Shown: piece after piece, positions 1 to 64,000 of the stretch | Position numbering within the stretch: position 1 is the first letter of the stretch | How the letters are laid out: every line of letters begins with the position of its first letter | From: Longimicrobiales bacterium | Lineage (GTDB): Bacteria; Gemmatimonadota; Gemmatimonadetes; Longimicrobiales; Gaopeijiaceae | Length of the DNA: 64,000 nucleotides | Direction: 5' to 3' | Assembly (NCBI GenBank): GCA_963664435.2 | Contig: CAXXKM010000002.1 | Span: 832,001-896,000 of the forward strand | Translations under genes and position numbers: made by a program | Notes under the pieces: model-generated | Database searches by the model: none | Told to the model about the DNA's origin: nothing | Seen by the model: the letters and a program-made list of their open reading frames with translations, nothing else

Positions 1-107
1 CACTCAATCTGGAAGAGGCCGGTTTTCGGATCCGGAAAGACCCGGACCCGGTTCCGGCCCCACTCGCCGGCGCCGTAGCTCCGGCGGTTTCGTTTCGTGC
101 GTGCCAT
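1..107 (-). CDS. Tyrosine integrase of element A, N-terminus only (continues off the window)
   Basis: Nearly identical at DNA level to 24417-24523; reads MARTKRNRRSYGAGEWGRNRVRVFPDPKTGLFQIE. Confidence 0.9.
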   Translation of the reverse strand, partial: MARTKRNRRSYGAGEWGRNRVRVFPDPKTGLFQIE

Positions 108-127
108 CGTTCGATACCTCCGATTCG

Positions 128-268
128 GCAGACTGAGAATGGCACGAATCACGGCGAGGAATCGTCTAACTACTTACAGGGCTGCACGATCTGCGCTTTC
201 TGCCCTTGAAACGTGTCTCCTCCCGTCGTCCAGAAACGGCGGGTAAATCGCCTCGATTTGCGGGAATC
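128..268 (+). repeat. Distal end of element B (ATCACGGC motif, 15-bp box, GCGGGAATC arm-type sites)
   Basis: Aligns by eye with 62081-62222 and with the reverse complements of 10986-11126, 39097-39238 and about 45160-45300. Confidence 0.85.
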
Positions 269-404
269 GCATTCCGCCTCCGGCAGTGGCTGGGCGCAGG
301 TTCGCGAAGCCGACTGCCGCGGTCAATCGTCATCTACTTCGCCCTCTGGACTGGACGTGATCGTCCGGTCTTCCTCTGTCCTTCAACCCCTTCGGATCGT
401 GGAT

Positions 405-1150
405 TCAAGGAGATTCGGCTAGCGTGATCGCGTTTTGCATCGCCCACCCGCAGACCGTCCCCGTGAGCCGGGGGACCGGAGCAACGCCGCCGGCCGCATC
501 ATCGAGCGATATCCGGCTCTCCAGCTTGTTGGCCAAGTCGCATCGTCCTCCGCGGTCGTCCAATGACCACGTCAACGTACCGGAGACATCCGCCTCGATC
601 AGAATGCCCGCGTCGTAGGAAAGGGTGATCCGGATCGTTTGCGCCAAGCGGTCGCTGTCCATGAGGAAGGACACGTCGTCGTCGCTGAATACGCAGTCCC
701 TCGCGGTCAGCGTGCCCTCCAACTCGGCGGACAGCGTACCCTCCGCCAGCGTCAGCATCGCATCCCCCGTGAAGGAGGCTCGGCTGCCATGCGCGCAGGG
801 AATCTCGGCTCTCGCTGGTGACCGCCCCTTGGAAACCTTGAAGCTCGTATAGGGGCCAAGATGAAGGATCTCGCCGTGAGCCAGCAGGCGCCCGCCGTAC
901 AGCCCCCGCACCAAGCTTCCAGCGCCGCCGAAGCCTTGGCCGCCGTGATGACATACGCGGCCGTGCCGTCCGCGACCAGCACGCCGTCCCCGTGAACTGA
1001 AGCAAACGGGCTTCGCCGGTCGTGCCCCGCAGGATACCGGCCCGCACGTCCCAGGTTAGTCCCTCGTAGGACGCGAACCGCTCCGCGTCCGCCGCGCGCA
1101 CCAGTAGACTGGCGGAAGGCGATGTGACCGGAGGTGAAGGCGACGGCCAC
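405..1150 (-). pseudogene. Degraded hypothetical gene, coding-like segments in several frames
   Basis: ORFs 405-914, 752-1150 and 499-1242 each contain protein-like stretches; no family recognised. Confidence 0.3.
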
Positions 1151-1336
1151 TTCACCGGCCTCGTTAGGGTCCAGTGACGTTCGGAGACGTTCGGCTGGGT
1201 CGGAGACCCGTCAGGTCGCTCCGCCGGTGGCCTGGCGAACACCCCCGTTGCTGATCACACGGGGCTTCCTCATCTCAGGATGGCGCGACGAGATTCGGCG
1301 CACATTCTGCTTTCTGAAGGCAGGCTGACACTGCCG

Positions 1337-1364
1337 TTGACAGAGACACGGTTCCTTGTATACT
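1337..1364 (+). promoter_or_regulatory. Sigma70-type promoter
   Basis: TTGACA (1337-1342), 16-bp spacer, TATACT (1359-1364); RBS AAAGGAG follows at 1411-1417. Confidence 0.65.
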
Positions 1365-1423
1365 CCGACCGCTCGGGGAGAAAAACTCCCTGAGAGAACC
1401 TTCACAACCCAAAGGAGTTGCAC

Positions 1424-1636
1424 ATGTCTCAGGCCACATTCTCGTGGCGCGCCCGCCTGACCGCCATCGTTGCCGTCTTGGCGGTCTGCGTACTTCCGCT
1501 CGCGGCCCAAGAGATCGATGATTGCTTCCAAGATTGCCACGATCTGGGCATGCTCGCGTACGGCGACGATCAGGACTTGGACAAGGGTTCTGCGGTCTTC
1601 GAGGAGTGCATGGAGACCTTCTGCGGCGGCATGTAG
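1424..1636 (+). CDS. Small secreted four-cysteine acidic peptide
   Basis: Strong RBS; signal peptide ending PLAA-Q; mature part CFQDC...CMETFC. Confidence 0.75.
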   Translation: MSQATFSWRARLTAIVAVLAVCVLPLAAQEIDDCFQDCHDLGMLAYGDDQDLDKGSAVFEECMETFCGGM

Positions 1637-1647
1637 CCGCGCCCGCC

Positions 1648-2742
1648 GTGAGAACCTACAGATTGGCGGCGGTCGCTTTGGCGATCGCCGCCGCTGGCTG
1701 TTTGCGGGACCAGCCAGCGCCCTCCGAGGAGAGACTAGTCCCGGTTGCCTCCGCGCCTGTCCCGCTGAGTCGGGATAACGGTGTTGCCTTGACGTCGGCG
1801 CGGGAGGCGTGCGTGATCGACTCGTACAATTTCCGCGTTGTGTGCGTCACCCCTGACGAGCGCATCGGTGAGTTCGGAGGGAAGGGCGATGGCCCCGGCG
1901 AGTTCACTCGACCGGTTTGGCTCGGGAGAGTCGCGCTGGACCGCGTGGGCGTCGTTGACACTCGGCAGAATCGGCTAACGGTGTTCAAGACCGATGGCGA
2001 ATTGGTGTCGGACCTGTCGTTGCCTTCGTTGTTCTGGCCCCGGTCAGCCGGGCCGACCAGTCTTTTCGGCGAGGGCCTGCTCGGAGTGACTCCGGGAACC
2101 CAACCGGAAGAGGGAACGAGGCCGAGCGCTGAAACCGTGCTCGTAGAGGTGTCGCTTCAATCCGGCGAGGTACTTTGGCACCGGCGCGGTCTGGAAGAAA
2201 TCGCTACGACCGAATGCGGTAAGTTGGGGTCGGGGATACCAACGCCTAGCGGCGGCTACGTACTCAAGGCGTGCAAGCGGGAACTGGTGTTTCTGGAGGA
2301 TCGAGACGGCATGGCCGCCGCCGTGATTCAATCGCCGAATTACATGGTCGAGTTTCCAAACGAGCGCGACGTGGAGGCCTACCTTGAGGACATGGCCAGC
2401 ATGTTTGGCGGGTCCGCACCGGCATCGGCCATGGAGCCGCACGCAGCCGGATACCGAGAGGAGCCCAAGGCTTGGTTCCTGTTGGATGGACTGATCTTCG
2501 ACGACTTGGGCCGTTTATGGGTCGCCACGCATCGGGACCGCGACGCTTTTTCCTACTTCGACCTCTGGGTAGGCGTCGAGTATGCAGGGACGGTCCAGAT
2601 ACGTGACCGGCTGATCGGCTATGACATCCTGGGTTCGACCCTCGTCGCCTTGGTCGAGCGAACACCGGATCGAAACGGGATTGCTCAGCGGGCGATCGAC
2701 TGGTACGACATCGGCGCGGTCGAGGCCGGTCGTGAAGAGTAG
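1648..2742 (+). CDS. Lipoprotein, 6-bladed beta-propeller (NHL-like)
   Basis: Lipobox AAGC; FGGKGDGPGEF motif; FDDLGRLWV; GTG start at 1648 inferred. Confidence 0.8.
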   Translation: MRTYRLAAVALAIAAAGCLRDQPAPSEERLVPVASAPVPLSRDNGVALTSAREACVIDSYNFRVVCVTPDERIGEFGGKGDGPGEFTRPVWLGRVALDRVGVVDTRQNRLTVFKTDGELVSDLSLPSLFWPRSAGPTSLFGEGLLGVTPGTQPEEGTRPSAETVLVEVSLQSGEVLWHRRGLEEIATTECGKLGSGIPTPSGGYVLKACKRELVFLEDRDGMAAAVIQSPNYMVEFPNERDVEAYLEDMASMFGGSAPASAMEPHAAGYREEPKAWFLLDGLIFDDLGRLWVATHRDRDAFSYFDLWVGVEYAGTVQIRDRLIGYDILGSTLVALVERTPDRNGIAQRAIDWYDIGAVEAGREE

Positions 2743-2919
2743 GGTTCTTCACAAGCCGATGCCGATTCTCGTCCGGGGATCTTGAATTCGGCCAGTTTAT
2801 CCGCAACGCACAACACCCCACTCCAGCCCCGCAACCCTGAGCCCGTGTTAGAGTCAGGAGCAGCTTATTGGCCTCGCTGGGCTCGGCGGTTGTGGCTCAC
2901 CCGGATTCGCGTTTCCGCC

Positions 2920-3015
2920 GTGGTTCAAGCCGTGCTCTTCGACTCGATCATCGTGGTCACCGACCGCAAGATCCTGGACCGGCAGATCCGGAACACGATC
3001 AAGTAGTACGCGCAG
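2920..3015 (+). pseudogene. Fragment of a type I restriction enzyme R subunit
   Basis: FDSIIVVTDRKILDRQIRNTIK resembles the HsdR motif Ia region; followed by a stop codon. Confidence 0.5.
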
Positions 3016-3767
3016 GCCGATACCTTGCGGGGGTGTTTTTCCGCCCCGTTGGCGACGACCGCCGTCGGCTACTCGACGTTATTGGACCTCCTCATACGTT
3101 ATCGACCAATAGGAGATTCCGGGCGGGTTGACTTGCTGGCGGGTGGCTACTCAGCGTTCACGGCATGGAGACGCGGAAGCACCGATTCAGCACGAGGGTA
3201 GGCACTTCCCTCGGGGACCCCGACGCGCCGTCCCCGACGGCCTCGGTGATGAAGTCCCCGAACGTCTCGAACCTCTGGATGGACGGTAAGCGGGACGGAC
3301 ATCAAGGCGCGATTGGCGGCGCGTGGCTGGACCCCGATGCTGCAACGCGTTGCCTCGGCGCGACGTGGGAAATGGCCTATTCCCCACCCACTTGCACGAC
3401 TTGCCGACTCCATGTTCGCCTTCATGCCATGGAGATTGAGAGGAGGCGGTTCGCGGCGGTCGAGGGGAGGGTTCGGGCCGGATGTCATCCCCACGACGGA
3501 CTTTCGCGCCGTCACGGCGCGGACGCCCGAGCCTGGCTGGCGGTCACTCGCCCGCGGGGACGCGAGAAGGCGCTGAAGCCCTTTGGCTGGCTGGATCGCC
3601 GGGACAGCACTGCCCGGCATCCGGGGAGCGCCCGAGTCTTGCGGCATCCATGCCCGGAACCCTTGCCCGGCGCGGGCGCGGTGAGCCCGTGGAGGACGCC
3701 GACGCGGCGGGTTGAACCGGACCGTTCACGGGCGCGGCCCACGGGCTCGTTGGACGCTGCTATTTCA

Positions 3768-3840
3768 GACAAGCCAGCATACTCCTTGGGGCCACACTTC
3801 GCGTGTCCCCAGGAGAGGCTGGCGGGGGGCCTTGCCCCCT
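3768..3840 (-). other. oriT of element B (ColE1-like nic motif GCTGGCTT next to a hairpin)
   Basis: AAGCCAGC at 3771-3778 followed by the hairpin CTCCTTGGGG...CCCCAGGAG, just upstream of mobC. Confidence 0.6.
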
Positions 3841-3868
3841 GTGACCCCCGGACGGGCAACGGCGCGCC

Positions 3869-4207
3869 ATGAGCGCCCGACGCGCCGTTTGGGTGAAGGT
3901 TCGCGCCAGCGAGGCGGAGCGTGCCGAGTGGCACGCCAAGGCGCGTGCCGCGGGCCTCACGCTGTCGGATCTGGTGCGCCGGTCGGTGAGCCGGACGCGC
4001 ACATGGACCGTGGCGCACGCCGAGGTCGAGCGCGAGCGCGTCCAGCAAGTGGCGCGGATCGGGAACAACCTCAACCAGATCGCCCGCTGGGCGAACACCC
4101 ACCGGGGTGCCATCGAGGCGGTCGAGGTGATCGGCCACCTCGTCGCCATCAGGCGGGCGCTCGCGGCACTGTCCCCCGCCGAAGGTCCGGAGTCGGATGC
4201 TGATTAA
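3869..4207 (+). CDS. mobC: MobC/MbeC relaxosome accessory protein
   Basis: RHH-like N-terminus; ARIGNNLNQIAR motif; overlaps the relaxase start. Confidence 0.9.
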   Translation: MSARRAVWVKVRASEAERAEWHAKARAAGLTLSDLVRRSVSRTRTWTVAHAEVERERVQQVARIGNNLNQIARWANTHRGAIEAVEVIGHLVAIRRALAALSPAEGPESDAD

Positions 4208-5798
4208 GTTCCTGGCGCACGGGACCGGATCGGCCGGCAAGGCGGCTGGCTACCTCCTCGGCGAGCTGGACGCCGCCGGGAAGCCGCGCGAGGGCGTCGA
4301 GGTCCTTCGGGGCGATCCGAACCAGGTGGCCGCCGTAGCCGACACGCTGGCGTTCGAGCACAGGTACACCTCCGGCGTGATCGCATGGGCGCCGGAGGAC
4401 GAACCGGCCGACGCCGAGATCGAGGCGGTCGTGGACGCCTTCGAGGACACGGCCTGGGCGGGACTGGAGCGCGACCGGTACGCCTGGACCGCCGTGCTGC
4501 ACCGCGAGCGCGGCGGCGGCGCGCACGTCCACGTCCTCGCCGCGCGGTGCGACCTGGAGACCGGCCGGAGCCTCAACATCGCCCGTCCGGGCTGGGAGAA
4601 GACCTTCGGCCCGCTCCGGGACGCCTTCAATTCCGAACACGGCTGGGCTCGCCCGGACGATCCCGCACGGGCCAGGGTGCAGCAACCCGGCCACCGCGCC
4701 TACATCGAAGCGACCCGACTGCGGGCCGGACTACGGCTCGAATCCTCCCCCCGCGACCTGATCCGGGACTACCTGCTCCAGCGCGTCGAGCACGGCACGG
4801 CGCGGAACCGGGCCGATATCGTCGCCGCCCTTCGGGAGGCGGGGCTCGAAGTGCCGCGCCAAGGCAAGGACTACCTCACCGCGCTGGACCCCGAGACCGG
4901 CGACCGGTGGCGGCTGAAAGGAGAACTGTATGGAGAGAACTTCGACCGCGAACGATTTGACCGAGCGGCTGCGGAGGAGGCTGGAGAGCGAGAGACGGGA
5001 GATCGAGGAGTTGACCGCGAGCGAGCTCGAAAGGCTCGGCGAGAACTCGCGGCGCGCCGCGAGGAACGCGCTGCGTTCCATCGAGCGCGATACGGAGGAG
5101 GCGGCCGGGAGGATGCGCCAGCTGCTGGTCAAGGCGTGGCAACGGCCCCTGATCGTAGGCCTGAGCCTTTGGATCGGTTTCTTCGGCGGAAGCTGGGCGA
5201 CGATGCAGTGGTTGTCGAGGAGCATCCAGGACCGGATCGAGACCCGCGCCGAACTGGGCCGGGCCATCGAGGACGCCCGGCGGACACTGGCCCAGCTGGA
5301 GGAGGACACCTGGGGGCTCGTGTTCCGCGAGATCAAGGGCGAGCGGTTCGTGGTGGTGCCGGACGAGGTGCTGGCCGATCCGCCCTGGTGGAAGGTGGAC
5401 GGACACCTTCCGGCGTTGAAGCTGTTGAGAGAGTGAGGGAGCTGTATGAGCGAGTTGGAACGGCAGTTGACGGAGGCCTTGAAGAGGCTCTCCGCGCAGT
5501 ACGCGACGGAGCAGCGGCGGCACTCCGGGCAGGTCGAAGGCTTGAGGCAGCACGTCGAAGCCTTGCGGCAGCGCGTCGAGCGGCAAAGCGAGGAGAACGA
5601 CGCCTTGCGGCAGCACGTCGAGCGGCAGAGCGGGGAGAGCGAAGCCTTGCGGAGGCGAATCGAGTGGCTGAACGAGGACGTTACACGCTTAACCGAGTCG
5701 TACGGCGCGCTCGCCGCAACCTTACGATGATGGTCACGGCGATGCGCCTGCGCGGGCTGGGGCGCGATCGCGATCGCGATTACGGTCCGAGCCGCTGA
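4197..5798 (+). CDS. mbeA: Relaxase, ColE1 MbeA-like
   Basis: MLIKFLAHGTGSAGKAAGYLLGE, EVLRGDP, YTSGVIAW, HRERGGGAHVHVL, DLETGRSLN. Confidence 0.85.
   Translation: MLIKFLAHGTGSAGKAAGYLLGELDAAGKPREGVEVLRGDPNQVAAVADTLAFEHRYTSGVIAWAPEDEPADAEIEAVVDAFEDTAWAGLERDRYAWTAVLHRERGGGAHVHVLAARCDLETGRSLNIARPGWEKTFGPLRDAFNSEHGWARPDDPARARVQQPGHRAYIEATRLRAGLRLESSPRDLIRDYLLQRVEHGTARNRADIVAALREAGLEVPRQGKDYLTALDPETGDRWRLKGELYGENFDRERFDRAAAEEAGERETGDRGVDRERARKARRELAARREERAAFHRARYGGGGREDAPAAGQGVATAPDRRPEPLDRFLRRKLGDDAVVVEEHPGPDRDPRRTGPGHRGRPADTGPAGGGHLGARVPRDQGRAVRGGAGRGAGRSALVEGGRTPSGVEAVERVRELYERVGTAVDGGLEEALRAVRDGAAAALRAGRRLEAARRSLAAARRAAKRGERRLAAARRAAERGERSLAEANRVAERGRYTLNRVVRRARRNLTMMVTAMRLRGLGRDRDRDYGPSR
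4930..5436 (+). CDS. MbeB-like protein, overprinted within the relaxase gene
   Basis: Alternative frame inside mbeA; coiled coil plus a TM segment; conserved in the second copy (12904-13407). Confidence 0.75.
   Translation: MERTSTANDLTERLRRRLESERREIEELTASELERLGENSRRAARNALRSIERDTEEAAGRMRQLLVKAWQRPLIVGLSLWIGFFGGSWATMQWLSRSIQDRIETRAELGRAIEDARRTLAQLEEDTWGLVFREIKGERFVVVPDEVLADPPWWKVDGHLPALKLLRE
5446..5730 (+). CDS. MbeD/MobD-like protein, overprinted within the relaxase gene
   Basis: MSELERQLTEALKRLSAQY resembles the MbeD N-terminus; RBS GAGGGAG; internal ALRQHVERQS repeats. Confidence 0.75.
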   Translation: MSELERQLTEALKRLSAQYATEQRRHSGQVEGLRQHVEALRQRVERQSEENDALRQHVERQSGESEALRRRIEWLNEDVTRLTESYGALAATLR

Positions 5799-5881
5799 TG
5801 AGCGGGAAATCTGGCGCGGACGGCCTCCCGCAGCGAGCTTTGAGGCGCGCAGATCGTGCGGTCCATCGCGAGAGGAATCGA

Positions 5882-7099
5882 ATGATGGCACGCACGAAGC
5901 GGGACCGGCGCAGCTACAGCGCCGGCGAGTGGGGCCGGAACCGGGTGAGGGTGTTCGCCGATCCCAAGACCGGTCTCTACCAGATAGAGTGGCGAGAGAA
6001 CGGGCGAAGGCTCACCCGGTCCCTGAAACACCGGGACTGGTCGAGGGCCAAGCGTCAGGCGGACGAAGCCGCCGCAGGCCTCGCGATGTACGAGCTCAAC
6101 GGCAAAGCCGAAGCCGAATCCGAGCCGCTCACCCTGGAAGGGCTTTTTGAAATCTACGGTGAGGAGGTGGTCCCGACGAAGCACCGGCGGACCCAGCACC
6201 AGAACAGGGCCACGATGCGGATGTTTCTGGACTTCCTCGGCCGCGACCGAAGACCCGAGACGCTTTCCCGGCGCGACTGGGACCGGTTCATCCGGGAGCG
6301 GCGGGCAGGCAGGGTCGGACCCAGCGGCAGGCCCGCAGCCGACCGTACCATCGTGTGCGACCTGAAAGTCCTGCTCGCGATCCTAAACTGGGCCGCCAAG
6401 TCGAGAGATGAGCGGGGTCGGTTGCTGCTCGACTCCAACCCGCTGAGGGGACTCAGGGTGCCGAAGGTGAAGAACACCACCCGGGTCGTGCTCTCCGACG
6501 AGGAATACGAGGCGCTTCTGAGGGTCTCCGGACAGGTGGGTTGGCGCTTCCGTGTCGCCCTCGTGCTCGCGCACGAAACCGGGCACCGGATCGGAGCCAT
6601 CCGGAAGCTGAGGTGGACGGATATCGACCTCGAAGGCGGAGTCATCCGGTGGAGAGCCGAGCACGAGAAGACCGGATATGAGCACCGAACGCCCGTGACC
6701 GACGAGGCGACCTCCGCCTTGGAGGAGGCGCAGAGGCACGCTAGCGGGACCGGAGACGCCCCGGTTCTGCCCGCGCCGCGGGATCCGTCGACGTGCGTGA
6801 GCCGTACGCTGGTGGGCACTTGGTGGAAGACCGCCGAGAGGCGGGCGGGGTTGGAGCCCAAGCGCGGGAGAGGCTGGCACTCGCTCAGGCGGAAGTTCGC
6901 TTCAGACCTCATCGGGCTGCCCCTCAAGGTGCTTTGCGATCTCGGTGGCTGGAGGGAAGCCAAGACCGTCCTGCGCTGCTATCAGCACACCGACGACGTA
7001 CAACTCAGGACGGCTCTGGACAGCCGTCCCCGCAACGGTCGGCACCCGATCCAATCGGCGGGAACCGAACAGCGGGAATCGGATCACCGAATCCCGTAA
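5882..7099 (+). CDS. Tyrosine integrase of element B
   Basis: ETGHRIGAI (R), HSLRR, LGGW, LRCY (Y); RBS GAGG upstream of the ATG at 5882/5885. Confidence 0.92.
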   Translation: MMARTKRDRRSYSAGEWGRNRVRVFADPKTGLYQIEWRENGRRLTRSLKHRDWSRAKRQADEAAAGLAMYELNGKAEAESEPLTLEGLFEIYGEEVVPTKHRRTQHQNRATMRMFLDFLGRDRRPETLSRRDWDRFIRERRAGRVGPSGRPAADRTIVCDLKVLLAILNWAAKSRDERGRLLLDSNPLRGLRVPKVKNTTRVVLSDEEYEALLRVSGQVGWRFRVALVLAHETGHRIGAIRKLRWTDIDLEGGVIRWRAEHEKTGYEHRTPVTDEATSALEEAQRHASGTGDAPVLPAPRDPSTCVSRTLVGTWWKTAERRAGLEPKRGRGWHSLRRKFASDLIGLPLKVLCDLGGWREAKTVLRCYQHTDDVQLRTALDSRPRNGRHPIQSAGTEQRESDHRIP

Positions 7100-7140
7100 G
7101 TGACGCGCCCGCAACAGAATCGGCAATCAAGGATTTCTGT
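7051..7140 (+). repeat. Integrase-proximal end of element B
   Basis: CCAATCGGCGGGA...CAGCGGGAATC...CCGAATCCCGTAAG, then 40 bp to the core; same layout in reverse at 23267-23356. Confidence 0.85.
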
Positions 7141-7147
7141 CGATTCG

Positions 7148-7430
7148 ATGGACTGCACGATCTGCGCGTTTGAAACCTCGCGCAGGGCACGCCCGTCGTC
7201 CAGAGTTGCGGCCCGGTCGGCTCTGGCGCGGGCGCGCCACGGGGGCGTTGGTTTCTGCGGTTTGTAGAGGAGCCAGATGGGTTAACGCTTCACGTTAACC
7301 TCTGGCCGGGGGAGCATCCCCCGGACCCCCGAACGACATTCCGCGCGCCACCCAAAGGAAAGGCCGCCCGTCATGGTCCGTCCCCGGAAGCCCGAGGCCG
7401 AGCGCAGGACTCGCACGATCGGTGTGCGCG
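7148..7430 (+). pseudogene. Element A integrase leader, oriT-like inverted repeat and truncated mobC (ATG 7373)
   Basis: Collinear copy of about 24544-24822; similarity ends after MVRPRKPEAERRTRTIGVR. Confidence 0.8.
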
Positions 7431-7800
7431 AGGAGCAGCCTCCATGCGCTTGAGATCTTGACCTCTGATCGGCCGGGGTCGGTGGCGTACCGCGCGTGCA
7501 CATCGACATCGGGGGGCATGTGCACGGAATCACCGCGTCCATGTGCGCGGGCAGGGGCTCCGCATATCGCTGCCCGCGTTGCGGTTGTACCACGGCCGCA
7601 CGAACGGCGGTGCCGTTCCAGAGTGTGCGGCCGTGGCGGGAGCGACCCCGCCCTTCGGGTGCCTGGTACGGCACGGCGACGGCCGGGATGTGCACTTCCA
7701 TCCCAACCTCGCCCGGGGTCGCTCCCGATCCATCAGTCCTTGGCAGGAAGGCTAGTCGGTCACCGGAGACGGTCGCGGCCCGAAGCCGAAGGCGACTGCG

Positions 7801-8000
7801 GTGGCCAACACCATCGGGCACGGCGACCACATCGAGATCCGGGGCTTCGGCACCTTCAAGGTGCGGCACCGCAAGGCCCGCACGGCCCGCAACCCGAGAA
7901 CCGGCGAACCGGTTCGGGTCCGGCCCGCGATGTGCCGGTCTTCAATCCGTCGAGGCACCTCCGCAGCCGGGTGGAGCGAGGCTCGGTCCATGTCGGCGAC
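7801..8000 (+). pseudogene. HU/IHF-family DNA-binding protein, 5'-truncated and frameshifted
   Basis: IEIRGFGTFKVRHRKARTARNPRTGE, with VPVFNPSRHLRSRV in another frame. Confidence 0.8.
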
Positions 8001-8147
8001 GAGTCCGGGACGAAGCAAGGCGGGTGTTGGGGAGTGGCAGTGGTCGAAGAGGCGGCGGCGAGCTAAGCTAGCTTAGCTTGATGGTGCCGGATGTGTGGAA
8101 AGCTGACCGTGCACTTGATCGTTCAATTTCGCTACGGGAGCGCTTCG

Positions 8148-8396
8148 ATGGCTGTAACACACTACGATGCGGGGAACGGACCCGTTTGCCAGTACAGGCA
8201 GAGCGCGAAGCAATGGAGCAAGGATGCCAGCAAGGTGAATTGCATCGACTGCCGCCGCCGATCGGGCTTCCCGCTCTTGGTTCATTGGATTTCGCCGCAG
8301 AGGAACATCGCTTGCGGCATGTGGTTCGTGAGGGAAGCGTTCGTGGACAGTGAGAAGCGCGCCGTCACCTGTCTTCGCTGCCGCAAGGCCATGTGA
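8148..8396 (+). CDS. Small protein with two H...C...CxxC zinc-finger-like repeats
   Basis: THYDAGNGPVC...VNCIDC and VHWISPQRNIAC...VTCLRC. Confidence 0.6.
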   Translation: MAVTHYDAGNGPVCQYRQSAKQWSKDASKVNCIDCRRRSGFPLLVHWISPQRNIACGMWFVREAFVDSEKRAVTCLRCRKAM

Positions 8397-8410
8397 AAGG
8401 AGAGCTCGAA

Positions 8411-8824
8411 ATGAGGAAGGGCAGGTTTGGACTCGGCGTCGCACTGGCGCTGGGGGTCGTGCCGTGGTTGGCGGGGTGCCAAGACGAAGAGGCGGCGGCA
8501 CGCCGCGGCTTCTTGCAGCAGTCCAGCGCGGCGCTCGCTCCATCTATCGATCCAGCGATCAGCGAAGCATTCTGGGACTGGCAATACTGTCGCATCATGG
8601 GTGAGCACTACTATGGGGATGCGATTCTCCAAGTGGCTGCTGATCCGGAATGGGCGGATCGGTACATGAGAGAGTTGCTCTCGAGGCAGATCCTGGAATC
8701 GGAGCTGGCTCTCTCGGGGCTTGTGGCTGAGGAGGCTCGACCTCATTGTCCTCTGAATGATGCTTTGGAAGCGAAGCTGGACTCGCTGCATGCTCTGATC
8801 GAAGCGAGACCTGATCAGCAGTAA
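8411..8824 (+). CDS. Hypothetical lipoprotein
   Basis: RBS AAGGAG; signal peptide with LAGC lipobox. Confidence 0.7.
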   Translation: MRKGRFGLGVALALGVVPWLAGCQDEEAAARRGFLQQSSAALAPSIDPAISEAFWDWQYCRIMGEHYYGDAILQVAADPEWADRYMRELLSRQILESELALSGLVAEEARPHCPLNDALEAKLDSLHALIEARPDQQ

Positions 8825-9160
8825 GCAACGTTGAACATCGCGGTCTGGCAAGGGGCGGCTCCGCCCCCCTTAGACCTCATGGGTTTCCGCGCCACTGTTC
8901 GGCGCGGTGGAGGGCGGGGGCCGCCTCCGGGAACCTCCGTCCGGTCCGCCCGGATCGCTGTCCGCCGACGGCCTGGCCGGACAAGAAGCGACCTTCCCCG
9001 ACCAGCGGGTCTCGCTCCGCCGGGTCGAGCGACTTGGGCCGGGCCGCTTGGTGGGCCCGTCGCGTTGCCGCCGGGACGACGCCGCGCGGCGGGCCGAAAC
9101 GCACTCGGGGCCGACCGCGGCCCGCGAACTCCGAGCGTCAGCGAGGGCGTTGTTTGGGGA

Positions 9161-9244
9161 TCGAAGGGGCAAGCCCCTCGCCAGCCCCAAGTGTATTACT
9201 TTGGGTAGGCTGGCTTAACCACCTTAGCGTGGCTAAGCCAGCCC
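9161..9244 (+). other. Orphan ColE1-like oriT
   Basis: CCCCTCGCCAGCCCC-hairpin-GGGTAGGCTGGCTTAAC matches the oriT at about 14568-14610; second inverted copy TAAGCCAGCC at 9234-9243. Confidence 0.65.
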
Positions 9245-9568
9245 GGCGGTGCCGCCGGGAAACGCTCCTCCGGGCACCGCCCGGAAGAGTGCCCACCGGG
9301 CGAGCCCGGTGTCCTTCGGCGGCCTGCTTCGAGAGCCGTCCGCCAGCTGCTCCCTAAGCTGTTGTGGCAGCGGGTAGCGCGCTCGCGGATGTAGACCGCC
9401 CCGTTGGCCCGCGGCGGGAGAGGAGATCAGGCCGCATGGTCCTCCGTCGGGCGTGGAGGCCGACAGTCTGGAGACTCCCGCGAATCGAGGGGGCCGGACT
9501 TGCGCCCGCCAGACCCGCAACCGGACCGGCCAACGTCATGGCTGGGACAGCGGGCGGGTTACGGCCAT

Positions 9569-10039
9569 CTATCGGTACCAGTGAACGTTGAGGCTCAAGT
9601 CAACCCAAGCGATGGGAACCATCGGCTCAGAAAAGTCGCGATCCTCCGCTATCAGCATCGCCGGGTCCCACTCCACCCCCGTGTCGTACCACCACGCGCA
9701 CAGCGTGGTCACCATCGTACCGCGCACCAGCGCGTCGTTGCCCCGCAACCTACGGGCATACTCCGGACTGACCGCGATTCCCCGCACCACTGTTTCGCTC
9801 GAGAACAGTGCTCGGTCCATGTAAGGACCGGGGCGGGGGTTGCCGAACATCGACGGATCGCCGTCCTGTTTCCAGAACATTTCCGAGTCCGCCGCGCTGT
9901 CGTACGTCGATACCATGCCGCGGTTGCACGCCATGTTGCGCCACTCCCGGAGCGCGGGACTGCCGACCCTCAACTCCTGAGCCGCCGCGCCGCGCGCGAA
10001 CGCGAGCGCGGCCACGATGATTGCCAGTCTCACAGCCAT
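9569..10039 (-). CDS. Hypothetical secreted protein
   Basis: RBS GGAGG; signal peptide ending AAA-Q. Confidence 0.6.
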   Translation of the reverse strand: MAVRLAIIVAALAFARGAAAQELRVGSPALREWRNMACNRGMVSTYDSAADSEMFWKQDGDPSMFGNPRPGPYMDRALFSSETVVRGIAVSPEYARRLRGNDALVRGTMVTTLCAWWYDTGVEWDPAMLIAEDRDFSEPMVPIAWVDLSLNVHWYR

Positions 10040-10059
10040 GCGAACCTCCCACGTCGATT

Positions 10060-10265
10060 CTGAGCGTGTCCCCCATGAAGTTGCACCGCGATCTCGGGAT
10101 ATCGCCGTCCGCCGCGTGGTTCCTCCTCCACCGCATCGGCGGAGGCCTCGCGGACGGGCGGATGACGTTCACCGGCCCCATCAAGGTAGATGAGAGGATT
10201 TCGGCGGGTTGCGCAAGAACATGCCGAAGCACAAGCGCGAGAAGCTAACCGGGCGGGGGCCGAAC
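10060..10265 (+). pseudogene. IS1595-family transposase remnant
   Basis: SPMKLHRDLGISPSAAWFLLHRI...FTGPIKVDE, then GLRKNMPKHKREKLTGRG after a frameshift. Confidence 0.75.
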
Positions 10266-10985
10266 GTTGACGCTGCTCTTCGGCGCGCGCAGCTTGCGCT
10301 TCACGGCGCTCCGCCTCTTGCGCCTGGGCCTCGGAGTTCGGCAGCAGTGATCCGGTGTCTCGGGCATGTCCGAGCGTTCGCCAAGCGACGGAGGACCGAG
10401 ATTGCAAGTACCGAGACGGCCCCCCAGCCAATACATCCAATGCGTTCCGGTTTCGGGGCTGACATGGGCTCCTCCGGGGGGCGTGATGGTGCCGGGCCCG
10501 TCACCATCACCAAGACGGAGGAACCGGCAGAGGGCTGGACCTGCCCCGCTTTCACGGACAGTTGGTTCTTGGGGTTGATGGTGTCTGAGGTGGTTTGCCT
10601 CCCCCGCCGGAGAGGGGCGGCGGAAATCGGACCCTCGTTCGGATGACGGGTCTCCCGGCGTTCGAACGAGGGTGGGCAAGCGAAGCGCGGCAGCCCGCCG
10701 CCAGGTCGGCACGCGAGCCGGCCGCCACGAGATCACGGGTCCGCAGCACGCCGGGATGCGGGCACGAAGCCTATCGCGCAGGTGCGGGAACGTGGTGAGG
10801 ACGATCCAACGCGTCATTGCCACGGAGGCGGAGGGCGTGCACCTTCGCCTTGCAAAACCGTCGCAGCCTCGGCTGGCGGCGGTTCCCCCCGTCTTCCCAT
10901 CGGGAGCCAGTCCCGATGGGAAGACGGGGGTTATGTTCCTACTGGGCCTGATCAACGAGAATAGGACCGCCTCCGTGAGTGAGCC

Positions 10986-11126
10986 GATTCCCGCCAATCG
11001 AACCCGTTTTCCCGCTGTCGCGGCACGATCCAGCGGAGTCCAGTCCAACGGCAGAAAACGCAGATCGTGCAGTCCTGTATGACTTTACGTGATCTCTTGC
11101 CGGGATTCGGACCTCGTGTGCTCCGC
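10986..11126 (-). repeat. Distal end of element A
   Basis: GATTCCCGC 10986-10994; box 11058-11072; GCCGGGAT 11099-11106; the 20-bp spacer starts GCGGAG in element orientation. Confidence 0.8.
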
Positions 11127-11133
11127 CGTTACG

Positions 11134-11470
11134 TCAGGGTTGTCGCATTGTTGCCATCCAGGAACGGGCGCAGGCTCATCGGGTCCGAGCTCAGCTGCCG
11201 GGCGTAGGCCGCCGTGGCGATGAGCCATCGGGTCGCGCCGGTTGCGTACCCGTCGTGATCGTAGCGGAAGAAGTCGTCCGGGCCCGCCGGCCCCGAACGA
11301 CGCAGCGCCGCGTTAAGCAGCCTGGTGGTCTCCTCGTGGCCATGGTGTGACTCGGTCACGCGCGCGTGAGAGAAGGAGGCCTCCCACTCGGTGGCGCCAC
11401 CGGCTCCCGATGTCCATCTCCGCGTCATCCGGCCCGACTAGGAGTCGGGGAAGCCGGCGACAGCCCTCCT
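11134..11470 (-). pseudogene. Internal fragment of a putative outer-membrane beta-barrel protein
   Basis: GFPDS*SGRMTRRW...EWEASFSHARVTESHHGHEETTRLLNAALR; amphipathic strand pattern, in-frame stop. Confidence 0.45.
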
Positions 11471-11477
11471 CCGGCGA

Positions 11478-12437
11478 TCTCTCGGCCTTCTTCCACCAGT
11501 CCCGCGCCAGCGAGCGGCTCATGCACGCGAAGGAATCCTTCGGCGCGGCCAGCAGGGGCGCGTCCCCAATCCCGGGGTTGTGCCTCCGCGCTTCCTCCAA
11601 GGCTGCGAGCGCCTTGGAGGTGACCGGCGTCCGGTGCTCGTAACCGGTCTTCTCGTGCTCTCCCCGCCACCGGATGGTCCGGCCATCGAGGTCGATGTCG
11701 GCCCAACGAAGCTGCCGAATGGCACCGATTCGGTGCCCGGTCTCGTGGGCGAGCACCAAGGCCACTCGGAACCGCCAGTTCACCTGGGCGGACACTCCGA
11801 GCAACGCTTCATACTCTGTCTGGGTGAGCACCACCCGCCTCGGATTCTTCTCCTTTGGCAGCTTGAGGCCCCGGAGTGGGTTGGATTCGAGGAGGAGCCG
11901 TCCCTCCTCGTCCCTCGATTTCGCGGCCCAATTGAGAATCGCGAGTAGCAGCCTCAGATCGTATTCGATCGTCCGTTCGGACACGGGTCTGCGGCTACCG
12001 CCGGCCTTTCCCACGCGCCGCGCCCGGATGAAGCGGTCCCAGTCGCGTTGCGAAAGGGTCTCGGCCTTCCGGTGCCTCCCGAAGAACCGAAGGAACCTCC
12101 TCATCATGGCCCGGTCGTGGTTCTGCGACCGCCTGCTCTTCGTGGGGGTGACCTCTTCACCGTAGATTTCAAACAGCGTTTCCAGGGTGAGGGACACCGA
12201 CGCGGCTTTCGCCGTGTCCGTGGTCACGGGCTCGGCGAGTCCGGCGGCGATCTTATCCGCCTGCCGCTTGGCCCGGTTCCAGTTACGGTGTTTCAGCGAC
12301 CGGGTGAGCCTGCGTCCGTTCTCGCGCCACTCGACCTGGATGATGCCGGTTCTGGGATCGGTAAAGACCCGGACCCGATTCCGGCCCCATTCGCCAGCGC
12401 TGTACGAGCGCCGACTTCGTTTTGTGCGTGCCATCAT
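11478..12437 (-). pseudogene. Tyrosine integrase of element C, C-terminally truncated
   Basis: Aligns with the other integrases up to WWKKAER; lacks HSLRR and the catalytic Tyr. Confidence 0.85.
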
Positions 12438-12571
12438 TCGATTCCTCTCGTGATGGACCGCACGATCTGCGCGGTTGAAACTTCGCTTCGGCAAGGCGTC
12501 TCCGCCAGACGGGCGGTCGGCGGCGCGCCGGGCGCTGCGGCGTTGGCGTGGCAAGCGACTGGACGCCATGG

Positions 12572-14140
12572 TCAGCGGCTCGGACCCTGATCGCGGTCCG
12601 GTCCCGGGCGGCGCATCAGATACGGAGGCCGCGCGGTCTCGCGACGGCGGATGTCCCGGAATACTCGGCCAAGCGTGTCGCCAGCGCGTCGAGCCGCTCG
12701 ATTCGCATCAGCAAGGCTTCGTACTCCGCGCTCTGCCGCTCGACGTGCTGCCGCAAGGCTTCGATCTGCCCGCTTTGCCGCTCGACGTGCCCTTGCAAGG
12801 CTTCGACCTGCCCGCAGTGCCGCCGCTGTTCCGTTTCGTACTGCTCGGACAACTTCCGCAAGGCCCTCGTCAACTGCTCCTCTAACGCTGTCATAGACCT
12901 CCTTCACTCGTTGGACAGCTTCAACGCCGGACGATCCCCATCCACCCACCAAGGTGGATCGGCCAGCACCCCGTCCGGCACCACCACGAACCGCTCGCCC
13001 TTGATCTCGTGGAACACGAGCCCCCAGGTGTCCACCTCCAGTTGGGCCAGCGTCCGCCGGGCGTCCTCGATGTCCCGGTTCAGTTCGGCGCGGGTCACGA
13101 TCCGGTCCTGGATGCTGCTCGCCAACCAGCGCATCGTCGCCCAGCTTCCGCCGAAGAAACCGATCCAAAGACTCAGGCCGACGATCAGCGGCCGTTGCCA
13201 CGCCTTGGCCAGCAATTCGCGCATCTTGCCGGTCGCCTCCTCCGTATCGCGCTCGATGGTACGCAGCGCGTTCCTCGCGACGCGCCGCGAGTTCTTGGCG
13301 AGCCGTTCGAGCTCGCTCGCGGTCAACTCCTCGATCTCCCGGCGCTCGCTCTTCAGCCGGCTCCGCAGCCTCTCGGTCAAATCGTTCGCGGTCGAAGTTC
13401 TCTCCATACAGTTCTCCTTTCAGCCGCCACCGGTCCCCGGTCTCGGGGTCCAGCGCGGTGAGGTAGTCCTTGCCCTGGCGCGGCACTTCGAGGCCCGCCT
13501 CCCGCAGTGCGGAGACGACATCGGCACGGTTCCGCACAGTGCCGTGCTCGACGCGCTGGAGCAGGTAGTCCCGGATCAGATCGCGGGGTGAGGATTCGAG
13601 CCGAAGCCCGGTCCGCAGCTGCGCCGCTTCGATGTAGGCGCGGTGGCCGGGCTGCTGCACTCTGGCCCTGGCCGGATCGTCGGGACGGCTCCAGCCGTGT
13701 TCGTGGTTGAAGGTGTCGCGAAGCGGATCGAACGTCCTCCGCCATCCCGGAGGCGCGATGTTGAGGCTCCGGCCGGTCTCCAGGTCGCACCGTGCGGCAA
13801 GGACATGCACGTGCGCGCCGCCGCCCTCCTCGCGGTGCAGCACGGCCGCCCACGCGTATCGGTCGGGCTCCAGCCCCGCCCAAGCCGTCTTCTCGAACAG
13901 GTCGAGCACCGCCTCGATCTGCTCGTCGGTGGGGTGGTCGTCCGGCGCCCAAGCGATCACGCCGGAGGTGTACCTGTGCTCGAAGTCGAGCGAGTCGGCC
14001 ACCGCGGCCACCATGTCCGGATTCCCCCGCAGCACCTCGACGCCCTCGCGCGGCTTCCCGGCAGCGTCCCGCTCCCCCAAGAGGTAGCCAGCCGCCTTGC
14101 CGGCCGAGCCGGTCCCGTGCGCCAGGAACTTAATGTGCAT
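12572..14140 (-). CDS. mbeA: Relaxase, ColE1 MbeA-like (paralogue of 4197-5798)
   Basis: Same motifs: YTSGVIAW, HREEGGGAHVHVL, DLETGRSLN. Confidence 0.85.
   Translation of the reverse strand: MHIKFLAHGTGSAGKAAGYLLGERDAAGKPREGVEVLRGNPDMVAAVADSLDFEHRYTSGVIAWAPDDHPTDEQIEAVLDLFEKTAWAGLEPDRYAWAAVLHREEGGGAHVHVLAARCDLETGRSLNIAPPGWRRTFDPLRDTFNHEHGWSRPDDPARARVQQPGHRAYIEAAQLRTGLRLESSPRDLIRDYLLQRVEHGTVRNRADVVSALREAGLEVPRQGKDYLTALDPETGDRWRLKGELYGENFDRERFDREAAEPAEERAPGDRGVDRERARTARQELAARREERAAYHRARYGGGDRQDARIAGQGVATAADRRPESLDRFLRRKLGDDALVGEQHPGPDRDPRRTEPGHRGRPADAGPTGGGHLGARVPRDQGRAVRGGAGRGAGRSTLVGGWGSSGVEAVQRVKEVYDSVRGAVDEGLAEVVRAVRNGTAAALRAGRSLARARRAAKRADRSLAAARRAAERGVRSLADANRAARRAGDTLGRVFRDIRRRETARPPYLMRRPGPDRDQGPSR
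12616..12894 (-). CDS. MbeD/MobD-like protein (overprinted)
   Basis: MTALEEQLTRALRKLSEQY; paralogue of 5446-5730. Confidence 0.72.
   Translation of the reverse strand: MTALEEQLTRALRKLSEQYETEQRRHCGQVEALQGHVERQSGQIEALRQHVERQSAEYEALLMRIERLDALATRLAEYSGTSAVARPRGLRI
12904..13407 (-). CDS. MbeB-like protein (overprinted)
   Basis: Close paralogue of 4930-5436. Confidence 0.75.
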   Translation of the reverse strand: MERTSTANDLTERLRSRLKSERREIEELTASELERLAKNSRRVARNALRTIERDTEEATGKMRELLAKAWQRPLIVGLSLWIGFFGGSWATMRWLASSIQDRIVTRAELNRDIEDARRTLAQLEVDTWGLVFHEIKGERFVVVPDGVLADPPWWVDGDRPALKLSNE

Positions 14141-14469
14141 CGCGCTCCGGGCTCTCGAAGCGAGCCAGCTCGCCGAGCGCGCGCTCGACGGCGACCAGAC
14201 GGGCGATCACCTCGACGGCTTCGGCCGACCCCTTGTGGGTGTTCGCCCAGCGAGCGATCTGGTTGAGGTTGTTGCCGATGCGGCCGACCTCCCGGGTGCG
14301 CTCGCGCTCGACCTCGGCCGCGCGGGCCGTCCAGGTCCGCGTACGGGCCATGGCTCGCCGGATGAGCGCTGACAGGGGCACGCCCGCGGACTGCGGCCTT
14401 GGACCGCCAGTCGGCGAACTCGGTCGCCGATACGCGGGCGGTGACGACGGCGGTGCGGCGCTCAGGCAT
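14130..14469 (-). pseudogene. mobC: mobC, frameshifted
   Basis: MPERRTAVVTARVSATEFADWRSKAA and LSALIRRAMAR...IGNNLNQIAR lie in different frames; shift near 14385. Confidence 0.75.
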
Positions 14470-14567
14470 CACGACGCACCGGCGCGGGGGGAAGGGGGCG
14501 GCGCCCCCATGCGCGACCGCCACGGGAGCGCGACGCGCGGGGGGTTCGAAGGGGGGGCGGGAGCCAT

Positions 14568-14622
14568 CCCCTCGCCAGCCCCGTTGTATGACAACGGGTA
14601 GGCTGGCTTACCGGGCTTAACC
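14568..14622 (+). other. oriT of element C
   Basis: Hairpin CCCGTTGT-ATG-ACAACGGG followed by TAGGCTGGCTTA (ColE1-type CTGGCTTA), upstream of mobC. Confidence 0.7.
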
Positions 14623-15990
14623 GCGTCAGACACCCCCGTCGCCGGCGTGTCCGAGACCCGGCGGCGACCGCCGGCCCTGCGGTGGCGGAGCTCCCCCGCG
14701 AACGCTTCGGAGAAGCCGTTCAACGGGCCTGGCGAAGCGCGGTCGGCGGCGGGATGGAGGCTCGCGATGCGGGGCCGTTCATGTACCCGGGAAACCGGAT
14801 CGGCGACCGGTCCCCGCCAGCGCCCCTGTCGAGGGGCACGGGCATCGATTCCGCCGTGGGGTGGATCAATCTGAACTACGCGTCTCCTCCCGCGTTTCGT
14901 CTCGTCTGGTCGCACTACCCTTCCACCCTTCGGTGACCCGAAGGGCGACACTTTACGGACTTGACCCGCAATTGGTTTCATCCTGGCTCTCCCGCGTTAG
15001 CGGGCAGGTCCGCGCACCGATGCGAGGAACCCTCCGTCAGCGTCGTCATACCTACAAGTCAGGAGGCCGAATCCGACCGTGTCAACTGCGCCGGAATCGG
15101 CGATGTCCAGGGGGTTCCAGCGTCGTCCCGAAGACTGAATTGACGCCGCCAGCGGCACCTCCTTCGCCCTTCCGACGCCTCACACGAGGCGCAACCATGT
15201 CCGGCCCGATTGCGGCTCTGTGGTCCTTAGGATTGTCGATCGCGTAGTCCTCTACCGTGACTTGCCGAAGCTCAACGCCGTAAAGGGCGGGGACGGCCGC
15301 CGGTCTAGCGACGGTCGCCGCGGGAGAGGTCGACGGCCCGGTCGTCGCTGGTGCATGTCGCGACCTCAGCGGAGCAGTGCGTCGTCTCCAGAAGCCGTGT
15401 GCCGTGGATGCTGTGGTTGCTGTCGATCCTCAAGCCTGTGGGAAGAGCGAGGCCGTCCTCTTCCCTCAAGTAAGGGTTGCCCAGGGGGGAGATCGTGCGC
15501 GAAGCTTCGAGGGCTGTCTGGCGGTAGAAGTCTGGCTTACTGGAGGAGATGATGCCGAAGCTGTACGTGGCCCACAACGTGCCGTGCAAGGTGTGCGGGA
15601 AGGGGCTGTTGAGTATCCCTCCGCTACTGCCTACAGAGGAGGAAGCCAATGCGTGGGGAGAGCAGGAGTTTCGGCGTCTCGCGCCGGGGAAGCAGTTGGC
15701 CTTCAAGGCGCGCACTTGTTCGGGACAGTGCTACGCTGCCTTGCCATCGTGGCGGCGGATCGCGCTCAAATCGCTACCTTTTCTCGCCGGGCGGCTCGGC
15801 TTCTAGCTTCACTACTAGGCGGACGCGCACCAAGGCCTTCCTAGTAGCGCGCTGTGAAGTTAAGTCTAGGGAAGTCGTTCACTGAAGCTCCGGTTGCGTA
15901 GCTGGGAGCGGTGGAGGGTCCTCAGCTTCTCACACCTGGGATACGCGGCTCAGCCGTCCATGAACTGCCGCCGCTCAAACGATCCTAGGC

Positions 15991-18458
15991 TCATCGAGCG
16001 GAGGCGGTGGGCGCTCCGGCGATCGCGCGCAACCTTCCGCATTGCTCGATCAGCCATTCGGCGGCCTCCGGCCATTCGTCTTCGTCGTCACGCGTCCAGC
16101 GTCTTCGGACCGCGACTGACCAGCCTTTCACACTGTTTTGCTCCACATTGTCGTCGACATCCTGATCGGCCATCTGCTCGAAGATCATCCAGGAGTACTT
16201 CCGCATCCGAGCGGTTCTCTCGTGCGATGCCTTGCTTTCCCCGGATCGCACATAGAGCCAGAGCCTCTCTGGGTTTCCGACGTAGATCCCGATAACGTCA
16301 CCGTGCGAGTTGAAGGGATCGGTCCACTGCGTTGCCCCCCTCCACGTATCCTTTTGTCCGGGAACGCCGCCGAAACTCTTCTTGAGGAACCTCCAGAAGG
16401 CTTGTGTCCGACTCTTCTCCTCGAACTCGACTTCGACCGCCACGCCGCATCGCTCCCCCATCTTCCGGCAATGGTCGGCACTCGCGCGGTAGTCCTGACG
16501 GTACGGGTACAGCACGTAGTCCTCATGGCCGGGGACTGCGCGCATGGTCAGGGTTCCCGCCGTGGTCCCAGCCGGATAGCGCTTAGCCAAGTGAAGATTC
16601 GAGCTGATCGCTTCCCCTGACAGTCTCTCAGCGTTCTTCGGATCCAGGCTGAGTAGGGCTGCCGCTACGCTCAGCAACATTTGGCTCGCACTGCTTTCCT
16701 CATGCCAAGCCCCATCCCCAACACGCCACCTGAGGCTCGCCGACGCGACCTTCGTGCGGCTCGCGGACCCGGCCCCGTCCTGCCAGGGCCAGCGGGCCAA
16801 CGCCCGCCCCGCCAAGTCCGCAGCCCGCCGTTCAATCGCGGCCTCGTTCCAGTCGTCCTCGCCCGCGAGCCGTCTCGTCAGCCCGATCGAACTCCGGCGG
16901 TACACCCTGCGCTTGGCGTCGAACGTATCCGTGCCCATTTCGGAATTGGTGACATCGCCGCTCAGCGTCAAGTTGGGGAGCCGGTCCCGATACCGCCCGT
17001 GTACTTCCTCGGCATCGCCGCCCAACGCTTTCTTCCAGTCGTCAGTCAGCTTCTGCGGCATCACATGCTCGATCGTCAGATGGTCGCGGGCCGGTGCTTC
17101 CTCACGGTGCTCGGCCTCCATGAGCGCACACAGAACCGCGAACGACGACCGGGTGGCGCTGCCTCCGTAGGCCTTACGGCTCCGAAGTCCTTCCCGAACC
17201 TCCTCGTCGTTGGGTATCCCGACGCGCGTGTTCCGAAGCCTACGAATCCGATTTAGCCAGTACTCCGCAACGTCATCCCCAGCATCAGGTCCTGGTCCAT
17301 GGGCGAGGTCTACGATCGCCCTGTTCATCCCGGCGGTCGCCCGGTCCGCGAGCCACAAGCGGGTGGTCCACATCGCGATCCCCGAAAGGGTGGTTGCGAG
17401 GTCGTTCATCTGCGCTCCGGGAGCAGCGGGTTCGCCCGAGTCATTTAGGAGTCGCAACGTCAGCGGACGGTGAATGTCGATCCCCATCACGCGTAGGTGG
17501 CGGAGTTCTCGTTCGACTTTAGAGTTGGGGTGCGCGCCCGCCGTGCCGATCACGATGCCGTACAGCCCTGCGAGCCGGGCCAGATCACGGCACAGGGCCG
17601 GTCGCTCCACAGAAAGCTCCTTTCGCAATGCCCACCGGCGAAGGGCTTCGTAGACGTGATCGATGCCTTGAACCTTCCCCGTCCACCAGCGAAGGACATC
17701 CCGAAGGAAGATGTCGGTGGGCTCAGTTGTGTGCTCGGCGCCCAGACTTCGCTCGATCCGCTTCCAATGGTTGTCGTGGAGATCCTGTTGCTGCTCGTCC
17801 GGCAATCCCATGAGGAGCCAGTTCTTGACCTTCTCGCTCTCCGTGAGAGGTCGGCCGGTCGCATTCAGGCTCTCGAAGATCTGCTGCGGATCGTCGCCGC
17901 CAGCGAGCCCGATGCTCACCACCCGAAGCCGTTCGAGTCCCCTCAGTAGGCGGGCGACTTCGTTTCGCGCAACGAGGCGGCGGGCGACTCTCCAAGCCTG
18001 CGCTACCGCCCCGGCACCCGTTGGACGGCCATCAAGGCCGAGTCGATACTCTTCCTCGTCGCCGTTCTGAAGCCTCAGCTTGCGCAGTTTGTCCGGGCGC
18101 TTTCCAGGATTCGTGAGCCGATCATTGCGGATGATGGCTGCCGTCCAGTCCCCGCATTGGCCCTTGGGTCCGAGCTTTTCCGCTATGCACCCAGGAGGAT
18201 GCTCACGGTCGTCAGCCTCTGCTGACCATCCACGACACGGATGGTCTTGACCACGCCAGCGGCACCGGGATCCGGGAAGGTGAGCAGGTTCCCGGCGTAG
18301 TGTGTTGCGTCGGGGCCCGCGTCCGCGACGGTCAGGAGATCCTCTACCAGCCGCTCGATATCGGATTGGCCCCAGCGATATCGCCGCTGCCAGCGCGGCA
18401 CCACGTATTGGACCTGTCCGTTGAAGAGTTCCAAGAACTCGATTGGGTGGGCAAACAT
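15991..18458 (-). pseudogene. GmrSD-type (DUF262 + DUF1524 HNH) nuclease with C-terminal extension, single frameshift
   Basis: YVVPRWQRRYRW, VVDGQQRLTT, IFESLNATGRPL, TIEHVMPQ, NLTL...N; frame changes near 18190. Confidence 0.85.
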
Positions 18459-18850
18459 GGACTCGCTTCCGTTCCTCACGATGGGTAGGGTGACCGATGG
18501 ACCAGCGTCCTATCGCCAAGAGTGGTCCGAAAGCTAGGGGCCACCGTAGGGACAGAGACGGGATGGCCGCCCAAGTATGACCTCTGCCGAAGTGGTGGGC
18601 AATCGCCGGTCGACGCCCCCTCGACATCCATGCTGCTCGCGGCGCCGCTGCCGTAGCGGCCTGCCCTCACCCTACGTCGAAACGCGGGATCAGCGGGCGG
18701 AGGGGGTGGCGGTTGGCAACAGGGTCGGTTCGTCCCAGGCCCTTGGCCCGGACACTAGATGGGATACCTTTAGCGTCGGCGTGAAGGCCGACGCAGTACA
18801 TGCTGACCTTTCAAGGACGGAGGCCGACGCGCGTCGGCACGGAGAACACA

Positions 18851-19477
18851 ATGGAGTCGTGTTTCATCTACTGGGACAATTCGAACATCTTCCACGAAGC
18901 TCAGCGGCTTGCCGAGGAGCGAGCCGAAGGTCCGGGCGCACGCTATCGGGTGCGAGTCCACTTTGACAGCCTGCTAGTACTCGCGAACGCAGGCCGGCCC
19001 GTCGAGCGGGCGTTCGCCGTCGGGTCGATTCCGCCCGAATTGCGTCAGCTCTGGAACCGAATGGAGGCCAACGATATCGAGGTGAAGTTGTTTGACCGGG
19101 GTGATCCGCACCGTGGTGAGCAGGACGTTCCGGACCGTCTTCTCCAACTGCGGATGCTCGAAGATGCGCTGGACTACAACGGCGATCCCGGAATTGCCGT
19201 ACTCCTCAGCGGCGATGGGGCTGGCTATCTCGAAGGTGCGGGTTTCCACCGGACGCTTGAGCGCATGCACAGCAGAGGGTGGCGTATCGAGATTCTGTCT
19301 TGGGCTCATTCCTGCAACCAGCGTATGCGGCGCTGGGCAGAGGAGCACGGAGTCTTCGTTGCGCTCGACGATTTCTACGAAGAGATCACCTTCATGGAGC
19401 CATCGAGTCCGGGCCACGAATTCGCTCTCCCAAGATCCCAAGCGCCACTCGACCTGTCCCGCCGTCCAATCTCCTAA
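18851..19477 (+). CDS. NYN-domain (LabA/DUF88, PIN-like) protein
   Basis: FIYWDNSNIF, EQDVPD, VLLSGDG, GWRIEILSW; RBS GGAG. Confidence 0.85.
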   Translation: MESCFIYWDNSNIFHEAQRLAEERAEGPGARYRVRVHFDSLLVLANAGRPVERAFAVGSIPPELRQLWNRMEANDIEVKLFDRGDPHRGEQDVPDRLLQLRMLEDALDYNGDPGIAVLLSGDGAGYLEGAGFHRTLERMHSRGWRIEILSWAHSCNQRMRRWAEEHGVFVALDDFYEEITFMEPSSPGHEFALPRSQAPLDLSRRPIS

Positions 19478-19656
19478 CGCGAATGTTCTGCGGACTGGTC
19501 CGTCCACTCGCAGCGGCGCTCGAACCGCCTTCCCAACAGGGAATTTCTGGACGGGGAGTATCCATGTCAAGCGGATGCCCGATTTTCTTGGAGCGACGTG
19601 TCTCGCAGCGCCCCTCGCGATGCTTCCGTTGCGGTGCCCGTTCTTGCCCGGCTCGA

Positions 19657-20658
19657 TCATCCGTGAACGCTCCCCGCCGGGCTGGGCGTCGGGAAGGCCG
19701 GGCAGGAGTATTCCCGCGGCGGGTGCGCCGTCCAAGTGCGGTCCTGCTGCACCAGGGCGTTGGCGAGGATGAGGAGCTTCCGCATCACGGCCGTCAGGGC
19801 GACCTTGGGCGGCTTGCCCCGAGCCACGAGCGCTTCGTACTTGCGCCCGAGGTCGGGATTGTGCTGGACCGCAGCCACTGCGGGCATGTACAGCAACTGG
19901 CGCACCCGGCGCCTGCCGCCCTGGATGAAGCTGCGTCCCTTCCAGTGTCCGGACTCCCGGGTGACCGGGGCCAGTCCGGCGAGGCTGGCGGCGCGGGGGC
20001 CGGTGAGGGTGCCGAGCTCCGGCAAGTGGACGATCAGTCCCGCGGCGGTGATGTCCGAGATGCCCGGGATCGAGGTCAGGATCTCGGCCCGGCGCTCCAG
20101 CGCCTTCTCCTCCTCCACCCGTTGCCGGATCTCTGCGTCGATGAGCTTCAGCTGGCGCTCGATCTGCCTCAGCCTCTGCCTGGTGACCCGCTTGCCCACG
20201 GGAGTGCGCAAGTGCCTGCCGCGGTTGGAGGTGGCGGTCCGGTCCTTGCGCAGCGCGTCGCGGATCTGCTGGAGCTCGGCAAGGTCGCGCTGCCCCTCGG
20301 ACTTCGCCTGCGCCGGGCGTAGGTCTTCGATGGCCGACGCCATGATGGCCAGCATCCGGGCGTCCACGGCATCGGTCTTGGCTCGCTGGCCGAGGGACCG
20401 GGCGAAGGACCGGACTTGGAAGGGGTTGATCGCATACATGGGGAGTCCGGCCTTCAGGAGGGTGTCCTCGAGGTCGCGGTGGAAGGCTCCGGAGGGTTCG
20501 TACGCGATCCGGTCGATCCCGGAGCCGATCCAAGCGATCAGTTTCCGGAAGCCGGCCCTGTCGTTCGAGAACCGGGACGCTCTCCCCTCGGGCGCCGCGA
20601 AGGCGTCGAGCCAGTCCTTGGAGATGTCGATCCCGACGGTGCGACGGCTGGTGCTCAT
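19657..20658 (-). CDS. IS110 recombinase (DEDD RuvC-like domain plus Tnp domain)
   Basis: VGIDISKDWLD, YEPSG, KTDAVDA, LTSIPGI, GLAPVTRESG, AVMRKLL. Confidence 0.95.
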   Translation of the reverse strand: MSTSRRTVGIDISKDWLDAFAAPEGRASRFSNDRAGFRKLIAWIGSGIDRIAYEPSGAFHRDLEDTLLKAGLPMYAINPFQVRSFARSLGQRAKTDAVDARMLAIMASAIEDLRPAQAKSEGQRDLAELQQIRDALRKDRTATSNRGRHLRTPVGKRVTRQRLRQIERQLKLIDAEIRQRVEEEKALERRAEILTSIPGISDITAAGLIVHLPELGTLTGPRAASLAGLAPVTRESGHWKGRSFIQGGRRRVRQLLYMPAVAAVQHNPDLGRKYEALVARGKPPKVALTAVMRKLLILANALVQQDRTWTAHPPREYSCPAFPTPSPAGSVHG

Positions 20659-20661
20659 GTG

Positions 20662-20870
20662 CTTTCCCTTTCTCCTGTGCTTGTCGTGCGAGCCTCGATG
20701 CTCAAGTATCCATTCAGGACGTGGGAAAGACGGTGGCGACCAAACTCCCGTACGGCCCTTGCGGCCAGCGACCCGACGGCCCGACCACCGTCTGTGCTGG
20801 ATGCCCGCTCCGGCTCGCTCCGCTCGCCTCTGCGGGCATCCAGCACACCGGGCCATCCCCGTGACCCGGA
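20662..20870 (-). ncRNA. IS110 bridge RNA (predicted; ends approximate)
   Basis: 16-bp 5' stem (20793-20808/20832-20847); two internal-loop hairpins carrying CGGGTCGCT/GGGAG (target guides) and ATGGATACT/GACAAG (donor guides). Confidence 0.8.
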
Positions 20871-21080
20871 CCTGCAAATCAAGCAGGGATCTCCAAGAAT
20901 GGAAGAGACAAGCGACCCGGGGCGGAGCGTGTCGGGATGTGTGCATCCCAACCTCTAGCCAGGCTCGAGCTGGACCCTCTCTGCCTCGGTCGGGGCCTTG
21001 GCAAGCCGGGGTGTGCGAGCACTAATCACGCCCGTGGATCCGCCACACGCGGCCGATGGACCGACAAGGAGGCTGTCGGA

Positions 21081-21989
21081 TTGACTAGCCACGAACGCGA
21101 CAACGCAAACAGGATCGGAAGGGCTAAGCGATGGGCTGGGCTGGCAATCGCCGTAGGTTCACGGCTCGCGGCCGTGCCCCGCTCCCTGGCCCAGATGCCC
21201 AATGAAGTCTGGCAGAAGCTGGCATCGCGCGGGACCACGATCAGTCCGGACGCCCTCTACGATCTCATCCCCGCGGGCGTAAAGACGGGGACCGACGATG
21301 TGCTGGCCTTCCTCGGGAAACGCGATCTCAGTCACATCAAGTCCAAGCACCGCCGACCAGATCTCGCGAACGACCCCACGAACGTTCTGTTCGAGAAGCG
21401 GTGGTGGAACCGCCGCCGCGGATCGCGGAACATGAAGCGGTGGGAAGTGACCCGCGCCCGGCTGGACAACTTCGCCGAGGGAGTGGTCAAGGGCGCGCGC
21501 GCCACTACAGTGGCAGCGGCCAAGGGGGCGATCCTGGGGGCTCTGATGGAATTGCCTGTGTCAGCCGCCGAGAATCTTGTTCTGGTTCGGGGCAGGGGTA
21601 AGAGCAGGAAGGAGGCGTGGACGGATGTAGCGCGCGACGTTGGCAGGAGTGCCGTGACCGGCGCGGCGGGAACCGTCGTGGCCACCGGAATCGCCATGAT
21701 CGGTGTTCCAATGGCTCCAGCAGTAGCGGTTCCGATTGCCGTGGTCGGGAGCACGCTCTACACATGGTCGGCAGCGGAACGGGTATGGAAGGCGCGAGCC
21801 AGGGTGGGATCGGCAGATCCGCCAGTGTTGGCTCGAGGATTTGATCCCGACTCTGCGCCGGACCTCTCGACGGACGGCTGGCCGGAGAAGTTTGCTAAAG
21901 CCCCCGTGCTTCGGGGGCTACCCTCCGATGGCGCGACCGAGAATATCTTTCCCCATCCGGTTGTCCCAGCGAGATACGGAGAACGGTGA
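21081..21989 (+). CDS. Hypothetical protein with an HNH-like motif and hydrophobic C-terminal helices
   Basis: RBS AAGGAGG with TTG start; DLSHIKS...DPTNVLFE...NRRRG; Gly/Ala-rich helices; GTGA overlap with the next gene. Confidence 0.6.
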   Translation: MTSHERDNANRIGRAKRWAGLAIAVGSRLAAVPRSLAQMPNEVWQKLASRGTTISPDALYDLIPAGVKTGTDDVLAFLGKRDLSHIKSKHRRPDLANDPTNVLFEKRWWNRRRGSRNMKRWEVTRARLDNFAEGVVKGARATTVAAAKGAILGALMELPVSAAENLVLVRGRGKSRKEAWTDVARDVGRSAVTGAAGTVVATGIAMIGVPMAPAVAVPIAVVGSTLYTWSAAERVWKARARVGSADPPVLARGFDPDSAPDLSTDGWPEKFAKAPVLRGLPSDGATENIFPHPVVPARYGER

Positions 21990-23266
21990 CCCCCAACGAA
22001 TTCATTGCGAAGTGGCACGCCTCGGAGCTGAAGGAGCGCTCCGCAGCGCAGGAGCACTTCATCGACTTGTGCCGCCTGCTCGACGAACCCACGCCAGCGG
22101 AGGCCGACCCGAAGGGCGACCACTACTGCTTCGAGCGCGGAGCGCTCAAGGACTCCGGCGGGGGAGGCTGGGCGGACGTCTGGAAGCGCCACTGCTTCGC
22201 CTGGGAGTACAAGGGGAAGCACGCGGATCTCGATGCCGCGTTCGATCAGTTGAGGCAGTACGCGCTCGCACTGGAGAACCCGCCGCTGCTGATCGTCTCC
22301 GACATGCGCCGGTTCCGGGTCCGGACGAACTGGACGAACTCCGTGAGCAAGACACACGAGTTTGGACTGGACGATCTCGCGGACGCTGCCGTCCGAGACA
22401 AGCTCAAGTGGGCGATGTCCGATCCCGAGCGGCTGCGGCCGGGGGAAACCCGGCAGACGCTCACGGAACGAGCCGCCGAGACCTTCGCGCAGCTCGCACA
22501 GTCGCTCCGAGTCCAGGGCCACGCCCCGCAGGAGGTGGCACACTTTGTCAACCGCCTCGTGTTCTGCATGTTCGCCGAGGACGTGGGTCTGCTCCCCAAC
22601 GCCATGTTCACTCGCATGCTCGAACACGCGCGTCAGCAGCCCGATGCGTTCGCGACGCTGGCGCGCGATCTGTTCGGGGCGATGTCCGTTGGTGGCCGGG
22701 TAGGGTTCGAGACCGTGGAATGGTTCAACGGCGGGCTCTTCGAGGATGACACGACCCTCCCCATGGACAAGGCCCAGATCGAGACGACCCTGAAAGCGTC
22801 CGGACTCGACTGGTCCAACATCGACCCCTCGATCCTGGGGACGCTGTTCGAGCGGGGCCTCGACCCCGACAAGCGCTCTCAGCTCGGGGCGCACTACACG
22901 GACCGGGACAAGATCATGCGGATCATCGACCCGGTGATCGTTCGTCCCTTGCTGGCCGAGTGGGAGACCGTGAAGGCGCGGATTGGAAAGAGCATCGAGC
23001 GCGCGAACGCGGCCAAGTCAAAGGGCGTGGAGACGCGCCACCGCAACCAAGCGGAGAATTCGCTCGGTGCGTTCCTGGAGCGGCTGCGGAAGTTTGCCGT
23101 GCTCGACCCGGCCTGCGGGTCCGGCAACTTTCTCTACCTGGCGCTCCACACCCTCCACGATCTGGAACACCGAGTGCAGCTCGAAGCTGAGGCGATGGGG
23201 CTCCAGCGCGGCTTCCCTTCGGTCGGTCCCGCGAACGTAAAGGGCATCGAGTTGAACGCCTACGCG
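21986..23266 (+). pseudogene. MmeI-like (type IIG/IIL) restriction-methyltransferase, 5' half, interrupted by element D
   Basis: WADVWK...WEYKG nuclease motif; LGAHYTD; motif I VLDPACGSGNFL; ends GIELNAYA at the core. Confidence 0.9.
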
Positions 23267-23362
23267 ACATGAGCACTTTGAGTCACATATCGTTGTGAGC
23301 GTGTAGCTTACGGGATTCGGGGGTCAGATTCCCGCTGATTGACTCCCGCCGATTGGTTTGGG

Positions 23363-24523
23363 TCAGGCGCGGACCCTCGGGCGACTGTCCAGAGCCTTCC
23401 TGAGTTGTCCGGCGTCGGCCTGCTGGTAACAGCGCAGCACCGTCTGGGCCTCCTTCCAGCCGCCCAACTCGCACAGCACCTTGAGCGGAAGGTCCATGAG
23501 ATCCGACGCGAACTTCCGCCTCAGCGAGTGCCAGCCTCTCCCTCGCTCGTGCTCCAGTCCCGCGAGCCGCTCGGCCTTATGCCACCAAGAGACTGCCCGC
23601 CCCCGGCTGATGCTCGATGATGGGTCCTGCGGCGCGGGCAGCACCAACGTCTCCCCGTTCCCGGGGTTCGCTTCCCGCGCCTCCTCCAGTACCGCGACCG
23701 CCTCATCGGTCATCGGCGTGACGTGCTCGTAGCCGGTCTTCTCGTGCTCGGCGCGCCACCGCACCTCGCGACCCTCGAAATCGATGTCCCCCCAACGAAG
23801 GTTGCGGATGGCCCCGATTCGGTGGCCGGTCTCATGGGCGAGCACGAACGCGACGTGGAACCTCCAATCGACCCGCCGGGATATCCCGAGCATCGCCTGG
23901 TACTCCTCCTCGGAGAGAACGACCCGGGTGGGGTTCTTCTCCTTGGGCGTCCTCAGGCCTCTGAGCGGGTTCGAGTCGAGCAGGAGTCTCCCCTCCTCGT
24001 CTCTGGATTTCGTTGCCCAGTTGAGCACCGCGAGCAGGAACTTCAGGTCCAACTCGATGGTGCGGTTGCCCACAGGCTTCCCGCTCGGTCCGATCCTGCC
24101 CGCCCGGCGCTCCCGGATGAAGCGGTCCCAATCGCGCTGGGACAGGGTCTCGGGCCTTCGGTCCCGCCCGAGGAAGTCGAGGAACATCCTTGTCCCGATT
24201 CTGTCCCGGTGCCGGACCCGCTCCGTCTTGGTGGGCGTCACCTCCTCACCGTAGATGTCAAAGAGCATCTCCAGCGTGAGCGGCTCGGGCTCGGCTTCCG
24301 CCTTGCCTTGGGTCGCGGGTCGAGCGAACCCGGCGGCGAACTCGTCAGCCTGCCGCTTCGCTTTCACCCAATCGCAATGCCCCAGCGACCGGGTGAGCCT
24401 TCGCCCGTTCTCGCGCCACTCAATCTGGAAGAGGCCGGTTTTCGGATCCGGAAAAACCCGGACCCGGTTCCGGCCCCACTCGCCGGCGCCGTAGCTCCGG
24501 CGGCTTCGTTTCGTGCGTGCCAT
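23363..24523 (-). CDS. Tyrosine integrase of element D (intact)
   Basis: ETGHRIGAI, HSLRR, LGGW, LRCY; RBS GGAGG. Confidence 0.93.
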   Translation of the reverse strand: MARTKRSRRSYGAGEWGRNRVRVFPDPKTGLFQIEWRENGRRLTRSLGHCDWVKAKRQADEFAAGFARPATQGKAEAEPEPLTLEMLFDIYGEEVTPTKTERVRHRDRIGTRMFLDFLGRDRRPETLSQRDWDRFIRERRAGRIGPSGKPVGNRTIELDLKFLLAVLNWATKSRDEEGRLLLDSNPLRGLRTPKEKNPTRVVLSEEEYQAMLGISRRVDWRFHVAFVLAHETGHRIGAIRNLRWGDIDFEGREVRWRAEHEKTGYEHVTPMTDEAVAVLEEAREANPGNGETLVLPAPQDPSSSISRGRAVSWWHKAERLAGLEHERGRGWHSLRRKFASDLMDLPLKVLCELGGWKEAQTVLRCYQQADAGQLRKALDSRPRVRA

Positions 24524-24667
24524 CGTTCGATACCTCCGATTCGATGGACTGCACGATCTGCGCGTTTGAAACCTCGCGCAGGGCTCGTCCGTCGTCCAGA
24601 GTTGGCGGTCCGGCCGGCTCTGGCGCGGGCGCGCCACGGGGGCGCTGGTTTCTGCGGTGTGTGGAGG

Positions 24668-24730
24668 AGCCAGATGTGTTTTCGCTTCACGAAAACCTCT
24701 GGCCGAGGGATGCCCCCGGACCCCCGAACA
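24668..24730. other. Putative oriT of element D
   Basis: Inverted repeat GCCAGATGTGTTTTCG...CGAAAACCTCTGGC upstream of mobC; the copy near 7270 has compensatory arm changes (GTTAACG/CGTTAAC). Confidence 0.55.
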
Positions 24731-24764
24731 ACATTCCGTGCGCCACCAAAGGAGGCCGCCCGAC

Positions 24765-25109
24765 ATGGCTCGTCCCCGGAAGCGCGACGCCGAGCGCAGG
24801 ACCCGCACGATCGGCGTGCGCGTCACAACCGCGGAAGCCGCCGAGATCGCCGAGCGGGCCGGAGCGGCCCGCATGACGAGGGGCGGCTACATGCGCCGCA
24901 GGGCGCTGGGGCAGCCGGTCCGCGAGGCAGCCGTTCACCGTCTCGGCGCTCGGGAGCGGGTCGAACTCCACCGGATCGGCGTCAATCTCAACCAGATCGC
25001 CCGCGCTCTGAACTCCGGGGCTTCTGCGCCGCCGGGGACTCTGGAGGCGGTCGAGCGGGTGGGCGAGCTTGCGGCCGATCTCCTGAGCGGCGAGGCGCTG
25101 GACCGATGA
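24765..25109 (+). CDS. mobC: MobC relaxosome protein
   Basis: RBS AAGGAGG; LHRIGVNLNQIAR; ATGA overlap with the relaxase. Confidence 0.88.
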   Translation: MARPRKRDAERRTRTIGVRVTTAEAAEIAERAGAARMTRGGYMRRRALGQPVREAAVHRLGARERVELHRIGVNLNQIARALNSGASAPPGTLEAVERVGELAADLLSGEALDR

Positions 25110-26308
25110 TCCCGAAGATCAACAGTCTGGGGCGCTCGTTCGCCGGTGCCGCGGCGTACTGTCTGCACGATTCCCCGACGCCGGACGACCGGAGTCCGGA
25201 GACCTCGGAGCGGGTTGCGTGGGCCGACACCCGCAACCTCGCGACGTTTCGGCCGGAGCGCGCCGCGCGGCTGATGGCCGCGACCGCGAAGGCGGCCCCC
25301 GACCTCAAGCGGCTGGCGGGGGCGGCGAGAGGGGGGCGCAAGCTGGCGAAGCCGGTGCTGCACTACTCGCTCAGCTGGGCGCAGGACGAGACGCCGGACA
25401 AGCGGGAGATGAGCCGCGCGGTGGACGAGAGCCTGGAGGCGCTCGGGCTGGAGGGCCACGAGGCGCTGGTCGTCGCACACGACGACACTCGGCACCCGCA
25501 TGTCCACGTGGTCGCCAACAGGGTCGATCCGGAGACCGGGAAGGCGGCGAAGCTGGGCAACAGCAAGCTCCGGCTGTCGCGCTGGGCCGAGGGCTACGAG
25601 CGGGAGCAGGGCCGGATCCGCTGCGAGGAGCGGGTCAGGAACAACGAGCGGCGGCGGGCGGGCCAAGAGGTGGTTCGAGGTCCGTCGAACCGGCCGCGCC
25701 ACTGGGCGCGCGTCCGCCGCGAGGGGTTGCAGCCCGGGCGGGCGAGGCGGGCGAGGAAGCCGCGCCGCGAGGATCAAGTCGACATGGAGGCATGGCGGCA
25801 TGCCGAGGCGGAGGCTTGGGAGACGGTCGCAGACGGGCGCGAGAGGGGCCTCCAGCACCTAGAGAGCCGGGCGCGCAAGGAATGGGCCGAACTGCACAAG
25901 CGGCAGGAGGAGATGCGGCAGAGGCTCGACCGGGAGAGCCGGACCGTGCTCGGGCGGCTCCGGATCTGGCGGCTCGAGCGCTCGCTCAGGGAACTGGTCG
26001 GTGCGGTCCGGGGCCGGGAGGATCTGGTCGAAGGCTGGCGCGAGGATCTCGCCCGGTACCACAGGGACGAGCGGGCCGAGTTAGGCAAGGCACACGGCGA
26101 GAGAGCCCGGGAGGTCGAGCGCCGTTCGCGCAAGTTCTATCGAAGCAGGCTGGTGGACGCGGAGCGGAACGCATGGGCGGTGCGGGAGAGGATGAGGGAG
26201 CGCCAGGAAACGAGGGAGCGGGAGTGCGGCCCGAGCATCGTCATCACCGTTCCCCGGCCGCCCCGGCCCCGAGGCCCCGAGCGTGGCGGTGGAGGGTTCG
26301 AGCGATGA
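25106..26308 (+). CDS. Relaxase/mobilisation nuclease (MOBP-like, not MbeA-type)
   Basis: GRSFAGAAAYCLHD, PVLHYSLSW, AHDDTRHPHVHVVANRV. Confidence 0.88.
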   Translation: MIPKINSLGRSFAGAAAYCLHDSPTPDDRSPETSERVAWADTRNLATFRPERAARLMAATAKAAPDLKRLAGAARGGRKLAKPVLHYSLSWAQDETPDKREMSRAVDESLEALGLEGHEALVVAHDDTRHPHVHVVANRVDPETGKAAKLGNSKLRLSRWAEGYEREQGRIRCEERVRNNERRRAGQEVVRGPSNRPRHWARVRREGLQPGRARRARKPRREDQVDMEAWRHAEAEAWETVADGRERGLQHLESRARKEWAELHKRQEEMRQRLDRESRTVLGRLRIWRLERSLRELVGAVRGREDLVEGWREDLARYHRDERAELGKAHGERAREVERRSRKFYRSRLVDAERNAWAVRERMRERQETRERECGPSIVITVPRPPRPRGPERGGGGFER

Positions 26309-26670
26309 CTCTTGGCTCCTCGTTCATCGCCAAGTGAGTCGTTCCAGAACGGCCGAATCCAGAGCGGTCTTGGCGCATGTCTTAGGGGCTCTGGGGGTCG
26401 CCCACGATCGACGATCGCCGACCTCCGAAGGGTGCGCGGGTCGGTAGAGTAGGGCTCCAGCACAGCCTCGACGAGGAACCGAGGGGATCCCGAAGCGGAC
26501 CCCGATGGCTGCCGGGCTCTCGCCCTGAGCTAGCGCCATCCTCGCCCGGTCTTTCGCGACGAGATCGTCGAAGCCCGAGACTGCCTCGATGGCATGGATG
26601 GTCGGAGCACGGTAAAATATGGTTTAGTGTTCCGTTCCCCCTGACTCCCGGTTCCCCCCGCTCCGAGCGG

Positions 26671-27093
26671 TTGACCGCGAGCCCATGTCATGCACGTTGG
26701 AGGGTTCCCTTGCGCCGAGCCATTGATTCTCACACGAAGTACCTGGAACGGGTTGAACAACTGATCCCGACAAAGGTCGTCGGGGGGCACTTGGCCATCC
26801 AGGGATTGGTCTACAACCAAATCACGATGCGGGACCTTGCCATCGAGATCTCGGCCGGAGTGTTCCTCATTGCTCTCTTTTTCTATCTCCGACATGTGGG
26901 AGCGACGTGGAAGCGGATCGCCCTGACGATAGGGAGCTTCGTGGCGTGGGTTCTCGCAGTCAGCCTCCCCGTCCACCAGAGACTCGGAATCGACCCGCTT
27001 TGGGGATCGATCATCCTGATCCTGTGGTCTGCAGCGACTGGCCTTCTTGATGCGGACGATATGGCAGCAAGCGGGGGCACCCAAGGAGGGTGA
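26671..27093 (+). CDS. Small multi-pass membrane protein (start uncertain)
   Basis: YLERVEQLIPTKVV followed by 3-4 hydrophobic helices. Confidence 0.55.
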   Translation: MTASPCHARWRVPLRRAIDSHTKYLERVEQLIPTKVVGGHLAIQGLVYNQITMRDLAIEISAGVFLIALFFYLRHVGATWKRIALTIGSFVAWVLAVSLPVHQRLGIDPLWGSIILILWSAATGLLDADDMAASGGTQGG

Positions 27094-27097
27094 CGGG

Positions 27098-27883
27098 ATG
27101 ATGCGCATCTGGCTGTCCCTCGTGGCGGCGGTGGTTCTGCTAGCCCCCCCAGCTCGGGCGCAGGATTTTCTGGAGCCCGACCGAATCACTAACCGCACGC
27201 GATTCTACGCTTCCCCGCTCGGAACTCTGGCTTTCCTTCCGCAAGTCACGAGGTCTGAGAACGCCAAGTACGCTGGTCAATGGGATTTGCTCGTCGAGAG
27301 CGGACGGTACAGGATTGCCCCAAGCGGTCAGTATTGCTTTGTCCTGAACCACCGGGATCGCGCCCAGGAGGGGAGACCTTCATATGTCGTCATCGGAGCC
27401 ATTTCCGTCCTCCCTTCTGGAACTCGACCGGCGCGCCCCACTTCGATGTTCAGGAATCCGGGATGGTCACGAAGTGATGACCCGGAATACTCTCGCGAGA
27501 ACGGTTTGCCGAAGCACGTATCACTAACGCTGGAGACGTTCGTCGGAGCGCATGATCGGAGTGAGCTTGAGGAGAACGACCGGCTCTTGACTCACCGTTG
27601 GCATGGTGATTTTGGCGGTGGGGAGTCGTGGGTGGATCGCGATTTGTGGGTCGAAGCGGCTTCGGTCGAGCCAGAGGTGATTGCCGGCTTGGCGGGAGAC
27701 GAAGGACGACCCGATTTGCGATTCGACGCCAAACTCCTCCGGTTTACCTTCACGGCGAAACGCAATTCCGATCAGCCCGTTGCATTCTGCATGGAAGGTG
27801 ATCGCCGAATCGCCACCATCGTGACGGTGTTCAGCCCGCACTTCCACGTGGCGGAGAGACGGTTCGAGCTGGTCTTCCGGTAA
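27098..27883 (+). CDS. Hypothetical secreted protein
   Basis: RBS AAGGAGG; signal peptide ending ARA-Q. Confidence 0.65.
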   Translation: MMRIWLSLVAAVVLLAPPARAQDFLEPDRITNRTRFYASPLGTLAFLPQVTRSENAKYAGQWDLLVESGRYRIAPSGQYCFVLNHRDRAQEGRPSYVVIGAISVLPSGTRPARPTSMFRNPGWSRSDDPEYSRENGLPKHVSLTLETFVGAHDRSELEENDRLLTHRWHGDFGGGESWVDRDLWVEAASVEPEVIAGLAGDEGRPDLRFDAKLLRFTFTAKRNSDQPVAFCMEGDRRIATIVTVFSPHFHVAERRFELVFR

Positions 27884-28234
27884 ACAATCACGCTCGGGGT
27901 GGGGTCTTGCGGTTAGGGCGTTCGCGAGGCGCTCCGTTCACCCCGTTGCGCGGATGGTGGATCGATTCGCTGGCCTCCTGTCCGAGAGGCGGCGCGAGAC
28001 GCTGCCGCGCCTGCCGATACGGACCTGGGCTGGAAGTTTGCCGAGGCGAGTGCCTCGGCCCTTGATCGTTCCCCAGCCCGCATCCCAGCGAGCGCGGGCC
28101 AGCAAGGTCGCGGGTCTGCCCACGCTTCCCCTACCTTACCCGTTCAAGTTCGAAAAAGTCGGATACTGAACACGCTGACCGTCCGGGGACCGGTCGGCCC
28201 CACAATCACCCGGAAGGCATACCCGCCAGACCTC

Positions 28235-31200
28235 ATGGACCCGCCGCCCTTGGACTTCAACGGAGATCCCGAGCGCCTCTCGCTGTTCGTCGAACGTCTT
28301 CGTCTCCAGCACGGCTATCAGTTCAACCCGGCCTTCGCGAGCGAGATATCCCGGATCGATCCGCTGCCGCACCAGCGCAGCGCGGTCTACGACCACATGC
28401 TGGGCGAGGATCCGCTGCGCTTCCTGCTTGCGGACGACGCGGGTGCGGGAAAGACGATCATGACCGGACTGTGCGTCCGGGGGATGCTCATGCGGGGACG
28501 GATAAGGCGAGTACTCATCGTCCCGCCCGCCGGGCTCGTGGGCAATTGGGAGCAGGAGCTCCGCAACCTGTTCCGTTTGCGGTTCCGCATCGTGTCCGGG
28601 CCGGACGTGCGGATGGGCAATCCGTTCTCGGGGCCGGACAGCGACCGCGTGATCGTATCGGTGGATACGCTTTGGGGGGAGTCCGCATTCGAGGCCCTGG
28701 CCCATCCCGAGACGGACCCCTACGACCTCGTCGTCTTCGACGAGGCCCATAAGCTGAGCGCTTCCGCCGAGCGGGGGCGCGTACGCAAGACCCAGCGCTA
28801 CAAGCTCGCCGAGGCGCTGGCCGGTTGTCCGCCCCCTGCGGAGTACAGCGCGCTCGCCTGGTCGGCGCGACACCTGTTGCTTCTGACCGCCACGCCCCAC
28901 ATGGGGAAGGATTCCCCATACCATCATCTGTGGCGCCTGCTCGACCACCGGGTCTTCGGAGCCGAAGAGGCGTTCAAGAGAGCCGGGCCCGCCACCCGAG
29001 CCCACCATTTCGTTCGCCGCACCAAGGAAGAGATGGTCGACTTCGACGGCAAGCCCATCTTCCGCGAGCGGCACTGCGACACCTTCGGGTACGACCTCTC
29101 ACCCGGAACGGACGGCGAACGGGCGCTTTACGACCGGACCACTTTTTATCTGCTGCACACCTACAACCTCGCCTCGGGGAACCAACAGGCGGCGAGGCTC
29201 GCGATGGGTGTGTTCCAGCGAAGGCTGGTCAGTTCAACCTGGGCTCTGCTCAAGTCGTTCGAGCGCCGGATCGGGAAGTTGGGCCAAATGGTTGACCACC
29301 TCGAAGCAGGTCGGCTCGACCTCACGGGCCTCCGCAGCGCGCAGGGGGCTCTGACCGCGAAGTACAGTGCGGACTACTTTGACGCGCATGACGCGTCGGA
29401 TGACATGGACGACGACACTCGCCGCGAGAGGAGCGCGGACTACGAGGATTCCGTGCTCGGAGCCGTCGTCGCCGTTTCGGCCGAAGAGCTTCGCGAGGAA
29501 ATCAAGACCCTGGAGGATCTGAGCGGACGCGCCCGGCGCCTCGTCGAGTCAGGCCACGAGTCGAAGTTCGAGCGGTTGCGCGAAGTGCTGGAGCACCCCG
29601 GCCAAGGTGAGGAGAAATGGCTTGTCTTCAGCGAGCACCGTGACACGGTCGACTACCTGATCGAGCGTCTGGAAGGACTTGGTTACGCGGGACTGGTGGC
29701 GTCGATCCACGGCGGAATGACGTGGCAGGAAAGGGAGGAGCAGGTAGAACGGTTCCGCGACTCGAATGGAGCGCGGTTCCTCGTGGCGACCGACGCCGCG
29801 GGCGAGGGCATCAACCTCCAGTTCTGTCGTCTGATGGTGAACTACGACATTCCTTGGAATCCCGCGCGGTTGGAGCAGCGGATGGGGCGCATCCACCGTT
29901 ATGGCCAGAAACACGATGTGCGGATCGTGAACTTGGTGTCCACCGACACGAGGGAGGGCCGGGTCCTCCAAGTACTGCTCGAACGACTGGACGCGATTCG
30001 CCGGGAACTGCACTCCGACAAAGTCTTCGACGTGATCGGTCGCCTCTTCGAGAACGAGTCGTTTAGCGAGTACATGCGGGATGCGATGAGCGACGAGGGC
30101 GAGCGGCGCTCCCGCGTCCGTCTTGAGGCCGGACTCGCACCGGGTGCCGTGAGCGACATCGACGCACGGGAGCGGAGACGCTACGGAGGCGGGGGCGACG
30201 TGGCCCGGCGGCTCCCCACAATGCGGGACGCGATCGACCGGGAACGGTATCTACATCTGTTGCCCGCCAATGTGCGCAGGTTTGTCGAGCGAGCATGTCC
30301 GCTACTCGGACTCCGGGTGCGCGGAAATCTGGACAAAACGTTCTCTCTGGTGCCCAGCCGCGCCGGCGCGCTCGATCCGCTGTTGCAGGGTCTGGAGACA
30401 TACCCGGCGGACGCTCGCGAGCGGCTCAGGGTGCGGCGACCGGCGGAAAACGAGCGATGCGTCTGGCTCCATCCCGGCGAGCCAGTCTTTGACGCGATGT
30501 CCGACGAGGTCGCGGCTCGCTGCCGGGAGGACGCCTTCCGGGGAGCGATCTACATCGATCCGCGCGCCGAGTCCCCGTGCCTGCTTCACCTTGGCGAGAT
30601 CGGGGTCAATGAGGAGGCGGCAGACACGAATTCGTCGGCGCGAGAAACGCTCTCGCGCGAACTGGCCGTCCTCCGGCAGGACGAAGACGGGGTTGTGTCC
30701 AAGGTGTCGCTGGAGGCGTTCGCGTTTCTCCAGAACGCTGACCATGTGCCGCCCGGAGCCGTCCCGCTCGCTGCACGGGCAGCGACGCTCCGCACCGGCG
30801 CGGCCACCCGTCTCGAGGAGGAAGCGGAGCGGCTGGCCCGTGAGCGCCGTGCCGCGCTCGAAGCGGAGTTGCCGGAACGGCGCAGGAGGGTCGGGATCAA
30901 CTTCAATCTACGGGCGGCCGAACTGGCGGACCGCCGAAGTGCGCTTTCCAAGAGCGCGCGGGCCGACCCGGACGAAAGGGAACGGGTCGTGCGGGAACAG
31001 AAGGCCCTTGGGGAGCAGCGTGCCTTGACCTTCGAGGAACTCAGCGCCGCGCCTCGTCGCATCGTGCCGGGCCACGTGCGGTTCCTCGCGCACGCTCTGG
31101 TGCTGCCGGCGACCGGGGACGAAGAGAGGGAAGCCTTCGACGCCGATGTCGAGCGCACCGCGATGGCCATCGCCACCTTGTGGGAGCGGAGCCGGGGCGC

Positions 31201-31540
31201 AGAGGTGAAGGACGTTTCAACAGCGCGGCTCGCCAGGAAGGCGGGGCTGGGGGACCACCCCGGCTTCGACCTTCTGGCGGTGGGTGCCGATGGCGAAAAG
31301 CGCCACATCGAGGTGAAGGGCCGATCCGGTCGGGACGAAGTGTGGATGGAGGAGAACGAGTACCGGAAGGCCTGCAATCTCCGCCAGGACTACTGGCTGT
31401 ACGTCGTCCTGGATTGCGCCTCGTCCGTTCCGCGCCTGTCGCGGGTGAGGGATCCATTCTCAAAGCTGTTGGCGAAGCAAACGACCCGGATGAGGATTTC
31501 TGCGGGAGAGGTGCTGAGGGCGGCCGAGGCCGAGGAATGA
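28235..31540 (+). CDS. SNF2-family helicase with C-terminal DUF3883-like nuclease domain
   Basis: LLADDAGAGKT, DEAH, TATPH, EGINLQ, QRMGRIHRYGQ; GFDLL...IEVKGR. Confidence 0.92.
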   Translation: MDPPPLDFNGDPERLSLFVERLRLQHGYQFNPAFASEISRIDPLPHQRSAVYDHMLGEDPLRFLLADDAGAGKTIMTGLCVRGMLMRGRIRRVLIVPPAGLVGNWEQELRNLFRLRFRIVSGPDVRMGNPFSGPDSDRVIVSVDTLWGESAFEALAHPETDPYDLVVFDEAHKLSASAERGRVRKTQRYKLAEALAGCPPPAEYSALAWSARHLLLLTATPHMGKDSPYHHLWRLLDHRVFGAEEAFKRAGPATRAHHFVRRTKEEMVDFDGKPIFRERHCDTFGYDLSPGTDGERALYDRTTFYLLHTYNLASGNQQAARLAMGVFQRRLVSSTWALLKSFERRIGKLGQMVDHLEAGRLDLTGLRSAQGALTAKYSADYFDAHDASDDMDDDTRRERSADYEDSVLGAVVAVSAEELREEIKTLEDLSGRARRLVESGHESKFERLREVLEHPGQGEEKWLVFSEHRDTVDYLIERLEGLGYAGLVASIHGGMTWQEREEQVERFRDSNGARFLVATDAAGEGINLQFCRLMVNYDIPWNPARLEQRMGRIHRYGQKHDVRIVNLVSTDTREGRVLQVLLERLDAIRRELHSDKVFDVIGRLFENESFSEYMRDAMSDEGERRSRVRLEAGLAPGAVSDIDARERRRYGGGGDVARRLPTMRDAIDRERYLHLLPANVRRFVERACPLLGLRVRGNLDKTFSLVPSRAGALDPLLQGLETYPADARERLRVRRPAENERCVWLHPGEPVFDAMSDEVAARCREDAFRGAIYIDPRAESPCLLHLGEIGVNEEAADTNSSARETLSRELAVLRQDEDGVVSKVSLEAFAFLQNADHVPPGAVPLAARAATLRTGAATRLEEEAERLARERRAALEAELPERRRRVGINFNLRAAELADRRSALSKSARADPDERERVVREQKALGEQRALTFEELSAAPRRIVPGHVRFLAHALVLPATGDEEREAFDADVERTAMAIATLWERSRGAEVKDVSTARLARKAGLGDHPGFDLLAVGADGEKRHIEVKGRSGRDEVWMEENEYRKACNLRQDYWLYVVLDCASSVPRLSRVRDPFSKLLAKQTTRMRISAGEVLRAAEAEE

Positions 31541-31696
31541 TGACCGCTGCCGTTGCCCGAGCGGCGACCGGAGGTTGCCACGGGGCGCCGGCGGCATGAA
31601 CAATTCACCGTGCCTGGCCGCTCGTCTCCGAGCGACCCAACGACCTCCACGCCGCCTGTTGGCGGGTGCCCCGAGCGAACCCGAGTCCAAGGTGCG

Positions 31697-34600
31697 ATGA
31701 CCCGCCTCTCCGAAACTACGATTCCGCTTCGGCAGATCTCCCTCGACTCGGTCCACGAGAAGCACGTCCGCCACGGCCACATCTCAACGCTCCATATCTG
31801 GCCTGCCCGGCGTCCTCTGGCGGCCAGCCGCTCCATGCTATTGGCGACCCTGCTGCCGGATCCCGGCGACGCGGAAGAGCGGCGACGCTTGGCCGAACTC
31901 TTGGGCGGCCGTCTTGTCCCGAAGAAGCTCAAGGGCGGTGGGGAGGACCCGCACCTAAAGGAGACCGACGGGGGCATTCTCCACTGGGGCCGGGAGAACA
32001 GCTTGGAACTCGACCGTTTCCGGGCGCGCATCCGCGAAGCCTTCGGCGGCCGCGCGCCCCGCGTCCTCGATCCCTTCTCCGGTGGCGGTGCGATCCCGCT
32101 GGAGGCGATGCGGCTCGGCTGTGAGACGTTTGCGGCGGACCTGAATCCCGTCGCGTGGTTTGTGCTGCGGTGTACGCTTCACTACCCGCATCTGGTCGGT
32201 CCGGGCGATGGGACGCTCCCCGGCTTCGCCATAGCCGACCGGGATTTCGCCACCGCTCTGGTGAAGGCCCGACTCAAATCCCAAGGTGTGAATCACACAC
32301 CGGCCCGAATCCGAAATGCCCTTGCTGAATTCGGCCATCGTGACGGGGGCGACGTGCAGCTCACCACTGCTCTGGCCGCCGCTGCGCCCACGGGCGCGAA
32401 CTTTGCTTGGCACGTGAGGGCGTGGGGGTTCCGGGTCCGGGACCGCGTGCGCCGGAAGCTGGCCGCGCGGTATCCGGTGTATGCCTACTTCGAGCCACGG
32501 CGGCGGAAAGGGCGCGGGAGGAAGGCGGTTGGACCGCTGATCCCGTTCAGAACTCGAGCTCCCCGCCTGCTAAGGCCTGATTCGCAGGGACAGGTGTCCG
32601 TCGAAGCTCTGAACCGCGAGTACGACCGGAGGTACCTCGAAGACGACCGGAACCCGCGCTGGGTCGCCAAGCCGGTTGTCGCCTGCCTGTGGGCACGCAC
32701 GGCCGAGTGTGGGGGGTGCCGCTCCGAGATACCCCTACTCAAGACACGGTGGCTGTGCAAGAAGAGCGACCCGGTCAAGCGCGTCCTGCTGTCGATGGAC
32801 GCGGACGCCGATTCCCGCCGTGTCGACTTCGGAATCGAGTCGGACGTGCCCCTATCGACTGGCTCGGCGGCGCAGAAGCGCGCTCAAGACCAGAGGCTGG
32901 GCAAGGGGGCCATGAGCCGCAGTGGCGCCACCTGCCCCTGCTGCGGGGCGGTAACCAAGATGAAGGAGTTGCGTGCGCAGGGGCGGTCGGGACGGTTGGG
33001 TGTCCGAATGACTGCCGTGGTGATCGACGGGCAGAAGGGAAAGGAGTACCGGCTGCCAACAGACGACGATCTGGCCGGGGCGCAGGTGGACGCGGATGAG
33101 ATCGCAGCGCTGTACGAAGCGATTCCGTTCGGGCTGCCAGGTGAACAGACGCCGAAGGCGGGCATGGGAGCTTCGCGGGCGTTTTCTGTTGACGGGTACG
33201 GCTTCGATACTTGGGGCACTCTGTTTACCGACCGGCAATTGCTCGCGCTCGGCACGATTCTACGCGAGATCCGCGACGTGCGCGAGGAGATCGCTGAGCA
33301 CGGCTACCCTGAAGAGTGGCAAGAAGCGCTGACGGCATATCTGGCATGCACCCTGAGCAAGCTCGCCGACTACAGCAGTTCCATCTGCTCTTGGAACAAC
33401 AGTGGGGAGAAGCTCCGCCAGACCTTTGCCCGGTTCGCCCTTCCGATGGTCTGGGACTATTGCGAGGTGAACCCGCTTTCGGCTACTACGGGCGGGTTCA
33501 TGGCGATGCTCGACTGGGTCGCCCGCTATCTGGACCACGGGCTGGCCGCCGTTGCGGATGGTCCGGCCCCGGACATCGCTGCGCGTAGCGCCCTCGCTTC
33601 CCAGCCCGGAACCCTCGATCTCGTCTGCACAGATCCGCCCTATTACGATGCGATCCCCTACTCCGACCTGATGGACTTTTTTCAGGTTTGGCTGCGGCGA
33701 GCGCTCCGTGGCGTCTCGCCCGAGATCGATGAAGTTTTCGCCGATCCGCTTGGCCCCAAGTGGCAGACGGCGGACGGGGACGGCGAACTCATCGACGACG
33801 CCAGCCGGTTCGGAGGCGACCCGGAGGCGTCCAAGAAGAACTATGAGGACGGGATGGCTCGGGCCTTCGCCCGGTGCCACGACGCGCTACGGGATGACGG
33901 ACGCCTCGTGGTGGTGTTTGCCAACAAGGACCCGGATGCTTGGGAGACCCTCGTAGCGGCGCTTGTTCGCTCTGGATTCATGGTGACCGGCTCCTGGCCC
34001 ATCCAGACCGAGATGCAGACCCGGCAACGGGCCATGGCGTCCGCTGCCCTCGCCTCATCCATCTGGCTCGTCTGCCGGAAGCGTACCGCCACCCGACCCG
34101 GGTGGGAATCCAACGTGCTCGGCGAGATGCATGAGAAGATCACCGGCAAGCTCCGCGACTTCTGGGATGCGGGCATTCGCGGACCTGACTTCGTGTGGTC
34201 GGCCACCGGCCCCGCGCTTGAGGCATTCAGCCGGTACCCGGTGGTCAAGCGCGGTGTCGGCGAAGGGGAAATGCAGGTCGGGGAGTTCCTTGCGAGCGTC
34301 CGGCGCATGGTGGTCGGCTTCGTCGTGGGGCGGCTTCTGTCGCAGAGCGATGGCACCGCTGGCGACCTCGACGAACTCACGACCTACTACCTTCTGCACC
34401 GGCACGACTTCGGGATGGACGGAGCGCCGGCGGGTGCCGTCATCCTCTACGCAATGTCGTGCAACTTCAAGGACGCCGACCTGCTCGGCCGTTACGACCT
34501 GCTGGTGCGCGGGAAGGCCAGTCAGGGCGATGAAGATGCGGCCGGAGGATCGGACAGCGAGTTCCGACTCAAGCGTTGGAGCCGGCGGAAGGCCGGGTCG

Positions 34601-34867
34601 GGCGGGACAGATGGAGAAGTAACCCCGCTGATCGACAGCCTCCACGGGACCATGCGCCTCTGGAGGAAGGGGGATCTGGCTCAGGTTAACGAGTTCTTGG
34701 ACGCGCGAGGGCTACGTAAGAGCGAAGTGTTCGCAAGCGTCGTGCAGGCCGTGCTGGAGATGGCCGCGCCGGGGTCCGAAGAACGGTCCACGCTGGAGAA
34801 GCTCCAGAATCATCTCGGCAGGGGAAGGCCCTCCGGTCGCGTCCGCGATGCCACGCTGTGGGATTAG
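31697..34867 (+). CDS. DUF1156-domain adenine DNA methyltransferase with Zn ribbon
   Basis: TLHIWPARRPLAASR, DPFSGGGAIPLEA, TDPPYYD, CxxC pairs. Confidence 0.92.
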   Translation: MTRLSETTIPLRQISLDSVHEKHVRHGHISTLHIWPARRPLAASRSMLLATLLPDPGDAEERRRLAELLGGRLVPKKLKGGGEDPHLKETDGGILHWGRENSLELDRFRARIREAFGGRAPRVLDPFSGGGAIPLEAMRLGCETFAADLNPVAWFVLRCTLHYPHLVGPGDGTLPGFAIADRDFATALVKARLKSQGVNHTPARIRNALAEFGHRDGGDVQLTTALAAAAPTGANFAWHVRAWGFRVRDRVRRKLAARYPVYAYFEPRRRKGRGRKAVGPLIPFRTRAPRLLRPDSQGQVSVEALNREYDRRYLEDDRNPRWVAKPVVACLWARTAECGGCRSEIPLLKTRWLCKKSDPVKRVLLSMDADADSRRVDFGIESDVPLSTGSAAQKRAQDQRLGKGAMSRSGATCPCCGAVTKMKELRAQGRSGRLGVRMTAVVIDGQKGKEYRLPTDDDLAGAQVDADEIAALYEAIPFGLPGEQTPKAGMGASRAFSVDGYGFDTWGTLFTDRQLLALGTILREIRDVREEIAEHGYPEEWQEALTAYLACTLSKLADYSSSICSWNNSGEKLRQTFARFALPMVWDYCEVNPLSATTGGFMAMLDWVARYLDHGLAAVADGPAPDIAARSALASQPGTLDLVCTDPPYYDAIPYSDLMDFFQVWLRRALRGVSPEIDEVFADPLGPKWQTADGDGELIDDASRFGGDPEASKKNYEDGMARAFARCHDALRDDGRLVVVFANKDPDAWETLVAALVRSGFMVTGSWPIQTEMQTRQRAMASAALASSIWLVCRKRTATRPGWESNVLGEMHEKITGKLRDFWDAGIRGPDFVWSATGPALEAFSRYPVVKRGVGEGEMQVGEFLASVRRMVVGFVVGRLLSQSDGTAGDLDELTTYYLLHRHDFGMDGAPAGAVILYAMSCNFKDADLLGRYDLLVRGKASQGDEDAAGGSDSEFRLKRWSRRKAGSGGTDGEVTPLIDSLHGTMRLWRKGDLAQVNEFLDARGLRKSEVFASVVQAVLEMAAPGSEERSTLEKLQNHLGRGRPSGRVRDATLWD

Positions 34868-34962
34868 CCGACTTGAGAGGGTTCGCGTGCATCCGGTAGA
34901 TTGCTTGCCACCGACAGAGATTGACCGTCCGCGGTGACGATGGCCGCCGCAAGGAGTTGCAA

Positions 34963-35253
34963 ATGTTAGCCAGTGAGGCCGTTCAAGCGGCAAAGGACTA
35001 CGTCCTGGACCTTTTTGAGGACGAGAAGATCGCCCGCGTTGGACTGGAGGAACTTGAGTTCAGGGCTGAGGATGGCATATGGGAAGTCACGATCGGCTTT
35101 CAGCGCCTGTGGCAAACCGACTCTCCCGACCGATTGGGCAATGTCCTTCTCCCGCCGCCCGCGAAGCCCGGCCGGACCTACAAGACCGTCTGCATACACG
35201 ACGACGGGACGGTCGTCTCCCTGAAGCACCGCGATGTCTCCGTCCCGGCCTGA
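34963..35253 (+). CDS. Small acidic hypothetical protein (possible partner of the PIN protein)
   Basis: RBS AAGGAG; LEELEF...WEVTIGF...RTYKTV; overlaps the PIN gene. Confidence 0.7.
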   Translation: MLASEAVQAAKDYVLDLFEDEKIARVGLEELEFRAEDGIWEVTIGFQRLWQTDSPDRLGNVLLPPPAKPGRTYKTVCIHDDGTVVSLKHRDVSVPA

Positions 35254-35734
35254 CGGAGTCCATCCAAGCGGGGTCTTCGTAGACGCCAACCTTCTGGTGC
35301 TGCTCGTCGCGGGGGCGCTGGATCCAGAAATCATAGCTCGGCACCGGCGGTTACGGACGTTCGCATCCGAAGACTTCGCGCGCGTGCGGGAGATGGTCGG
35401 TCGCTTCGAGCGTGTTCTGGTCACGCCCAACACGCTCACGGAGGCATCGAACTTGTTGGGGCAGCACCGCGAGCCGGAGAGGTCCCGCCTGTTGACGACT
35501 CTTCGCTTCCTGATCGGCGAGAGCCACGAGGTCGTCGTGGCGAGCGCCAAGGCGGCCGGGCACCCGTCCTTCCCCCGGCTCGGCCTGACCGATGCGGGGC
35601 TGCTGCGTCTCGTCTCGCGGGACACGCCCCTCGTCACCGTGGACCTCGACCTCTACCTTGCCGCATCGAAAGCGGATCCGTCATCGGCCGTCAACTACCG
35701 TCATCACCAAGAGCGATACGCTCGATCCAACTGA
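35234..35734 (+). CDS. PIN-domain protein
   Basis: VFVDANLL, TPNTLTEASN, LGLTDAGL, LVTVDLDL. Confidence 0.85.
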   Translation: MSPSRPDGVHPSGVFVDANLLVLLVAGALDPEIIARHRRLRTFASEDFARVREMVGRFERVLVTPNTLTEASNLLGQHREPERSRLLTTLRFLIGESHEVVVASAKAAGHPSFPRLGLTDAGLLRLVSRDTPLVTVDLDLYLAASKADPSSAVNYRHHQERYARSN

Positions 35735-35760
35735 TTCCAGCCACGCCCCGCTAGGACGCC

Positions 35761-38700
35761 ATGCCACCCGCTCTCACCCCTTGGCACCATGCCGTAACGC
35801 TCAAGTCCGAGTTGCGGACCGGGGAGTTATCGCTGTCACAGTTCGCCGCCGACCTCCACGAAGTGGCGAGCCGGGCCGGTCGGCGTCCCCTGTACGAGGA
35901 TCCCGAGAAGTTCTTTGCCCTGACCTATCCCACCTTCGCGCTGCGCGACTTGGCCCGTGACGTGGCCGCGCGGCTGGCGGGACGGAGCGACAAGGCGGTC
36001 CGCCAGCTGGAGATGACCTACGGCGGGGGCAAGACCCACACGCTCATCACCCTGCATCACCTCTTTCGCGATCCAGACCACCTTCCCGATCTCAAGACTG
36101 TCCGTGAATTCCGAAAGCACTCTGACGTTGAACTCCCCAAGGCCGCGACCGCAGCGCTCTGCTTCGACAAGATCGACGTGGAACAAGGGATCACGGATGT
36201 GCGCGGACCCGGCGGCGAGACCCGTGCGCTGCGGCACCCATGGAACATCCTCGCTTTCCAGCTCGCGGGCACCGACGGACTCCGGATCCTGCACGGCGAC
36301 GACTCCGCCGAGGAACGCGACACGGCTCCAGCGGAACCGTTGCTGGTCGAGGTGATCGAACGGCAACAGAAGGCCGATGGACGGGCGACGCTGATCCTTC
36401 TCGACGAGGTGATGATGTACGCCCGCGCACAGGCCGCACGGGACCGGACGTGGGTGGACAGGCTTCAGAATTTCTTTCAGGCCCTCACGCAGGCGGTCGC
36501 CAAGGTGGACCGGGCCGCCATGGTGGCCTCGCTGCTCGCGACCGACCCGGCGAAGACGGGCGACGAGCTTGGCAAGGGCGTGCTGCGGGATCTTGCCAAC
36601 ATCTTTCAGCGCCAGCGCGAAGAGGGAATTCAGCCGGTCCAGAAGGAAGACGTGGCTGAGGTGCTCCGGCGTCGGTTCTTCGAACCCGGAAGCATCGAGG
36701 ATCCGGCTTCGTTCCGACCGCATGTCATCGGGGTGGTGAAGGGCATCGCCAAGATCGACGAGACCACGAAGGGCGAGCAGAAACGGGCGGAGAAGCGATT
36801 TCTGGCGAGCTTCCCCTTCCACCCCGATCTGACGGATGTGTTCTACACCCGTTGGACGGAGATCGAGGGATTCCAGCGGACGCGCGGCATCCTGCGGACG
36901 CTGGCCATCGCACTGCGGGACGCGGAAGAGCGGGGCGACCCGAGCCCGCTGATCGGGCCGTCCGTCCTGTTGAACCGATTGGGGGCGGGCACCGTTTCCG
37001 AGGCGGTCAGAGAACTGGCCGGAATCGCGACCAAGGACACGGTGAAGGGGAGAAGGACGGAATGGATTCCGCTTCTTGAGAAGGAGATGGAGATCGCCCG
37101 CGAGGCTCAGGACGAAGTTCCTTCCCTCAGCGCTTCTCGGGAGTTGGAACAGGCGGTCGCGACCGTCTTCCTCCATTCACAGCCGGTCGGACGGAAGGCG
37201 AGGACCAGCGAGTTGCTCCGACTCGTGGGAGGGGCCGGACCCGACTCAATCGAGTTGCGGAAGGGCCTTCGGCGGTGGCGCGATACCTCCTGGTTCCTGG
37301 ACGACGAGGACGAAGACGCTCAAGTCGAGGACACCGACAGCCTGCCCGGGACATGGCGACTCGGCAACGCGCCCAATCTGCGCCAGATGCACGATCAAGC
37401 GTGCCACGACCGGGTGACCGCCGACGCGGTCGATGAACGTCTCAGAACGGCAATCGGCAAGACCGCAAGTCTCTGGAACGGTGCACAGGCCGCCGGTGCC
37501 ACCGTCCACAAGCTGCCCCGTTCTCCCCGCGACGTGGGCGACACGGTTCAGTTCCGATTCGCGATCCTTGGCCCGGAGGCCGCTTCGTCGTCCGGCAAGC
37601 CCAGCAAGGTGGCCCGGAGTTTCCTCGACCACGCCGCCGGCTCCGACAGTCCGCGGGTGTACCGCAACGCCTTGGTGTTGGTGGTGCCGTCCCCGGAAGG
37701 GGTGGACGCCGCGCGCAGCAAGACTCGAAGCCTCTTGGGATGGGAAGACGTTGAGACGCAGCTCACCGCGCGTTCCATCGACCCCGTCCGCCGCGAGCGC
37801 CTGCGCCGCAACATCAGGCAGGCGGCGGCCGAACTTCCGGGCGTGATCCGGCAGGCCTACGGAATCGTCGTGACCGTCAACGAACGAAATGGAGTCCATG
37901 CCTTCAAGCTACCGGGAAGCAGCCAACTCCTGTTCGAGGAGGTCAAGAACCACGAAAAGGCCCGGATCGTGGACACGCCCGTCAACCCCGAGGCGCTCCT
38001 TCCCGACGGGCCGTACGGCCTCTGGGAGGAAGGAGACGACGCTCGTCTCGCCAGCCAGTTGAGCGAAGCGTTCGCCCGCTTTCCCCGACTCCCGAAGGTG
38101 CTCAAGCCGGAGTTGGTCACCCGCACCGTCCTCGGGGGTGTGCGCGAGGGGCTGCTCGCAGCCCGGCTGAGACGTCCCGACGGCAGCGTCCGGACTTGGT
38201 GGTGGGAAGATGTCGAGGCCGTGGCGGCGGCCGACGCCCAGCTTGAAATCGTCCTTCCCGACAAGGCGCAGCTTGCCCGGCTGGACCATCGACTGCTCAG
38301 GCCCGGCGTGTTGCCGGACCTGTGGACCAGCGGCGACGACGAGCCCTTCGAGCCCTTGTCCGCCAATGTGCTGCTGAAGTACTTCGCTGGTGGACATGTG
38401 GCGACCATCGCGAAAGAGAGCTACGAGGACCACCTGCCGATCCCAGCCTGCCGCGACGACATCTTGTTGGAAGCGGTGAACGAAGCGGTGGCGGACGGGA
38501 CGTTGTGGGTCACGAACCCGCCCGCGACGGTCTGGAAGGAGCCGGTCCCCGCCGGGACTCTCAGCCCGAACGCCGAGTTGCGCCCCCCTCCGGAGCCGGT
38601 GGCAGCCCAGGACCTTACCGAAGGCGCCCTGCCAGAGGCTTGGTCGGAGAACCGGACCAGCGGTCTCTCGTTGACCCAAGCCCTCGGCCAGAAACGATCC

Positions 38701-39072
38701 GAAGCGGTCCCGTGGGGAGTCGTGCGCGAAGGAATCGCCGCCGCAGTCAATACCCGCTGGCTTCTCCGAACGGCGGACAGCGGACCCATCGAGTGTACCT
38801 ACGACCAAGCCCACAAGGTGATCCTTGAGAAGCCGAAGCTCGGCAAGAGGCCCAAACCTCCGCAAAAGGCCACTCCGGTCGCGGCAGAACTGGATGCGGC
38901 GCAAATGCAGGACTTGGCTGACCGGGCACCCAACCTGCTGGCCGCAATCGGCGCGGCCGAGTTGCGGTTTGGCGTACATGTGAGAGCGAGCGACGAAGTT
39001 GCGGACGAAGACCGCGAGCGGGTCAACGAGATCCTTGGCGAAGTATCACCAGGACTCAAGCTCGCGAAGTGA
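35761..39072 (+). CDS. DUF499-family AAA+ ATPase
   Basis: TPWHHAVTLK, FAADL, YGGGKTHTL, ILLDE, SFPFHPDL, FQRTRGILR. Confidence 0.92.
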   Translation: MPPALTPWHHAVTLKSELRTGELSLSQFAADLHEVASRAGRRPLYEDPEKFFALTYPTFALRDLARDVAARLAGRSDKAVRQLEMTYGGGKTHTLITLHHLFRDPDHLPDLKTVREFRKHSDVELPKAATAALCFDKIDVEQGITDVRGPGGETRALRHPWNILAFQLAGTDGLRILHGDDSAEERDTAPAEPLLVEVIERQQKADGRATLILLDEVMMYARAQAARDRTWVDRLQNFFQALTQAVAKVDRAAMVASLLATDPAKTGDELGKGVLRDLANIFQRQREEGIQPVQKEDVAEVLRRRFFEPGSIEDPASFRPHVIGVVKGIAKIDETTKGEQKRAEKRFLASFPFHPDLTDVFYTRWTEIEGFQRTRGILRTLAIALRDAEERGDPSPLIGPSVLLNRLGAGTVSEAVRELAGIATKDTVKGRRTEWIPLLEKEMEIAREAQDEVPSLSASRELEQAVATVFLHSQPVGRKARTSELLRLVGGAGPDSIELRKGLRRWRDTSWFLDDEDEDAQVEDTDSLPGTWRLGNAPNLRQMHDQACHDRVTADAVDERLRTAIGKTASLWNGAQAAGATVHKLPRSPRDVGDTVQFRFAILGPEAASSSGKPSKVARSFLDHAAGSDSPRVYRNALVLVVPSPEGVDAARSKTRSLLGWEDVETQLTARSIDPVRRERLRRNIRQAAAELPGVIRQAYGIVVTVNERNGVHAFKLPGSSQLLFEEVKNHEKARIVDTPVNPEALLPDGPYGLWEEGDDARLASQLSEAFARFPRLPKVLKPELVTRTVLGGVREGLLAARLRRPDGSVRTWWWEDVEAVAAADAQLEIVLPDKAQLARLDHRLLRPGVLPDLWTSGDDEPFEPLSANVLLKYFAGGHVATIAKESYEDHLPIPACRDDILLEAVNEAVADGTLWVTNPPATVWKEPVPAGTLSPNAELRPPPEPVAAQDLTEGALPEAWSENRTSGLSLTQALGQKRSEAVPWGVVREGIAAAVNTRWLLRTADSGPIECTYDQAHKVILEKPKLGKRPKPPQKATPVAAELDAAQMQDLADRAPNLLAAIGAAELRFGVHVRASDEVADEDRERVNEILGEVSPGLKLAK

Positions 39073-39096
39073 TTCGCGCCACCTACCGGCGGCGGG

Positions 39097-39238
39097 GATT
39101 CCCGCCAACCGACCCCGATTTTCCCGCTTTCGTGACCTGATCGGATCGGATGCGGTCCAATGGCAGGAGTGGCAGATCGTGCAGTCCTGGTTAGACTTAC
39201 GTGATCTCCTGCCGTGATGTTGGCCGTTAGAAATCCGC
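39097..39238 (-). repeat. Distal end of element D
   Basis: GATTCCCGC 39097-39105; box 39170-39184; GCCGTGAT 39211-39218; exactly 20 bp to the core. Confidence 0.88.
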
Positions 39239-39245
39239 CTACGCG

Positions 39246-40826
39246 GCCGAACTGGCGCGTGTGTCGGTGTGGATCGGTGAAATCCAGTGGATGCGCCGCA
39301 ACGGGTTTCCAGGTGCGCGGCAGCCCGTGCTCGACCCGCTGGAGACGATCGAGTGTAGTGACGCAATCGTGACGCCGGAGGGTGGAGAGCCGGAGTGGCC
39401 CGACGCGGATGTCATCATCGGCAACCCTCCGTTCCTGGGCGGCAAGCTGCTCATCACGAACCTCGGCGAGGAATATGTCTCGACCATGTTCGACGTGTAC
39501 AATGGCCGGGTGCCGCGCGAGGCCGATCTGGTCTGCTACTGGTTCGTGAAGGCTGGCGACCATCTGGAGGGAAGGAGCTCGACAAGGGTTGGCATGGTGG
39601 CGACCAACTCCATTCGGGGTGGTGCCAACCGGCGGGCGCTGGAGAAGGCGACGGACGGCAGGCCGATTTTCGACGCTTGGAGCGACGAGCCGTGGGTGAT
39701 CGATGGAGCGGCCGTGCGGGTCTCGCTGATTTGTTTCTCGCAAGCGGACGACGAGCTCATCGCGGCGGTTCGGTTCGACGGCGCGCCGGTGGACGAAATC
39801 TACACGGATCTGACGGCGCGCCGGGACGGGGCTGGGGTCGACCTGACAAAGGCGCAGCGCCTCTCCCGGAACGCGGGCGTTGCCTTCATGGGCGACACCA
39901 AGGGCGGGCCGTTCGACGTTCCAGGTGACCTCGCCAGGGAGTGGCTGCGGGAGCCAGCCAATCCCAATGGCCGCCCCAACTCGGACGTACTCAGGCCTTG
40001 GATGAACGGTATGTCCATCACCCGACGGCCTGCCGACAAGTGGATCGTTGACTTCGGCTTGACCATGGTGAGGGAGGAAGCCGCCCTGTACCAAACTCCC
40101 TTCCAGCACGCCCAGGAACACGTCCGGCCCACATGGAAGGGACAACGGGCAGCCGGGAGACGAAATCAGTGGTGGTTGCACCACCGGCCACGACCGAAGA
40201 TGTGGGGGGCTCTCGATGGGCTGGAGCGGTACATCGTCACGCCCACCGTCGCCAAGTATCGCCTTTTCGCCTGGCTCGATATCCGGATCTGCCCTGACCA
40301 CCAACTGATCGTCATCGCCCGCGACGACGACACCACTTTCGGGATCCTGCACAGCCGATTCCACGAAGTTTGGTCGCTCCGCAAAGGCACTTGGCAGGGC
40401 AAGGGCAACGATCCCCGCTACACTCTCACGACGACATTCGAGACCTTCCCCTTTCCAGAAGGACTCTCACCTGACGTGCCTGGCAGCGACTACCTCACGG
40501 ATCCACGCGCGCAGGCCATCGCTTCTGCAGCGCGGCGACTCGTCGAACTCCGGGAACGCTGGCTCCACCCTCCGGAGTGGGTGGAGTGGGTCGAGGAACC
40601 TGTTTCCGGCTATCCCCGGCACCCGGTGCCGCGTGACGAGAAAGCCGCAATCGCGCTCAAGAAGCGGACCCTGACCAACCTCTACAACGCCCGGCCCCAG
40701 TGGCTCGTCGACGCTCATGCTCAGCTCGATGCGGCCGTGGCGGCCGCCTACGGGTGGCCCACCGACATCACGGACGACGCGGTGTTACGCGAACTGCTTA
40801 TCCGAAACGGCGCGGAAGGGCACTGA
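39246..40826 (+). pseudogene. MmeI-like restriction-methyltransferase, 3' half
   Basis: AELARVSVWIGEIQW; motif IV IIGNPPF; ADLVCYWF; TNSIRGG; FETFPFP; LDAAVAAAYGW. Confidence 0.9.
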
Positions 40827-40952
40827 CGCAATCTGTCGGGGGGTAGCGAGTGTCAGCCCACAAGATGTTGTGGCGGGGCTTGAACAGCCCTCCGGAATCC
40901 GGTAGAATACCGATCCTTTTCCTGAACCTCGTAGCGAAGGAGTAATTTCGTA

Positions 40953-41177
40953 ATGGGTAACAGTCACCACGTAGTGCCGAATCCGGATGGCGGGTGGGAC
41001 GTGAAGCGCTCGGGGGCGTCGCGAGCCAGCCGTCACTGCGACACGAAGGCGGAAGCTGTTGACGTTGGCCGGGAGATCAGCCGCAACCAGCGCACCGAGT
41101 TCGTCGTTCACCGGCAGAATGGAACCATCCAGCGGAAGGACAGCCACGGCAATGATCCGAGGCATATCCCCGGCTGA
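40953..41177 (+). CDS. DUF2188-domain protein
   Basis: HHVVPNPDGGWDVK...HRQNGTIQRKDSHGNDP; RBS AAGGAG. Confidence 0.88.
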   Translation: MGNSHHVVPNPDGGWDVKRSGASRASRHCDTKAEAVDVGREISRNQRTEFVVHRQNGTIQRKDSHGNDPRHIPG

Positions 41178-41217
41178 AGCCCGCAAGGGCCTTCATCTGC
41201 GCTACGCCAGATAACTC

Positions 41218-42168
41218 ATGTCTCGACTGGGCCAGGGCGACCTGCGTTTCCGCAACTACCAGCTGGGGACCGTCTGGGTAAGCCGTGTGGCAGCTGATGT
41301 CGCGCTTCAGCCGCGCATCGGGCTGTCGGCAGGGTGTCAGGTGCAGGACTTATCCGCGACGGAGGAGTTCCCCGAGGGTGTGGCCGGGTTTACCATCGCC
41401 ACGCTCGGCGGGCAGCTGCGCTGGCGGTCACAAACCGGCCCCGTGGTCGGCGACCTGTCCATCCCGAAGGGCCTCCAGTACCTCCGTTCGACAAACCACC
41501 CGCACGAACACACGTTCACGATCTGCTGTGATGTTCCTCACCATGTCCTGAGTAGTCTGGAGGCCGAACGGGGCGGGGCACCCCCGGTCTTCTGGATGGA
41601 CTTGGCAGGCTCGTGGGCATTGGATGGAAGCATCCAGCCCATCTACCAAGACCCCTGGCGGTTCGAAGTACCTACGGACATGTGGCTCACGTTCCTGGCG
41701 GCATCTGGCTACGAGGACATCGACGTGGTCGAGATACGCCGTATCCTGCAGGGGGGCGGAGACTTGCAACGGGCGGTCGACTACCTCAACGCCGCCCGCA
41801 ATCTCGTGTCGAGCGACCCATCCAACGCCGTCGGGATCTGCCGCCTGCTGGTCGAGGCTGTAGAAAGGACACTTGAGGATCAGGGATACGGAAAGATCGC
41901 TGACTACCTGATATCCTGTACCGACGAGCGACGCGGCAAGCAGTACGGGCGTATCCTCTCGTGCGTCAAGCAAATCGCCAGCCTGAACCACCACGATTTT
42001 GGCCGGAGTAGCGTCTTCAGTCGTCCCGAGGCGCTTGCTCTTGTCCGAGTGTGCGAAGCGTTGCTCCTGATGGTGGGCGACTTAAGGCCAGCACCTCGAG
42101 GAGGGTCAGACGAGGGTGATCGGGCTGATGCATCCAGTCCGCTGGCCGCTGGCGGGGTAGGCCGATGA
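41218..42168 (+). CDS. Hypothetical protein with a helical HEPN-like C-terminus
   Basis: Long ORF; NAVGICRLLVE and ASLNHH in the C-terminal helical region. Confidence 0.6.
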   Translation: MSRLGQGDLRFRNYQLGTVWVSRVAADVALQPRIGLSAGCQVQDLSATEEFPEGVAGFTIATLGGQLRWRSQTGPVVGDLSIPKGLQYLRSTNHPHEHTFTICCDVPHHVLSSLEAERGGAPPVFWMDLAGSWALDGSIQPIYQDPWRFEVPTDMWLTFLAASGYEDIDVVEIRRILQGGGDLQRAVDYLNAARNLVSSDPSNAVGICRLLVEAVERTLEDQGYGKIADYLISCTDERRGKQYGRILSCVKQIASLNHHDFGRSSVFSRPEALALVRVCEALLLMVGDLRPAPRGGSDEGDRADASSPLAAGGVGR

Positions 42169-42298
42169 CGCGATACTGGACAGATCAAGAGTATGGGGCT
42201 CGACCCCGGACAATTGATGTAAACGGCGAGCGCGTGTGGAACGGCCTCCGGAGTCACATTTGCACGGGCCTCGACGACGGGCCTTTCGGTTAGGCTAC

Positions 42299-43036
42299 AT
42301 GAGGGACCGGTTCACGCGCAGGAGCCGCACAACCCGGGGTTCAATCCCGAAGCACATGCGGCACGAGGTCTACCGGCGGGACGACCGCGTGTGCGTCTAC
42401 TGCGGGGCTGAGTGTCGAGCGGAGGAACTGACGATCGATCACCTGATTCCCCTGGCGCTGGGCGGACTCGATGAGATGACGAATTGGGCGACCTGCTGTC
42501 GCGCCTGTAACGAGCGAAAGGCAGCTCAACCACTTGAGGAGTTTCTTGAGTCATTGGCGATGCCCATCGAGGAGTTGCCGGTATACGGCGATCCGGTAAT
42601 CGATAATCCCGCAATCCCAATGCAGCTAAGGTTGCTGCGGCGGCGGGTCTTCGACCGCATCCGGCGAGGTGAACTCGCCGTCTCGGGAAAGGGTGCCCAG
42701 AGAAAGATCGAGAAGGCGTATCGACGAGACCTCTGGGAGACTGCCGACGGCAAGCGACTCGAAGCCGAGTTTCCAAACCTTCCCGGCCAAGTTCGAGCCG
42801 TAATTCCGGAGATACGGTCAATCGCCAAGTCCAAGCGGGAATTCCTGCTGCTTGTCGAACTAGCGAAGTCGGCCCGGACCCGGAGTTTGATAGGATCGGT
42901 GCTCACCGGCAACGTTGATGTCGAGGCGCGGGTTCGCTCCCTGCGTGAGCGTGAGCGGCAGTATGCCATGAGGAAGCGGCTCGCTCAGGCGCTGAGAAGG
43001 TTTGAGCGGGCCGTCAGAGCCGACTCTCCAGAATAG
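42299..43036 (+). CDS. HNH endonuclease
   Basis: CVYCG...LTIDHLIPLALGG...NWATCCRACNERK. Confidence 0.88.
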   Translation: MRDRFTRRSRTTRGSIPKHMRHEVYRRDDRVCVYCGAECRAEELTIDHLIPLALGGLDEMTNWATCCRACNERKAAQPLEEFLESLAMPIEELPVYGDPVIDNPAIPMQLRLLRRRVFDRIRRGELAVSGKGAQRKIEKAYRRDLWETADGKRLEAEFPNLPGQVRAVIPEIRSIAKSKREFLLLVELAKSARTRSLIGSVLTGNVDVEARVRSLRERERQYAMRKRLAQALRRFERAVRADSPE

Positions 43037-43075
43037 GCGCGGCGAATGGTTTTCGCGAAAGGTAGGGTTTAGGCA

Positions 43076-43594
43076 GTGGAACAAGTCCCAACAGCTTCCT
43101 CGGCGTTTGCGGCCGTGGGTTTGCTCAAGAGGATCGATTGGTCGAAAGCAAGCCTTTGGGTGCGGTACGGGAGGCTCTCAGGCCTTCGCGTGCGGGCGGG
43201 AAAGCGACGTGTGCCGGCCACCTACGAGAAGGGTTTTATGGGTGCCGAGGTCGAGGTATCCGTAACCAACGCAAGTAGGCGTCCCATCGTCGTCCGCGAC
43301 GTGCGGCTGATGTTGTCGGGCGGCTACGGTGTCCCGGTGGAGTCCTCCGTACTTGGTGAGCGGAGGGACCCCTCGCTACCGTCAACCCTCGATCCGGGAG
43401 CCGAGCGGCACTGGTACGTCCGCGGCGAGAAGCTTTCTCAGTTGCTCGCCTTCCTCTTCCACCCACCGAAGAAGGCCACAGGGTACGAAGCCCCGTCGGT
43501 GGCCATGTATGCCAGATGCTTGACGAGTGCCGGGCGTATCGGCATGAGCCCCACTTTCGAGTTCCCGACCGATGTGAACGCCCATTGGCCGTGA
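43076..43594 (+). CDS. Hypothetical protein
   Basis: Fills the gap after the HNH gene; VSVTNASRRPIVVRDV beta-sandwich-like segment. Confidence 0.5.
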   Translation: MEQVPTASSAFAAVGLLKRIDWSKASLWVRYGRLSGLRVRAGKRRVPATYEKGFMGAEVEVSVTNASRRPIVVRDVRLMLSGGYGVPVESSVLGERRDPSLPSTLDPGAERHWYVRGEKLSQLLAFLFHPPKKATGYEAPSVAMYARCLTSAGRIGMSPTFEFPTDVNAHWP

Positions 43595-43689
43595 CCGGGC
43601 ATTTCGCGGCGAAGCCCTTGGAGTCGTGCGCGCGTCGCCCCGGGCTACTCGTCCTCGGCGGCGCCGACGCGGATCCCAGTGCTCGGGCT

Positions 43690-45006
43690 CTACGACATAC
43701 TCCACGGCACGGGCTCGACTTGCCCTACCCACGTCGCCGTCGTCCGGTTGAAGTAGCTGCCGCGATATTCGAGCAAGCGGAGCAGCGCCAGCCCCTGATA
43801 CCAGAGGGACAACTGCAATGCGCCGGGGGTTGCCGCCTTGCCGTCCGGCGCGAACACGATCCTGCGTCTCTCTTCTTTCGCGTGGACGAATCCGTTCCTG
43901 AGTTCCGCCAGCGCTTGGCAAGAGTCCCAATTGTTGTTCTTGGCGAACCTGCTCAGCGCTTCGTACCTCTGCGGGATATCCGGCTGGAGCTTCAGCGCCT
44001 CCAGCAGCTTTCGCAGCTTCTCGGCTCCAGCGAGCCCGTCGTATCGCCCGGCTGACATCGACCCATTGCGATCCACGACGATGAGCGCACCAAGGCGCTC
44101 CAGCGCGGCCATGCCGAGAACGAGCGACCCTTCCAGGCCGCTCGACTGCGTGTTGCAGTGGCGGTACCAATGCAACGCCACGACCACTGATTCGAGGAGA
44201 TTGGGGTCCTTGTGGATCCTGCAGAATGGGTCGAACAGCTCCGCAAGGATCCCTCCGGTATGTAGGCCTTCGCCAAGCCAAGAAAGGTGTGATCGCCGCC
44301 ACGGGTCGACGATCGGTGACTGTAACCGCCGCCACACGATGTCGTCGTCTTCGCCGCGCCCCCAATGAATCGGCAGGGCGCACGCCGCACCGCGCGCGAA
44401 CGACAGGAACTGCCGCAGCGACTCGAGGACGTCCTTCGCCTGCTCCACAGAGAACGCCGAGGCATCGACTCTCGTCAACTGTCCGACATGCGTGAAGGCG
44501 TATCCGCCCGTAGCCTTCAACTGCCCGCGACGGTCCCCGGACTCCGGCACAGCAACGAGGCGGATCTCCCATCCGTCATGATCCAGGACGACCGTTTGAA
44601 TCGTCCCAAAGTCCCCGGCTATCGCCGTTGGATCTCCCGGAACTACGGAAGGTCCCGGTGTGATGACGTCGGGGAAATTGACGATCTGGAACCCAACCGA
44701 GAGAAGGCGTCGTTCACCGCCCCATTCCATCGCCGAAGCGAAGGCGCGGATCGCGCCCGGGGCACTCGTTGAGTATGCTACGACGTTCGTTGTCGTGAAG
44801 CCCGGCAGTTCCACGATCAAGGAATCAAGATCGAGTCCGACCGGTTCATCTGCCTCGATGTCGAACTCGATGCCTGGTGACGGCAGCCATCGCAGGCGCG
44901 CCGAGCCGCTCGCCTCAATGCACTGATCGCCTGACCGAACGCGGAATCTGCCCTCGTGTAGCAGGACGGGTTCGTTCACGTCGCGTTGTGGATACTGCTG
45001 GAACAT
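43690..45006 (-). CDS. ApeA/YopA-like protein with C-terminal HEPN motif
   Basis: GGYAFTHVG, FLSFARG, AALERL; RxxxxH motif RNGFVH. Confidence 0.72.
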   Translation of the reverse strand: MFQQYPQRDVNEPVLLHEGRFRVRSGDQCIEASGSARLRWLPSPGIEFDIEADEPVGLDLDSLIVELPGFTTTNVVAYSTSAPGAIRAFASAMEWGGERRLLSVGFQIVNFPDVITPGPSVVPGDPTAIAGDFGTIQTVVLDHDGWEIRLVAVPESGDRRGQLKATGGYAFTHVGQLTRVDASAFSVEQAKDVLESLRQFLSFARGAACALPIHWGRGEDDDIVWRRLQSPIVDPWRRSHLSWLGEGLHTGGILAELFDPFCRIHKDPNLLESVVVALHWYRHCNTQSSGLEGSLVLGMAALERLGALIVVDRNGSMSAGRYDGLAGAEKLRKLLEALKLQPDIPQRYEALSRFAKNNNWDSCQALAELRNGFVHAKEERRRIVFAPDGKAATPGALQLSLWYQGLALLRLLEYRGSYFNRTTATWVGQVEPVPWSMS

Positions 45007-45159
45007 GACTCGTCGCGAATCTGGGTTGCAGGGGAGTCGGATGCACCGAGGAACTTGGCCAATGTCGATGCCGTGCGACAGCTTTAGTTAGGGCCAGCAC
45101 CTCACGCTATGGGACTTCCGGTCGTGCTCGGCGATCGTGGAGGCAGAATCGGTGCCTTG

Positions 45160-45300
45160 GATTGCTCGCTAAATGACCCGATTTCCGGCCCTTTCGGTCC
45201 GGCAACCCCTGACACGCCCCAACGGCAAGAAGCGCAGATCGTGCAGTCCCAGTTAGATTTATGAGATATCTTGCCGTGATTTGCATCCCTGTTGGAGCGA
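45160..45300 (-). repeat. Distal IME end (assigned to element C)
   Basis: Box 45232-45246; GCCGTGAT 45273-45280; arm-type sites degenerate. Confidence 0.75.
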
Positions 45301-45377
45301 TTTGGGAGCAGGAGCAGGAAAAGGAGTGCCGGCGCGGCGACGGCGCGGGCGGTCGCCACGGGTCGGTGCATGTGCAT
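45301..45377 (-). pseudogene. Signal-peptide stub of a gene cut by the IME end
   Basis: RBS GAGG; MHMHRPVATARAVAAPALLFLLLLP runs directly into the element end. Confidence 0.55.
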
Positions 45378-45438
45378 GAGTACCTCGCCATTGGGACAAA
45401 CATCCGAGAGAGACGCCCGGGACGGGCGCTACTGAGGC

Positions 45439-45798
45439 TCAGATGTGGTGGCGAGGTGGCGGGGGATCGACACTCGATGCGACGAAGGAGGGGGCCTGCT
45501 GGACGAACGGGCCGGCCTGGAAGGCGACCCCGGGGAACGATCGGATGTCTGCCGGGCGCAAGGACTCACCCGAGGTGACGGCGCAGGCCAACATCATCGC
45601 GCACTCTTCACGCTCGGGATCTTCGTGCTGATGAGAGTGGGAGGATTCTTCGCCCGTGGGGTGCGAGGTTTCGTGGTGGTGTGCCGTCGGGGCTTCGGTT
45701 GGCTCCTGCAAGATCGGTCCGCCCGTGGCGCATCGGATCGCGGCGACGTGGGACCACGAGAGGGCCAGGAAGGCCAAGAGGGCGATGGGGCGTTGCAT
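45439..45798 (-). CDS. His/Cys-rich DUF2946-like small protein
   Basis: N-terminal TM, His-rich middle, CAMMLAC, C-terminal PPPPR. Confidence 0.65.
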   Translation of the reverse strand: MQRPIALLAFLALSWSHVAAIRCATGGPILQEPTEAPTAHHHETSHPTGEESSHSHQHEDPEREECAMMLACAVTSGESLRPADIRSFPGVAFQAGPFVQQAPSFVASSVDPPPPRHHI

Positions 45799-45866
45799 GG
45801 GGGAAGATGCTGGGGGGGTGGGGGGGACAAGTGCCGGTGGCGCCAGCTGCTTCCCACGGACCATCA

Positions 45867-47738
45867 TTAAGGCCCGAGCGAGGGCTTGCGGAGTCCAAGA
45901 TCGCCACTTGGGTGAGGGCCGTCCAGCAGCTTCGCGACCCATGAACGAGGGTCTTCACTAGACTCGTCGTCGTTCTTCGTGAATGCAGAGCGATCGATGA
46001 ACGATACTCGCCTATCGGCCAGCAGTTGTAGGCCAGTCCTCTCCCGATACGACTGCGTCTCCGGGGCTTTGTCGCCAACCTCGTGGACCAATAGCCAGTA
46101 GCGATCGTACCCTTCGTCCGTGCTGTCAGCGAGCTCCGTCCTTACGAATGCGATCACGTCCTCCTCGGCTTGTCCGATTGCCCAGAGCGAAGCGATGGCC
46201 ATGCAGTCATCTGTCTCTATGACCGCCTCCGCCAAGTCAGACGGTAGTGTCTTGGTACCGGCTGTTTGCTCCCGCCAGGCGAACAGGGTCCAGCACATGG
46301 CATCGGTGGGTGCCCGCTCCTCCGACTGCTTGCGTAGCAGGCATTCGAGTTCATCGGTTCGCACCGCGGATGGGTCTTCTTGAATTATGCGGGCCAAGAT
46401 GGGCATGACCGAAGGGTAGTGAAAGGCGATCTCCAAGATGTGTCGTGTACATCGCTGCCGCAGATCGTCCGCTGTGGCATGGCGAGCAAGCGCACGGGCG
46501 GCGTACTTCACCACGTTTTGGAAGGGCCACCTAGCCTGCAGATTGGTGGCGAGATCAAAGAGGTTTCCGAGGGTAGAGGGCTTGGAGATGTTGATGGCAT
46601 CCAGCTGGGTGCGCAACTGGATTACCCACGGGTCATTCGTTGTGGCCGGAAGGGGGGTGATACTGGTCTTGCTGGAGTTGAGTTGGAGGCCATACTCGGC
46701 CAATTGATCTTCCAGTGCGACAATGAAGGCATCGGCTTCGTTTCTGGAGACACAGTAACACCTGTAGTCGTCGATGAATCGCATGAAGGTGTATTTGTCC
46801 CGCAGGGCGGCATCGACAGGATGAAGCAACAGTTCCGAGAGAATGTTGGATGTCGCGGGTCCTATCGGAATCCTGAGGGTCTCACCGCGTTGCATACTGC
46901 GCGAGCGTTCGTCGAGCACGTTGCCGTAAAGGCTCTTGTCGTGCCTGCGTCTTTTGGCAATCTCCTTGGTGTGGATGGCCCAAGGAATCGCGTGCGTATA
47001 CACGGAGGGGAAGAACACAGCGATATCGGCACGCGCCAGATAGCGCTTCCCAATAGCTTGATCCAAGCGTCTAGTGGTCGCTTGGTGCCGCTGGGCTGAA
47101 TATCGCAGGATGCTCCTGTGAGACTCTGATTCGTCCGCGTCATACGGTCCCATCGAAACCAGTTCGTTGTCCCTGGACATCTTGGGCACGATCTGGCTTT
47201 CTTTGTTCTCCTCGATGCGGGTCATGATTGCATCCCACTGATCGACGATCGCACGGCACAGGCGGACGTAAGCCTCGGGGTGCGGGATCTTTAGTAGTCG
47301 GGTGCTATTTGCATGCCGGGTAAGCCGAAAGGCGATCGAGTCACAGCTTCGGTCCTGGACATGACCGGCACGACCGGCGCATCGGCGGTTCTTGGCTGTG
47401 CGCTGGGCCGTGGTGTGGGCAATCAGGTCTGCAGCGATATCAGGGCTCAGGAGCTTGCTCGAGAAACAAGGTGGCAGTTCGTCACGTTCCTGAGACCGCC
47501 CAGGCAAGTAGTCGCTCTCAAGAAGCGCATGGTGGGCGTATTCGGGGTCGGGAATGGGCAACCGGTGACGTTCCATTTCGTCAGGGGGGGCCTCATGTTC
47601 ACCGTTGGCGCACCGCAATCTCGTGGTGGCATCGCCATCCGATTCCTCCACCGTGATGAATTCGACTGGGATCAGCTCTCCGGTGAACTCACGGCATTCG
47701 ACACAATAGAGATCGTCGCCATCCACGTAGACCCGCAT
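45867..47738 (-). CDS. Defence-type reverse transcriptase (DRT4/Abi-like) with N-terminal Zn-ribbon extension
   Basis: ELPPCFSS, IPHPEAY, ADIAVFFPSVYTHAIPWA, IPIGPATS, RFIDDY, LNSSKT; helical C-terminus; RBS AAAGGAG. Confidence 0.88.
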   Translation of the reverse strand: MRVYVDGDDLYCVECREFTGELIPVEFITVEESDGDATTRLRCANGEHEAPPDEMERHRLPIPDPEYAHHALLESDYLPGRSQERDELPPCFSSKLLSPDIAADLIAHTTAQRTAKNRRCAGRAGHVQDRSCDSIAFRLTRHANSTRLLKIPHPEAYVRLCRAIVDQWDAIMTRIEENKESQIVPKMSRDNELVSMGPYDADESESHRSILRYSAQRHQATTRRLDQAIGKRYLARADIAVFFPSVYTHAIPWAIHTKEIAKRRRHDKSLYGNVLDERSRSMQRGETLRIPIGPATSNILSELLLHPVDAALRDKYTFMRFIDDYRCYCVSRNEADAFIVALEDQLAEYGLQLNSSKTSITPLPATTNDPWVIQLRTQLDAINISKPSTLGNLFDLATNLQARWPFQNVVKYAARALARHATADDLRQRCTRHILEIAFHYPSVMPILARIIQEDPSAVRTDELECLLRKQSEERAPTDAMCWTLFAWREQTAGTKTLPSDLAEAVIETDDCMAIASLWAIGQAEEDVIAFVRTELADSTDEGYDRYWLLVHEVGDKAPETQSYRERTGLQLLADRRVSFIDRSAFTKNDDESSEDPRSWVAKLLDGPHPSGDLGLRKPSLGP

Positions 47739-48449
47739 TGCGCTGCTCCTTTCGCTCGGCTTTTGGCGTACTCGCGGTCATCAGTTATGATCGACTTGGT
47801 GACTGCCGTCCTGTCAAACATAGCGCATGGTCGACGCGTTCAAGCTCGATCGCGCGGCATCCCCCAGCTCGTTTCCTCTCTGGGGAGGCCTAGATTCTGT
47901 GGAGATGCACTACCTGGAACGCGCGTTCGCGGTCGCAGCGCCACCCGCAATGCCGTCTGGCGGCGGGGAGTGCAGCCTGGCCGGGTGTACGGAATCGAGC
48001 GATGAACTGTTCTGCCTCAGCTTTCGACATTCCCATCATGGCTGACGGCAGCGGAGCCAGCATCGCCTTCGTGCTCCCCTACCCAGCCCGTGACCGAGAG
48101 CTGGCAAGCCTAACGCTTGTCGGCCCGGGCGAAGCCGCCACCCGGATGGCGAGACCGATGTCCCGGTGGTGATCCAGCGCAGTCCGCGCACCGGCCAGAT
48201 TCCCCTGCCGTGATTCGCGCCAGTAGCGTTCCGCGAGCGGGGCAGAGCCGAATCAAAGAAGGCCGAGACCAAGGACCGAGTTTAGTGGCCACGCAGCCGT
48301 CCCATTCCCTTCCTCGCTCAACGGGGATACTCATGCTACGTTGCTCGACCGAGGCAGCCGCAGCCTTCGCTAGCGGCTCCCTTGACGATTGCATGTTTGG
48401 GACAGCGGAACCCGTTTTCTCGCGACGATCTAAGGGTTACTTTATCTAA

Positions 48450-49421
48450 ATGCTGCGCCAGCCGAAGTCCTACCAACTTCTCGGCCTGCTGCCAAGGCTG
48501 TTCACGGCTTCGCATCTCCAGCAGCTAGCTGGGTACGGCTTCTCCGACCTAATCCCCTACGCGCAAGACTTCATTAAGAGCGAGTCGCCGCGCGCGAACA
48601 TTGCCACCCTGGCGGACCTGCTCGACGAAGCCTTCCGGCTCATGCGACGCTGTTACCCAGTAGAGTACGTGTACAAGGCGTACCTGCTGAAGCGGTTGCT
48701 CTTCGGTCGGCATAGCCCCCGCACGACCGCGTGTTACTTCGAGTTCCCGGTGGGCGAAGCGAGAGCTGATATGTTGCTCGTGAACGGCGAAGCAATGCTG
48801 TTCGAGATCAAGTCTCGTTTCGACGATCCAGCGCGACTGGCATCGCAGCTCCGGGAGTACTACAAGTGTTTCACGCGAGTGACGCTCGTCGCCGAGGACG
48901 GACACGAAGCAAGATACCTAGACCAGCTACCAGACTACGTCGGGGTGGCGACGCTCACGCCGAGGCTCTCAATTAGCACGAAGCGGGAGGCCGCGCGCCG
49001 TTTCGATGAGTTGGAGCATGAGAGCGTGTTCTACTTGTTCCGCAGAGCCGAACTCTATCGTGCAGCTGAAGAACTCTTGGGCATCCGTGTAGAAGATTAT
49101 CCCGTCCTGGCAAGGTATGAGCACCTTCTTCAACGGTTCACATTGGACCTGCCGGTGTCACGATTCCACGAAGAAGCGATTTCCGCTCTCCGCAATAGGC
49201 AGCGCACAAGTCAACTGGCGGAACGCTGTGAACAGCTGCCGCACTCGCTGCATGTTGCCGCGTTCTCGTATCGCTTGCTCAAGTGCGAGTGGAACGCTCT
49301 TACGGAGGTCCTGCACCTTCCCCCCATGCAACCCCCTACCGGGAGTCCTTATGTATTTTCCGTATCTACGCGCCAAACAGGAGGAGGTTTTCGCAGTTCT
49401 GGAAGCCGATTTTCTGACTGA
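48450..49421 (+). CDS. sce7726-family protein (PD-(D/E)XK-like)
   Basis: EYVYK...LFGRHSPRT, EFPVGEARADMLLVNG, FEIKSRFDDPARL. Confidence 0.8.
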   Translation: MLRQPKSYQLLGLLPRLFTASHLQQLAGYGFSDLIPYAQDFIKSESPRANIATLADLLDEAFRLMRRCYPVEYVYKAYLLKRLLFGRHSPRTTACYFEFPVGEARADMLLVNGEAMLFEIKSRFDDPARLASQLREYYKCFTRVTLVAEDGHEARYLDQLPDYVGVATLTPRLSISTKREAARRFDELEHESVFYLFRRAELYRAAEELLGIRVEDYPVLARYEHLLQRFTLDLPVSRFHEEAISALRNRQRTSQLAERCEQLPHSLHVAAFSYRLLKCEWNALTEVLHLPPMQPPTGSPYVFSVSTRQTGGGFRSSGSRFSD

Positions 49422-50340
49422 CCTCACTGTACCGATCTTTGAGCCGGTCACTAGCACCTCGAAAGACACCAAGACAATCAGCAAGACCACAATTGACCGA
49501 TGGAAGCGAGCACTCGACCGAGGCCGTCGATTCGCGATCGTTACGAATAGTGCAAAAGGATTTCCGCCACCAACATCGGAAGATGCTTGTTCCCGGATTG
49601 AGGATGATCTGGGACCTGACGAAAGGGTGTTCCCCGCTATTGAGATCAGAAAAGACACCAACCTAGACAAGATCGACGAGTTCGCACGGCGGTTCTGGTA
49701 CCGCACCTGTTTCGTGATCCACCGAGACCATATGCATAGCGCACGTGATCTGCGTCGCGTTCTCCGGCCGCTGAGTGAGCCTAACACGACCGCTCCTGTT
49801 CAGGTGCTCATGAGCGGCGGCGTGCCCGAAGCAGTGTTCCGAGAATTGCCGGCGGGCGGCCGAGTCTTCTTGAGAGATGGGTTCGTCCGCCAGGAGCGGA
49901 ACGCAGACTACCCTCCTCGAACCAGCTTCGACAACCTCTTTTGTACTTTTGGCGAACTGGGCTTCGATGGCTTCGGTGACTTCACGATTGTGGGGGATTT
50001 CTTCCCGCGCAGCCCAGGGGGAGGACCGGCGCGCCAAGCAGCCTTGCATCTCACCGAGATAGAGAATGAGCGAGAGACCGTGGTCACCAATCACTTTGTT
50101 TCTCAAACGCCCCCTACCCGAAGCCTTCCTGACCGGAAGTACTTCGACGCTCTCCAGCAACTTGTAACTCACACCAAGGGCCGATTAGGGTTCGACACTG
50201 TTGGTGTTCATGCCTTCTACGATTCCCATAGCAAGGGCCATTATCCAAGTCTTGGTCCACCCAAACGTTGGAGCATCCTCCATCACTTCGAGATCATTGA
50301 GAGAGCGTTGGCCAAGAATGGCGCCCAATCCTTTTTCTGA
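49351..50340 (+). CDS. sce7725-family protein
   Basis: MYFPYLRAKQEE, DGFVRQERNADY, GFGDFTIVG, GGGP, ALHLT, KRWSILHH. Confidence 0.82.
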   Translation: MYFPYLRAKQEEVFAVLEADFLTDLTVPIFEPVTSTSKDTKTISKTTIDRWKRALDRGRRFAIVTNSAKGFPPPTSEDACSRIEDDLGPDERVFPAIEIRKDTNLDKIDEFARRFWYRTCFVIHRDHMHSARDLRRVLRPLSEPNTTAPVQVLMSGGVPEAVFRELPAGGRVFLRDGFVRQERNADYPPRTSFDNLFCTFGELGFDGFGDFTIVGDFFPRSPGGGPARQAALHLTEIENERETVVTNHFVSQTPPTRSLPDRKYFDALQQLVTHTKGRLGFDTVGVHAFYDSHSKGHYPSLGPPKRWSILHHFEIIERALAKNGAQSFF

Positions 50341-50739
50341 TGGCTGGTCCCATACATAGTATAGCACAGAGGCTCTGATCGCTCCCCAGCCGCTAACTCC
50401 ATGTTGGAGTTGCCCCACTATGACGGACACCTTTCCCTTTGGGGATTATCAGCCTGACTCGACCCCGCTTCCTCGTTTCAGGTGAGCGCGTACCATGCCA
50501 GTATCAGTATAACCGTAATTCCCCATAGCCATGTGCTAAGTTTGGGTCGGCTGGGTCCGTGGGGTTCATTCATCGGTCTTGCCCGTGGCTGTTCCTCGGC
50601 TTTTCCCCTGAATCCGATCCAGCACCTTCCGCGCGTCGGGATTCTTTGGCCGGGTGAGTATGCGGGCGGCATCGGATAGTCGCAGGCCCTTGTATCGGGG
50701 GTTTATGGCTTGGGGGTTGGGGTGTCGTCGTCATTGGTC

Positions 50740-51231
50740 TTAGTCGATCCGGGTTTCTAGGTCGTTGATCCGCTCGTCTTGGCGTTTCATCCAGTCGTGC
50801 AGGTTGTCAACCTTGCTGTCTATGGCACCGACGGCCTCGGCTACGGTTCCAAGTTGTTCCACCAACCCACCAACCGATTCCTGCAACTCCCTGATCGGCC
50901 CGTTCATCAGTCGGTCGTGAACGGCTTCGGCGGTTGCAAAGGCTAGGGGGTAGCAGTAGGCTTGCGCGTCGTCGTGCGTGATGATCGCCGGTTTGTCGGC
51001 CTTGCGGATGATCTCGCGGAAATGATCCACGATATTCTTTCGTGTGCGCGCACCGTCGGCCTCGGCAACCTTGAGTATGGTGGACGCTGGCGCTTCCATA
51101 ACAAACCAGCCACACGAGGGACACCGTTGTTCGTATGCCGGATGGCCGTTGTTGTCGGTTCGCCCAGCGTCGGAGCCGTCGATCTCGGTCTCGCACAGCA
51201 CGCACTCGGCTTGCCCGTCAGTCGGGTTCAT
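50740..51231 (-). CDS. Zn-ribbon plus coiled-coil hypothetical protein
   Basis: CVLC...CPSCG; heptad-repeat C-terminus. Confidence 0.65.
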   Translation of the reverse strand: MNPTDGQAECVLCETEIDGSDAGRTDNNGHPAYEQRCPSCGWFVMEAPASTILKVAEADGARTRKNIVDHFREIIRKADKPAIITHDDAQAYCYPLAFATAEAVHDRLMNGPIRELQESVGGLVEQLGTVAEAVGAIDSKVDNLHDWMKRQDERINDLETRID

Positions 51232-51240
51232 CGCTTGATC

Positions 51241-51432
51241 CTAGTCGTTGGCGGTTTCCAGTTCGCTAACCCGCCGATTCAGATCTTGGAACCACCCGTG
51301 AATGTCGTCCACCTTGCGGGGCGTGTCGCCAAGAGCTTCGCCGATTTCTTCCCGAATCATCTCCCGCAGGGGTCCGTTCATAAGCTGCTCCGTGACGGCT
51401 TTCGCGACCCCTGCGATCTCATCCTGTGTCAT
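51241..51432 (-). CDS. Small coiled-coil protein, similar to the C-terminus of 50740-51231
   Basis: Shared LMNGP(L/I)RE and KVDx(I/L)HxW...LET. Confidence 0.6.
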   Translation of the reverse strand: MTQDEIAGVAKAVTEQLMNGPLREMIREEIGEALGDTPRKVDDIHGWFQDLNRRVSELETAND

Positions 51433-51568
51433 GTCCGCCCCTGCCTGTGTTCGTCTGTCATTTCTTCGCGACGCTAATTTTGTCAGGTGTCAACCCCTAA
51501 AACCTATGCCCGAACGCATCCCGAAGCAAGGCCAACGCCGCCGCCTTGACCGACGTGCAACCGCGCGC

Positions 51569-52190
51569 CTATCTTCCGGTCGGTTGCTTCTTGCGTGGAA
51601 GCCCATGTCGGGCTTCCTGCTGAATACAAAAGCTGCTGTGTGGACGGAGGGTAGCTCCCCGAGTCCCCGGCGAATGGGCAGGATCTTTCCGTGGTAATTC
51701 TTCCATGCGAGAGGCAGCCAAGGGCCCGGCTCCCGTTGAGTCGAAGCGGCCAGGAGAGAGTTTGCCACGGCGAGCTCCAGCGGCGAATGTTGCCTTGGTC
51801 GGTCTCTTTTTGACCTCATGTGTCCTTGGAAGCCTTTGGGATGCCGGTTGGTCAGGCAAAGCCAGGCAATCCGCGAGCTGGGTCAGCCAACTGTCATGCG
51901 GTGGGACCGTCTGTAGCGTGTCTACCAGGTACGTGATCTCGCGGGACCGGAAGTCCGTCCCGGACTCGCGCCAGTGAGGCAGGCTCTCGATGATGTCGCG
52001 CTCCACGCTTCGTTGCTCGTCGGCGACGTAGTCCGTAGAGCGGAGCGCCCTCTGGTCCACCAGGGCCGATCTCCTCCAGCCACCGGTCGATTCGCTCCAC
52101 CCCTACTCGGACCGCATCCCGCTTGCGCCCCTCCCGCACGTCGTTCAGTCTCACCGTATCCGTGTTGAGCCAGCCATCGCTGGTGGTCAC
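51569..52190 (-). pseudogene. Frameshifted fragment of an unidentified gene
   Basis: Protein-like text continues from ORF 51894-52190 into ORF 51569-52060 near 52062. Confidence 0.3.
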
Positions 52191-52279
52191 GTGCCTACGG
52201 CTTTGCTCAACCCGCGCCGAAGCTGCAAAGCGTCTACAGAAGCACTACCCGCCCCTCAGCCCACCGCGAGGTACCCGCC

Positions 52280-54880
52280 ATGACGACCCGACGAACCCGC
52301 CGACTCGTCCCCCCCACCCCCCTCCTCACCCTCGCCATCGCCGCCGCGACCGCGTTTGCCACGGCGGCCTTGACCACCCCGTCCCCCGCAACCGCCCAGG
52401 ACCTCCCCACCATCGAAGCCCACACCGAGGGCGCGACAGCCATGGAGGGCTTCTTCAACCTCTACTGGGACGACGACACCGGCGCCCTCTTCTGGGAGAT
52501 CGCCGAGCTGGACACCGAGTTCCTCTACCAGATCTCGATGGGATCGGGCCTCGGGAGCAATCCCGTGGGGATCGACCGGGGGCAGCTGCGCGGGACGCAC
52601 GTCTTCGAGGCGCGGCGCATCGGGCCGCGGGTGCTGCTCGTCGAGCCCAACTACGAGTTCCGGGCCATCACCGACAACACCGCCGAGGCGCGGGCCGTGC
52701 GCGACGCCTTCGCGCCGTCGGTGCACTGGGGGTTCGACATCGTGGCGCGCACCGGGGATCGCGTGCTGGTGGACGCCACCGAGTTCTTCATGCGCGACGC
52801 GCGCGGGGTCGTGAACCAGATCGCGCAGCGGGGGCAGGGGCAGTTCGAGCTCGACGCGTCCCGCAGCGCCATCTATCTGCCCAACACCAAGTCCTTTCCG
52901 GAGAACACCGAGGTCGAGGCGATGCTCACGTTTACGAGCGACCGCCCCGGCAACCTGGTCAGCGGCGTCGCGGCCACGGGGAGCACCTTCACGGTCCGGC
53001 AGCACCATTCCTTCATCCAGTTGCCCGGTCCCGGTTACGAACCGCGGGTCGCCGATCCGCGCATTGGGGTGAACGGGCCGACCGTGCGCGACTACGCGAG
53101 TCCCATCGACGAGGACATGCGCATCCGCTGGGTGGCCCGCCATCGCCTGCAGAAGGCCGACCCGGACGCGGAGCGCTCCGAGGCGGTCGAGCCCATCGTC
53201 TATTACGTGGATCCGGGGACGCCCGAGCCCGTGCGGAGCGCGCTCATCGAGGGAGCCGAGTGGTGGGCCGAGGCCTTCGAGGAGGCCGGCTTCATCGACG
53301 CCTACCGGGTCGAGGTGCTGCCCGAGGGGGTCGACGCGCAGGACATCCGCTACAACATGATCCACTGGACCCACCGGCGGACGCGCGGCTACTCATACGG
53401 CAACTCGGTGATCGATCCGCGCACCGGCGAAATCGTGCGCGGGGTGGTGAACCTGGGGAGCCTGCGGCTGCGCCAGGACTACCTGCACGGGCAGGGGATG
53501 GTGCCGCCGTTCACGGGCGGGATCACCTCCGACGACGGGGGCGGCTACTTCGACATTCCCATGAGCGCCGAGGAGCGCGCCTACTGGGAGGCGTGCATGC
53601 TCGCGGGGGCGCCGGACTTCGAGTACCTGGCCCAGGTCGCCGGCAACTCCGACGCCGTCGAGATGGCGCTCGCGCGCGTCCGGCAGCTGTCCGCGCACGA
53701 GGTCGGGCACACGCTCGGCTTCCCGCACAACTATCTCGCCAGCACCTACGGCCGCGAGAGCGTCATGGACTATCCCGCGCCCCTGGCCACCATCGACGAC
53801 GACGGCAACATCGACCTCTCCGACGCCTACGTGCCGCGCATCGGCGAGTACGACAAGCTCTCCGTCAACTGGCTCTACCGGGAGTTCCCGGACGGGACCG
53901 ACGAGGCGGCCGCCCTTAACAGTATCGTCATGCAGGGCATCGACGACGGGCTCATCTTCATGGCGCACACCAACAACAACTTCATCGGGGCTGCGCATCC
54001 GGGGGCGAGCGTATGGGACAACGGGGCCAACCTGGTCGATCATCTGAAGCTCGAAATCGACGTGCGCGAGATCGGACTCGAGAAGTTCGGCACCGACGTA
54101 ATCCGCACCGGCGAGCCGCTCTCGGACCTCGAATACGTCCTGCTGCCGCTATACATGCACCATCGCTTCCAGCTGCGCTCCGCGGCGCAGACCCTCGGCG
54201 GCGCCGACTATCGCTACGCGCTCAAGGGAGATGGGCAGACGCCGTTCGCCATCATCCCGGCGGAGGAGCAGCGTGACGCGCTGGAGACGATTCTCTCGAC
54301 GCTGACGGTCGACTTCCTGACGCTGCCCGAGGACGTCGTGTCGATGCTCCCGCCCCCGGCCTACCGCCATGACGAGGGCGAGGCCTTCCCCGGCTACACC
54401 GGGCTGATCTTCGATCCGGTGGGCGCGGCGGAGGCTGCGGCCGACTTCGCGGTGGGTGAGGTCCTGCACCCCAACCGCATGGCCCGCCTGCTGGTGTTCG
54501 GCAGCATGGGCGACTACCCGGGCCTGGAGGAGGTCGCGGACCGGCTGATCGAGCACACCTGGGGCGCGGACGCGGCGGCGGACGCCTACCGGCAGCGCGT
54601 GCTGCACGCCATCCAGCGCTCGGTCGCCGACCGCATGATGCAGCAGGCCGCGCGTGACGGAAACGCGGCCGAGGTGCGCGCCGTGCTCGCCGACCGCCTG
54701 GAAGGGCTGGCCACGGACCTGGAGGCGATGTCGGACCCGTCGCCCCACCAGCGCCTCGTGGCCGCGGACATCCGCCGCTGGCAGCAGCGCATCGAGAACA
54801 CGGTCCCCGGCGGTGCGCTGGTGATGCCGCAGGGCGATCCGATCGGAGGCAGCAGCCGGGGAGGCGGGCCGCCGCGGTGA
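52280..54880 (+). CDS. Secreted zinc-dependent metalloprotease (DUF5117/DUF4953 type)
   Basis: Signal peptide; PRVADPRIG; IDPRTGEI; HEVGHTLGFPHN; SVMDYP Met-turn. Confidence 0.92.
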   Translation: MTTRRTRRLVPPTPLLTLAIAAATAFATAALTTPSPATAQDLPTIEAHTEGATAMEGFFNLYWDDDTGALFWEIAELDTEFLYQISMGSGLGSNPVGIDRGQLRGTHVFEARRIGPRVLLVEPNYEFRAITDNTAEARAVRDAFAPSVHWGFDIVARTGDRVLVDATEFFMRDARGVVNQIAQRGQGQFELDASRSAIYLPNTKSFPENTEVEAMLTFTSDRPGNLVSGVAATGSTFTVRQHHSFIQLPGPGYEPRVADPRIGVNGPTVRDYASPIDEDMRIRWVARHRLQKADPDAERSEAVEPIVYYVDPGTPEPVRSALIEGAEWWAEAFEEAGFIDAYRVEVLPEGVDAQDIRYNMIHWTHRRTRGYSYGNSVIDPRTGEIVRGVVNLGSLRLRQDYLHGQGMVPPFTGGITSDDGGGYFDIPMSAEERAYWEACMLAGAPDFEYLAQVAGNSDAVEMALARVRQLSAHEVGHTLGFPHNYLASTYGRESVMDYPAPLATIDDDGNIDLSDAYVPRIGEYDKLSVNWLYREFPDGTDEAAALNSIVMQGIDDGLIFMAHTNNNFIGAAHPGASVWDNGANLVDHLKLEIDVREIGLEKFGTDVIRTGEPLSDLEYVLLPLYMHHRFQLRSAAQTLGGADYRYALKGDGQTPFAIIPAEEQRDALETILSTLTVDFLTLPEDVVSMLPPPAYRHDEGEAFPGYTGLIFDPVGAAEAAADFAVGEVLHPNRMARLLVFGSMGDYPGLEEVADRLIEHTWGADAAADAYRQRVLHAIQRSVADRMMQQAARDGNAAEVRAVLADRLEGLATDLEAMSDPSPHQRLVAADIRRWQQRIENTVPGGALVMPQGDPIGGSSRGGGPPR

Positions 54881-54958
54881 GGGGGCCGCGAAGGGCAGAG
54901 GTGTTGAGCACGCATTACAAGATGTTGATGCCAACATTACAAACAGTCGAACCTCGCC

Positions 54959-55681
54959 ATGCCCGGTAGCGACACGGTGGTTGATCGAGCCCCCTCTTGG
55001 GACGCGCACATTCGTGCGATGAAACGCGAGTGGGGTGAGATCTCGGTGCGCCGGACCGGAGCTCTCCTGGCCGGCTGGCATGAGGCCATGTCCGACATGC
55101 AGGCGCAGCAGGACCGTCTGGTTTCCGACGGGCTGTGGGTGACCGGTCCATCGGACTTCCTCGACATCATCGGTCTCGCCCGTCACGAGAACACCCATTC
55201 GCGTATGCTCGAGTGGCTCTTGAAGCCGACAGGCCGACACGGGCTCGGTTGCGGGCTTGTCCGGCAACTGGTGGAACGTTGCACCGGAGTGCCGGTGTCG
55301 GAACCCGTGTCAGTCCGGAAGGTGGCGTTCTCGGTCTGGCGGAACGACAGGGAGGCCGACCTCGTCGTATGGGGCGAGAACTTCACTCTCGTCATCGAGA
55401 ACAAGGTCGACGCGTTGGAGCAACCCGACCAGTGCGATGACTTGTACCAGAACTTCAAGAACGAGAACGCGCCGCTGTTCCTGTTCGTGACCCCGGACGG
55501 CCGCAGGCCCGACACGGTGGCCACGCCGGACGCGCAGCTCGCCTTCCAGGCTCTCTCCTGGCGGGAGGTCCGCGTGATGTTGGAGGCGGCGTTGAACGAG
55601 TCACAGCCTCCGACCGGCGTTGCCGACGCCGTTGATGTCGTCAGGAATTACCTGCGGACGCTCAGGGAGCAGTTTGGATGA
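54959..55681 (+). CDS. PD-(D/E)XK nuclease superfamily protein (PDDEXK_4-like)
   Basis: ENTHSRMLEWLLKP...HGLG; ADLVV...VIENKV; EQPDQ. Confidence 0.82.
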   Translation: MPGSDTVVDRAPSWDAHIRAMKREWGEISVRRTGALLAGWHEAMSDMQAQQDRLVSDGLWVTGPSDFLDIIGLARHENTHSRMLEWLLKPTGRHGLGCGLVRQLVERCTGVPVSEPVSVRKVAFSVWRNDREADLVVWGENFTLVIENKVDALEQPDQCDDLYQNFKNENAPLFLFVTPDGRRPDTVATPDAQLAFQALSWREVRVMLEAALNESQPPTGVADAVDVVRNYLRTLREQFG

Positions 55682-56223
55682 ATCGGATTGAAGACGAACG
55701 GATCAAGTTCTACCTGGAGCACGAGGCGCAGATCAGGGAATGGGCCGGTCTGCAAGCCGAAGTCTGCAGATTTGTGGATCAATTCTATCGCAGCCTCAAG
55801 GACGACGTCGACGCGGCTCTCAAGACCGGAGAGATTTCCGATGACGACGTCGAGTCGTTCCTGCATAAGGGAGACTGGCCAGGAGTGGGGCTGCGCCGGC
55901 AGGGTTGGCCCAAGGGCGATGGGGGTCCGGTGGTGAGATTGGAATGGTCACGCAAGTCAGCGTTCTTCCCTCCGCATGGATGGCTGATCTGCGGAGTGCA
56001 GACGAGCGTGAAACGCTACAAGCAGCCCTTTACCAAGGAGGCGCGTCCCGGCTATCCAAGCCGCAGCCCGGGGTGGCCGGCGTACAAGGCCGTGGAGCCT
56101 CCTGCTGGCAAGTTCTGGGAAGGTGACAACCTCAAGGAATACCGCGACCACCTCGTGGCGACCATCATTGAGGCTTGGAAGGATCTGGCTCCTTTGGTGG
56201 ACGAAGCAGTGAAAACCGAATGA
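55678..56223 (+). CDS. Hypothetical protein, translationally coupled to the nuclease
   Basis: ATGA overlaps at both ends. Confidence 0.7.
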   Translation: MNRIEDERIKFYLEHEAQIREWAGLQAEVCRFVDQFYRSLKDDVDAALKTGEISDDDVESFLHKGDWPGVGLRRQGWPKGDGGPVVRLEWSRKSAFFPPHGWLICGVQTSVKRYKQPFTKEARPGYPSRSPGWPAYKAVEPPAGKFWEGDNLKEYRDHLVATIIEAWKDLAPLVDEAVKTE

Positions 56224-56990
56224 CCCGCGATCTCTCCCTCCGCGGCATCCTCTCCGAATGGTTGCGGGAGGTGGTCGGCATCGAAGGCCGTCTTCCGCGC
56301 ACGCTGGGGAAGCTGTTCGCGCATCCGGGCTTTCTGACCCGGGCGACGCTGGAGGGAGAGCGTGACGCCTACCTGTCGGCGCTCAAGCTGTTTCTGGTGG
56401 CGAACCTGGTCATCTTCCTGGTGGGTCCGTACATCGGTGCCGTCGCTTTCGGTCTCGACGGGTATCTGGATGAGCGTACCGCCGGCTCTGTGTTCCTTCG
56501 CGCGTTCGTGGAGCGGGAGCTGCTCGACCTGGGGATGAGCGCGGAGATGTATGGGCTGCGCTTCGATTTCACGATCGCGCAACATGCACCCACCTTCTTC
56601 TTCCTGATGATCCCGGCTATCGCCAGCCTTACCAAGGCGTTGCTTCCCAGTCGGCTATTCGGAGAACACCTTGTCTACGCAACGGATTTTGTTGCGTGGG
56701 TCATTGTCATGATCCTCTTCGGCAACATCTTCATGCGCGTGATGGGGATCCCTCTGGACCCGCTCCTCGAGGACCCGATCGTGTCCCAGGTAGCCACGTT
56801 GGCGGTTGTGGCCGCGCTCATCGGGCTGACCGCATGGCACCTGAACCGGTCGCTACGAACCGTTTTCGGGCTCCGCGGCGCGGGGCTCTGGACGCGAACG
56901 GTGTTGATCGCCGCGAGCCTGGTCGGCTGGCTGTATGCCTACTCGTTCTTCCTGTTCTGGAGCACGGCTGTCGCGGTGCGTCTGAGCTGA
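56220..56990 (+). CDS. DUF3667-like membrane protein
   Basis: EGRLPRTLGKLFAHPGFLT...YLSALKLFL; several TM helices. Confidence 0.72.
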   Translation: MTRDLSLRGILSEWLREVVGIEGRLPRTLGKLFAHPGFLTRATLEGERDAYLSALKLFLVANLVIFLVGPYIGAVAFGLDGYLDERTAGSVFLRAFVERELLDLGMSAEMYGLRFDFTIAQHAPTFFFLMIPAIASLTKALLPSRLFGEHLVYATDFVAWVIVMILFGNIFMRVMGIPLDPLLEDPIVSQVATLAVVAALIGLTAWHLNRSLRTVFGLRGAGLWTRTVLIAASLVGWLYAYSFFLFWSTAVAVRLS

Positions 56991-57072
56991 TACCGCGGGG
57001 GGGCTGGCACTACGACGGTCGTGCGGGGTCCAAGGCGGGCTTGCACGGCCCGAATAGGAGGAAGGCAGACCT

Positions 57073-57435
57073 GTGGAAAGCGACCTGCGGAAACTGATCG
57101 ACGATCGCCTGTTCCGGAATTACCATCGAGAGTTCCTGAAGCCAAGGGAATTCAACACGTTCGATGTTCTCCGGTACGCGGATTACAGACAGAAGCCAAG
57201 CCAATACCCCATGAAGGACAGTAGTGACGGCTGGTGTCGGGTCTACGATCAGAAGCTCGTGTCCAACGACGAGCTTGCCGACATGTCTGGATCCGCAACC
57301 AAGGACCAAGTACTCCAGAGACTTACGGACTTCATGGAATCGGACGAGTCGGAGTACCGACGCATTGACAACTACTTCCAATGCCTTGCCTTCAGGCCCG
57401 ACGAGTCGGCATCCACGCAGAAGGATTCGCCATAG
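57073..57435 (+). pseudogene. Internally deleted PD-(D/E)XK-family gene
   Basis: RBS GGAGG; FNTFDVLRYADY N-terminal motif joined directly to a C-terminal-like segment, nuclease core absent. Confidence 0.45.
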
Positions 57436-57507
57436 CTACGGCTGTTCCGCGTCCTTCCGAACCGGCTATCTGCGAAGTGTACAGCCTTCCGCCCCGAATA
57501 CCCCGGG

Positions 57508-57897
57508 CTAGCGCAAGGACTCCGCGGCGGCCCTCAGGGCGCGGTCGAATGTCTGGATGCGGGTGACGCCGCGGCGCTGACAGCTGGCGAGGTGGCACAG
57601 GTCGCGGGCGCCGAGCGCCGGGTGCCTGCCTGCGAGCTCGATGCCGAGCATCACGTCGTCGCGCTCCAGGGGCCACACCTCGGTCCGGGTCCGGTCGATG
57701 AGCAGCAGCGCAGCGCCGAGGGCCTGCGTCCGCTCAACGGGCAGATACGCGTGGGCCAGCTCCTGGAGCACTTCCGACGATGTTGCGAGCGGTTGCTGCT
57801 CCGTCGTTGCGGCGGCGAAGAAGCGCCGGGCGGCCGGACGTAGCGGGTGCTCTCTCCCCACCGCGTACATGAGGACGCTTGTGTCGACGAACACCAT
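57508..57897 (-). CDS. vapC: VapC-family PIN toxin
   Basis: VFVDTSVLMYAVGREHPL, EVLQEL, ARDLCHLA, TFD. Confidence 0.9.
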   Translation of the reverse strand: MVFVDTSVLMYAVGREHPLRPAARRFFAAATTEQQPLATSSEVLQELAHAYLPVERTQALGAALLLIDRTRTEVWPLERDDVMLGIELAGRHPALGARDLCHLASCQRRGVTRIQTFDRALRAAAESLR

Positions 57898-57908
57898 GGC
57901 TCGGAGGG

Positions 57909-58184
57909 TCAGGTCCCGGCTGCGCCCCGGCTCCGGGACGCGCGTATGACGTCGAGGTGCTGCTCCCAGTCGGGCTCGGGGCCGCAATCCATCTCCGCGT
58001 CGCGGTCCGCGAAGAACCGCCGCACGTCATCCTCCGTGCGAAACGATTCAGCGCCTGCGTGGTCGGCCAGGCGGTCGGCGGCGGCGGCGCGAAGCCACGC
58101 GCTCAACGAGAGGCCTTCGCGGCGGGCAGCCGCGGCGTAGCGGGTGCGGTCCGGCTCCGAAACGACCAGGTGGATGCGCGACAT
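57909..58184 (-). CDS. RHH-type antitoxin
   Basis: MSRIHLVV...AARREGLSLSAWLRAAA; directly upstream of vapC. Confidence 0.8.
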   Translation of the reverse strand: MSRIHLVVSEPDRTRYAAAARREGLSLSAWLRAAAADRLADHAGAESFRTEDDVRRFFADRDAEMDCGPEPDWEQHLDVIRASRSRGAAGT

Positions 58185-58208
58185 CGACTTTCGGGAATGG
58201 GTAACTGT

Positions 58209-58224
58209 CATGTGTAGACACATG
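58209..58224. promoter_or_regulatory. Palindromic operator of the TA operon
   Basis: CATGTGT-AG-ACACATG perfect inverted repeat about 25 bp upstream of the antitoxin start. Confidence 0.6.
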
Positions 58225-58287
58225 CACAATACACACGACGGGTGCGTCCTGCAATATGGGCGACCGTGCCCAACCGCCTGGAGCTCG

Positions 58288-58683
58288 TCAGGTCTGACGC
58301 TTCTCCTCGGAAATCTGGATCAGGTTGCCGCATGAATCGTCGAAGACCGCGCAGATGACGCTCCCGAGGTCTGTTGGCGGCTGAACGAATCGCACGCCCT
58401 TTGCCACGAGACGCTCGTGCTCGGCTTCGATGTCATCGACCGCGAAGCTGGCACTGGGGATCCCGTCCTCGACAAGCGCAGTCCTGAATGGACGGACTGC
58501 GGGGTGGCCATCAGGCTCGAGCAGCAGCTCCGTCCCCTCCGGATCTTCCTCGGATACGACGGTGATCCAGGCGTGTTCTCCCAGAGGGATGTTGTGCTTT
58601 ACCCGAAAGCCGAGCGTTTCCGTGTAGAAGCGAAGTGCCTTCTGCTGGTCGTCGACGAAGACGCCGGTCAGGTGGATTCTCAT
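58288..58683 (-). CDS. VOC/glyoxalase-family protein
   Basis: VFVDDQQKALRFYTETLGF; FDDSCGNLIQ. Confidence 0.92.
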   Translation of the reverse strand: MRIHLTGVFVDDQQKALRFYTETLGFRVKHNIPLGEHAWITVVSEEDPEGTELLLEPDGHPAVRPFRTALVEDGIPSASFAVDDIEAEHERLVAKGVRFVQPPTDLGSVICAVFDDSCGNLIQISEEKRQT

Positions 58684-58991
58684 TTCTCGATGCCCTCATC
58701 CGTTGAGTGTGAAGTGTCCTCGTCCGCTGGGATCGGCCATCGCTCCCCGATCGCCTTCAGCGGGGCGCCATCGAACCAGTGGAGCTTGGACCGCCCCTCG
58801 CGCCTCGTGCGAATGAGCCCGGCGGCTTCCAGGACGTCCAGGTGTTGCGAGATCGCCTGCCGCGAGGAGTGGATGCCGTGTTTCATGATGAGGCGCGCAC
58901 AGAGTTCGAAGAGCGATTGCCCCGACCGATCGACGAGTTCGTCCAGGATGGTCCGCCTGGTTCGGTCAGCGATCGCGCGATAGATGTCCAC
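58680..58991 (-). CDS. ArsR/SmtB-family transcriptional regulator
   Basis: AIADRTRRTILDEL, SRQAISQHLDVLEAAGL. Confidence 0.9.
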   Translation of the reverse strand: MDIYRAIADRTRRTILDELVDRSGQSLFELCARLIMKHGIHSSRQAISQHLDVLEAAGLIRTRREGRSKLHWFDGAPLKAIGERWPIPADEDTSHSTDEGIEK

Positions 58992-59100
58992 ATGCAGTCT
59001 TAGGCGAGTGTTCGCTGCCGAGCGCCGGGTGCCTCTGCGATTTCGATGCCGAGGATCACGTCGTCGCACTCCAGAGGCCACACCTACCGCCGCCGGCGCG

Positions 59101-59499
59101 CTAGTCGGCGATATCGGGTGCGATTACCCACTTGGCTTGCTTTGCGAGCCTGCGCCTGATCGAATTCGTCTTTTTCCCGAATACCCACACATGTCCGGGG
59201 TCCTCGGTTGGAGGTTGCGTCGCAACTCCGAGCCCCAGACCGCGCACGAAGCCCACGTTGAGCCCGGCCATCAGGTTGTCTCCGGTATTCGCCTCGATAG
59301 GAGAGGCGTAGCATTTCGCCCGGTGGGCCGACATCGGCGAACCATTACGGGAATCGCTGAACATCCCGCTTGCAGGCCTCCTTCGGCCCGTGACTCTGTC
59401 GCGGTGGACCATGTTTGAGGGGATTCGCCGCCAGATATCCTCTTCATCCTTTACGGACGGGTCGTCGGCGTACTCGGGCGTCTCATCGGGGAGACTCAA
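59101..59499 (-). CDS. Hypothetical protein, possible ADP-ribosyltransferase-like fold
   Basis: IWRRI...SGMF...MSA...DPGHVWV pattern. Confidence 0.55.
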   Translation of the reverse strand: MSLPDETPEYADDPSVKDEEDIWRRIPSNMVHRDRVTGRRRPASGMFSDSRNGSPMSAHRAKCYASPIEANTGDNLMAGLNVGFVRGLGLGVATQPPTEDPGHVWVFGKKTNSIRRRLAKQAKWVIAPDIAD

Positions 59500-59505
59500 C
59501 CGACG

Positions 59506-60075
59506 TCAGAACGGCTGCACGCCAGCAAGCAAGCTGACAAAGCGCTCGATGTCGCCAACCAGTTCGCGTTCTCCGGGAGACTCGTAGGCGAAAGAGAAGC
59601 CATCGGTGCCGTCCAGGTCCACGCTCAGTGCCCTGTCGGATTGCTCCCACTCCAGAAAAATGCCACCCGAAGACTCCGGGGAGACCGCGGGTCGAGAGAA
59701 GCCGAATCTGGCCATGATCTCTACGATGAGGATTGCCATGTCCACGATTTCCGTCCGCACTGGCCCACCACCGTACGAGTCCCAGTTGGGAGCGAGTTCC
59801 AGATATCTCTGCATCTCCTCCTCGACATCGGCAAGCCAAGGGACATTGTGCAAGCCTTCAGGAGCGGCGGAGCATCGAGGCGCAGTCAGGAACAAGTCGG
59901 GCGCCGACTGCTCGGCCAGCCGGATGCGTCTCGTGCTTGGCCTTCTGGAATCCGTCAAGCCCGCCCAGGTGTCGACCTGAGGGTCCCCAATAGATTGAAG
60001 AGTGTTCACCGTTCTCGCTCCCAGTGTCGGTGCATTCTCGCCGAAGTCACATCCGCAAAACCTCGTACGATCCAT
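59506..60075 (-). CDS. Hypothetical protein (start uncertain)
   Basis: LAPNWDSYGGGP...PESSGGIFLEW motif. Confidence 0.65.
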   Translation of the reverse strand: MDRTRFCGCDFGENAPTLGARTVNTLQSIGDPQVDTWAGLTDSRRPSTRRIRLAEQSAPDLFLTAPRCSAAPEGLHNVPWLADVEEEMQRYLELAPNWDSYGGGPVRTEIVDMAILIVEIMARFGFSRPAVSPESSGGIFLEWEQSDRALSVDLDGTDGFSFAYESPGERELVGDIERFVSLLAGVQPF

Positions 60076-60812
60076 TTACGGCCCAGATCCAACTGAGATT
60101 CCAGCGACCCCTTTGAACGTTGCCCAAGCCCACCCCGCGCCGTCAGCGTGAGCACAATGCCCGGCTTCCCAGACGGATCGAATCCGGGATCTACCACGAC
60201 GTGAAGGCGGGACAGGTGGCCCTCGCCGTCCGTTATCGGGTATCGAACCCGAAGCGCGATGTCCTCCGGTTCGGGCAGGAACGCACCCTGCTTGCTCCCA
60301 ACCAGCAAGGGCACAACTGCGCCAAGCTCACCGTGTCGGTGCCATCCGTCGCCAGCCGGGATATGGTTTACGTATGTCAGTTCCCACTGATTGAGTCTTG
60401 GCTCACCCAGTTGTTCGTCCGCGAGGAAGTTCCGGAAGAGGCCATAATTCTTCTCAAATGAGGCCTTCACATGCTCATACCTGGGGTAATCCTGGCCTTG
60501 GATGCTGCGCCAATTGAAGACGAACCTGTCCTGCTGGACCTGAATCAGGTGCGCTCCGTCGCTCCCGATGAACCACGCGCGAGGCGTTGGGACCGTCTCA
60601 AATTTGACGGTAATCCCTTCACTGGGAGCCGGCTTGGATCGCTCGAAGCGCGGGTCCAGGGCGGGATGTACTTCAAGTTTCGGAAACGACTCGCGGTATC
60701 GTCGCCACAACAGCCCCATGTGCGGACCGGTGAAGCCGCGGATCTCGCCGAACTGCGCTGCGATTGCTACTTCGGCCACCGGAGGCTTCTTGAACGAGGG
60801 TAGAGGGTTCAC
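60006..60812 (-). CDS. TIGR04255-family protein
   Basis: FKKPPVAEV, IQVQQDRFVFNW, YPRYE, ELTYVNHI, MHRHW. Confidence 0.82.
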   Translation of the reverse strand: MNPLPSFKKPPVAEVAIAAQFGEIRGFTGPHMGLLWRRYRESFPKLEVHPALDPRFERSKPAPSEGITVKFETVPTPRAWFIGSDGAHLIQVQQDRFVFNWRSIQGQDYPRYEHVKASFEKNYGLFRNFLADEQLGEPRLNQWELTYVNHIPAGDGWHRHGELGAVVPLLVGSKQGAFLPEPEDIALRVRYPITDGEGHLSRLHVVVDPGFDPSGKPGIVLTLTARGGLGQRSKGSLESQLDLGRKWIVRGFADVTSARMHRHWERER

Positions 60813-61229
60813 ATAGTCTCCGCGTGTCGGCCGCTCCGTCTGTCCTCCCTGCTCGCGGGATCCAACGGCCTCAAGCTACGCTGACCAATGGAGATAGTCG
60901 TTGCTTGGGCACCTGGGGGTTGCCTGTCGGATTCCTCTTCCGGGGTCGAAGGCATCACACCGGTTACTACTTGAAGTACACGCGGGAGGGTTCCCCGACG
61001 CGCTTTCACGCCGAACCTCGGGGTGCCTTACGGCAACCCCATCGTGCGGCGAACGTGCTCACGTCATCGGCACCGTTCTTGACCAAACCGAGGGCGTGGA
61101 AATCGGACTGCTCCGGGCCCTCGGTAGTACCGTTCGCGCGGACGAGGATCAATGGCGGTCAGCATGAGGCGAATCTAGGGCGGCCCACCGAGGCTTTCAA
61201 GGCGCGGGACCGTCAACGCCGCCGCGACC

Positions 61230-62080
61230 CTACCCCCTCCTCCAGAACGGCGCGATGAAGTGTCCCTTGCGCCCGGCCTTCACCAGGAACCAGACCCCGG
61301 TCCCCATCCCCAGCGCCAGCGCGAAGATCGACGCCTCCACCCCGAACTCCCCGCCCGAAAGCAGCGTGGGGCCGCTCAGCTGCGACTCCAGCAGGCCGTC
61401 CACCGTGATCCCCGACATGCGCACGCCGAAGATGCCGCCCTGGGTGAAGTTCCAGGCGAAGTGGATGCCGACCGCGAGCCAGAGCCGCCGGGTGAGGACG
61501 TAGGCGGCGCCCAGCAGCACACCGGCCTCCATGGCGATCGCGAACGAGCTGAACAGCGTCGCGTTGGGGTTCATTATGTGCGCGAACCCGAACAGCAGCG
61601 AGGTGAGCGCCAGGGCGATCCAGGTGCCCAGGCTCTCCTCGACGATCCGGAACAGCACCCCGCGGAAGAGGACCTCCTCCACGTACCCGGAGATGATGGC
61701 CATGGCGAACGCCGGCATAATCACGCTCACGGGGTTCGACCCGGTGACCTCGTAGTATCCCAGCACCGCGATGATGGTGATGCTCGCAGCCAGCAGGCCC
61801 GCACCGACCGCAATCCCGGCACCCGTCTCGCGCACCGCCCCCTTCCCGGCCAGCTCACTGGCCCGGCGCCGCTCCACCAGGCGCACGTAGCCGATGTATG
61901 CGAAGTGAACCGCAATCACCAGCGGGATGACGTACAGGAGGGTGTCCCTGCGCAGCGGGCCGGCGCGCAGACCGCCCAGCACGCCCCCGAGGACCGCCTG
62001 GACCACGACCGTGGCGGCCAGGATGGCCAGCGTTGCCAGAACGATCCGGGTGAGCCCGAACTGGAGGATGCGGTGACCCA
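61230..62080 (-). CDS. CPBP (CAAX/Abi) intramembrane metalloprotease; native start replaced by the IME end
   Basis: EEVLFRG, FGFAH, HFAWN; frame stays open into the element end up to GTG 62105. Confidence 0.88.
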
Positions 62081-64000
62081 GCGGATTGGAGATAGCTGAA
62101 ATCACGGCGGGAGATCGTCTAAAGTCATACGGGACTGCACGATCTGCGCTTTCCGTCGTTGAGCTTCATTCGAACGCGTCGTTCCCAATTGGCCGGATTC
62201 ACGGGGTCGATTTGCGGGAGTCCGGCGGGTTGTTTCGACACCATCCAACGGCCTCTCGGGCGGGATACATGGTCGGCTTCAGAACACAAGATCGACTCCG
62301 AGTCTGAGGCCGAGGCCCTGGGGTTGTCCGGGCATGAGCGTTCGCGAGCCTTCGGCACCGATTCTGAGCGTCCGGTTGACGCGGTATCCGGTGCCGAGGA
62401 CCAACGAGCGGGCTTGTGCGCCGGTCGAGAGTCGCGTGTAGCCGTCGAGCGCGCCGCCCGTGCGCGAGTCCTTGAGGGCGTACCCGGCTTCGGCGTCGAG
62501 CCTCCATGGCCGCCCGTCGTGTCCCGCCGCCGGAGCCATGCCCTGGAACGTGCGTCCGTCCATGAGTCCGTGGATGCCGACTTGGTCATGCCCGTGGACG
62601 GGGCTGATCGCGAGCCTGAACCCTTCGCCGCGTGTACCGGGATCGAACGCGAGCCGGAGCGCGGCGCCCCATTCGCGGTGGCCCTCGGACCCGAGGGCGA
62701 GCCTGCCACGCAGGTCGAGGTCGAGTCCGCGGCCGGCATAGCCGATCGAGGCTCCGGTCTCGGCGCCACCGCCCGTGTCGGCGTCGCCCGCGTCGTAGCG
62801 GGCTCCGGCCTGGGTGGCGAGCTTAAGGCCACCGGCGGTCCATGACGCTTCGAGGAGCGCGCGTGCGCGCGATGCCGAGCCCTCGCGGTCGCCTTCTGCG
62901 GCGCGCATGCCGACGGTGAACGCGTCGCCGGTGAGCGCGAGGCCGAACGCGCCGCTCCGCGCGAGCGGCACCCTGACGCCGCCGGAGAGCATGCGGAGGG
63001 TGGCGCCGGAGTCGCCGCCCCGGTTCTCGTCGTGCACGTCCCCGCTTCCGTATCCGGCCATGGCCCAGAGCCCGATCCCCGGCGAGAGCCGGAGGAACAG
63101 GTAGGGGTGCACGCTGTTCATGGCGTGGCCGAGCGAGCCGTCCGCGGAGCGGCGCGCGTAGTCGAGTTCGCCGTCGCTGCGCATGAGGGACACGCCGATG
63201 AGTGCGGAGGATCCGATGCGTGCGTCGGCCCCGACGCTGAGCGCGCGAAGGCCGCCGTCGTATCTGGTGCCGGGCTCGCCGCGGAACGATTGTGCCGAGC
63301 CCTCGGCCCAGAGGCCGAACCGTGTCCGTGTTCCGGCCGCTTCCTGGCCGAGTCCGGTCGCGAACGAGACGCTCGGCAGCAGTCGCCGTGCGGCCTCGCG
63401 CGCGGTGGGGAGTTCGAGCGATTCGGAGCGGCGGGCCATGTCGGCGGGTGAGGACACGCCGAGCGGCAAGCCGGAGAGCGAGGCGAGGGTGCCGGCTGCG
63501 CGGCCCACCCATTCGGCCGCGGATCCGGGCGCGGCGGTGCCGGAGCCGCCCCGCTCCGGCCGCATGACGGCGTCGAAGCGTCCGCCGACCGCTTGCCGCG
63601 CGCCTTCGGCCACGGCGCGCCCGAACACGGCGAGCCCGACATCGAACGCCTCGTCGTGAAGCGCTCCGTCGTCGTGCGCCGCGATGTCGAGGGTGGCGGA
63701 CGCGACCGTTCCCGTGCTCACGGCCTCGGGCAGGGTGCCGAGCCCGAGCGCGAGGCGACCGGGCGCGGCCCCGGCCGGTATGTCGAGCGTGAGCGTGACG
63801 AGCGAATCTCCGGGCTCGAAGACGACCGGATCCGCGACGAGGAGAACACCGGCATCGGCGTCGAACGGCTCTTCGTCCATGCGCACCGCCGTGACGGGCA
63901 CGGCCACGAGCCGGTCGGCAGCCGGGCTGATCCTGAGCGTGATCCCGGTGCCGGGTCCGCCCGCGACCGCCGTGTACGCGGTCTCGACGTACTCGACCGC
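62074..64000 (+). mobile_element. IME E, distal end and start of cargo (continues off the window)
   Basis: GCGGAT 62081; ATCACGGC 62101; box 62135-62149; GCGGGAGTC 62214-62222. Confidence 0.7.
62279..64000 (-). CDS. Autotransporter-domain outer-membrane protein, C-terminal part
   Basis: Amphipathic beta-strands (LWAEGS, LSVGAD, VHPY, LDAEAGY); terminal Phe; ORF appears to start beyond the window. Confidence 0.8.
   Translation of the reverse strand, partial: AVEYVETAYTAVAGGPGTGITLRISPAADRLVAVPVTAVRMDEEPFDADAGVLLVADPVVFEPGDSLVTLTLDIPAGAAPGRLALGLGTLPEAVSTGTVASATLDIAAHDDGALHDEAFDVGLAVFGRAVAEGARQAVGGRFDAVMRPERGGSGTAAPGSAAEWVGRAAGTLASLSGLPLGVSSPADMARRSESLELPTAREAARRLLPSVSFATGLGQEAAGTRTRFGLWAEGSAQSFRGEPGTRYDGGLRALSVGADARIGSSALIGVSLMRSDGELDYARRSADGSLGHAMNSVHPYLFLRLSPGIGLWAMAGYGSGDVHDENRGGDSGATLRMLSGGVRVPLARSGAFGLALTGDAFTVGMRAAEGDREGSASRARALLEASWTAGGLKLATQAGARYDAGDADTGGGAETGASIGYAGRGLDLDLRGRLALGSEGHREWGAALRLAFDPGTRGEGFRLAISPVHGHDQVGIHGLMDGRTFQGMAPAAGHDGRPWRLDAEAGYALKDSRTGGALDGYTRLSTGAQARSLVLGTGYRVNRTLRIGAEGSRTLMPGQPQGLGLRLGVDLVF

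What the first reader, a model, noticed from the sequence alone, without database searches (positions are those of the whole stretch)
121..62222. IME family with fixed end geometry but a different 7-bp crossover core in each element
Seen: elements B and D are each flanked by an exact 7-bp direct repeat, CGATTCG (121/7141) and CGCGTAG (reverse strand, 23260/39239). In both, the core lies exactly 40 bp from CCGAATCCCGTAAG at the integrase end and exactly 20 bp from ATCACGGC at the other end. The same ruler predicts cores CGTAACG (11127-11133), TGACCCA (62074-62080) and TCCCAAA (45301-45307). Four of the five distal ends start GC(G/A)GA next to the core. GCGGGAATC-like repeats occur at both ends. 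Known: tyrosine recombinases exchange strands over a 6-8 bp overlap and use arm-type sites. Inference: closely related integrases insert at unrelated non-tRNA targets (coding genes and each other) yet keep identical cores on both sides. This differs from fixed-attB phage integrases and from Tn916-type non-identical coupling sequences. I do not recognise a described family.
Basis: partly seen in the sequence, partly recalled or inferred. Interest (0 to 1): 0.9.

Follow-up and report, generated by a model that had tools for sequence, protein, structure and literature searches.

The report
Integrase islands addressed by seven bases
This bacterial genome holds about thirty related mobile islands whose integrases all exchange DNA strands across a seven-base stretch that differs between island lineages and appears to work as the insertion address: an ordinary recombination mechanism used in an unusually flexible way.

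Summary
B (128-7140) and D (23267-39238) are flanked by exact 7-bp repeats at the stated 40-bp and 20-bp offsets. The predicted cores of A and F find identical partners outside the window.

- **Own genome:** 21 integrase-end/distal-end pairs carry identical 7-mers at offset 0/0. No clear partner pair is mismatched.
- **Second genome of the genus:** 18 further pairs.
- **Other relatives:** 5 more.
- **Single-copy test:** removing D and keeping one 7-mer restores a 953-aa restriction-enzyme reading frame.

These are lambda-type (heterobivalent) tyrosine-integrase elements. They have arm-type repeats on both arms, short inverted core sites and a 7-bp overlap. Identical 7-mers on both sides are what that mechanism requires, so the mechanism is not new.

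What is unusual:
- 57 different overlaps occur among 109 integrase ends.
- attB shows almost no conservation outside the 7-mer.
- Copy number reaches about 39 integrase matches per genome.
- Some lineages target sibling elements, tRNA anticodon loops or a palindromic repeat.

Cores are lineage-specific, not unique to each element. The family is confined to one Longimicrobiales (Gemmatimonadota) genus and a neighbour. My literature searches did not find it described. This scan met relatives before on other DNA.

The parts
121..127 (+). B left 7-bp core copy (CGATTCG)
   Evidence: Read. Identical to 7141-7147.
128..7140 (+). Element B, a 7,013-bp integrative mobilizable element nested in A
   Evidence: Ends found by end profiles and paired. 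Genes.
128..270 (+). B distal arm (P'): GCAGA core-type site, ATCACGGC at 148-155, box at 179-194, arm-type repeat GCGGGAATC at 260-268
3869..4207 (+). B MobC/NikA-like relaxase accessory gene
   Evidence: PF21983 3.5e-14 and PF05713 2.7e-09.
4197..5798 (+). B MbeA-like relaxase
   Evidence: NF047848 8.2e-24 over residues 1-495, below the curated cut-off. PF03432 1.2e-4, also below cut-off.
5849..5864 (-). Box GGACCGCACGATCTGC, 20 bp upstream of B's integrase start
5885..7099 (+). B tyrosine integrase, from the MARTKR start
   Evidence: PF00589 1.7e-18, phrog_1 1.4e-46, start position.
7058..7140 (+). B integrase-end arm (P): two arm-type repeats, CCGAATCCCGTAAG at 7087-7100, terminal TGT
7141..7147 (+). 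B right 7-bp core copy (CGATTCG)
1..107 (-). Start of element A's integrase gene (MARTKR at 107; runs off the window)
7148..11126 (-). Rest of element A. The whole element is G000:C2:830854-843126 (12,273 bp including B). Its distal arm is 11032-11126, and the box upstream of its integrase is at 7150-7165.
11127..11133 (-). A distal 7-bp core (CGTAACG on the element strand), inside the palindrome AACCCTGA-CGTAACG-TTAGGGTT
11313..45300 (-). Element C, about 34 kb and decayed. Contents:
- integrase truncated after residue 363 of its ORF (11313-12569)
- relaxase (12572-14140)
- MobC (14130-14468)
- GmrSD-like gene (15991-18627)
- NYN gene (18800-19477)
- IS110-family transposase (19657-20946)
- split type IIG restriction-methylase
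- HNH gene (42236-43036)
- distal arm (45206-45300)
   Evidence: That the distal end at 45300 belongs to this integrase is an inference. It rests on orientation and on 95.5% identity to the tRNA-Pro element's integrase.
45301..45307 (-). C distal 7-bp core (TCCCAAA on the element strand). Its flank CTCCTGC mimics the tRNA-Pro anticodon stem.
   Evidence: No tRNA is found in the window.
21986..23266 (+). 5' part of the type IIG (MmeI-like) restriction-methylase gene split by D, ending with the core copy at 23260-23266
23267..39238 (-). Element D, 15,972 bp. Integrase at 23363-24523 (from the MARTKR start). Cargo is the Hma defence system: HmaA 28235-31540, HmaB 31553-34867, HmaC 35761-39072. 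No relaxase.
24537..24551 (+). Unoccupied B-type attB upstream of D's integrase (a single CGATTCG followed by ATGGACTG of the box)
39239..40826 (+). Core copy (39239-39245) and 3' part of the split type IIG gene
62074..62080 (+). F distal 7-bp core (TGACCCA)
62081..64000 (+). Start of element F. The whole element is G000:C2:894081-917102 (23,022 bp) and runs off the window.

Best explanation
**What it is.** A lineage-restricted family of integrative elements moved by a lambda-type (heterobivalent) tyrosine integrase. Roughly a third carry a MobC plus MbeA-like relaxase and are therefore mobilizable.

**attP layout.** Each element carries an attP of about 230 bp, split at integration:
- The P arm lies after the integrase stop. 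It has two arm-type repeats GCGGGA(A/G)TC at -83 to -61, ATC(C)CGTAAG at -50 to -41, CAAC..CA..AAGAT at -38 to -20, and ends in TG(C/T).
- A 7-bp overlap follows.
- The P' arm starts GC(G/A)GA. It has AATCACGGC at +20, a strongly conserved box GGACTGCACGATCTGC at +52, and arm-type repeats at +112 to +139.

**How it works.** The integrase cuts the two strands 7 bp apart in attP and attB. Strand exchange needs the two overlaps to be identical, so both junctions end up with the same 7-mer at fixed offsets. That is the observation.
- Shown: the geometry, the 7-bp identity, the single copy in empty sites, and the association of the 7-mer with the element's own arm.
- Inferred: attB is recognised mainly through overlap identity plus a G at -2 and a C at +2. 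Changes in the element's overlap would then re-aim it. This would explain the many overlaps, the many copies per genome and the nesting in siblings.
For: **Pairs with identical 7-mers**
- In G000, 18 colinear pairs plus 3 pairs across the C1-end/C2-end contig junction match at offset 0/0.
- The offset control gives 18 of 34 at (0,0) and at most 8 at any other offset.
- The direct repeat is exactly 7 bp in 8 of 21 pairs and is never shorter.
- G005 adds 18 colinear pairs. Other relatives give 5 exact matches among 9 candidate pairs.

**Single copy in empty sites**
- Deleting D and keeping one 7-mer gives a 953-aa open type IIG frame. Keeping 0 or 2 copies breaks the frame.
- Unoccupied B-type sites with one CGATTCG lie upstream of D's integrase and of at least 7 other sibling integrases.

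**Little attB conservation outside the 7-mer**
- attP/attB identity drops to background outside the 7-mer, except at -2 (17 of 21) and +2 (16 of 21).
- Position logos on 97 and 66 de-duplicated ends agree.

**The 7-mer travels with the element**
- Integrase ends with similar P arms but unrelated flanks share the 7-mer in 46 of 80 pairs. Dissimilar arms share it in 46 of 5354 pairs.
- Six TGGATCA elements have six unrelated flanks.

**Integrase and att features**
- Invariant residues fit the tyrosine-recombinase catalytic set: R235, K262, H332, R335, W356, Y366 (the assignment is by my reading).
- PF00589 matches at 1.7e-18.
- Residues 21-67 are modelled as three strands plus a helix. Full-length lambda Int aligns over 376-380 columns.
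- Conserved arm blocks keep ungapped spacing from the core.

**Literature**
- Identity of a 7-bp overlap is mandatory, and its sequence is largely free, for heterobivalent integrases (mv4 preprint, section 16).
Against: - There is no direct evidence of excision. No circle junction was seen. The 'empty site' joint in laid contigs is explained by a paralogous site.
- No excisionase was found.
- Pfam does not recognise the N-terminal domain, and the model is weak (mean pLDDT 60, TM about 0.3).
- Some lineages always use long conserved targets: the palindrome CCCTGA-CGTWACG-TCAGGG, tRNA stems, and the sibling box. Protein recognition of attB arms therefore matters at least there.
- One candidate pair in a relative has 7-mers differing at 2 of 7 positions (L078: TGCGTGG / TGCGCAG).
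- 4 of 30 integrase ends and about 20 distal ends in G000 have no partner.
Confidence: 0.8

Rival explanations
1. Classical fixed-attB specificity. Each integrase lineage would have evolved protein-level recognition of its own attB. The shared 7-mer would be only the crossover block, not the address.
For: - Several lineages use extended conserved targets.
  - All 18 CGTWACG integrase ends abut TCAGGG/TTAGGG-type half-palindromes.
  - 5 of 5 CGATTCG ends abut the sibling box, and 4 of 4 TGTCCGC ends share one 25-nt flank.
  - tRNA-Pro, tRNA-Val and (by my reading of the sequence) tRNA-Ile anticodon stems are used.
- B' arms show C at +2 in 76 of 97 and G at +4 in 54 of 97.
Against: - Lineages such as TGGATCA (6 unrelated flanks) and TGCGGTA (3 distinct flank types among 4 ends) share only the 7-mer plus 1-3 bases.
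- The B arm carries under 0.5 bit at every position.
- Integrases 93% identical use overlaps that differ at 2 of 7 positions, each matched on both sides.
Confidence: 0.13
2. Tn916/CTnDOT-like recombination that tolerates heterologous overlaps. The 7-mers would be coupling sequences carried over from the previous site.
For: - Closely related elements differ by 1-2 bases in the 7-mer (22 of 80 similar-arm pairs). A single round of heterologous integration could produce that.
- L078 may be a mismatched pair.
Against: - This mechanism predicts different sequences on the two sides after replication.
- Instead, 21 pairs in G000, 18 in G005 and 5 in other relatives are identical.
- The same 7-mer recurs with the same arm at unrelated loci.
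Confidence: 0.04
3. The 7-bp repeats are target-site duplications made by staggered cuts of a transposase. The ends would then carry no core of their own.
For: The repeats are short, direct and of fixed length, and there are many insertion sites per genome.
Against: - No transposase is conserved in the elements. The only one in the window is an IS110-family gene inside C.
- The conserved module is a tyrosine integrase with arm-type repeats.
- Independent insertions of one lineage carry the same 7-mer, which a duplication of arbitrary targets would not give.
Confidence: 0.02

Closest known systems
Lambda / HK022-type heterobivalent tyrosine integrases (arm-type plus core-type sites, 7-bp overlap)
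   Same: - Three-domain integrase.
- Arm-type repeats on both attP arms at fixed distance, short inverted core sites, and a 7-bp overlap identical in all att sites.
   Different: - attB arms are almost unconstrained, and there are dozens of overlaps within one family at 67-93% protein identity.
- Up to 39 integrase matches in one genome.
- No excisionase was identified.
Phage mv4 integrase (bioRxiv 10.1101/2023.11.06.565760; abstract and section 16 read)
   Same: It has degenerate core-binding sites around a 7-bp strand-exchange region. Overlap identity is mandatory but nearly any overlap sequence works. That is the behaviour inferred here.
   Different: - mv4 is one phage with one natural tRNA-Ser site, and its flexibility was shown in vitro.
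- Here the diversification is natural and large.
- Relatedness between the two proteins was not tested.
Integrase clade of helper-embedded PICI satellites (PMC10111431; passages read)
   Same: - An integrase clade that repeatedly takes new targets inside other mobile elements.
- A doubled arm motif at fixed distances from the attP centre: 81 +/- 2 bp upstream and 132 +/- 2 bp downstream. Here the arm repeats sit at about -83/-69 and +112/+132.
   Different: - Different phylum, and the elements are not phage satellites.
- The targets here are sibling integrase genes and their upstream box, tRNA loops, a palindromic repeat and ordinary genes.
- Homology to that clade was not tested.
Genomic islands with anticodon-centred attP in tRNA genes (Islander, PMC4383910; passages read)
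   Same: Some members sit exactly in the 7-nt anticodon loop of tRNA-Pro and tRNA-Val and restore the gene from their P arm.
   Different: - Most members, including all in the window, are not in tRNA genes.
- Members carrying the 5' half and members carrying the 3' half both occur, and two of them meet head to head in one tRNA-Val gene.
Tn916 / CTnDOT conjugative transposons
   Same: Tyrosine integrase, many insertion sites per genome, and a 6-7 bp crossover region. This description of Tn916/CTnDOT is recalled, not read in any call.
   Different: Their flanking coupling sequences are normally not identical. Here they are identical in all resolved pairs.

Membership tests
Heterobivalent (lambda-type) tyrosine integrase system | Tyrosine-recombinase catalytic domain with the R-K-H-R-H/W-Y residues | tested here: met
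   PF00589 matches at 1.7e-18. R235, K262, H332, R335, W356 and Y366 are invariant in 26 sequences. Assigning them to catalytic roles is my reading.
Heterobivalent (lambda-type) tyrosine integrase system | Separate N-terminal arm-binding domain | tested here: inconclusive
   - The model shows strands 21-25, 32-38 and 41-46 plus helix 52-67, with 10-residue block means of pLDDT 73-79 over residues 21-60.
- Lambda Int full-length chains align over 376-380 columns, but TM is about 0.3.
- No Pfam arm-domain match was found.
Heterobivalent (lambda-type) tyrosine integrase system | Arm-type repeats on both attP arms, distant from the core | tested here: met
   GCGGGA(A/G)TC occurs twice at -83 to -61 and as related blocks at +112 to +139, in an ungapped consensus of 26 integrase ends and 41 distal ends. 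Binding itself was not tested.
Heterobivalent (lambda-type) tyrosine integrase system | 7-bp overlap identical in attL and attR, single in attB | tested here: met
Heterobivalent (lambda-type) tyrosine integrase system | Excisionase (recombination directionality factor) | tested here: not met
   None was found with Pfam on 14 small ORFs of B. No conserved ORF lies next to the distal ends. The search was by these queries only.
Integrative mobilizable element (IME) | Integrase plus relaxase (and accessory protein) without its own mating-pore genes | tested here: met
   - B has an integrase, an MbeA-like relaxase and a MobC/NikA-like protein. Nothing else was recognised in its 7 kb.
- Relaxase copies number 11 matches in 10 places against about 29 integrases in G000, so most family members, D included, are not IMEs.
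- oriT and transfer were not tested.
Tn916/CTnDOT-type elements | Non-identical coupling sequences at the two junctions | tested here: not met
   The 7-mers are identical in 21 (G000), 18 (G005) and 5 (other loci) pairs.
tRNA anticodon-loop islands | Crossover in the anticodon loop with the tRNA gene restored by the element | tested here: not met
   No tRNA is found in the window, so A, B, D and F are elsewhere. The feature is met only by other members, in tRNA-Pro at C3:41072-41145 and tRNA-Val at C3:1152266-1152340.
Transposase-driven transposon with target-site duplication | Conserved transposase and arbitrary duplicated targets | tested here: not met
   No transposase is found in B or D. 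The 7-mer recurs with the element's arm.

The most novel reading that the evidence does not exclude
The 7-bp overlap may be the real address of a naturally reprogrammable integrase. Under this reading almost any 7-mer flanked by G at -2 and C at +2 can serve as attB, and a change of the attP overlap alone re-aims the element. The family would then have used this to spawn lineages that hunt their own relatives. Examples are lineages that split a sibling's integrase at codon 55, and lineages that cut a sibling's integrase off from its upstream box. The outer element's mobility would then depend on the inner one leaving.
Probability: 0.35. Interest if true: 0.75.

Novelty: new variant of a known kind. 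Interest (0 to 1): 0.55.

Why it matters
- **Target evolution.** This is a large natural data set on how a lambda-type integrase changes target: dozens of lineages with the same attP architecture and a different overlap each. It suggests that target choice can rest mostly on 7 bp of DNA carried by the element rather than on the protein.
- **Engineering.** If the assays confirm this, the family would be a candidate for overlap-programmed insertion of large DNA.
- **Genome structure.** It explains how one 4.5-Mb genome can hold about thirty related islands, many carrying anti-phage systems (Hma, type IIG and type IV restriction), nested in one another.
- **Assembly.** It explains why the assembly breaks inside these elements.

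Tried and rejected
- **Laid contigs.** I laid contigs of 4 public runs on a 20-kb locus covering A and B.
  - A joint skipping exactly B plus one 7-mer (locus 1820 to 8841, 7 letters fitting both sides) appeared in all 4 runs.
  - I do not count it as a B-less allele. The same 50-nt sequence exists unoccupied upstream of D's integrase and of other siblings, and the shorter side of the joint is only 23-25 letters.
  - No circle junction of B was among the 15 joints shown; 31 more were not shown.
  - Depth differences between B and its neighbours are not interpretable for contigs.
- **DNA alignment search.** The genome search does not take a DNA alignment, so I used a single distal end as the query instead.
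- **Excisionase.** Pfam on 14 small ORFs of B gave nothing. An all-against-all comparison of ORFs in the first 2 kb inside 45 distal ends found only spurious translations of the conserved arm.
- **Family names.** NCBIfam and PHROGs gave only generic names, Xer-like below cut-off and phrog_1 'integrase'. The solved-structure sequence search gave one weak Xer match.
- **Structure.** The model is of low confidence (mean pLDDT 60), and the fold search has low TM-scores.
- **Element C.** I could not find its integrase-end arm. After residue 363 of its integrase ORF the gene continues into unrelated sequence (window 11134-11478) that has a paralogue near C2:821200-821700. I did not resolve what that sequence is.
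- **Earlier scan notes.** There are none for this genome.

Full report
**Observation**

Every statement of fact in the finding checks out.
- B is flanked by CGATTCG at 121-127 and 7141-7147.
- D is flanked by CTACGCG on the + strand (CGCGTAG on its own strand) at 23260-23266 and 39239-39245.
- CCGAATCCCGTAAG occurs exactly twice in the window (7087-7100 +, 23307-23320 -), each time 40 bp from the core.
- ATCACGGC lies 20 bp from the cores at 148 and 39211, and again at 45273 and 62101.
- Four of the five distal ends start GC(G/A)GA.
- Five of six exact GCGGGAATC copies sit at element ends.

**Anatomy of the window**

The window is G000:C2:832001-896000 of a 4.51-Mb, 68% G+C genome in three contigs. 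It holds a stack of related elements.
- **B (128-7140).** It carries a MobC/NikA-like gene, an MbeA-like relaxase and a tyrosine integrase reading towards the end. It lies inside A, between A's integrase start codon (107, minus strand) and a conserved box (7150-7165).
- **A.** It runs from C2:830854 (outside the window) to window 11126.
- **C.** This is a decayed element of about 34 kb. Its integrase (11313-12569) loses similarity after residue 363 of its ORF, and its relaxase and MobC follow. Its cargo includes a GmrSD-like gene, an NYN gene, an IS110-family transposase and a type IIG restriction-methylase. I assign the distal end at 45300 to it on two grounds: orientation, and the 95.5% identity of its integrase to that of a tRNA-Pro element with the same 7-mer TCCCAAA.
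- **D (23267-39238).** It splits C's type IIG gene and carries an Hma helicase-methylase-ATPase defence system. It has no relaxase.
- **F.** It starts at 62081 and ends at C2:917102.

**Genome-wide test**

tblastn finds about 29 integrase paralogues at roughly 65-85% identity.
- 29 integrase ends (score at least 30) and 45 distal ends (score at least 40) were found.
- 18 colinear pairs within 70 kb carry identical 7-mers at offset 0/0.
- 3 more pairs match across the ends of contigs C1 and C2, in the nested order expected if those contig ends adjoin.
- Four further pairs match after a 1-nt shift of the projection. Three are tRNA sites and one is C2:285863/315775.
- C3:18938 matches C1:12768 across another contig junction.
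- 4 of 30 integrase ends have no partner. No clear partner pair in G000 has unequal 7-mers.

Control: of 34 colinear combinations, 18 match at (0,0). No other of 288 offset combinations exceeds 8, and those that come close are diagonal shifts by 1-4 nt. The repeat is exactly 7 bp in 8 of 21 pairs, never shorter, and up to 20 bp in one pair.

**Single copy in the empty site**
- Removing D and keeping one 7-mer gives an uninterrupted 953-aa type IIG reading frame. With no copy or two copies the frame breaks after 466 or 440 codons.
- B's target with one CGATTCG stands unoccupied upstream of D's own integrase (24537-24551) and of at least seven other sibling integrases in relatives.

**Replication elsewhere**

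The integrase is found in 17 of 18 other genomes of the same genus, with up to 39 matches per genome. It is also in one other genus of the family. Other genera of the family show none, and elsewhere in the order 3 of 16 genomes give one much weaker match each.

Related records are metagenome-assembled genomes, mostly titled Longimicrobiales or Gemmatimonadota; a few short contigs carry other labels. Runs labelled sponge metagenome hold the stretch.
- In the 80 related loci, 9 colinear end combinations were available. Five have identical 7-mers, one matches with a 1-nt shift, and one is a second, farther distal end. One does not match (L039), and one differs at 2 of 7 positions (L078).
- In a complete genome of another species (G005), sampling 30 distal-end and 30 integrase loci gave 36 integrase ends, 31 distal ends and 18 colinear pairs with identical 7-mers.

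**att-site anatomy**

The ungapped consensus, anchored on the core, shows:
- On the integrase side: two GCGGGA(A/G)TC repeats (-83 to -61), ATC.CGTAAG (-50 to -41), CAAC..CA..AAGAT (-38 to -20) and a terminal TG(C/T).
- On the distal side: GC(G/A)GA, AATCACGGC (+20), ATC..TAA, the box GGACTGCACGATCTGC followed by TTCTTGCC (+52 to +78), and GCGGGAAA-like blocks at +112 to +139.

Comparing reconstructed attP and attB for 21 pairs, identity is 21 of 21 across the 7-mer. Outside it, identity drops to background, except G at -2 (17 of 21) and C at +2 (16 of 21). Logos on de-duplicated ends agree: the chromosomal arms carry under 0.5 bit per position, except C at +2 (76 of 97). The overlap itself is only weakly biased: pyrimidine at position 1 in 93 of 97 and purine at position 7 in 81 of 97.

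**What sets the target**

Among 109 integrase ends there are 57 different 7-mers. The 7-mer goes with the element's own arm.
- Ends with similar P arms (at most 6 of 30 differences) but unrelated flanks share it in 46 of 80 pairs, and differ by 1-2 bases in 22.
- Ends with dissimilar arms share it in 46 of 5354 pairs.
- Six TGGATCA elements from different records have six unrelated flanks.
- Integrases 93% identical use CGAAGAA and CGAAGCG, each matched at both junctions.

So the core is a heritable property of each lineage that drifts. It is not unique to each element and not a random duplication. Several lineages have favourite targets:
- The palindrome CCCTGA-CGT(A/T)ACG-TCAGGG, with 16 copies within 3 mismatches in G000, some of them occupied.
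- tRNA-Pro and tRNA-Val anticodon loops, and what I read as a tRNA-Ile loop in relatives.
- Sibling elements:
  - The CGATTCG lineage always lands between a sibling's integrase start and its box (5 of 5 ends).
  - The CGAAGNN lineage splits a sibling's integrase at codon 55. This occurs at 2 sites in G000 and 3 in G005, where integrase fragments start exactly at the junction.
  - The TGTCCGC lineage has one conserved flank in 4 of 4 ends.

**The protein**
- Pfam sees only the catalytic domain, and PHROGs the general integrase family.
- Invariant residues in 26 sequences fit the tyrosine-recombinase catalytic set.
- The model is weak (mean pLDDT 60). It places three strands and a helix at residues 21-67, ahead of the core-binding and catalytic domains.
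- Full-length lambda integrase chains align over 376-380 columns, against about 290-320 for Xer and Cre.
- I read this as consistent with an arm-binding domain, not as proof.

**Mechanism and rivals**

The simplest account is ordinary attP x attB recombination by a heterobivalent integrase, whose strand exchange needs identical 7-bp overlaps. The mv4 preprint states this for such integrases and shows that nearly any overlap works if the two sites match (section 16).
- The classical view, that each protein recognises its own attB, holds in part for lineages with long conserved targets. It does not explain lineages with unrelated flanks.
- Tn916-like tolerance of mismatched overlaps predicts unequal junctions, which are not seen.
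- A transposase-type duplication is excluded by the recurrence of 7-mers with the arm and by the lack of a conserved transposase.

**Literature and earlier notes**
- Two papers on Palauibacterales and Gemmatimonadota ecology came up. In the first, the word integrase does not occur.
- Searches on integrative mobilizable elements, overlap regions, target choice and anticodon-loop sites returned general work and the analogues named above, but no description of this family.
- This scan has met relatives on other DNA. Notes e1-8065593, e1-4024118 and e1-3834811 describe retargeted, sibling-nesting integrase modules in Gemmatimonadota. Their reading agrees with mine, which rests on my own calls.

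**Verdict**

The mechanism is a known one. The family, the breadth of overlap diversification, the near absence of attB arm requirements and the sibling-hunting lineages make it a new variant of a known kind, of moderate to good interest.

Noticed in passing
window 179-194, 5849-5864, 7150-7165, 11060-11075, 12455-12470, 24546-24561, 39172-39187, 45234-45249, 62132-62147: The 16-base box GGACTGCACGATCTGC occurs 9 times. Five copies lie about 52 bp inside distal ends. Four lie, inverted, about 20 bp upstream of integrase start codons. It is the most conserved block of the elements. A degenerate copy sits in the integrase-end arm. Its binding protein and role (operator, promoter or accessory site) are unknown.
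   Followed up: partly
G000:C3:1131978-1202465 (outside the window): Two family members meet head to head in one tRNA-Val gene (C3:1152266-1152340). One supplies the 3' half from its integrase-end arm and the other supplies the 5' half. The displaced original halves lie at the two distal ends. Members carrying a 5' tRNA half are the rarer kind in Islander's counts (159 against 3760).
   Followed up: partly
G000 contig ends (C1 end / C2 end; C1 start / C3 start): Matched 7-mers link three nested elements across C1:1570014-1572719 and C2:1086106-1099798, and one across C3:18938 and C1:12768. This suggests which contig ends adjoin and that the assembly breaks inside these repeats.
   Followed up: partly
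G000:C3:710-907: Here an integrase end is followed directly by a distal end, like an attP or tandem junction. However, the spacing between TAAG and ATCACGGC is 64 bp instead of 67. It lies at a contig start and may be an assembly effect.
   Followed up: no
G000 genome-wide; C3:1185380-1202465: Distal ends outnumber integrase ends (45 against 29). Five distal ends in the same orientation lie within 17 kb behind one integrase end, as if islands had piled up in tandem and lost their integrase modules.
   Followed up: no
window 45867-47738 (-): A reverse transcriptase just outside C's distal end matches the DRT4 defence family (PADLOC Drt4, 1.6e-120).
   Followed up: partly
window 28235-39072: D's cargo is a complete Hma system (HmaA 1.8e-170, HmaB 3.6e-112, HmaC 1.4e-72), and D's insertion inactivates a type IIG restriction-methylase of the element it sits in. 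One defence island has therefore knocked out another's restriction enzyme.
   Followed up: partly
window 11134-11478: C's integrase gene runs, after residue 363 of its ORF, into unrelated sequence that has a paralogue near G000:C2:821200-821700. A inserted into a palindrome inside this sequence. What this repeated sequence is was not resolved.
   Followed up: partly
G000 genome-wide, e.g. C1:368135, C2:315771, C3:1457565: The 19-base palindrome CCCTGACGT(A/T)ACGTCAGGG has 16 copies within 3 mismatches. It serves as the landing site of one lineage. Its own function is unknown.
   Followed up: partly
L081 (G000:C2:830301-850300), laid contigs: In three of four runs, contigs identical to B's unique part have 4 to 10 times the word depth of contigs from A's and C's unique parts. 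In the fourth run the depths are about equal. Depth of contigs is not a copy number, so this is only a hint that B also occurs elsewhere in those communities.
   Followed up: no
L078:3605-11208: This candidate end pair has 7-mers that differ at 2 of 7 positions (TGCGTGG / TGCGCAG). It may be a trace of integration across unequal overlaps, or the two ends may not be true partners.
   Followed up: no

Follow-up and report, generated by a model that had tools for sequence, protein, structure and literature searches.

Nested integrative elements with relaxases and integrases occupy positions 12572-26308 of the window (the whole 64,000-nucleotide stretch of this Longimicrobiales genome that was analysed), where they surround a defence cluster composed of GmrSD, NYN and a truncated MmeI-like gene. 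An insertion sequence of the IS110 group, hereafter copy A, lies in this island of GmrSD, MmeI-like, integrase and relaxase genes, between the NYN gene and an ORF of unknown function (Table 1). Its non-coding ends measure 252 bp on the left and about 100 bp on the right; the long non-coding region downstream of the transposase gene by which the IS1111 group is recognized is absent, and the guides described below lie upstream of the gene.

Table 1. Features of copy A, its insertion site and related sites, in positions of the window
Feature	Position	Strand	Remarks
Whole IS110 element with both CT cores	19557..20912	−	1,356 bp, 1,354 net; ends agree in 5 full copies and the empty site
Left CT core	20911..20912	−	
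Right CT core	19557..19558	−	
Left donor ATGGATA (element right end)	19559..19565	−	7/7 against left donor guide; identical in 61/62 homologues
Right donor TGTCT (element left end)	20906..20910	−	pairs with GACAAG
Left target CGGGTCG (host DNA)	20913..20919	−	7/7 against left target guide
Right target CCCCGT (host DNA)	19551..19556	−	2/2 at positions 10-11, 1/3 at 12-14
IS110 recombinase gene, 333 aa	19657..20658	−	D11, E54, D96, D99, S236; PF01548 + PF02371
Predicted bridge RNA	20662..20870	−	fold z -5.44; consensus fold; ends approximate
5' stem-loop	~20847-20793	−	predicted bridge RNA fold
Target loop	~20792-20729	−	predicted bridge RNA fold
Donor loop	~20728-20663	−	predicted bridge RNA fold
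Left target guide CGGGTCGCT	20767..20775	−	
Right target guide with extension GTACGGGAG	20745..20753	−	includes GGGAG at 20749-20745
Left donor guide ATGGATACT	20705..20713	−	
Right donor guide GACAAG	20680..20685	−	
Target-loop handshake bases TT	20743..20744	−	first T would pair with donor A7
Donor-loop handshake bases CA	20678..20679	−	first C would pair with target G7
-35 box TTGACA of predicted circle-junction promoter	19565..19570	−	17 bp from -10 only once circularised
-10 box CATTCT of predicted circle-junction promoter	20896..20901	−	
Upstream piece of decayed half repeat interrupted by copy A	20913..20955	−	profile positions 86-170 matched by the rebuilt site (28 bits, E 1.3e-8)
Downstream piece of the same half repeat	19517..19556	−	same rebuilt-site match
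Intact unoccupied ~170-bp inverted repeat	7596..7762	+	125.8 bits; 646 bp from tyrosine integrase
ColE1-like (class-2) site	14559..14644	+	467 bp upstream of MbeA-like relaxase; re-aimed relatives target it, copy A does not

Removal of the element on paper gave the rebuilt target CCGGGTCG-CT-CCCCGT, and its closure on paper gave the rebuilt circle junction CATGGATA-CT-TGTCTC, so that both junctions proposed by an earlier sequence-only reading of this DNA were reproduced. The source genome (G000) contains three full copies that are identical within their ends, copy A, copy B (C2:901456) and copy C (C3:1259617), together with two full copies at 87-88% (copy D, which is frameshifted, and copy E) and one decayed copy. 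The same CT-bounded ends were found in all five full copies, which disposes of the concern, raised in that reading, that other copies might end differently; CT also stands at both ends in 62 of 62 sampled insertions, the right-end anchor itself including CT. The repeats that harbour copies B and C are near-identical, and because the two insertions lie in opposite arms, each locus displays the empty site of the other. The empty site of copy A was found in contigs of two public runs, X4 and X13, which join 19556 to 20911 with 1,354 bases skipped and 2 bases shared; the short side of the joint is 28 in X4 and 157 in X13, where the joint lies on a single 1,360-bp contig at depth 104. These are two of the eight runs examined and both come from one study, the other six having no such joint. 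Thus, insertion A is polymorphic, and since it is polymorphic, it is probably recent. In the search of related genomes for the empty site, the right flank was absent as a whole piece from 40 relatives; no circle joint was present among the joints listed for the examined runs, which consist of contigs only, and the RNA runs X16 and X17 contributed contigs of diverged relatives in small share.

The recombinase passes the model NF033542 (209.5 bits against a cut-off of 140) and matches IS621 (PDB 8wt6; 113 bits, E 1.3e-31) and ISCro4/IS622 (PDB 9t56; 108 bits), the only solved structures related to it. D11, E54, D96, D99 and S236 align with D11, E60, D102, D105 and S241 of IS621, taken as catalytic from the accessible text of PMC11208158, and 73-74 of 74 full-length homologues share these DEDD and serine residues. 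Its close relatives belong to Longimicrobiales and Ca. Palauibacter, and the best plasmid-borne matches cover >90% of the protein at about 50% identity.

The four guide segments listed by the sequence-only reading are all present on the minus strand of the leader, at the positions that it gave. When the 252-nt leader was dinucleotide-shuffled 20,000 times, 0.2% of the shuffles contained the left-target 9-mer and 0.005% the left-donor 9-mer, and none contained the two 9-mers jointly or all four guides; the right guides are weak alone, with GGGAG found in 68% of shuffles and GACAAG in 8%. The segment from 20870 to 20662 folds into a 5' stem-loop and two stem-loops with internal loops, a layout also described in section 6 of PMC11208160 as far as the accessible text goes, and 0 of 200 shuffles reach its z of -5.44. 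Folding of this segment, which had been suggested as a check, returned the three-stem, two-loop RNA, and the layout was kept in a consensus fold from 29 distinct leaders with 98.7% of cells paired. Compensatory changes occur in 10 of 57 consensus pairs, compared with 3.2 in shuffles (0/500 reach 10) and 2-4 in slid controls; eight of the 10 are located in the 5' stem and one in the target-loop stem, whereas the donor-loop stems, nearly invariant among leaders, have none. The single-sequence fold leaves the donor guides open (unpaired probability 0.59-1.0). The target guides are likewise open in the centroid and the 29-sequence consensus, but the MFE and ensemble show partial self-pairing (unpaired probability 0.06-0.96). 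Rfam gave no match anywhere on the element. The purine-rich ribosome-binding region of the transposase gene (20662-20677) is the 3' strand of the donor-loop stems, and the folded leader would therefore limit transposase translation.

According to the accessible part of PMC11208158 (section 11), the base after each right guide makes a handshake with position 7 of the non-cognate DNA. In the sampled insertions, the first target-loop handshake base is T in 62/62 and donor position 7 is A in 61/62; the donor-loop bases are CA in 62/62 and target position 7 is G in 62/62. As these bases are invariant, they are consistent with the IS621 rule by agreement and not by covariation.

A sigma-70-like promoter is predicted to exist only at the circle junction. 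In the chromosomal form, the -35 position holds CGCCCC, and scans of the integrated element returned neither a promoter nor a terminator. The spacing at the junction is 17 bp in 52 of 62 homologues, as TTGACA-17-CATTCT in 19 and TTGYGA-17-CATAAT in 33, and 15 or 18 bp in the remaining 10. Both forms combine the 17-bp spacing with 9/12 consensus matches, either a strong -35 with a weak -10 or the reverse; better consensus matches in the 62 homologue junctions occur only at a spacing of 15 or 18 bp.

We then compared guides with targets across relatives. The start set comprised 87 sequences (five from the source genome, 74 loci from the best 80 of 103 matches, and eight further loci), of which 11 had no leader and 66 had both ends and flanks, and 62 unique insertions were kept. 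The match of the left guide to its own target averaged 6.08/7, compared with 4.77 in shuffled pairings; the corresponding values were 1.42/2 and 0.70 for positions 10-11 and 1.73/3 and 1.14 for positions 12-14, and in each case 0 of 5,000 shuffles reached the observed value, although these statistics are overstated because the 62 insertions are kin. Two left-guide classes were distinguished, GTCG (n=18) and CTGG (n=44): the GTCG-guide elements have a GTCG target in 18/18 cases, and the CTGG-guide elements have a CTGG target in 34/44 and a GTCG target in one, with 10/44 deviating at positions 4-7. Shuffles within the CTGG class reached the observed values in 3, 0 and 1 of 5,000 (left guide, positions 10-11 and positions 12-14), and those within the GTCG class in 12, 5,000 (positions 10-11 being invariant) and 4 of 5,000. 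The sequence-only reading had allowed that the matching segments might be stems that do not covary with targets; the target guides do covary with their targets, and self-pairing is limited to the partial pairing described above. On the donor side, covariation comes down to one change: a change in the right guide is matched by a donor C>T change in 5/6 loci, probably a single event. A quick tree suggests 1-3 changes of guide class, a tree that includes the mistranslated frameshifted row G0D, and among relatives at 84-99% protein identity, the right guide has at least 19 variants and the left guide at least 12.

The target of copy A had been described as a partial match; by the IS621 11-bp rule, it matches at 11/11 positions (seven left, CT and two right), and only the extension mismatches, with 1/3 of positions 12-14 matching in register, which is explained by one extra C. 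Copy C (C3:1259617) matches its guides at 16/16 positions. At copy E (C3:10333-11690), only 3/7 target positions agree with the left guide of the element itself, and the guides of copy D fit somewhat better, so that copy E was possibly inserted with a sibling's RNA or by a half match. In the CTGG class, tandem 4-8-nt duplications stand exactly at the insertion point in L054, L061, L062, L065, L070, L071 and L091; possibly, these mark places where an element repeatedly inserted and excised, or where a relaxase acted.

The GTCG guide has as its target either arm of an inverted repeat of about 170 bp, which is found in integrative conjugative islands. A profile built from 13 unoccupied repeats gave 31 matches, or about 28 loci, in the source genome, and the 10-bp arms vary jointly in at least six paired forms, as expected of hairpin covariation. 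The repeat contains the insertions of 16/18 GTCG-guide elements compared with 1/44 CTGG-guide elements, the latter a weak match; the site interrupted by copy A is a decayed 3' half that lacks a good partner arm. The repeat, which often occurs in facing pairs, also contains a pair of inner hairpins and a conserved 3' motif. Five repeats (for example, C2:130072, C3:70665 and C3:17024) have GGTCAC arms, in which target position 7 is changed from G to A in both arms, and none of the five holds a copy of the element in the source genome; escape from the guide is a possible explanation.

The targets of the CTGG guide were resolved more clearly. A class-2 profile built from nine unoccupied relaxase-linked sites spans the insertion point of 32/44 CTGG and 0/18 GTCG elements, and the site precedes 10/10 MbeA-like relaxase starts, within 389-461 bp, on the strand opposite the relaxase and upstream of mobC. 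ColE1 carries CTGGCTTA about 400 bp before its mobC in the same orientation; we take its nick to lie between CTGG and CTTA. The relaxase in the window is 32% identical to ColE1 MbeA (E 5e-27) and scores below the NCBIfam cut-off (97 against 500); tblastn of its N-terminus against plasmids returned nothing, although the direct comparison with MbeA matches. These sites are candidate transfer origins of the ColE1 type (MOBP), a clearer case than the class-1 repeat. An integron attC reading of the same targets, suggested by a motif, was dropped on the linkage to 10/10 relaxase starts. The source genome contains 24 ColE1-like sites, three of them in the window (3737-3841, 9165-9253 and 14559-14644). 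Such sites precede mobC and MbeA-like relaxase genes, and orphan copies occur near integrases.

Together, these data indicate an intact insertion sequence of the IS110 group. Its left end carries four guides, which match the insertion site and the ends of the element itself, and it very probably moves as IS621 does, via the predicted bridge RNA. The sequence-only reading had called it an IS621-type layout with a CT core, and this is borne out by the family, residues, long left end, fold, guide order, covariation, handshake bases and predicted junction promoter. By analogy with IS621, the element would circularise, joining TTGACA to CATTCT at 17 bp, and the junction would drive the predicted RNA. 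The DNA would then be opened by two recombinase dimers, at CGGGTCG-CT-CC by the dimer that carries the target loop and at ATGGATA-CT-TGTC by the dimer that carries the donor loop, and S236 and the DEDD centre would cut beside CT; the handshake pairs (C with target G7 and U with donor A7) would favour strand exchange. The left guide would set most of the specificity, with the right guide read more loosely, and the target hairpins may add specificity, as in ISPpu10. Copy A landed in a decayed half repeat inside an island of defence genes. The accessible text of recent reports (10.64898/2026.08.31.748434; PMC13626964) suggests that excision may be copy-and-paste and that insertion may tolerate half matches; such tolerance would fit both copy E and the loose right guide.

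That the matches are due to chance or are remnants of local duplication without any guiding role is extremely improbable and is largely refuted by the covariation: the right-guide words are indeed short and common in shuffles, but the two 9-mers never arise jointly, the guide order and loop positions are those of IS621, and the guides change with the targets across relatives. The repeat makes up 0.1% of the source genome yet contains 10/23 unoccupied perfect 11-mers, a share that is still only 10/23 when set against the 16/18 insertions; in addition, right-guide matches in the CTGG class amount to 57-64% per position at positions 10-13, and the accessible texts report precedents for stem-loop gating (10.64898/2026.03.19.712850) and half-match insertion (10.64898/2026.08.31.748434). 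These points would suit a real bridge RNA with the site chosen largely by DNA structure (an extruded hairpin) or by half-match recombination, and with a minor right guide. We consider this unlikely, because copy A sits in a half repeat that lacks a good partner arm, two GTCG insertions (L028 and L034) and 12 CTGG insertions lie outside repeats and mostly match their own guides, and the right guide covaries within its class all the same (0/5,000). A contribution of DNA structure can supplement the guide-directed explanation rather than displace it.

The function of the repeat is a separate matter. It lies within 110 bp of 6/6 coupling-protein gene starts, preceding the gene, after a 310-aa gene and near TrbL, and from this position we lean slightly towards the view that it is the transfer origin of the conjugative islands. 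The adjoining 310-aa ICE protein (L124:7691-8620) has 1,444 homologues, no Pfam family and no name from Pfam, NCBIfam or Atlas; an alignment-based structure model (pLDDT 75.5; the single-sequence model was poor, at 41.6) shows a MarR-like winged helix at residues 1-100 with Z up to 8.8. A relaxase reading of this protein found no match: Foldseek gave none at E<=0.001, VIA returned only winged-helix rows, and the C-terminal part was assigned no fold. The transfer-origin reading is therefore drawn from position only. That the repeat instead serves as an operator or promoter for the winged-helix protein, gives the coupling-protein gene a structured RNA leader or is REP-like is a real possibility, though short of probable: its arms covary as a hairpin, and no nick site was identified in the repeat. 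These roles are harder to reconcile with the fact that most other repeat copies have a tyrosine integrase, but no coupling gene, within a few kb and often adjoin ColE1-like sites, an arrangement like that of oriT-only islands, and that the sister CTGG guide class points at a relaxase-linked site. In MOBC/MOBM ICEs, moreover, oriT lies between the mating-pore genes and the relaxase, as far as the accessible text describes (10.64898/2026.01.13.699239). Rfam gave no match at gathering score near the repeat, only one chance match below threshold, and a REP/RAYT reading was rejected because no Y1 transposase (PF01797) is present in the source genome, which is 96% complete.

The bridge-RNA IS110 class has been published since 2024, and in mechanism, the element is ordinary. 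It shares with IS621 of Escherichia coli (PMC11208160, PMC11208158) the DEDD and serine recombinase, the long left end, the CT core, a 5' stem-loop followed by the target and donor loops in matching order, left guides of 9 nt and short right guides with an extension, as well as handshake bases, a predicted circle-junction promoter and insertion into a palindromic repeat, all read here from the sequence. It differs in its distant protein, its other guides and donor, its GC-rich Gemmatimonadota host and its target, which is a repeat of conjugative islands and not REP. ISCro4/IS622 has the same family and fold as the recombinase with a distant sequence. ISPpu10 is likewise a CT-core IS110 element that hits many copies of one stem-loop repeat, often paired, but its targets are REP and stem-loop gating has been demonstrated for it, according to the accessible text (10.64898/2026.03.19.712850). 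In the accessible part of PMC11187229, ISKpn4, ISPst6 (attC) and IS4321/IS5075 (Tn21 ends) show RNA-guided aim at recombination signals of other mobile elements, although these attC and Tn21 targeters belong to the IS1111 group, with a guide RNA downstream and subterminal repeats, and their targets are not transfer origins; ISEc11/ISXne4 and ISEc21/ISMch6 are close relatives with replaced guides, that is, natural re-aiming. Thus, natural re-aiming and the targeting of attC, Tn21 ends and REP were already published in that source. Targeting of oriT by IS110 elements was not found in the literature searched: "oriT" is absent from the main texts of PMC11208160 and PMC11187229, whose supplements may list such targets, and has only unrelated uses in the accessible text of two preprints.

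The element provides a clean polymorphic example from an uncultured Gemmatimonadota host, and its relatives form a natural guide series that shows how loosely the right guide is read. We tentatively suggest, at close to even confidence, that this IS110 lineage specialises in conjugative transfer origins, with its guide re-aimed between the ColE1-type nick site (CTGG|CT) and an undescribed origin of about 170 bp in Gemmatimonadota ICEs; such elements would hitch rides on the transfer of others or switch it off. If the targets are transfer origins, they would constitute a target class not found in the literature searched and a pointer to an uncharacterised ICE origin, and if the lineage does specialise in this way, bridge RNA guides would serve as pointers to unknown transfer origins.

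Follow-up and report, generated by a model that had tools for sequence, protein, structure and literature searches.

Results

The window that we analysed, a 64,000-nucleotide stretch of the genome of a sponge-associated Longimicrobiales bacterium, contains an MmeI-like (Type IIL/IIG) restriction-modification (R-M) gene that is split by a 15,979-bp element, D, which carries one tyrosine integrase, a relaxase and Hma/BREX-related cargo. The 5' half of the R-M gene (21986..23266, + strand) encodes a PD-(D/E)xK nuclease, a helical spacer and methyltransferase motif I; its ORF (21986-23272) runs two codons into D before reaching a stop and matches Pfam MmeI_N, MmeI_hel and positions 5-74 of MmeI_Mtase. 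The 3' half (39246..40826, + strand), with 528 open codons counted from the att site, carries motif IV, the target recognition domain and a C-terminal bundle; it matches positions 136-211 of MmeI_Mtase and, weakly and below the cut-off, MmeI_TRD. Together the two halves cover positions 2-470 and 557-1018 of the PADLOC Type IIG model PDLC03627.

A 10-bp repeat marks both ends of D, as attL (23257-23266, + strand) and attR (39236-39245, + strand). Within it lies an overlap, CTACGCG (23260-23266 and 39239-39245), which we take to be 7 bp long because sister junctions share only those seven bases on both sides. Two arm-like repeats (at 23327 and 23341) occupy the left end (23267..23362), and the right end (39097..39238) has another arm-like repeat (39097) together with a 16-bp motif (39172), of which an inverted copy lies just upstream of the integrase gene (24546..24561). 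By analogy with lambda-type integrases, these repeats are candidate arm sites. The integrase (23363..24523, - strand; 386 amino acids) is one of 28 near-full paralogues in the source genome, 66-85% identical, and retains the R-K-HxxR-W-Y set, residues to which we presume the usual catalytic roles apply. The initial description of D as having an intact integrase and both ends therefore holds for the catalytic set, the att repeats and the arm-like repeats alike. No excisionase gene was identified. Next to the integrase are genes for a MobC/MobA-like mobilisation protein (24765..25109, + strand; below the curated cut-off) and a MOBP-type relaxase (25112..26308, + strand; 398 amino acids), followed by a hypothetical protein (27047..27883, + strand; 278 amino acids) that matches no family and recurs, at 90% identity, in another part of the genome. 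No conjugation (T4SS) genes were found in D. With an integrase of intact residues, mobilisation genes and relaxase but no T4SS, and a shared att core whose empty counterpart is seen in relatives, D belongs to the integrative mobilisable elements, in a family abundant in sponge-associated Longimicrobiales (Gemmatimonadota).

The remainder of D is predicted to encode a methylase-based defence system different from the one it interrupts, as the initial annotation had suggested. PADLOC gave HmaA as the best match of an SNF2 helicase with a NOV_C nuclease (28235..31540, + strand), HmaB as that of a DUF1156 adenine methyltransferase with motifs I and IV (31553..34867, + strand) and HmaC as that of a DUF499 AAA+ ATPase with Walker A and B motifs (35761..39072, + strand), so that the Hma/Type-1 BR set of helicase-nuclease, methyltransferase and ATPase is complete in D. 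The NCBIfam DUF1156 and DUF499 equivalog cut-offs were not reached. Between hmaB and hmaC lie two small genes of 110 and 166 codons (34921..35734, + strand); the latter had no library match and, judged by its motif, looks PIN-like. In the accessible text of the reports on the Hma/Type-1 BREX-related system (PMC11232893, PMC12839542), both the SNF2 helicase-NOV_C, DUF1156 and DUF499 composition and the placement of small genes between B and C resemble those of D. MANTIS/Gao_RL (Type-2 BR), as far as its source could be consulted (10.64898/2026.09.23.753747), has a fourth gene, DUF3780/MtsB, that D is without. No DUF3780 match was obtained on the small ORFs of D, although a very divergent copy might escape detection, and on this ground the cargo is not of the four-gene Type-2/MANTIS form.

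Removal of the 15,979 bp in silico leaves 2,862 nucleotides encoding 953 amino acids with no internal stops, which bears out the earlier proposals that 23266 and 39246 join in an uninterrupted frame and that precise excision would restore it; the rejoined junction shows no indel relative to intact homologues, all 7 of the 7 listed aligning cleanly across it. The rejoined chain has the domain order nuclease, spacer, methyltransferase, target recognition domain and helical bundle, with the PD-(D/E)xK motif, motif I (residue 374) and NPPF all in place. As mapped, motif I and motif IV (NPPF at about 39424) are indeed separated by D, and because they now sit in different halves the split gene would be expected to yield no active enzyme. 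An intact orthologue matched a single solved structure, PDB 5HR4 (E 3.7e-39). In domain order, nuclease motif and motifs I and IV the gene resembles the MmeI family of Type IIL enzymes (PDB 5HR4; PMC4833311, as far as its text was accessible), but the likeness in sequence is distant, and the PADLOC model that it fits best represents a different IIG family (PDLC03627). The lack of stops in either half carries little weight here, since D is absent from a strain whose N-half is 99.7% identical; given N-halves so alike, the event that separates the two strains was recent.

The R-M gene is itself probably cargo of an older element of D's family (approximately 11313..45295). The integrase of this host element (11313-12569) has lost its C-terminal catalytic part, and we pair it with the right end because a sister integrase shares the tRNA-Pro-type target.

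Among 314 family genomes the gene is intact in 17 of 23 copies and its att site is occupied in the other six; across all records occupation was seen in eight (G000, G002, G007, G115, G116, G117, L225 and L076). Split alleles fall in at least three C-half clades, interleaved with intact ones, so that the questions raised at the outset, whether relatives carry the intact gene and whether the site is a recurrent target, can both be answered in the affirmative, the hits being independent as well. This interleaving rules out a single ancestral insertion, although repeated precise loss would look alike. The elements at the site differ in cargo (Hma, GmrSD-like, IIG plus HKD-SNF2, or type I), and D-like Hma cargo was found at two further sites. 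Seven of the eight split C-halves are full length, the L225 allele being frameshifted; with L225 left out, dN/dS of the C-halves was 0.18 for split and 0.16 for intact alleles, which also fits functional restoration but does not separate it from recent insertion. Another copy of the gene is disrupted by an unrelated 4.3-kb insertion.

D-type ends numbered 52, at 34 sites, of which 19 ends and 8 sites lie in DNA-methyltransferase genes. The integrase clade is monophyletic (8/8) and 88-99% identical across methyltransferase and other sites; its recombination requires an invariant 7-bp overlap but is loose as to the flanks, which leaves tens to hundreds of possible sites per genome (in G000, 10 sites that match GC-overlap-GC exactly and 82-185 looser matches). 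Same-clade ends at DinB, PD40, TMEM164, peptidase, transporter and other sites rule out gene-specific targeting. Methyltransferase genes are nevertheless over-represented roughly 10- to 30-fold among the clade's sites against a background of 0.7-2.4% (0.68% of G000; 1.1-2.4% of its loose attB-like sites). At the 2.4% background the binomial probability of the site excess was 1.1e-6, or 1.4e-4 with two weak sites dropped, whereas against a 10% background for islands only it was modest (P = 0.017, or 0.12 with the weak sites dropped); the records in this census are not independent, and about eight sites have no assigned target gene. The bias does not extend to the whole family, for of 47 right-end matches in G000 only 1 is within a methyltransferase gene. 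Frame and strand vary among the hits, and no further attB-like sites were present in methyltransferase genes chosen independently of the site; a protein-motif target is for these reasons not the source of the excess. As a control, partner genes (helicase, ATPase or REase only) received no identified hits (P about 0.04), a result that covers only three sites in non-fused systems and fits methyltransferase-specific and whole-system loss alike. That GmrSD-like cargo goes together with methyltransferase targets was considered but dropped, the cases being too few (3 versus 1).

The halves of the R-M alleles recombine preferentially at the att site. N-half and C-half trees are discordant, with six N/C clade combinations among seven alleles, and an empty allele in one run is 99.7% identical to the split gene in the N-half (2/698 differences) and 83% identical in the C-half (121/711). 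In 300-nucleotide windows over 18 alleles, the concordance of pairwise distances left and right was lowest at att among 32 split points (rho 0.30), while in 200-nucleotide windows three other split points were as low or lower; by conservation, the att window comes no higher than 16th-17th of 213. Informative sites placed the breakpoints of three allele groups at -3..18, -8..9 and -33..-24 nucleotides from att (post hoc binomial 6e-4 to 4e-3), and others lay at +136, +250-285 and -915, and at +197 in distant alleles. Compared with G000 alone, the allele G102:C9 shows no break at att, its divergence climbing from about -300; with better parents its breakpoint falls at -8..9. Single genomes can hold several of the alleles (G102, G103/G115), and putative recognition residues differ among C-halves. 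Element-assisted swapping of the putative specificity half is a plausible candidate mechanism.

Pieces identical to G000 within the gene and within the cargo are present in three runs. Neither an empty junction bearing the source strain's own C-half nor a circle junction occurred among the 15 of 58 joints listed from contigs of four of the 22 listed runs, or among 55 ends with flank; viral contigs gave no matches to the right-end pattern, and plasmids gave one weak match. An attP-like junction (C3:817) is 3 nucleotides short of a clean attP of D, and another candidate (G003:C155) proved to be an insertion at the start of a gene.

Discussion

Taken as a whole, the data are probably best explained by selfish integration with specificity shuffling as a by-product, not by a host-regulated on/off switch. 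The methyltransferase excess would arise after integration, the disarming of a resident or incoming R-M system being tolerated or favoured, and R-M genes that ride other mobile elements would have the composite spread by them. Occasional precise excision would restore the full gene. Where two alleles each carry a D-type element at att, the elements could recombine with each other, and excision thereafter would join one N-half to the C-half of the other allele; the C-half carries the recognition domain, and specificity would change with it.

The initial annotation had offered two readings, of which the simpler, a recent insertion that disarmed the R-M gene, comes closer to the data but is no one-off event, given the methyltransferase bias and the half-swapping. 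The other has D toggle reversibly between two methylation states; in its regulated form, a cue would drive excision, which would activate the MmeI-like enzyme and shut off Hma, and D would re-enter the same site. The precise, in-frame junction, the 7 of 8 split C-halves that are intact with purifying dN/dS, the occupation of 6 of 23 copies and, as a weak hint of two continuations in the sample, the N-half contig of G002 that stops exactly at the overlap all agree with it. We nonetheless find it very unlikely: the same integrase clade has no dedicated target, since 26 of the 34 sites that it uses are not in methyltransferase genes; in G000, 10 exact and 82-185 looser sites would compete for re-entry; the elements at the site bear unrelated cargo, and D-like Hma cargo also occurs elsewhere, at two sites; of the split alleles one has decayed, and another copy is broken by the unrelated 4.3-kb insertion; and empty or circle junctions were seen neither among the listed joints (15/58) and 55 flanked ends nor in viral contigs. 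The least probable reading, already largely refuted, is unbiased chance insertion of a low-specificity element, or an assembly artefact. The short, degenerate target and the many non-R-M sites accord with it, but the same junction recurs in seven other assemblies, G000-identical pieces of gene and cargo appear in three runs, and methyltransferase genes are hit in excess.

That the att site is kept because element traffic reassorts nuclease and recognition halves, as a selected device, is a closer competitor but still unlikely. The six N/C clade combinations among seven alleles speak for it, as do breakpoints at att in three groups, the empty allele whose differences rise from 2/698 before att to 121/711 after it, and the variable putative recognition residues of the C-halves. 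The block around att is conserved, however, and crossovers by ordinary homologous recombination could fall there too; reshuffling also takes place within the recognition domain, at a distance from att; the X3 breakpoint is placed only coarsely, above base level; and half-swapping may arise without selection, as selfish integration would have it.

YeeA is MmeI-like, which brings a streptococcal parallel into view. Tn1806/ICESan95-like ICEs, in the accessible parts of the reports (PMC12942858, PMC7563491), integrate inside methyltransferase genes (one with a YeeA domain, an Eco57I methylase, snf2), thereby split the target; they can also excise, and are found nested within other mobile elements. 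The D clade shares this preference in part (19/52 ends, 8/34 sites). Those ICEs, as described there, are conjugative, with triple serine integrases and a 4-bp repeat, whereas D has one tyrosine integrase, a relaxase and MobC only, and a 7-bp overlap; the D clade moreover hits methyltransferases in different frames and strands, plus 26 other sites, and the same accessible text does not mention half-swapping. Like the cases of regulated gene integrity and helper-embedded satellites, as far as their source is accessible (PMC10111431), D interrupts a gene for which it brings no substitute sequence, and its target lies in another mobile element; the former have a dedicated target and regulated excision, while the D clade has many targets. 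In the literature covered, most of it open access, we found no account of D's element family or of att-centred half-swapping.

The locus offers a testable case of defence-island remodelling, in which mobile elements knock out resident methyltransferase-based systems besides adding systems. Should the att-centred swaps be element driven, they would let new Type IIL specificities arise from alleles whose divergence makes homologous recombination difficult; should they be ordinary recombination, the site would still be a well-documented hot spot with streptococcal precedent. One bolder reading, tentative and on balance somewhat unlikely, is that this promiscuous tyrosine-integrase lineage hunts down restriction systems and edits them: retained by selection in rival R-M, Hma, type III and ISP methyltransferase genes, which it would disarm on entry, it would also behave like a mobile intron at its hot spot in the MmeI-like gene, where portable homology or att recombination between alleles about 80% identical, followed by precise excision, would create in-frame chimeras whose recognition half is new. 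In that case the traffic of mobile elements would not only silence the restriction specificity of the host but also reprogram it. The D family is in any event a natural set of related integrases, 28 near-full copies with different targets in one genome, and should be useful for studying how target choice evolves.

Results

By profile matching, a single MmeI-like restriction-modification (R-M) model was recovered in two halves, an ORF at window 21986-23272 and a frame ending at 40826, separated by a 15,979-bp insert (element D, between 23266 and 39246) that is bounded by a 10-bp repeat. Removal of the insert in silico yields a stop-free frame of 953 aa whose junction has no indel relative to the intact homologues displayed (7/7); the split is thus real and precise, as the initial annotation had it. 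The sole solved-structure match of an intact orthologue was MmeI (5HR4). On the MmeI domain map, as far as the available portion of PMC4833311 describes it, the break is placed between motif I and motif IV, and because these are separated, neither half would be expected to methylate. The recognition domain appears to lie entirely within the part 3′ of the insertion point (the C-half; the 5′ part is the N-half).

D carries genes for a 386-aa tyrosine integrase, a MobC-like protein, a relaxase, a protein without known family, and HmaA-, HmaB- and HmaC-like proteins. This cargo fits the three-gene composition of Hma (Type-1 BREX-related) systems, and not the four-gene MANTIS system, as each is described in the accessible parts of the sources (PMC11232893 and PMC12839542; 10.64898/2026.09.23.753747). 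Between hmaB and hmaC lie two unannotated small genes (34921-35734; one of 110 aa, the other PIN-like with 166 aa), a pair kept in G005 that is possibly a toxin-antitoxin or accessory defence module.

The source genome, G000, in which the window spans C2:832001-896000, contains 28 near-full paralogous integrases and 47 right-end matches, and the flanks of these elements include tRNA genes, palindromic repeats and integrase genes of other elements. Junction comparison gave a 7-bp overlap whose sequence depends on the integrase clade. In D it reads CTACGCG, and all 8 integrases that share it make up a single clade (support 0.944; 88-99% identity). In turn, the R-M gene probably belongs to the cargo of an older same-family element whose integrase is truncated. 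Family elements also sit inside sibling integrase genes at about codon 47-58 (G000:C2:113922-111670, C1:1572352-1570118, C2:1091375-1091548 and C2:129333-129506), the left end giving an in-frame ATG to the truncated sibling. At G000:C3:543-953, D-type left and right ends are joined head-to-tail, 3 nt short of a clean attP and adjoining a 56-codon integrase fragment; imprecise recombination between left and right ends left this scar. The targets of several clades are not genes but short palindromic repeats, and other clades use tRNA-Val or tRNA-Pro (identified by eye); examples of these targets include window 11125 and G000:C1:12767, 1358765, 1440969 and 1470906, and C3:409584.

A search of 314 family genomes with the site pattern gave 23 matches, spread over 21 genomes; the site was occupied in 6 of these matches and empty in the other 17. 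Relatives therefore do carry the intact gene and the site is hit repeatedly, two matters that the initial annotation had raised. Split alleles fall in at least three C-half clades alongside intact alleles, and the occupying elements are unlike each other in ends and cargo; insertion at this site is recurrent. In metagenomes, 1 of 29 matches was unrelated and 1 of the 28 homologous loci was occupied. A further occupied site (L225) is in a record labelled Bryobacterales. That genome, G102, has the D-type end as well as four MmeI-like N-halves, of which one shares 94% identity with the N-half in the window, possibly through cross-phylum transfer or a binning error. On its contig C9 (L229, L237), an MmeI-like allele with an empty att site is broken by an unrelated 4.3-kb insertion 174 nt downstream. 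Seven of eight split C-halves are open over 524-528 codons, that of L225 stopping at 142; dN/dS was 0.18 for split-split pairs versus 0.16 for intact-intact pairs, which is compatible with both recent insertion and restoration and does not separate them.

Four sequencing runs were examined, as contigs in all cases; one containing the sequence is a sponge metagenome. Three held pieces identical to G000 together with D-like cargo about 96-99% identical. The fourth, X3, had no cargo, and one of its contigs runs through 22559-23256 (2 differences) and then 39236-39946 (121 differences, 4 gaps), so that an empty allele with a different C-half is present in a near-identical strain. Neither the exact empty junction nor the circle junction, both of which the initial annotation had proposed to look for, was among the 15 of 58 joints listed from these contigs.

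Discussion

The initial annotation suggested that D may be a reversible switch between two methylation or defence states. When the right end together with the overlap was searched for across GTDB, 58 matches came up. Three proved to be something other than element ends and were dropped, as were 3 that sat at the ends of contigs; the remaining 52 ends formed 35 clusters, or 34 sites after by-eye merging of one DinB variant. Twenty-six sites lie outside methyltransferase genes (about 8 without an assigned gene; the others include PD40, DinB, TMEM164, P450, transporter, peptidase and surface-protein genes). The R-M gene is not a dedicated target of D's integrase lineage, and a dedicated switch is accordingly very improbable. 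Elements carrying D-like Hma cargo also occupy a type III Mod gene and one other site (84% and 88% identity across 6 kb). At L179 (G005:C1:4689674), a D-type element interrupts an HmaB gene that shares 87% identity with the methyltransferase in D's cargo.

Of the 52 ends, 19 are in DNA-methyltransferase genes, as are 8 of the 34 sites, two assignments being weak: the MmeI-like gene (5 ends), an Eco57I/PglX-like gene (4, antisense), HmaB at two positions (3 and 1), a IIG C-terminus (3), and type III Mod, type ISP and one fragment. Such ORFs make up 0.68% of G000 and contain from 2/82 to 2/185 of loose attB-like sites. Binomial p values by site, which overstate the excess because the records are related, were 1.1e-6 at 2.4%, 1.1e-5 minus the focal site and 1.4e-4 minus the weak sites; with an island background of 10%, p weakened to 0.017. 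The methyltransferase hits have no common reading frame or protein motif, and unascertained methyltransferase genes contain no spare attB-like sites; we take this to reflect selection or hitch-hiking, not targeting. The bias is absent from other G000 clades (1/47 right-end matches). Selfish integration biased towards R-M genes is the most likely reading, with specificity shuffling its probable by-product.

As to shuffling, the N-half and C-half trees are discordant. Informative-site switches, in triplets that are the best of many and non-independent, lie near the overlap at -3..18 nt (G004/G140), -8..9 (G102:C9) and -33..-24, with the interval to +24 (G002, halves taken from two contigs), and elsewhere at +136, +250-285 and -915. 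After one short allele and two near-duplicates were dropped, 18 alleles remained for comparing pairwise distances on the two sides of a split point; the concordance between sides was lowest at the att site in 300-nt windows (0.30; next 0.33, at +600), and at -370 and -710, in blocks of greater conservation, it was about 0.5-0.7. In 200-nt windows the att site was a local minimum (0.27), not the lowest. Co-resident alleles occur in single genomes, and the likeliest route would be recombination between D-type elements in two such alleles and then precise excision. Half swaps may also arise by RecA-mediated crossing within a conserved block. Since C-halves carry different residues at positions corresponding to those with which MmeI contacts bases, swaps of halves should alter specificity. 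In G000 the two halves cluster as they do in G110, G120 and G146, and excision would thus probably give back a cognate enzyme, though the G000 C-half showed no close relative, with a minimum of 99 differences over 711 nt.

The general theme is already known. In the portions available of PMC12942858 and PMC7563491, Tn1806-like ICEs of streptococci are described as interrupting methyltransferase genes of the YeeA-domain, Eco57I and snf2 types; they lie nested within further ICEs and undergo excision. PMC10111431, in its accessible part, treats elements that disrupt other elements' genes as regulated gene integrity. The available text of PMC11529989 and PMC13626063 contains no case closer to D, and the literature searched held no tyrosine-integrase, overlap-defined, many-site version and no att-centred swapping.

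The window holds other features of note. A 16-bp motif common to right ends and to sites just upstream of integrase genes (5849, 7150, 11060, 12455, 24546, 39172, 45234, 62132) is a candidate regulator or directionality-factor site, and one element is inserted directly beside it (about 7140). Small mobilisable elements at 12572-14140 and 4019-5391 have a common inverted 1.4-kb relaxase region (87% identical) and 42-bp repeats. There is also a dense defence island, with a GmrSD-like nuclease (15991-18627), an NYN protein (18800-19477), IS110 (19657-20946), an HNH nuclease (42236-43036) and a DRT4-like reverse transcriptase (45867-47738).
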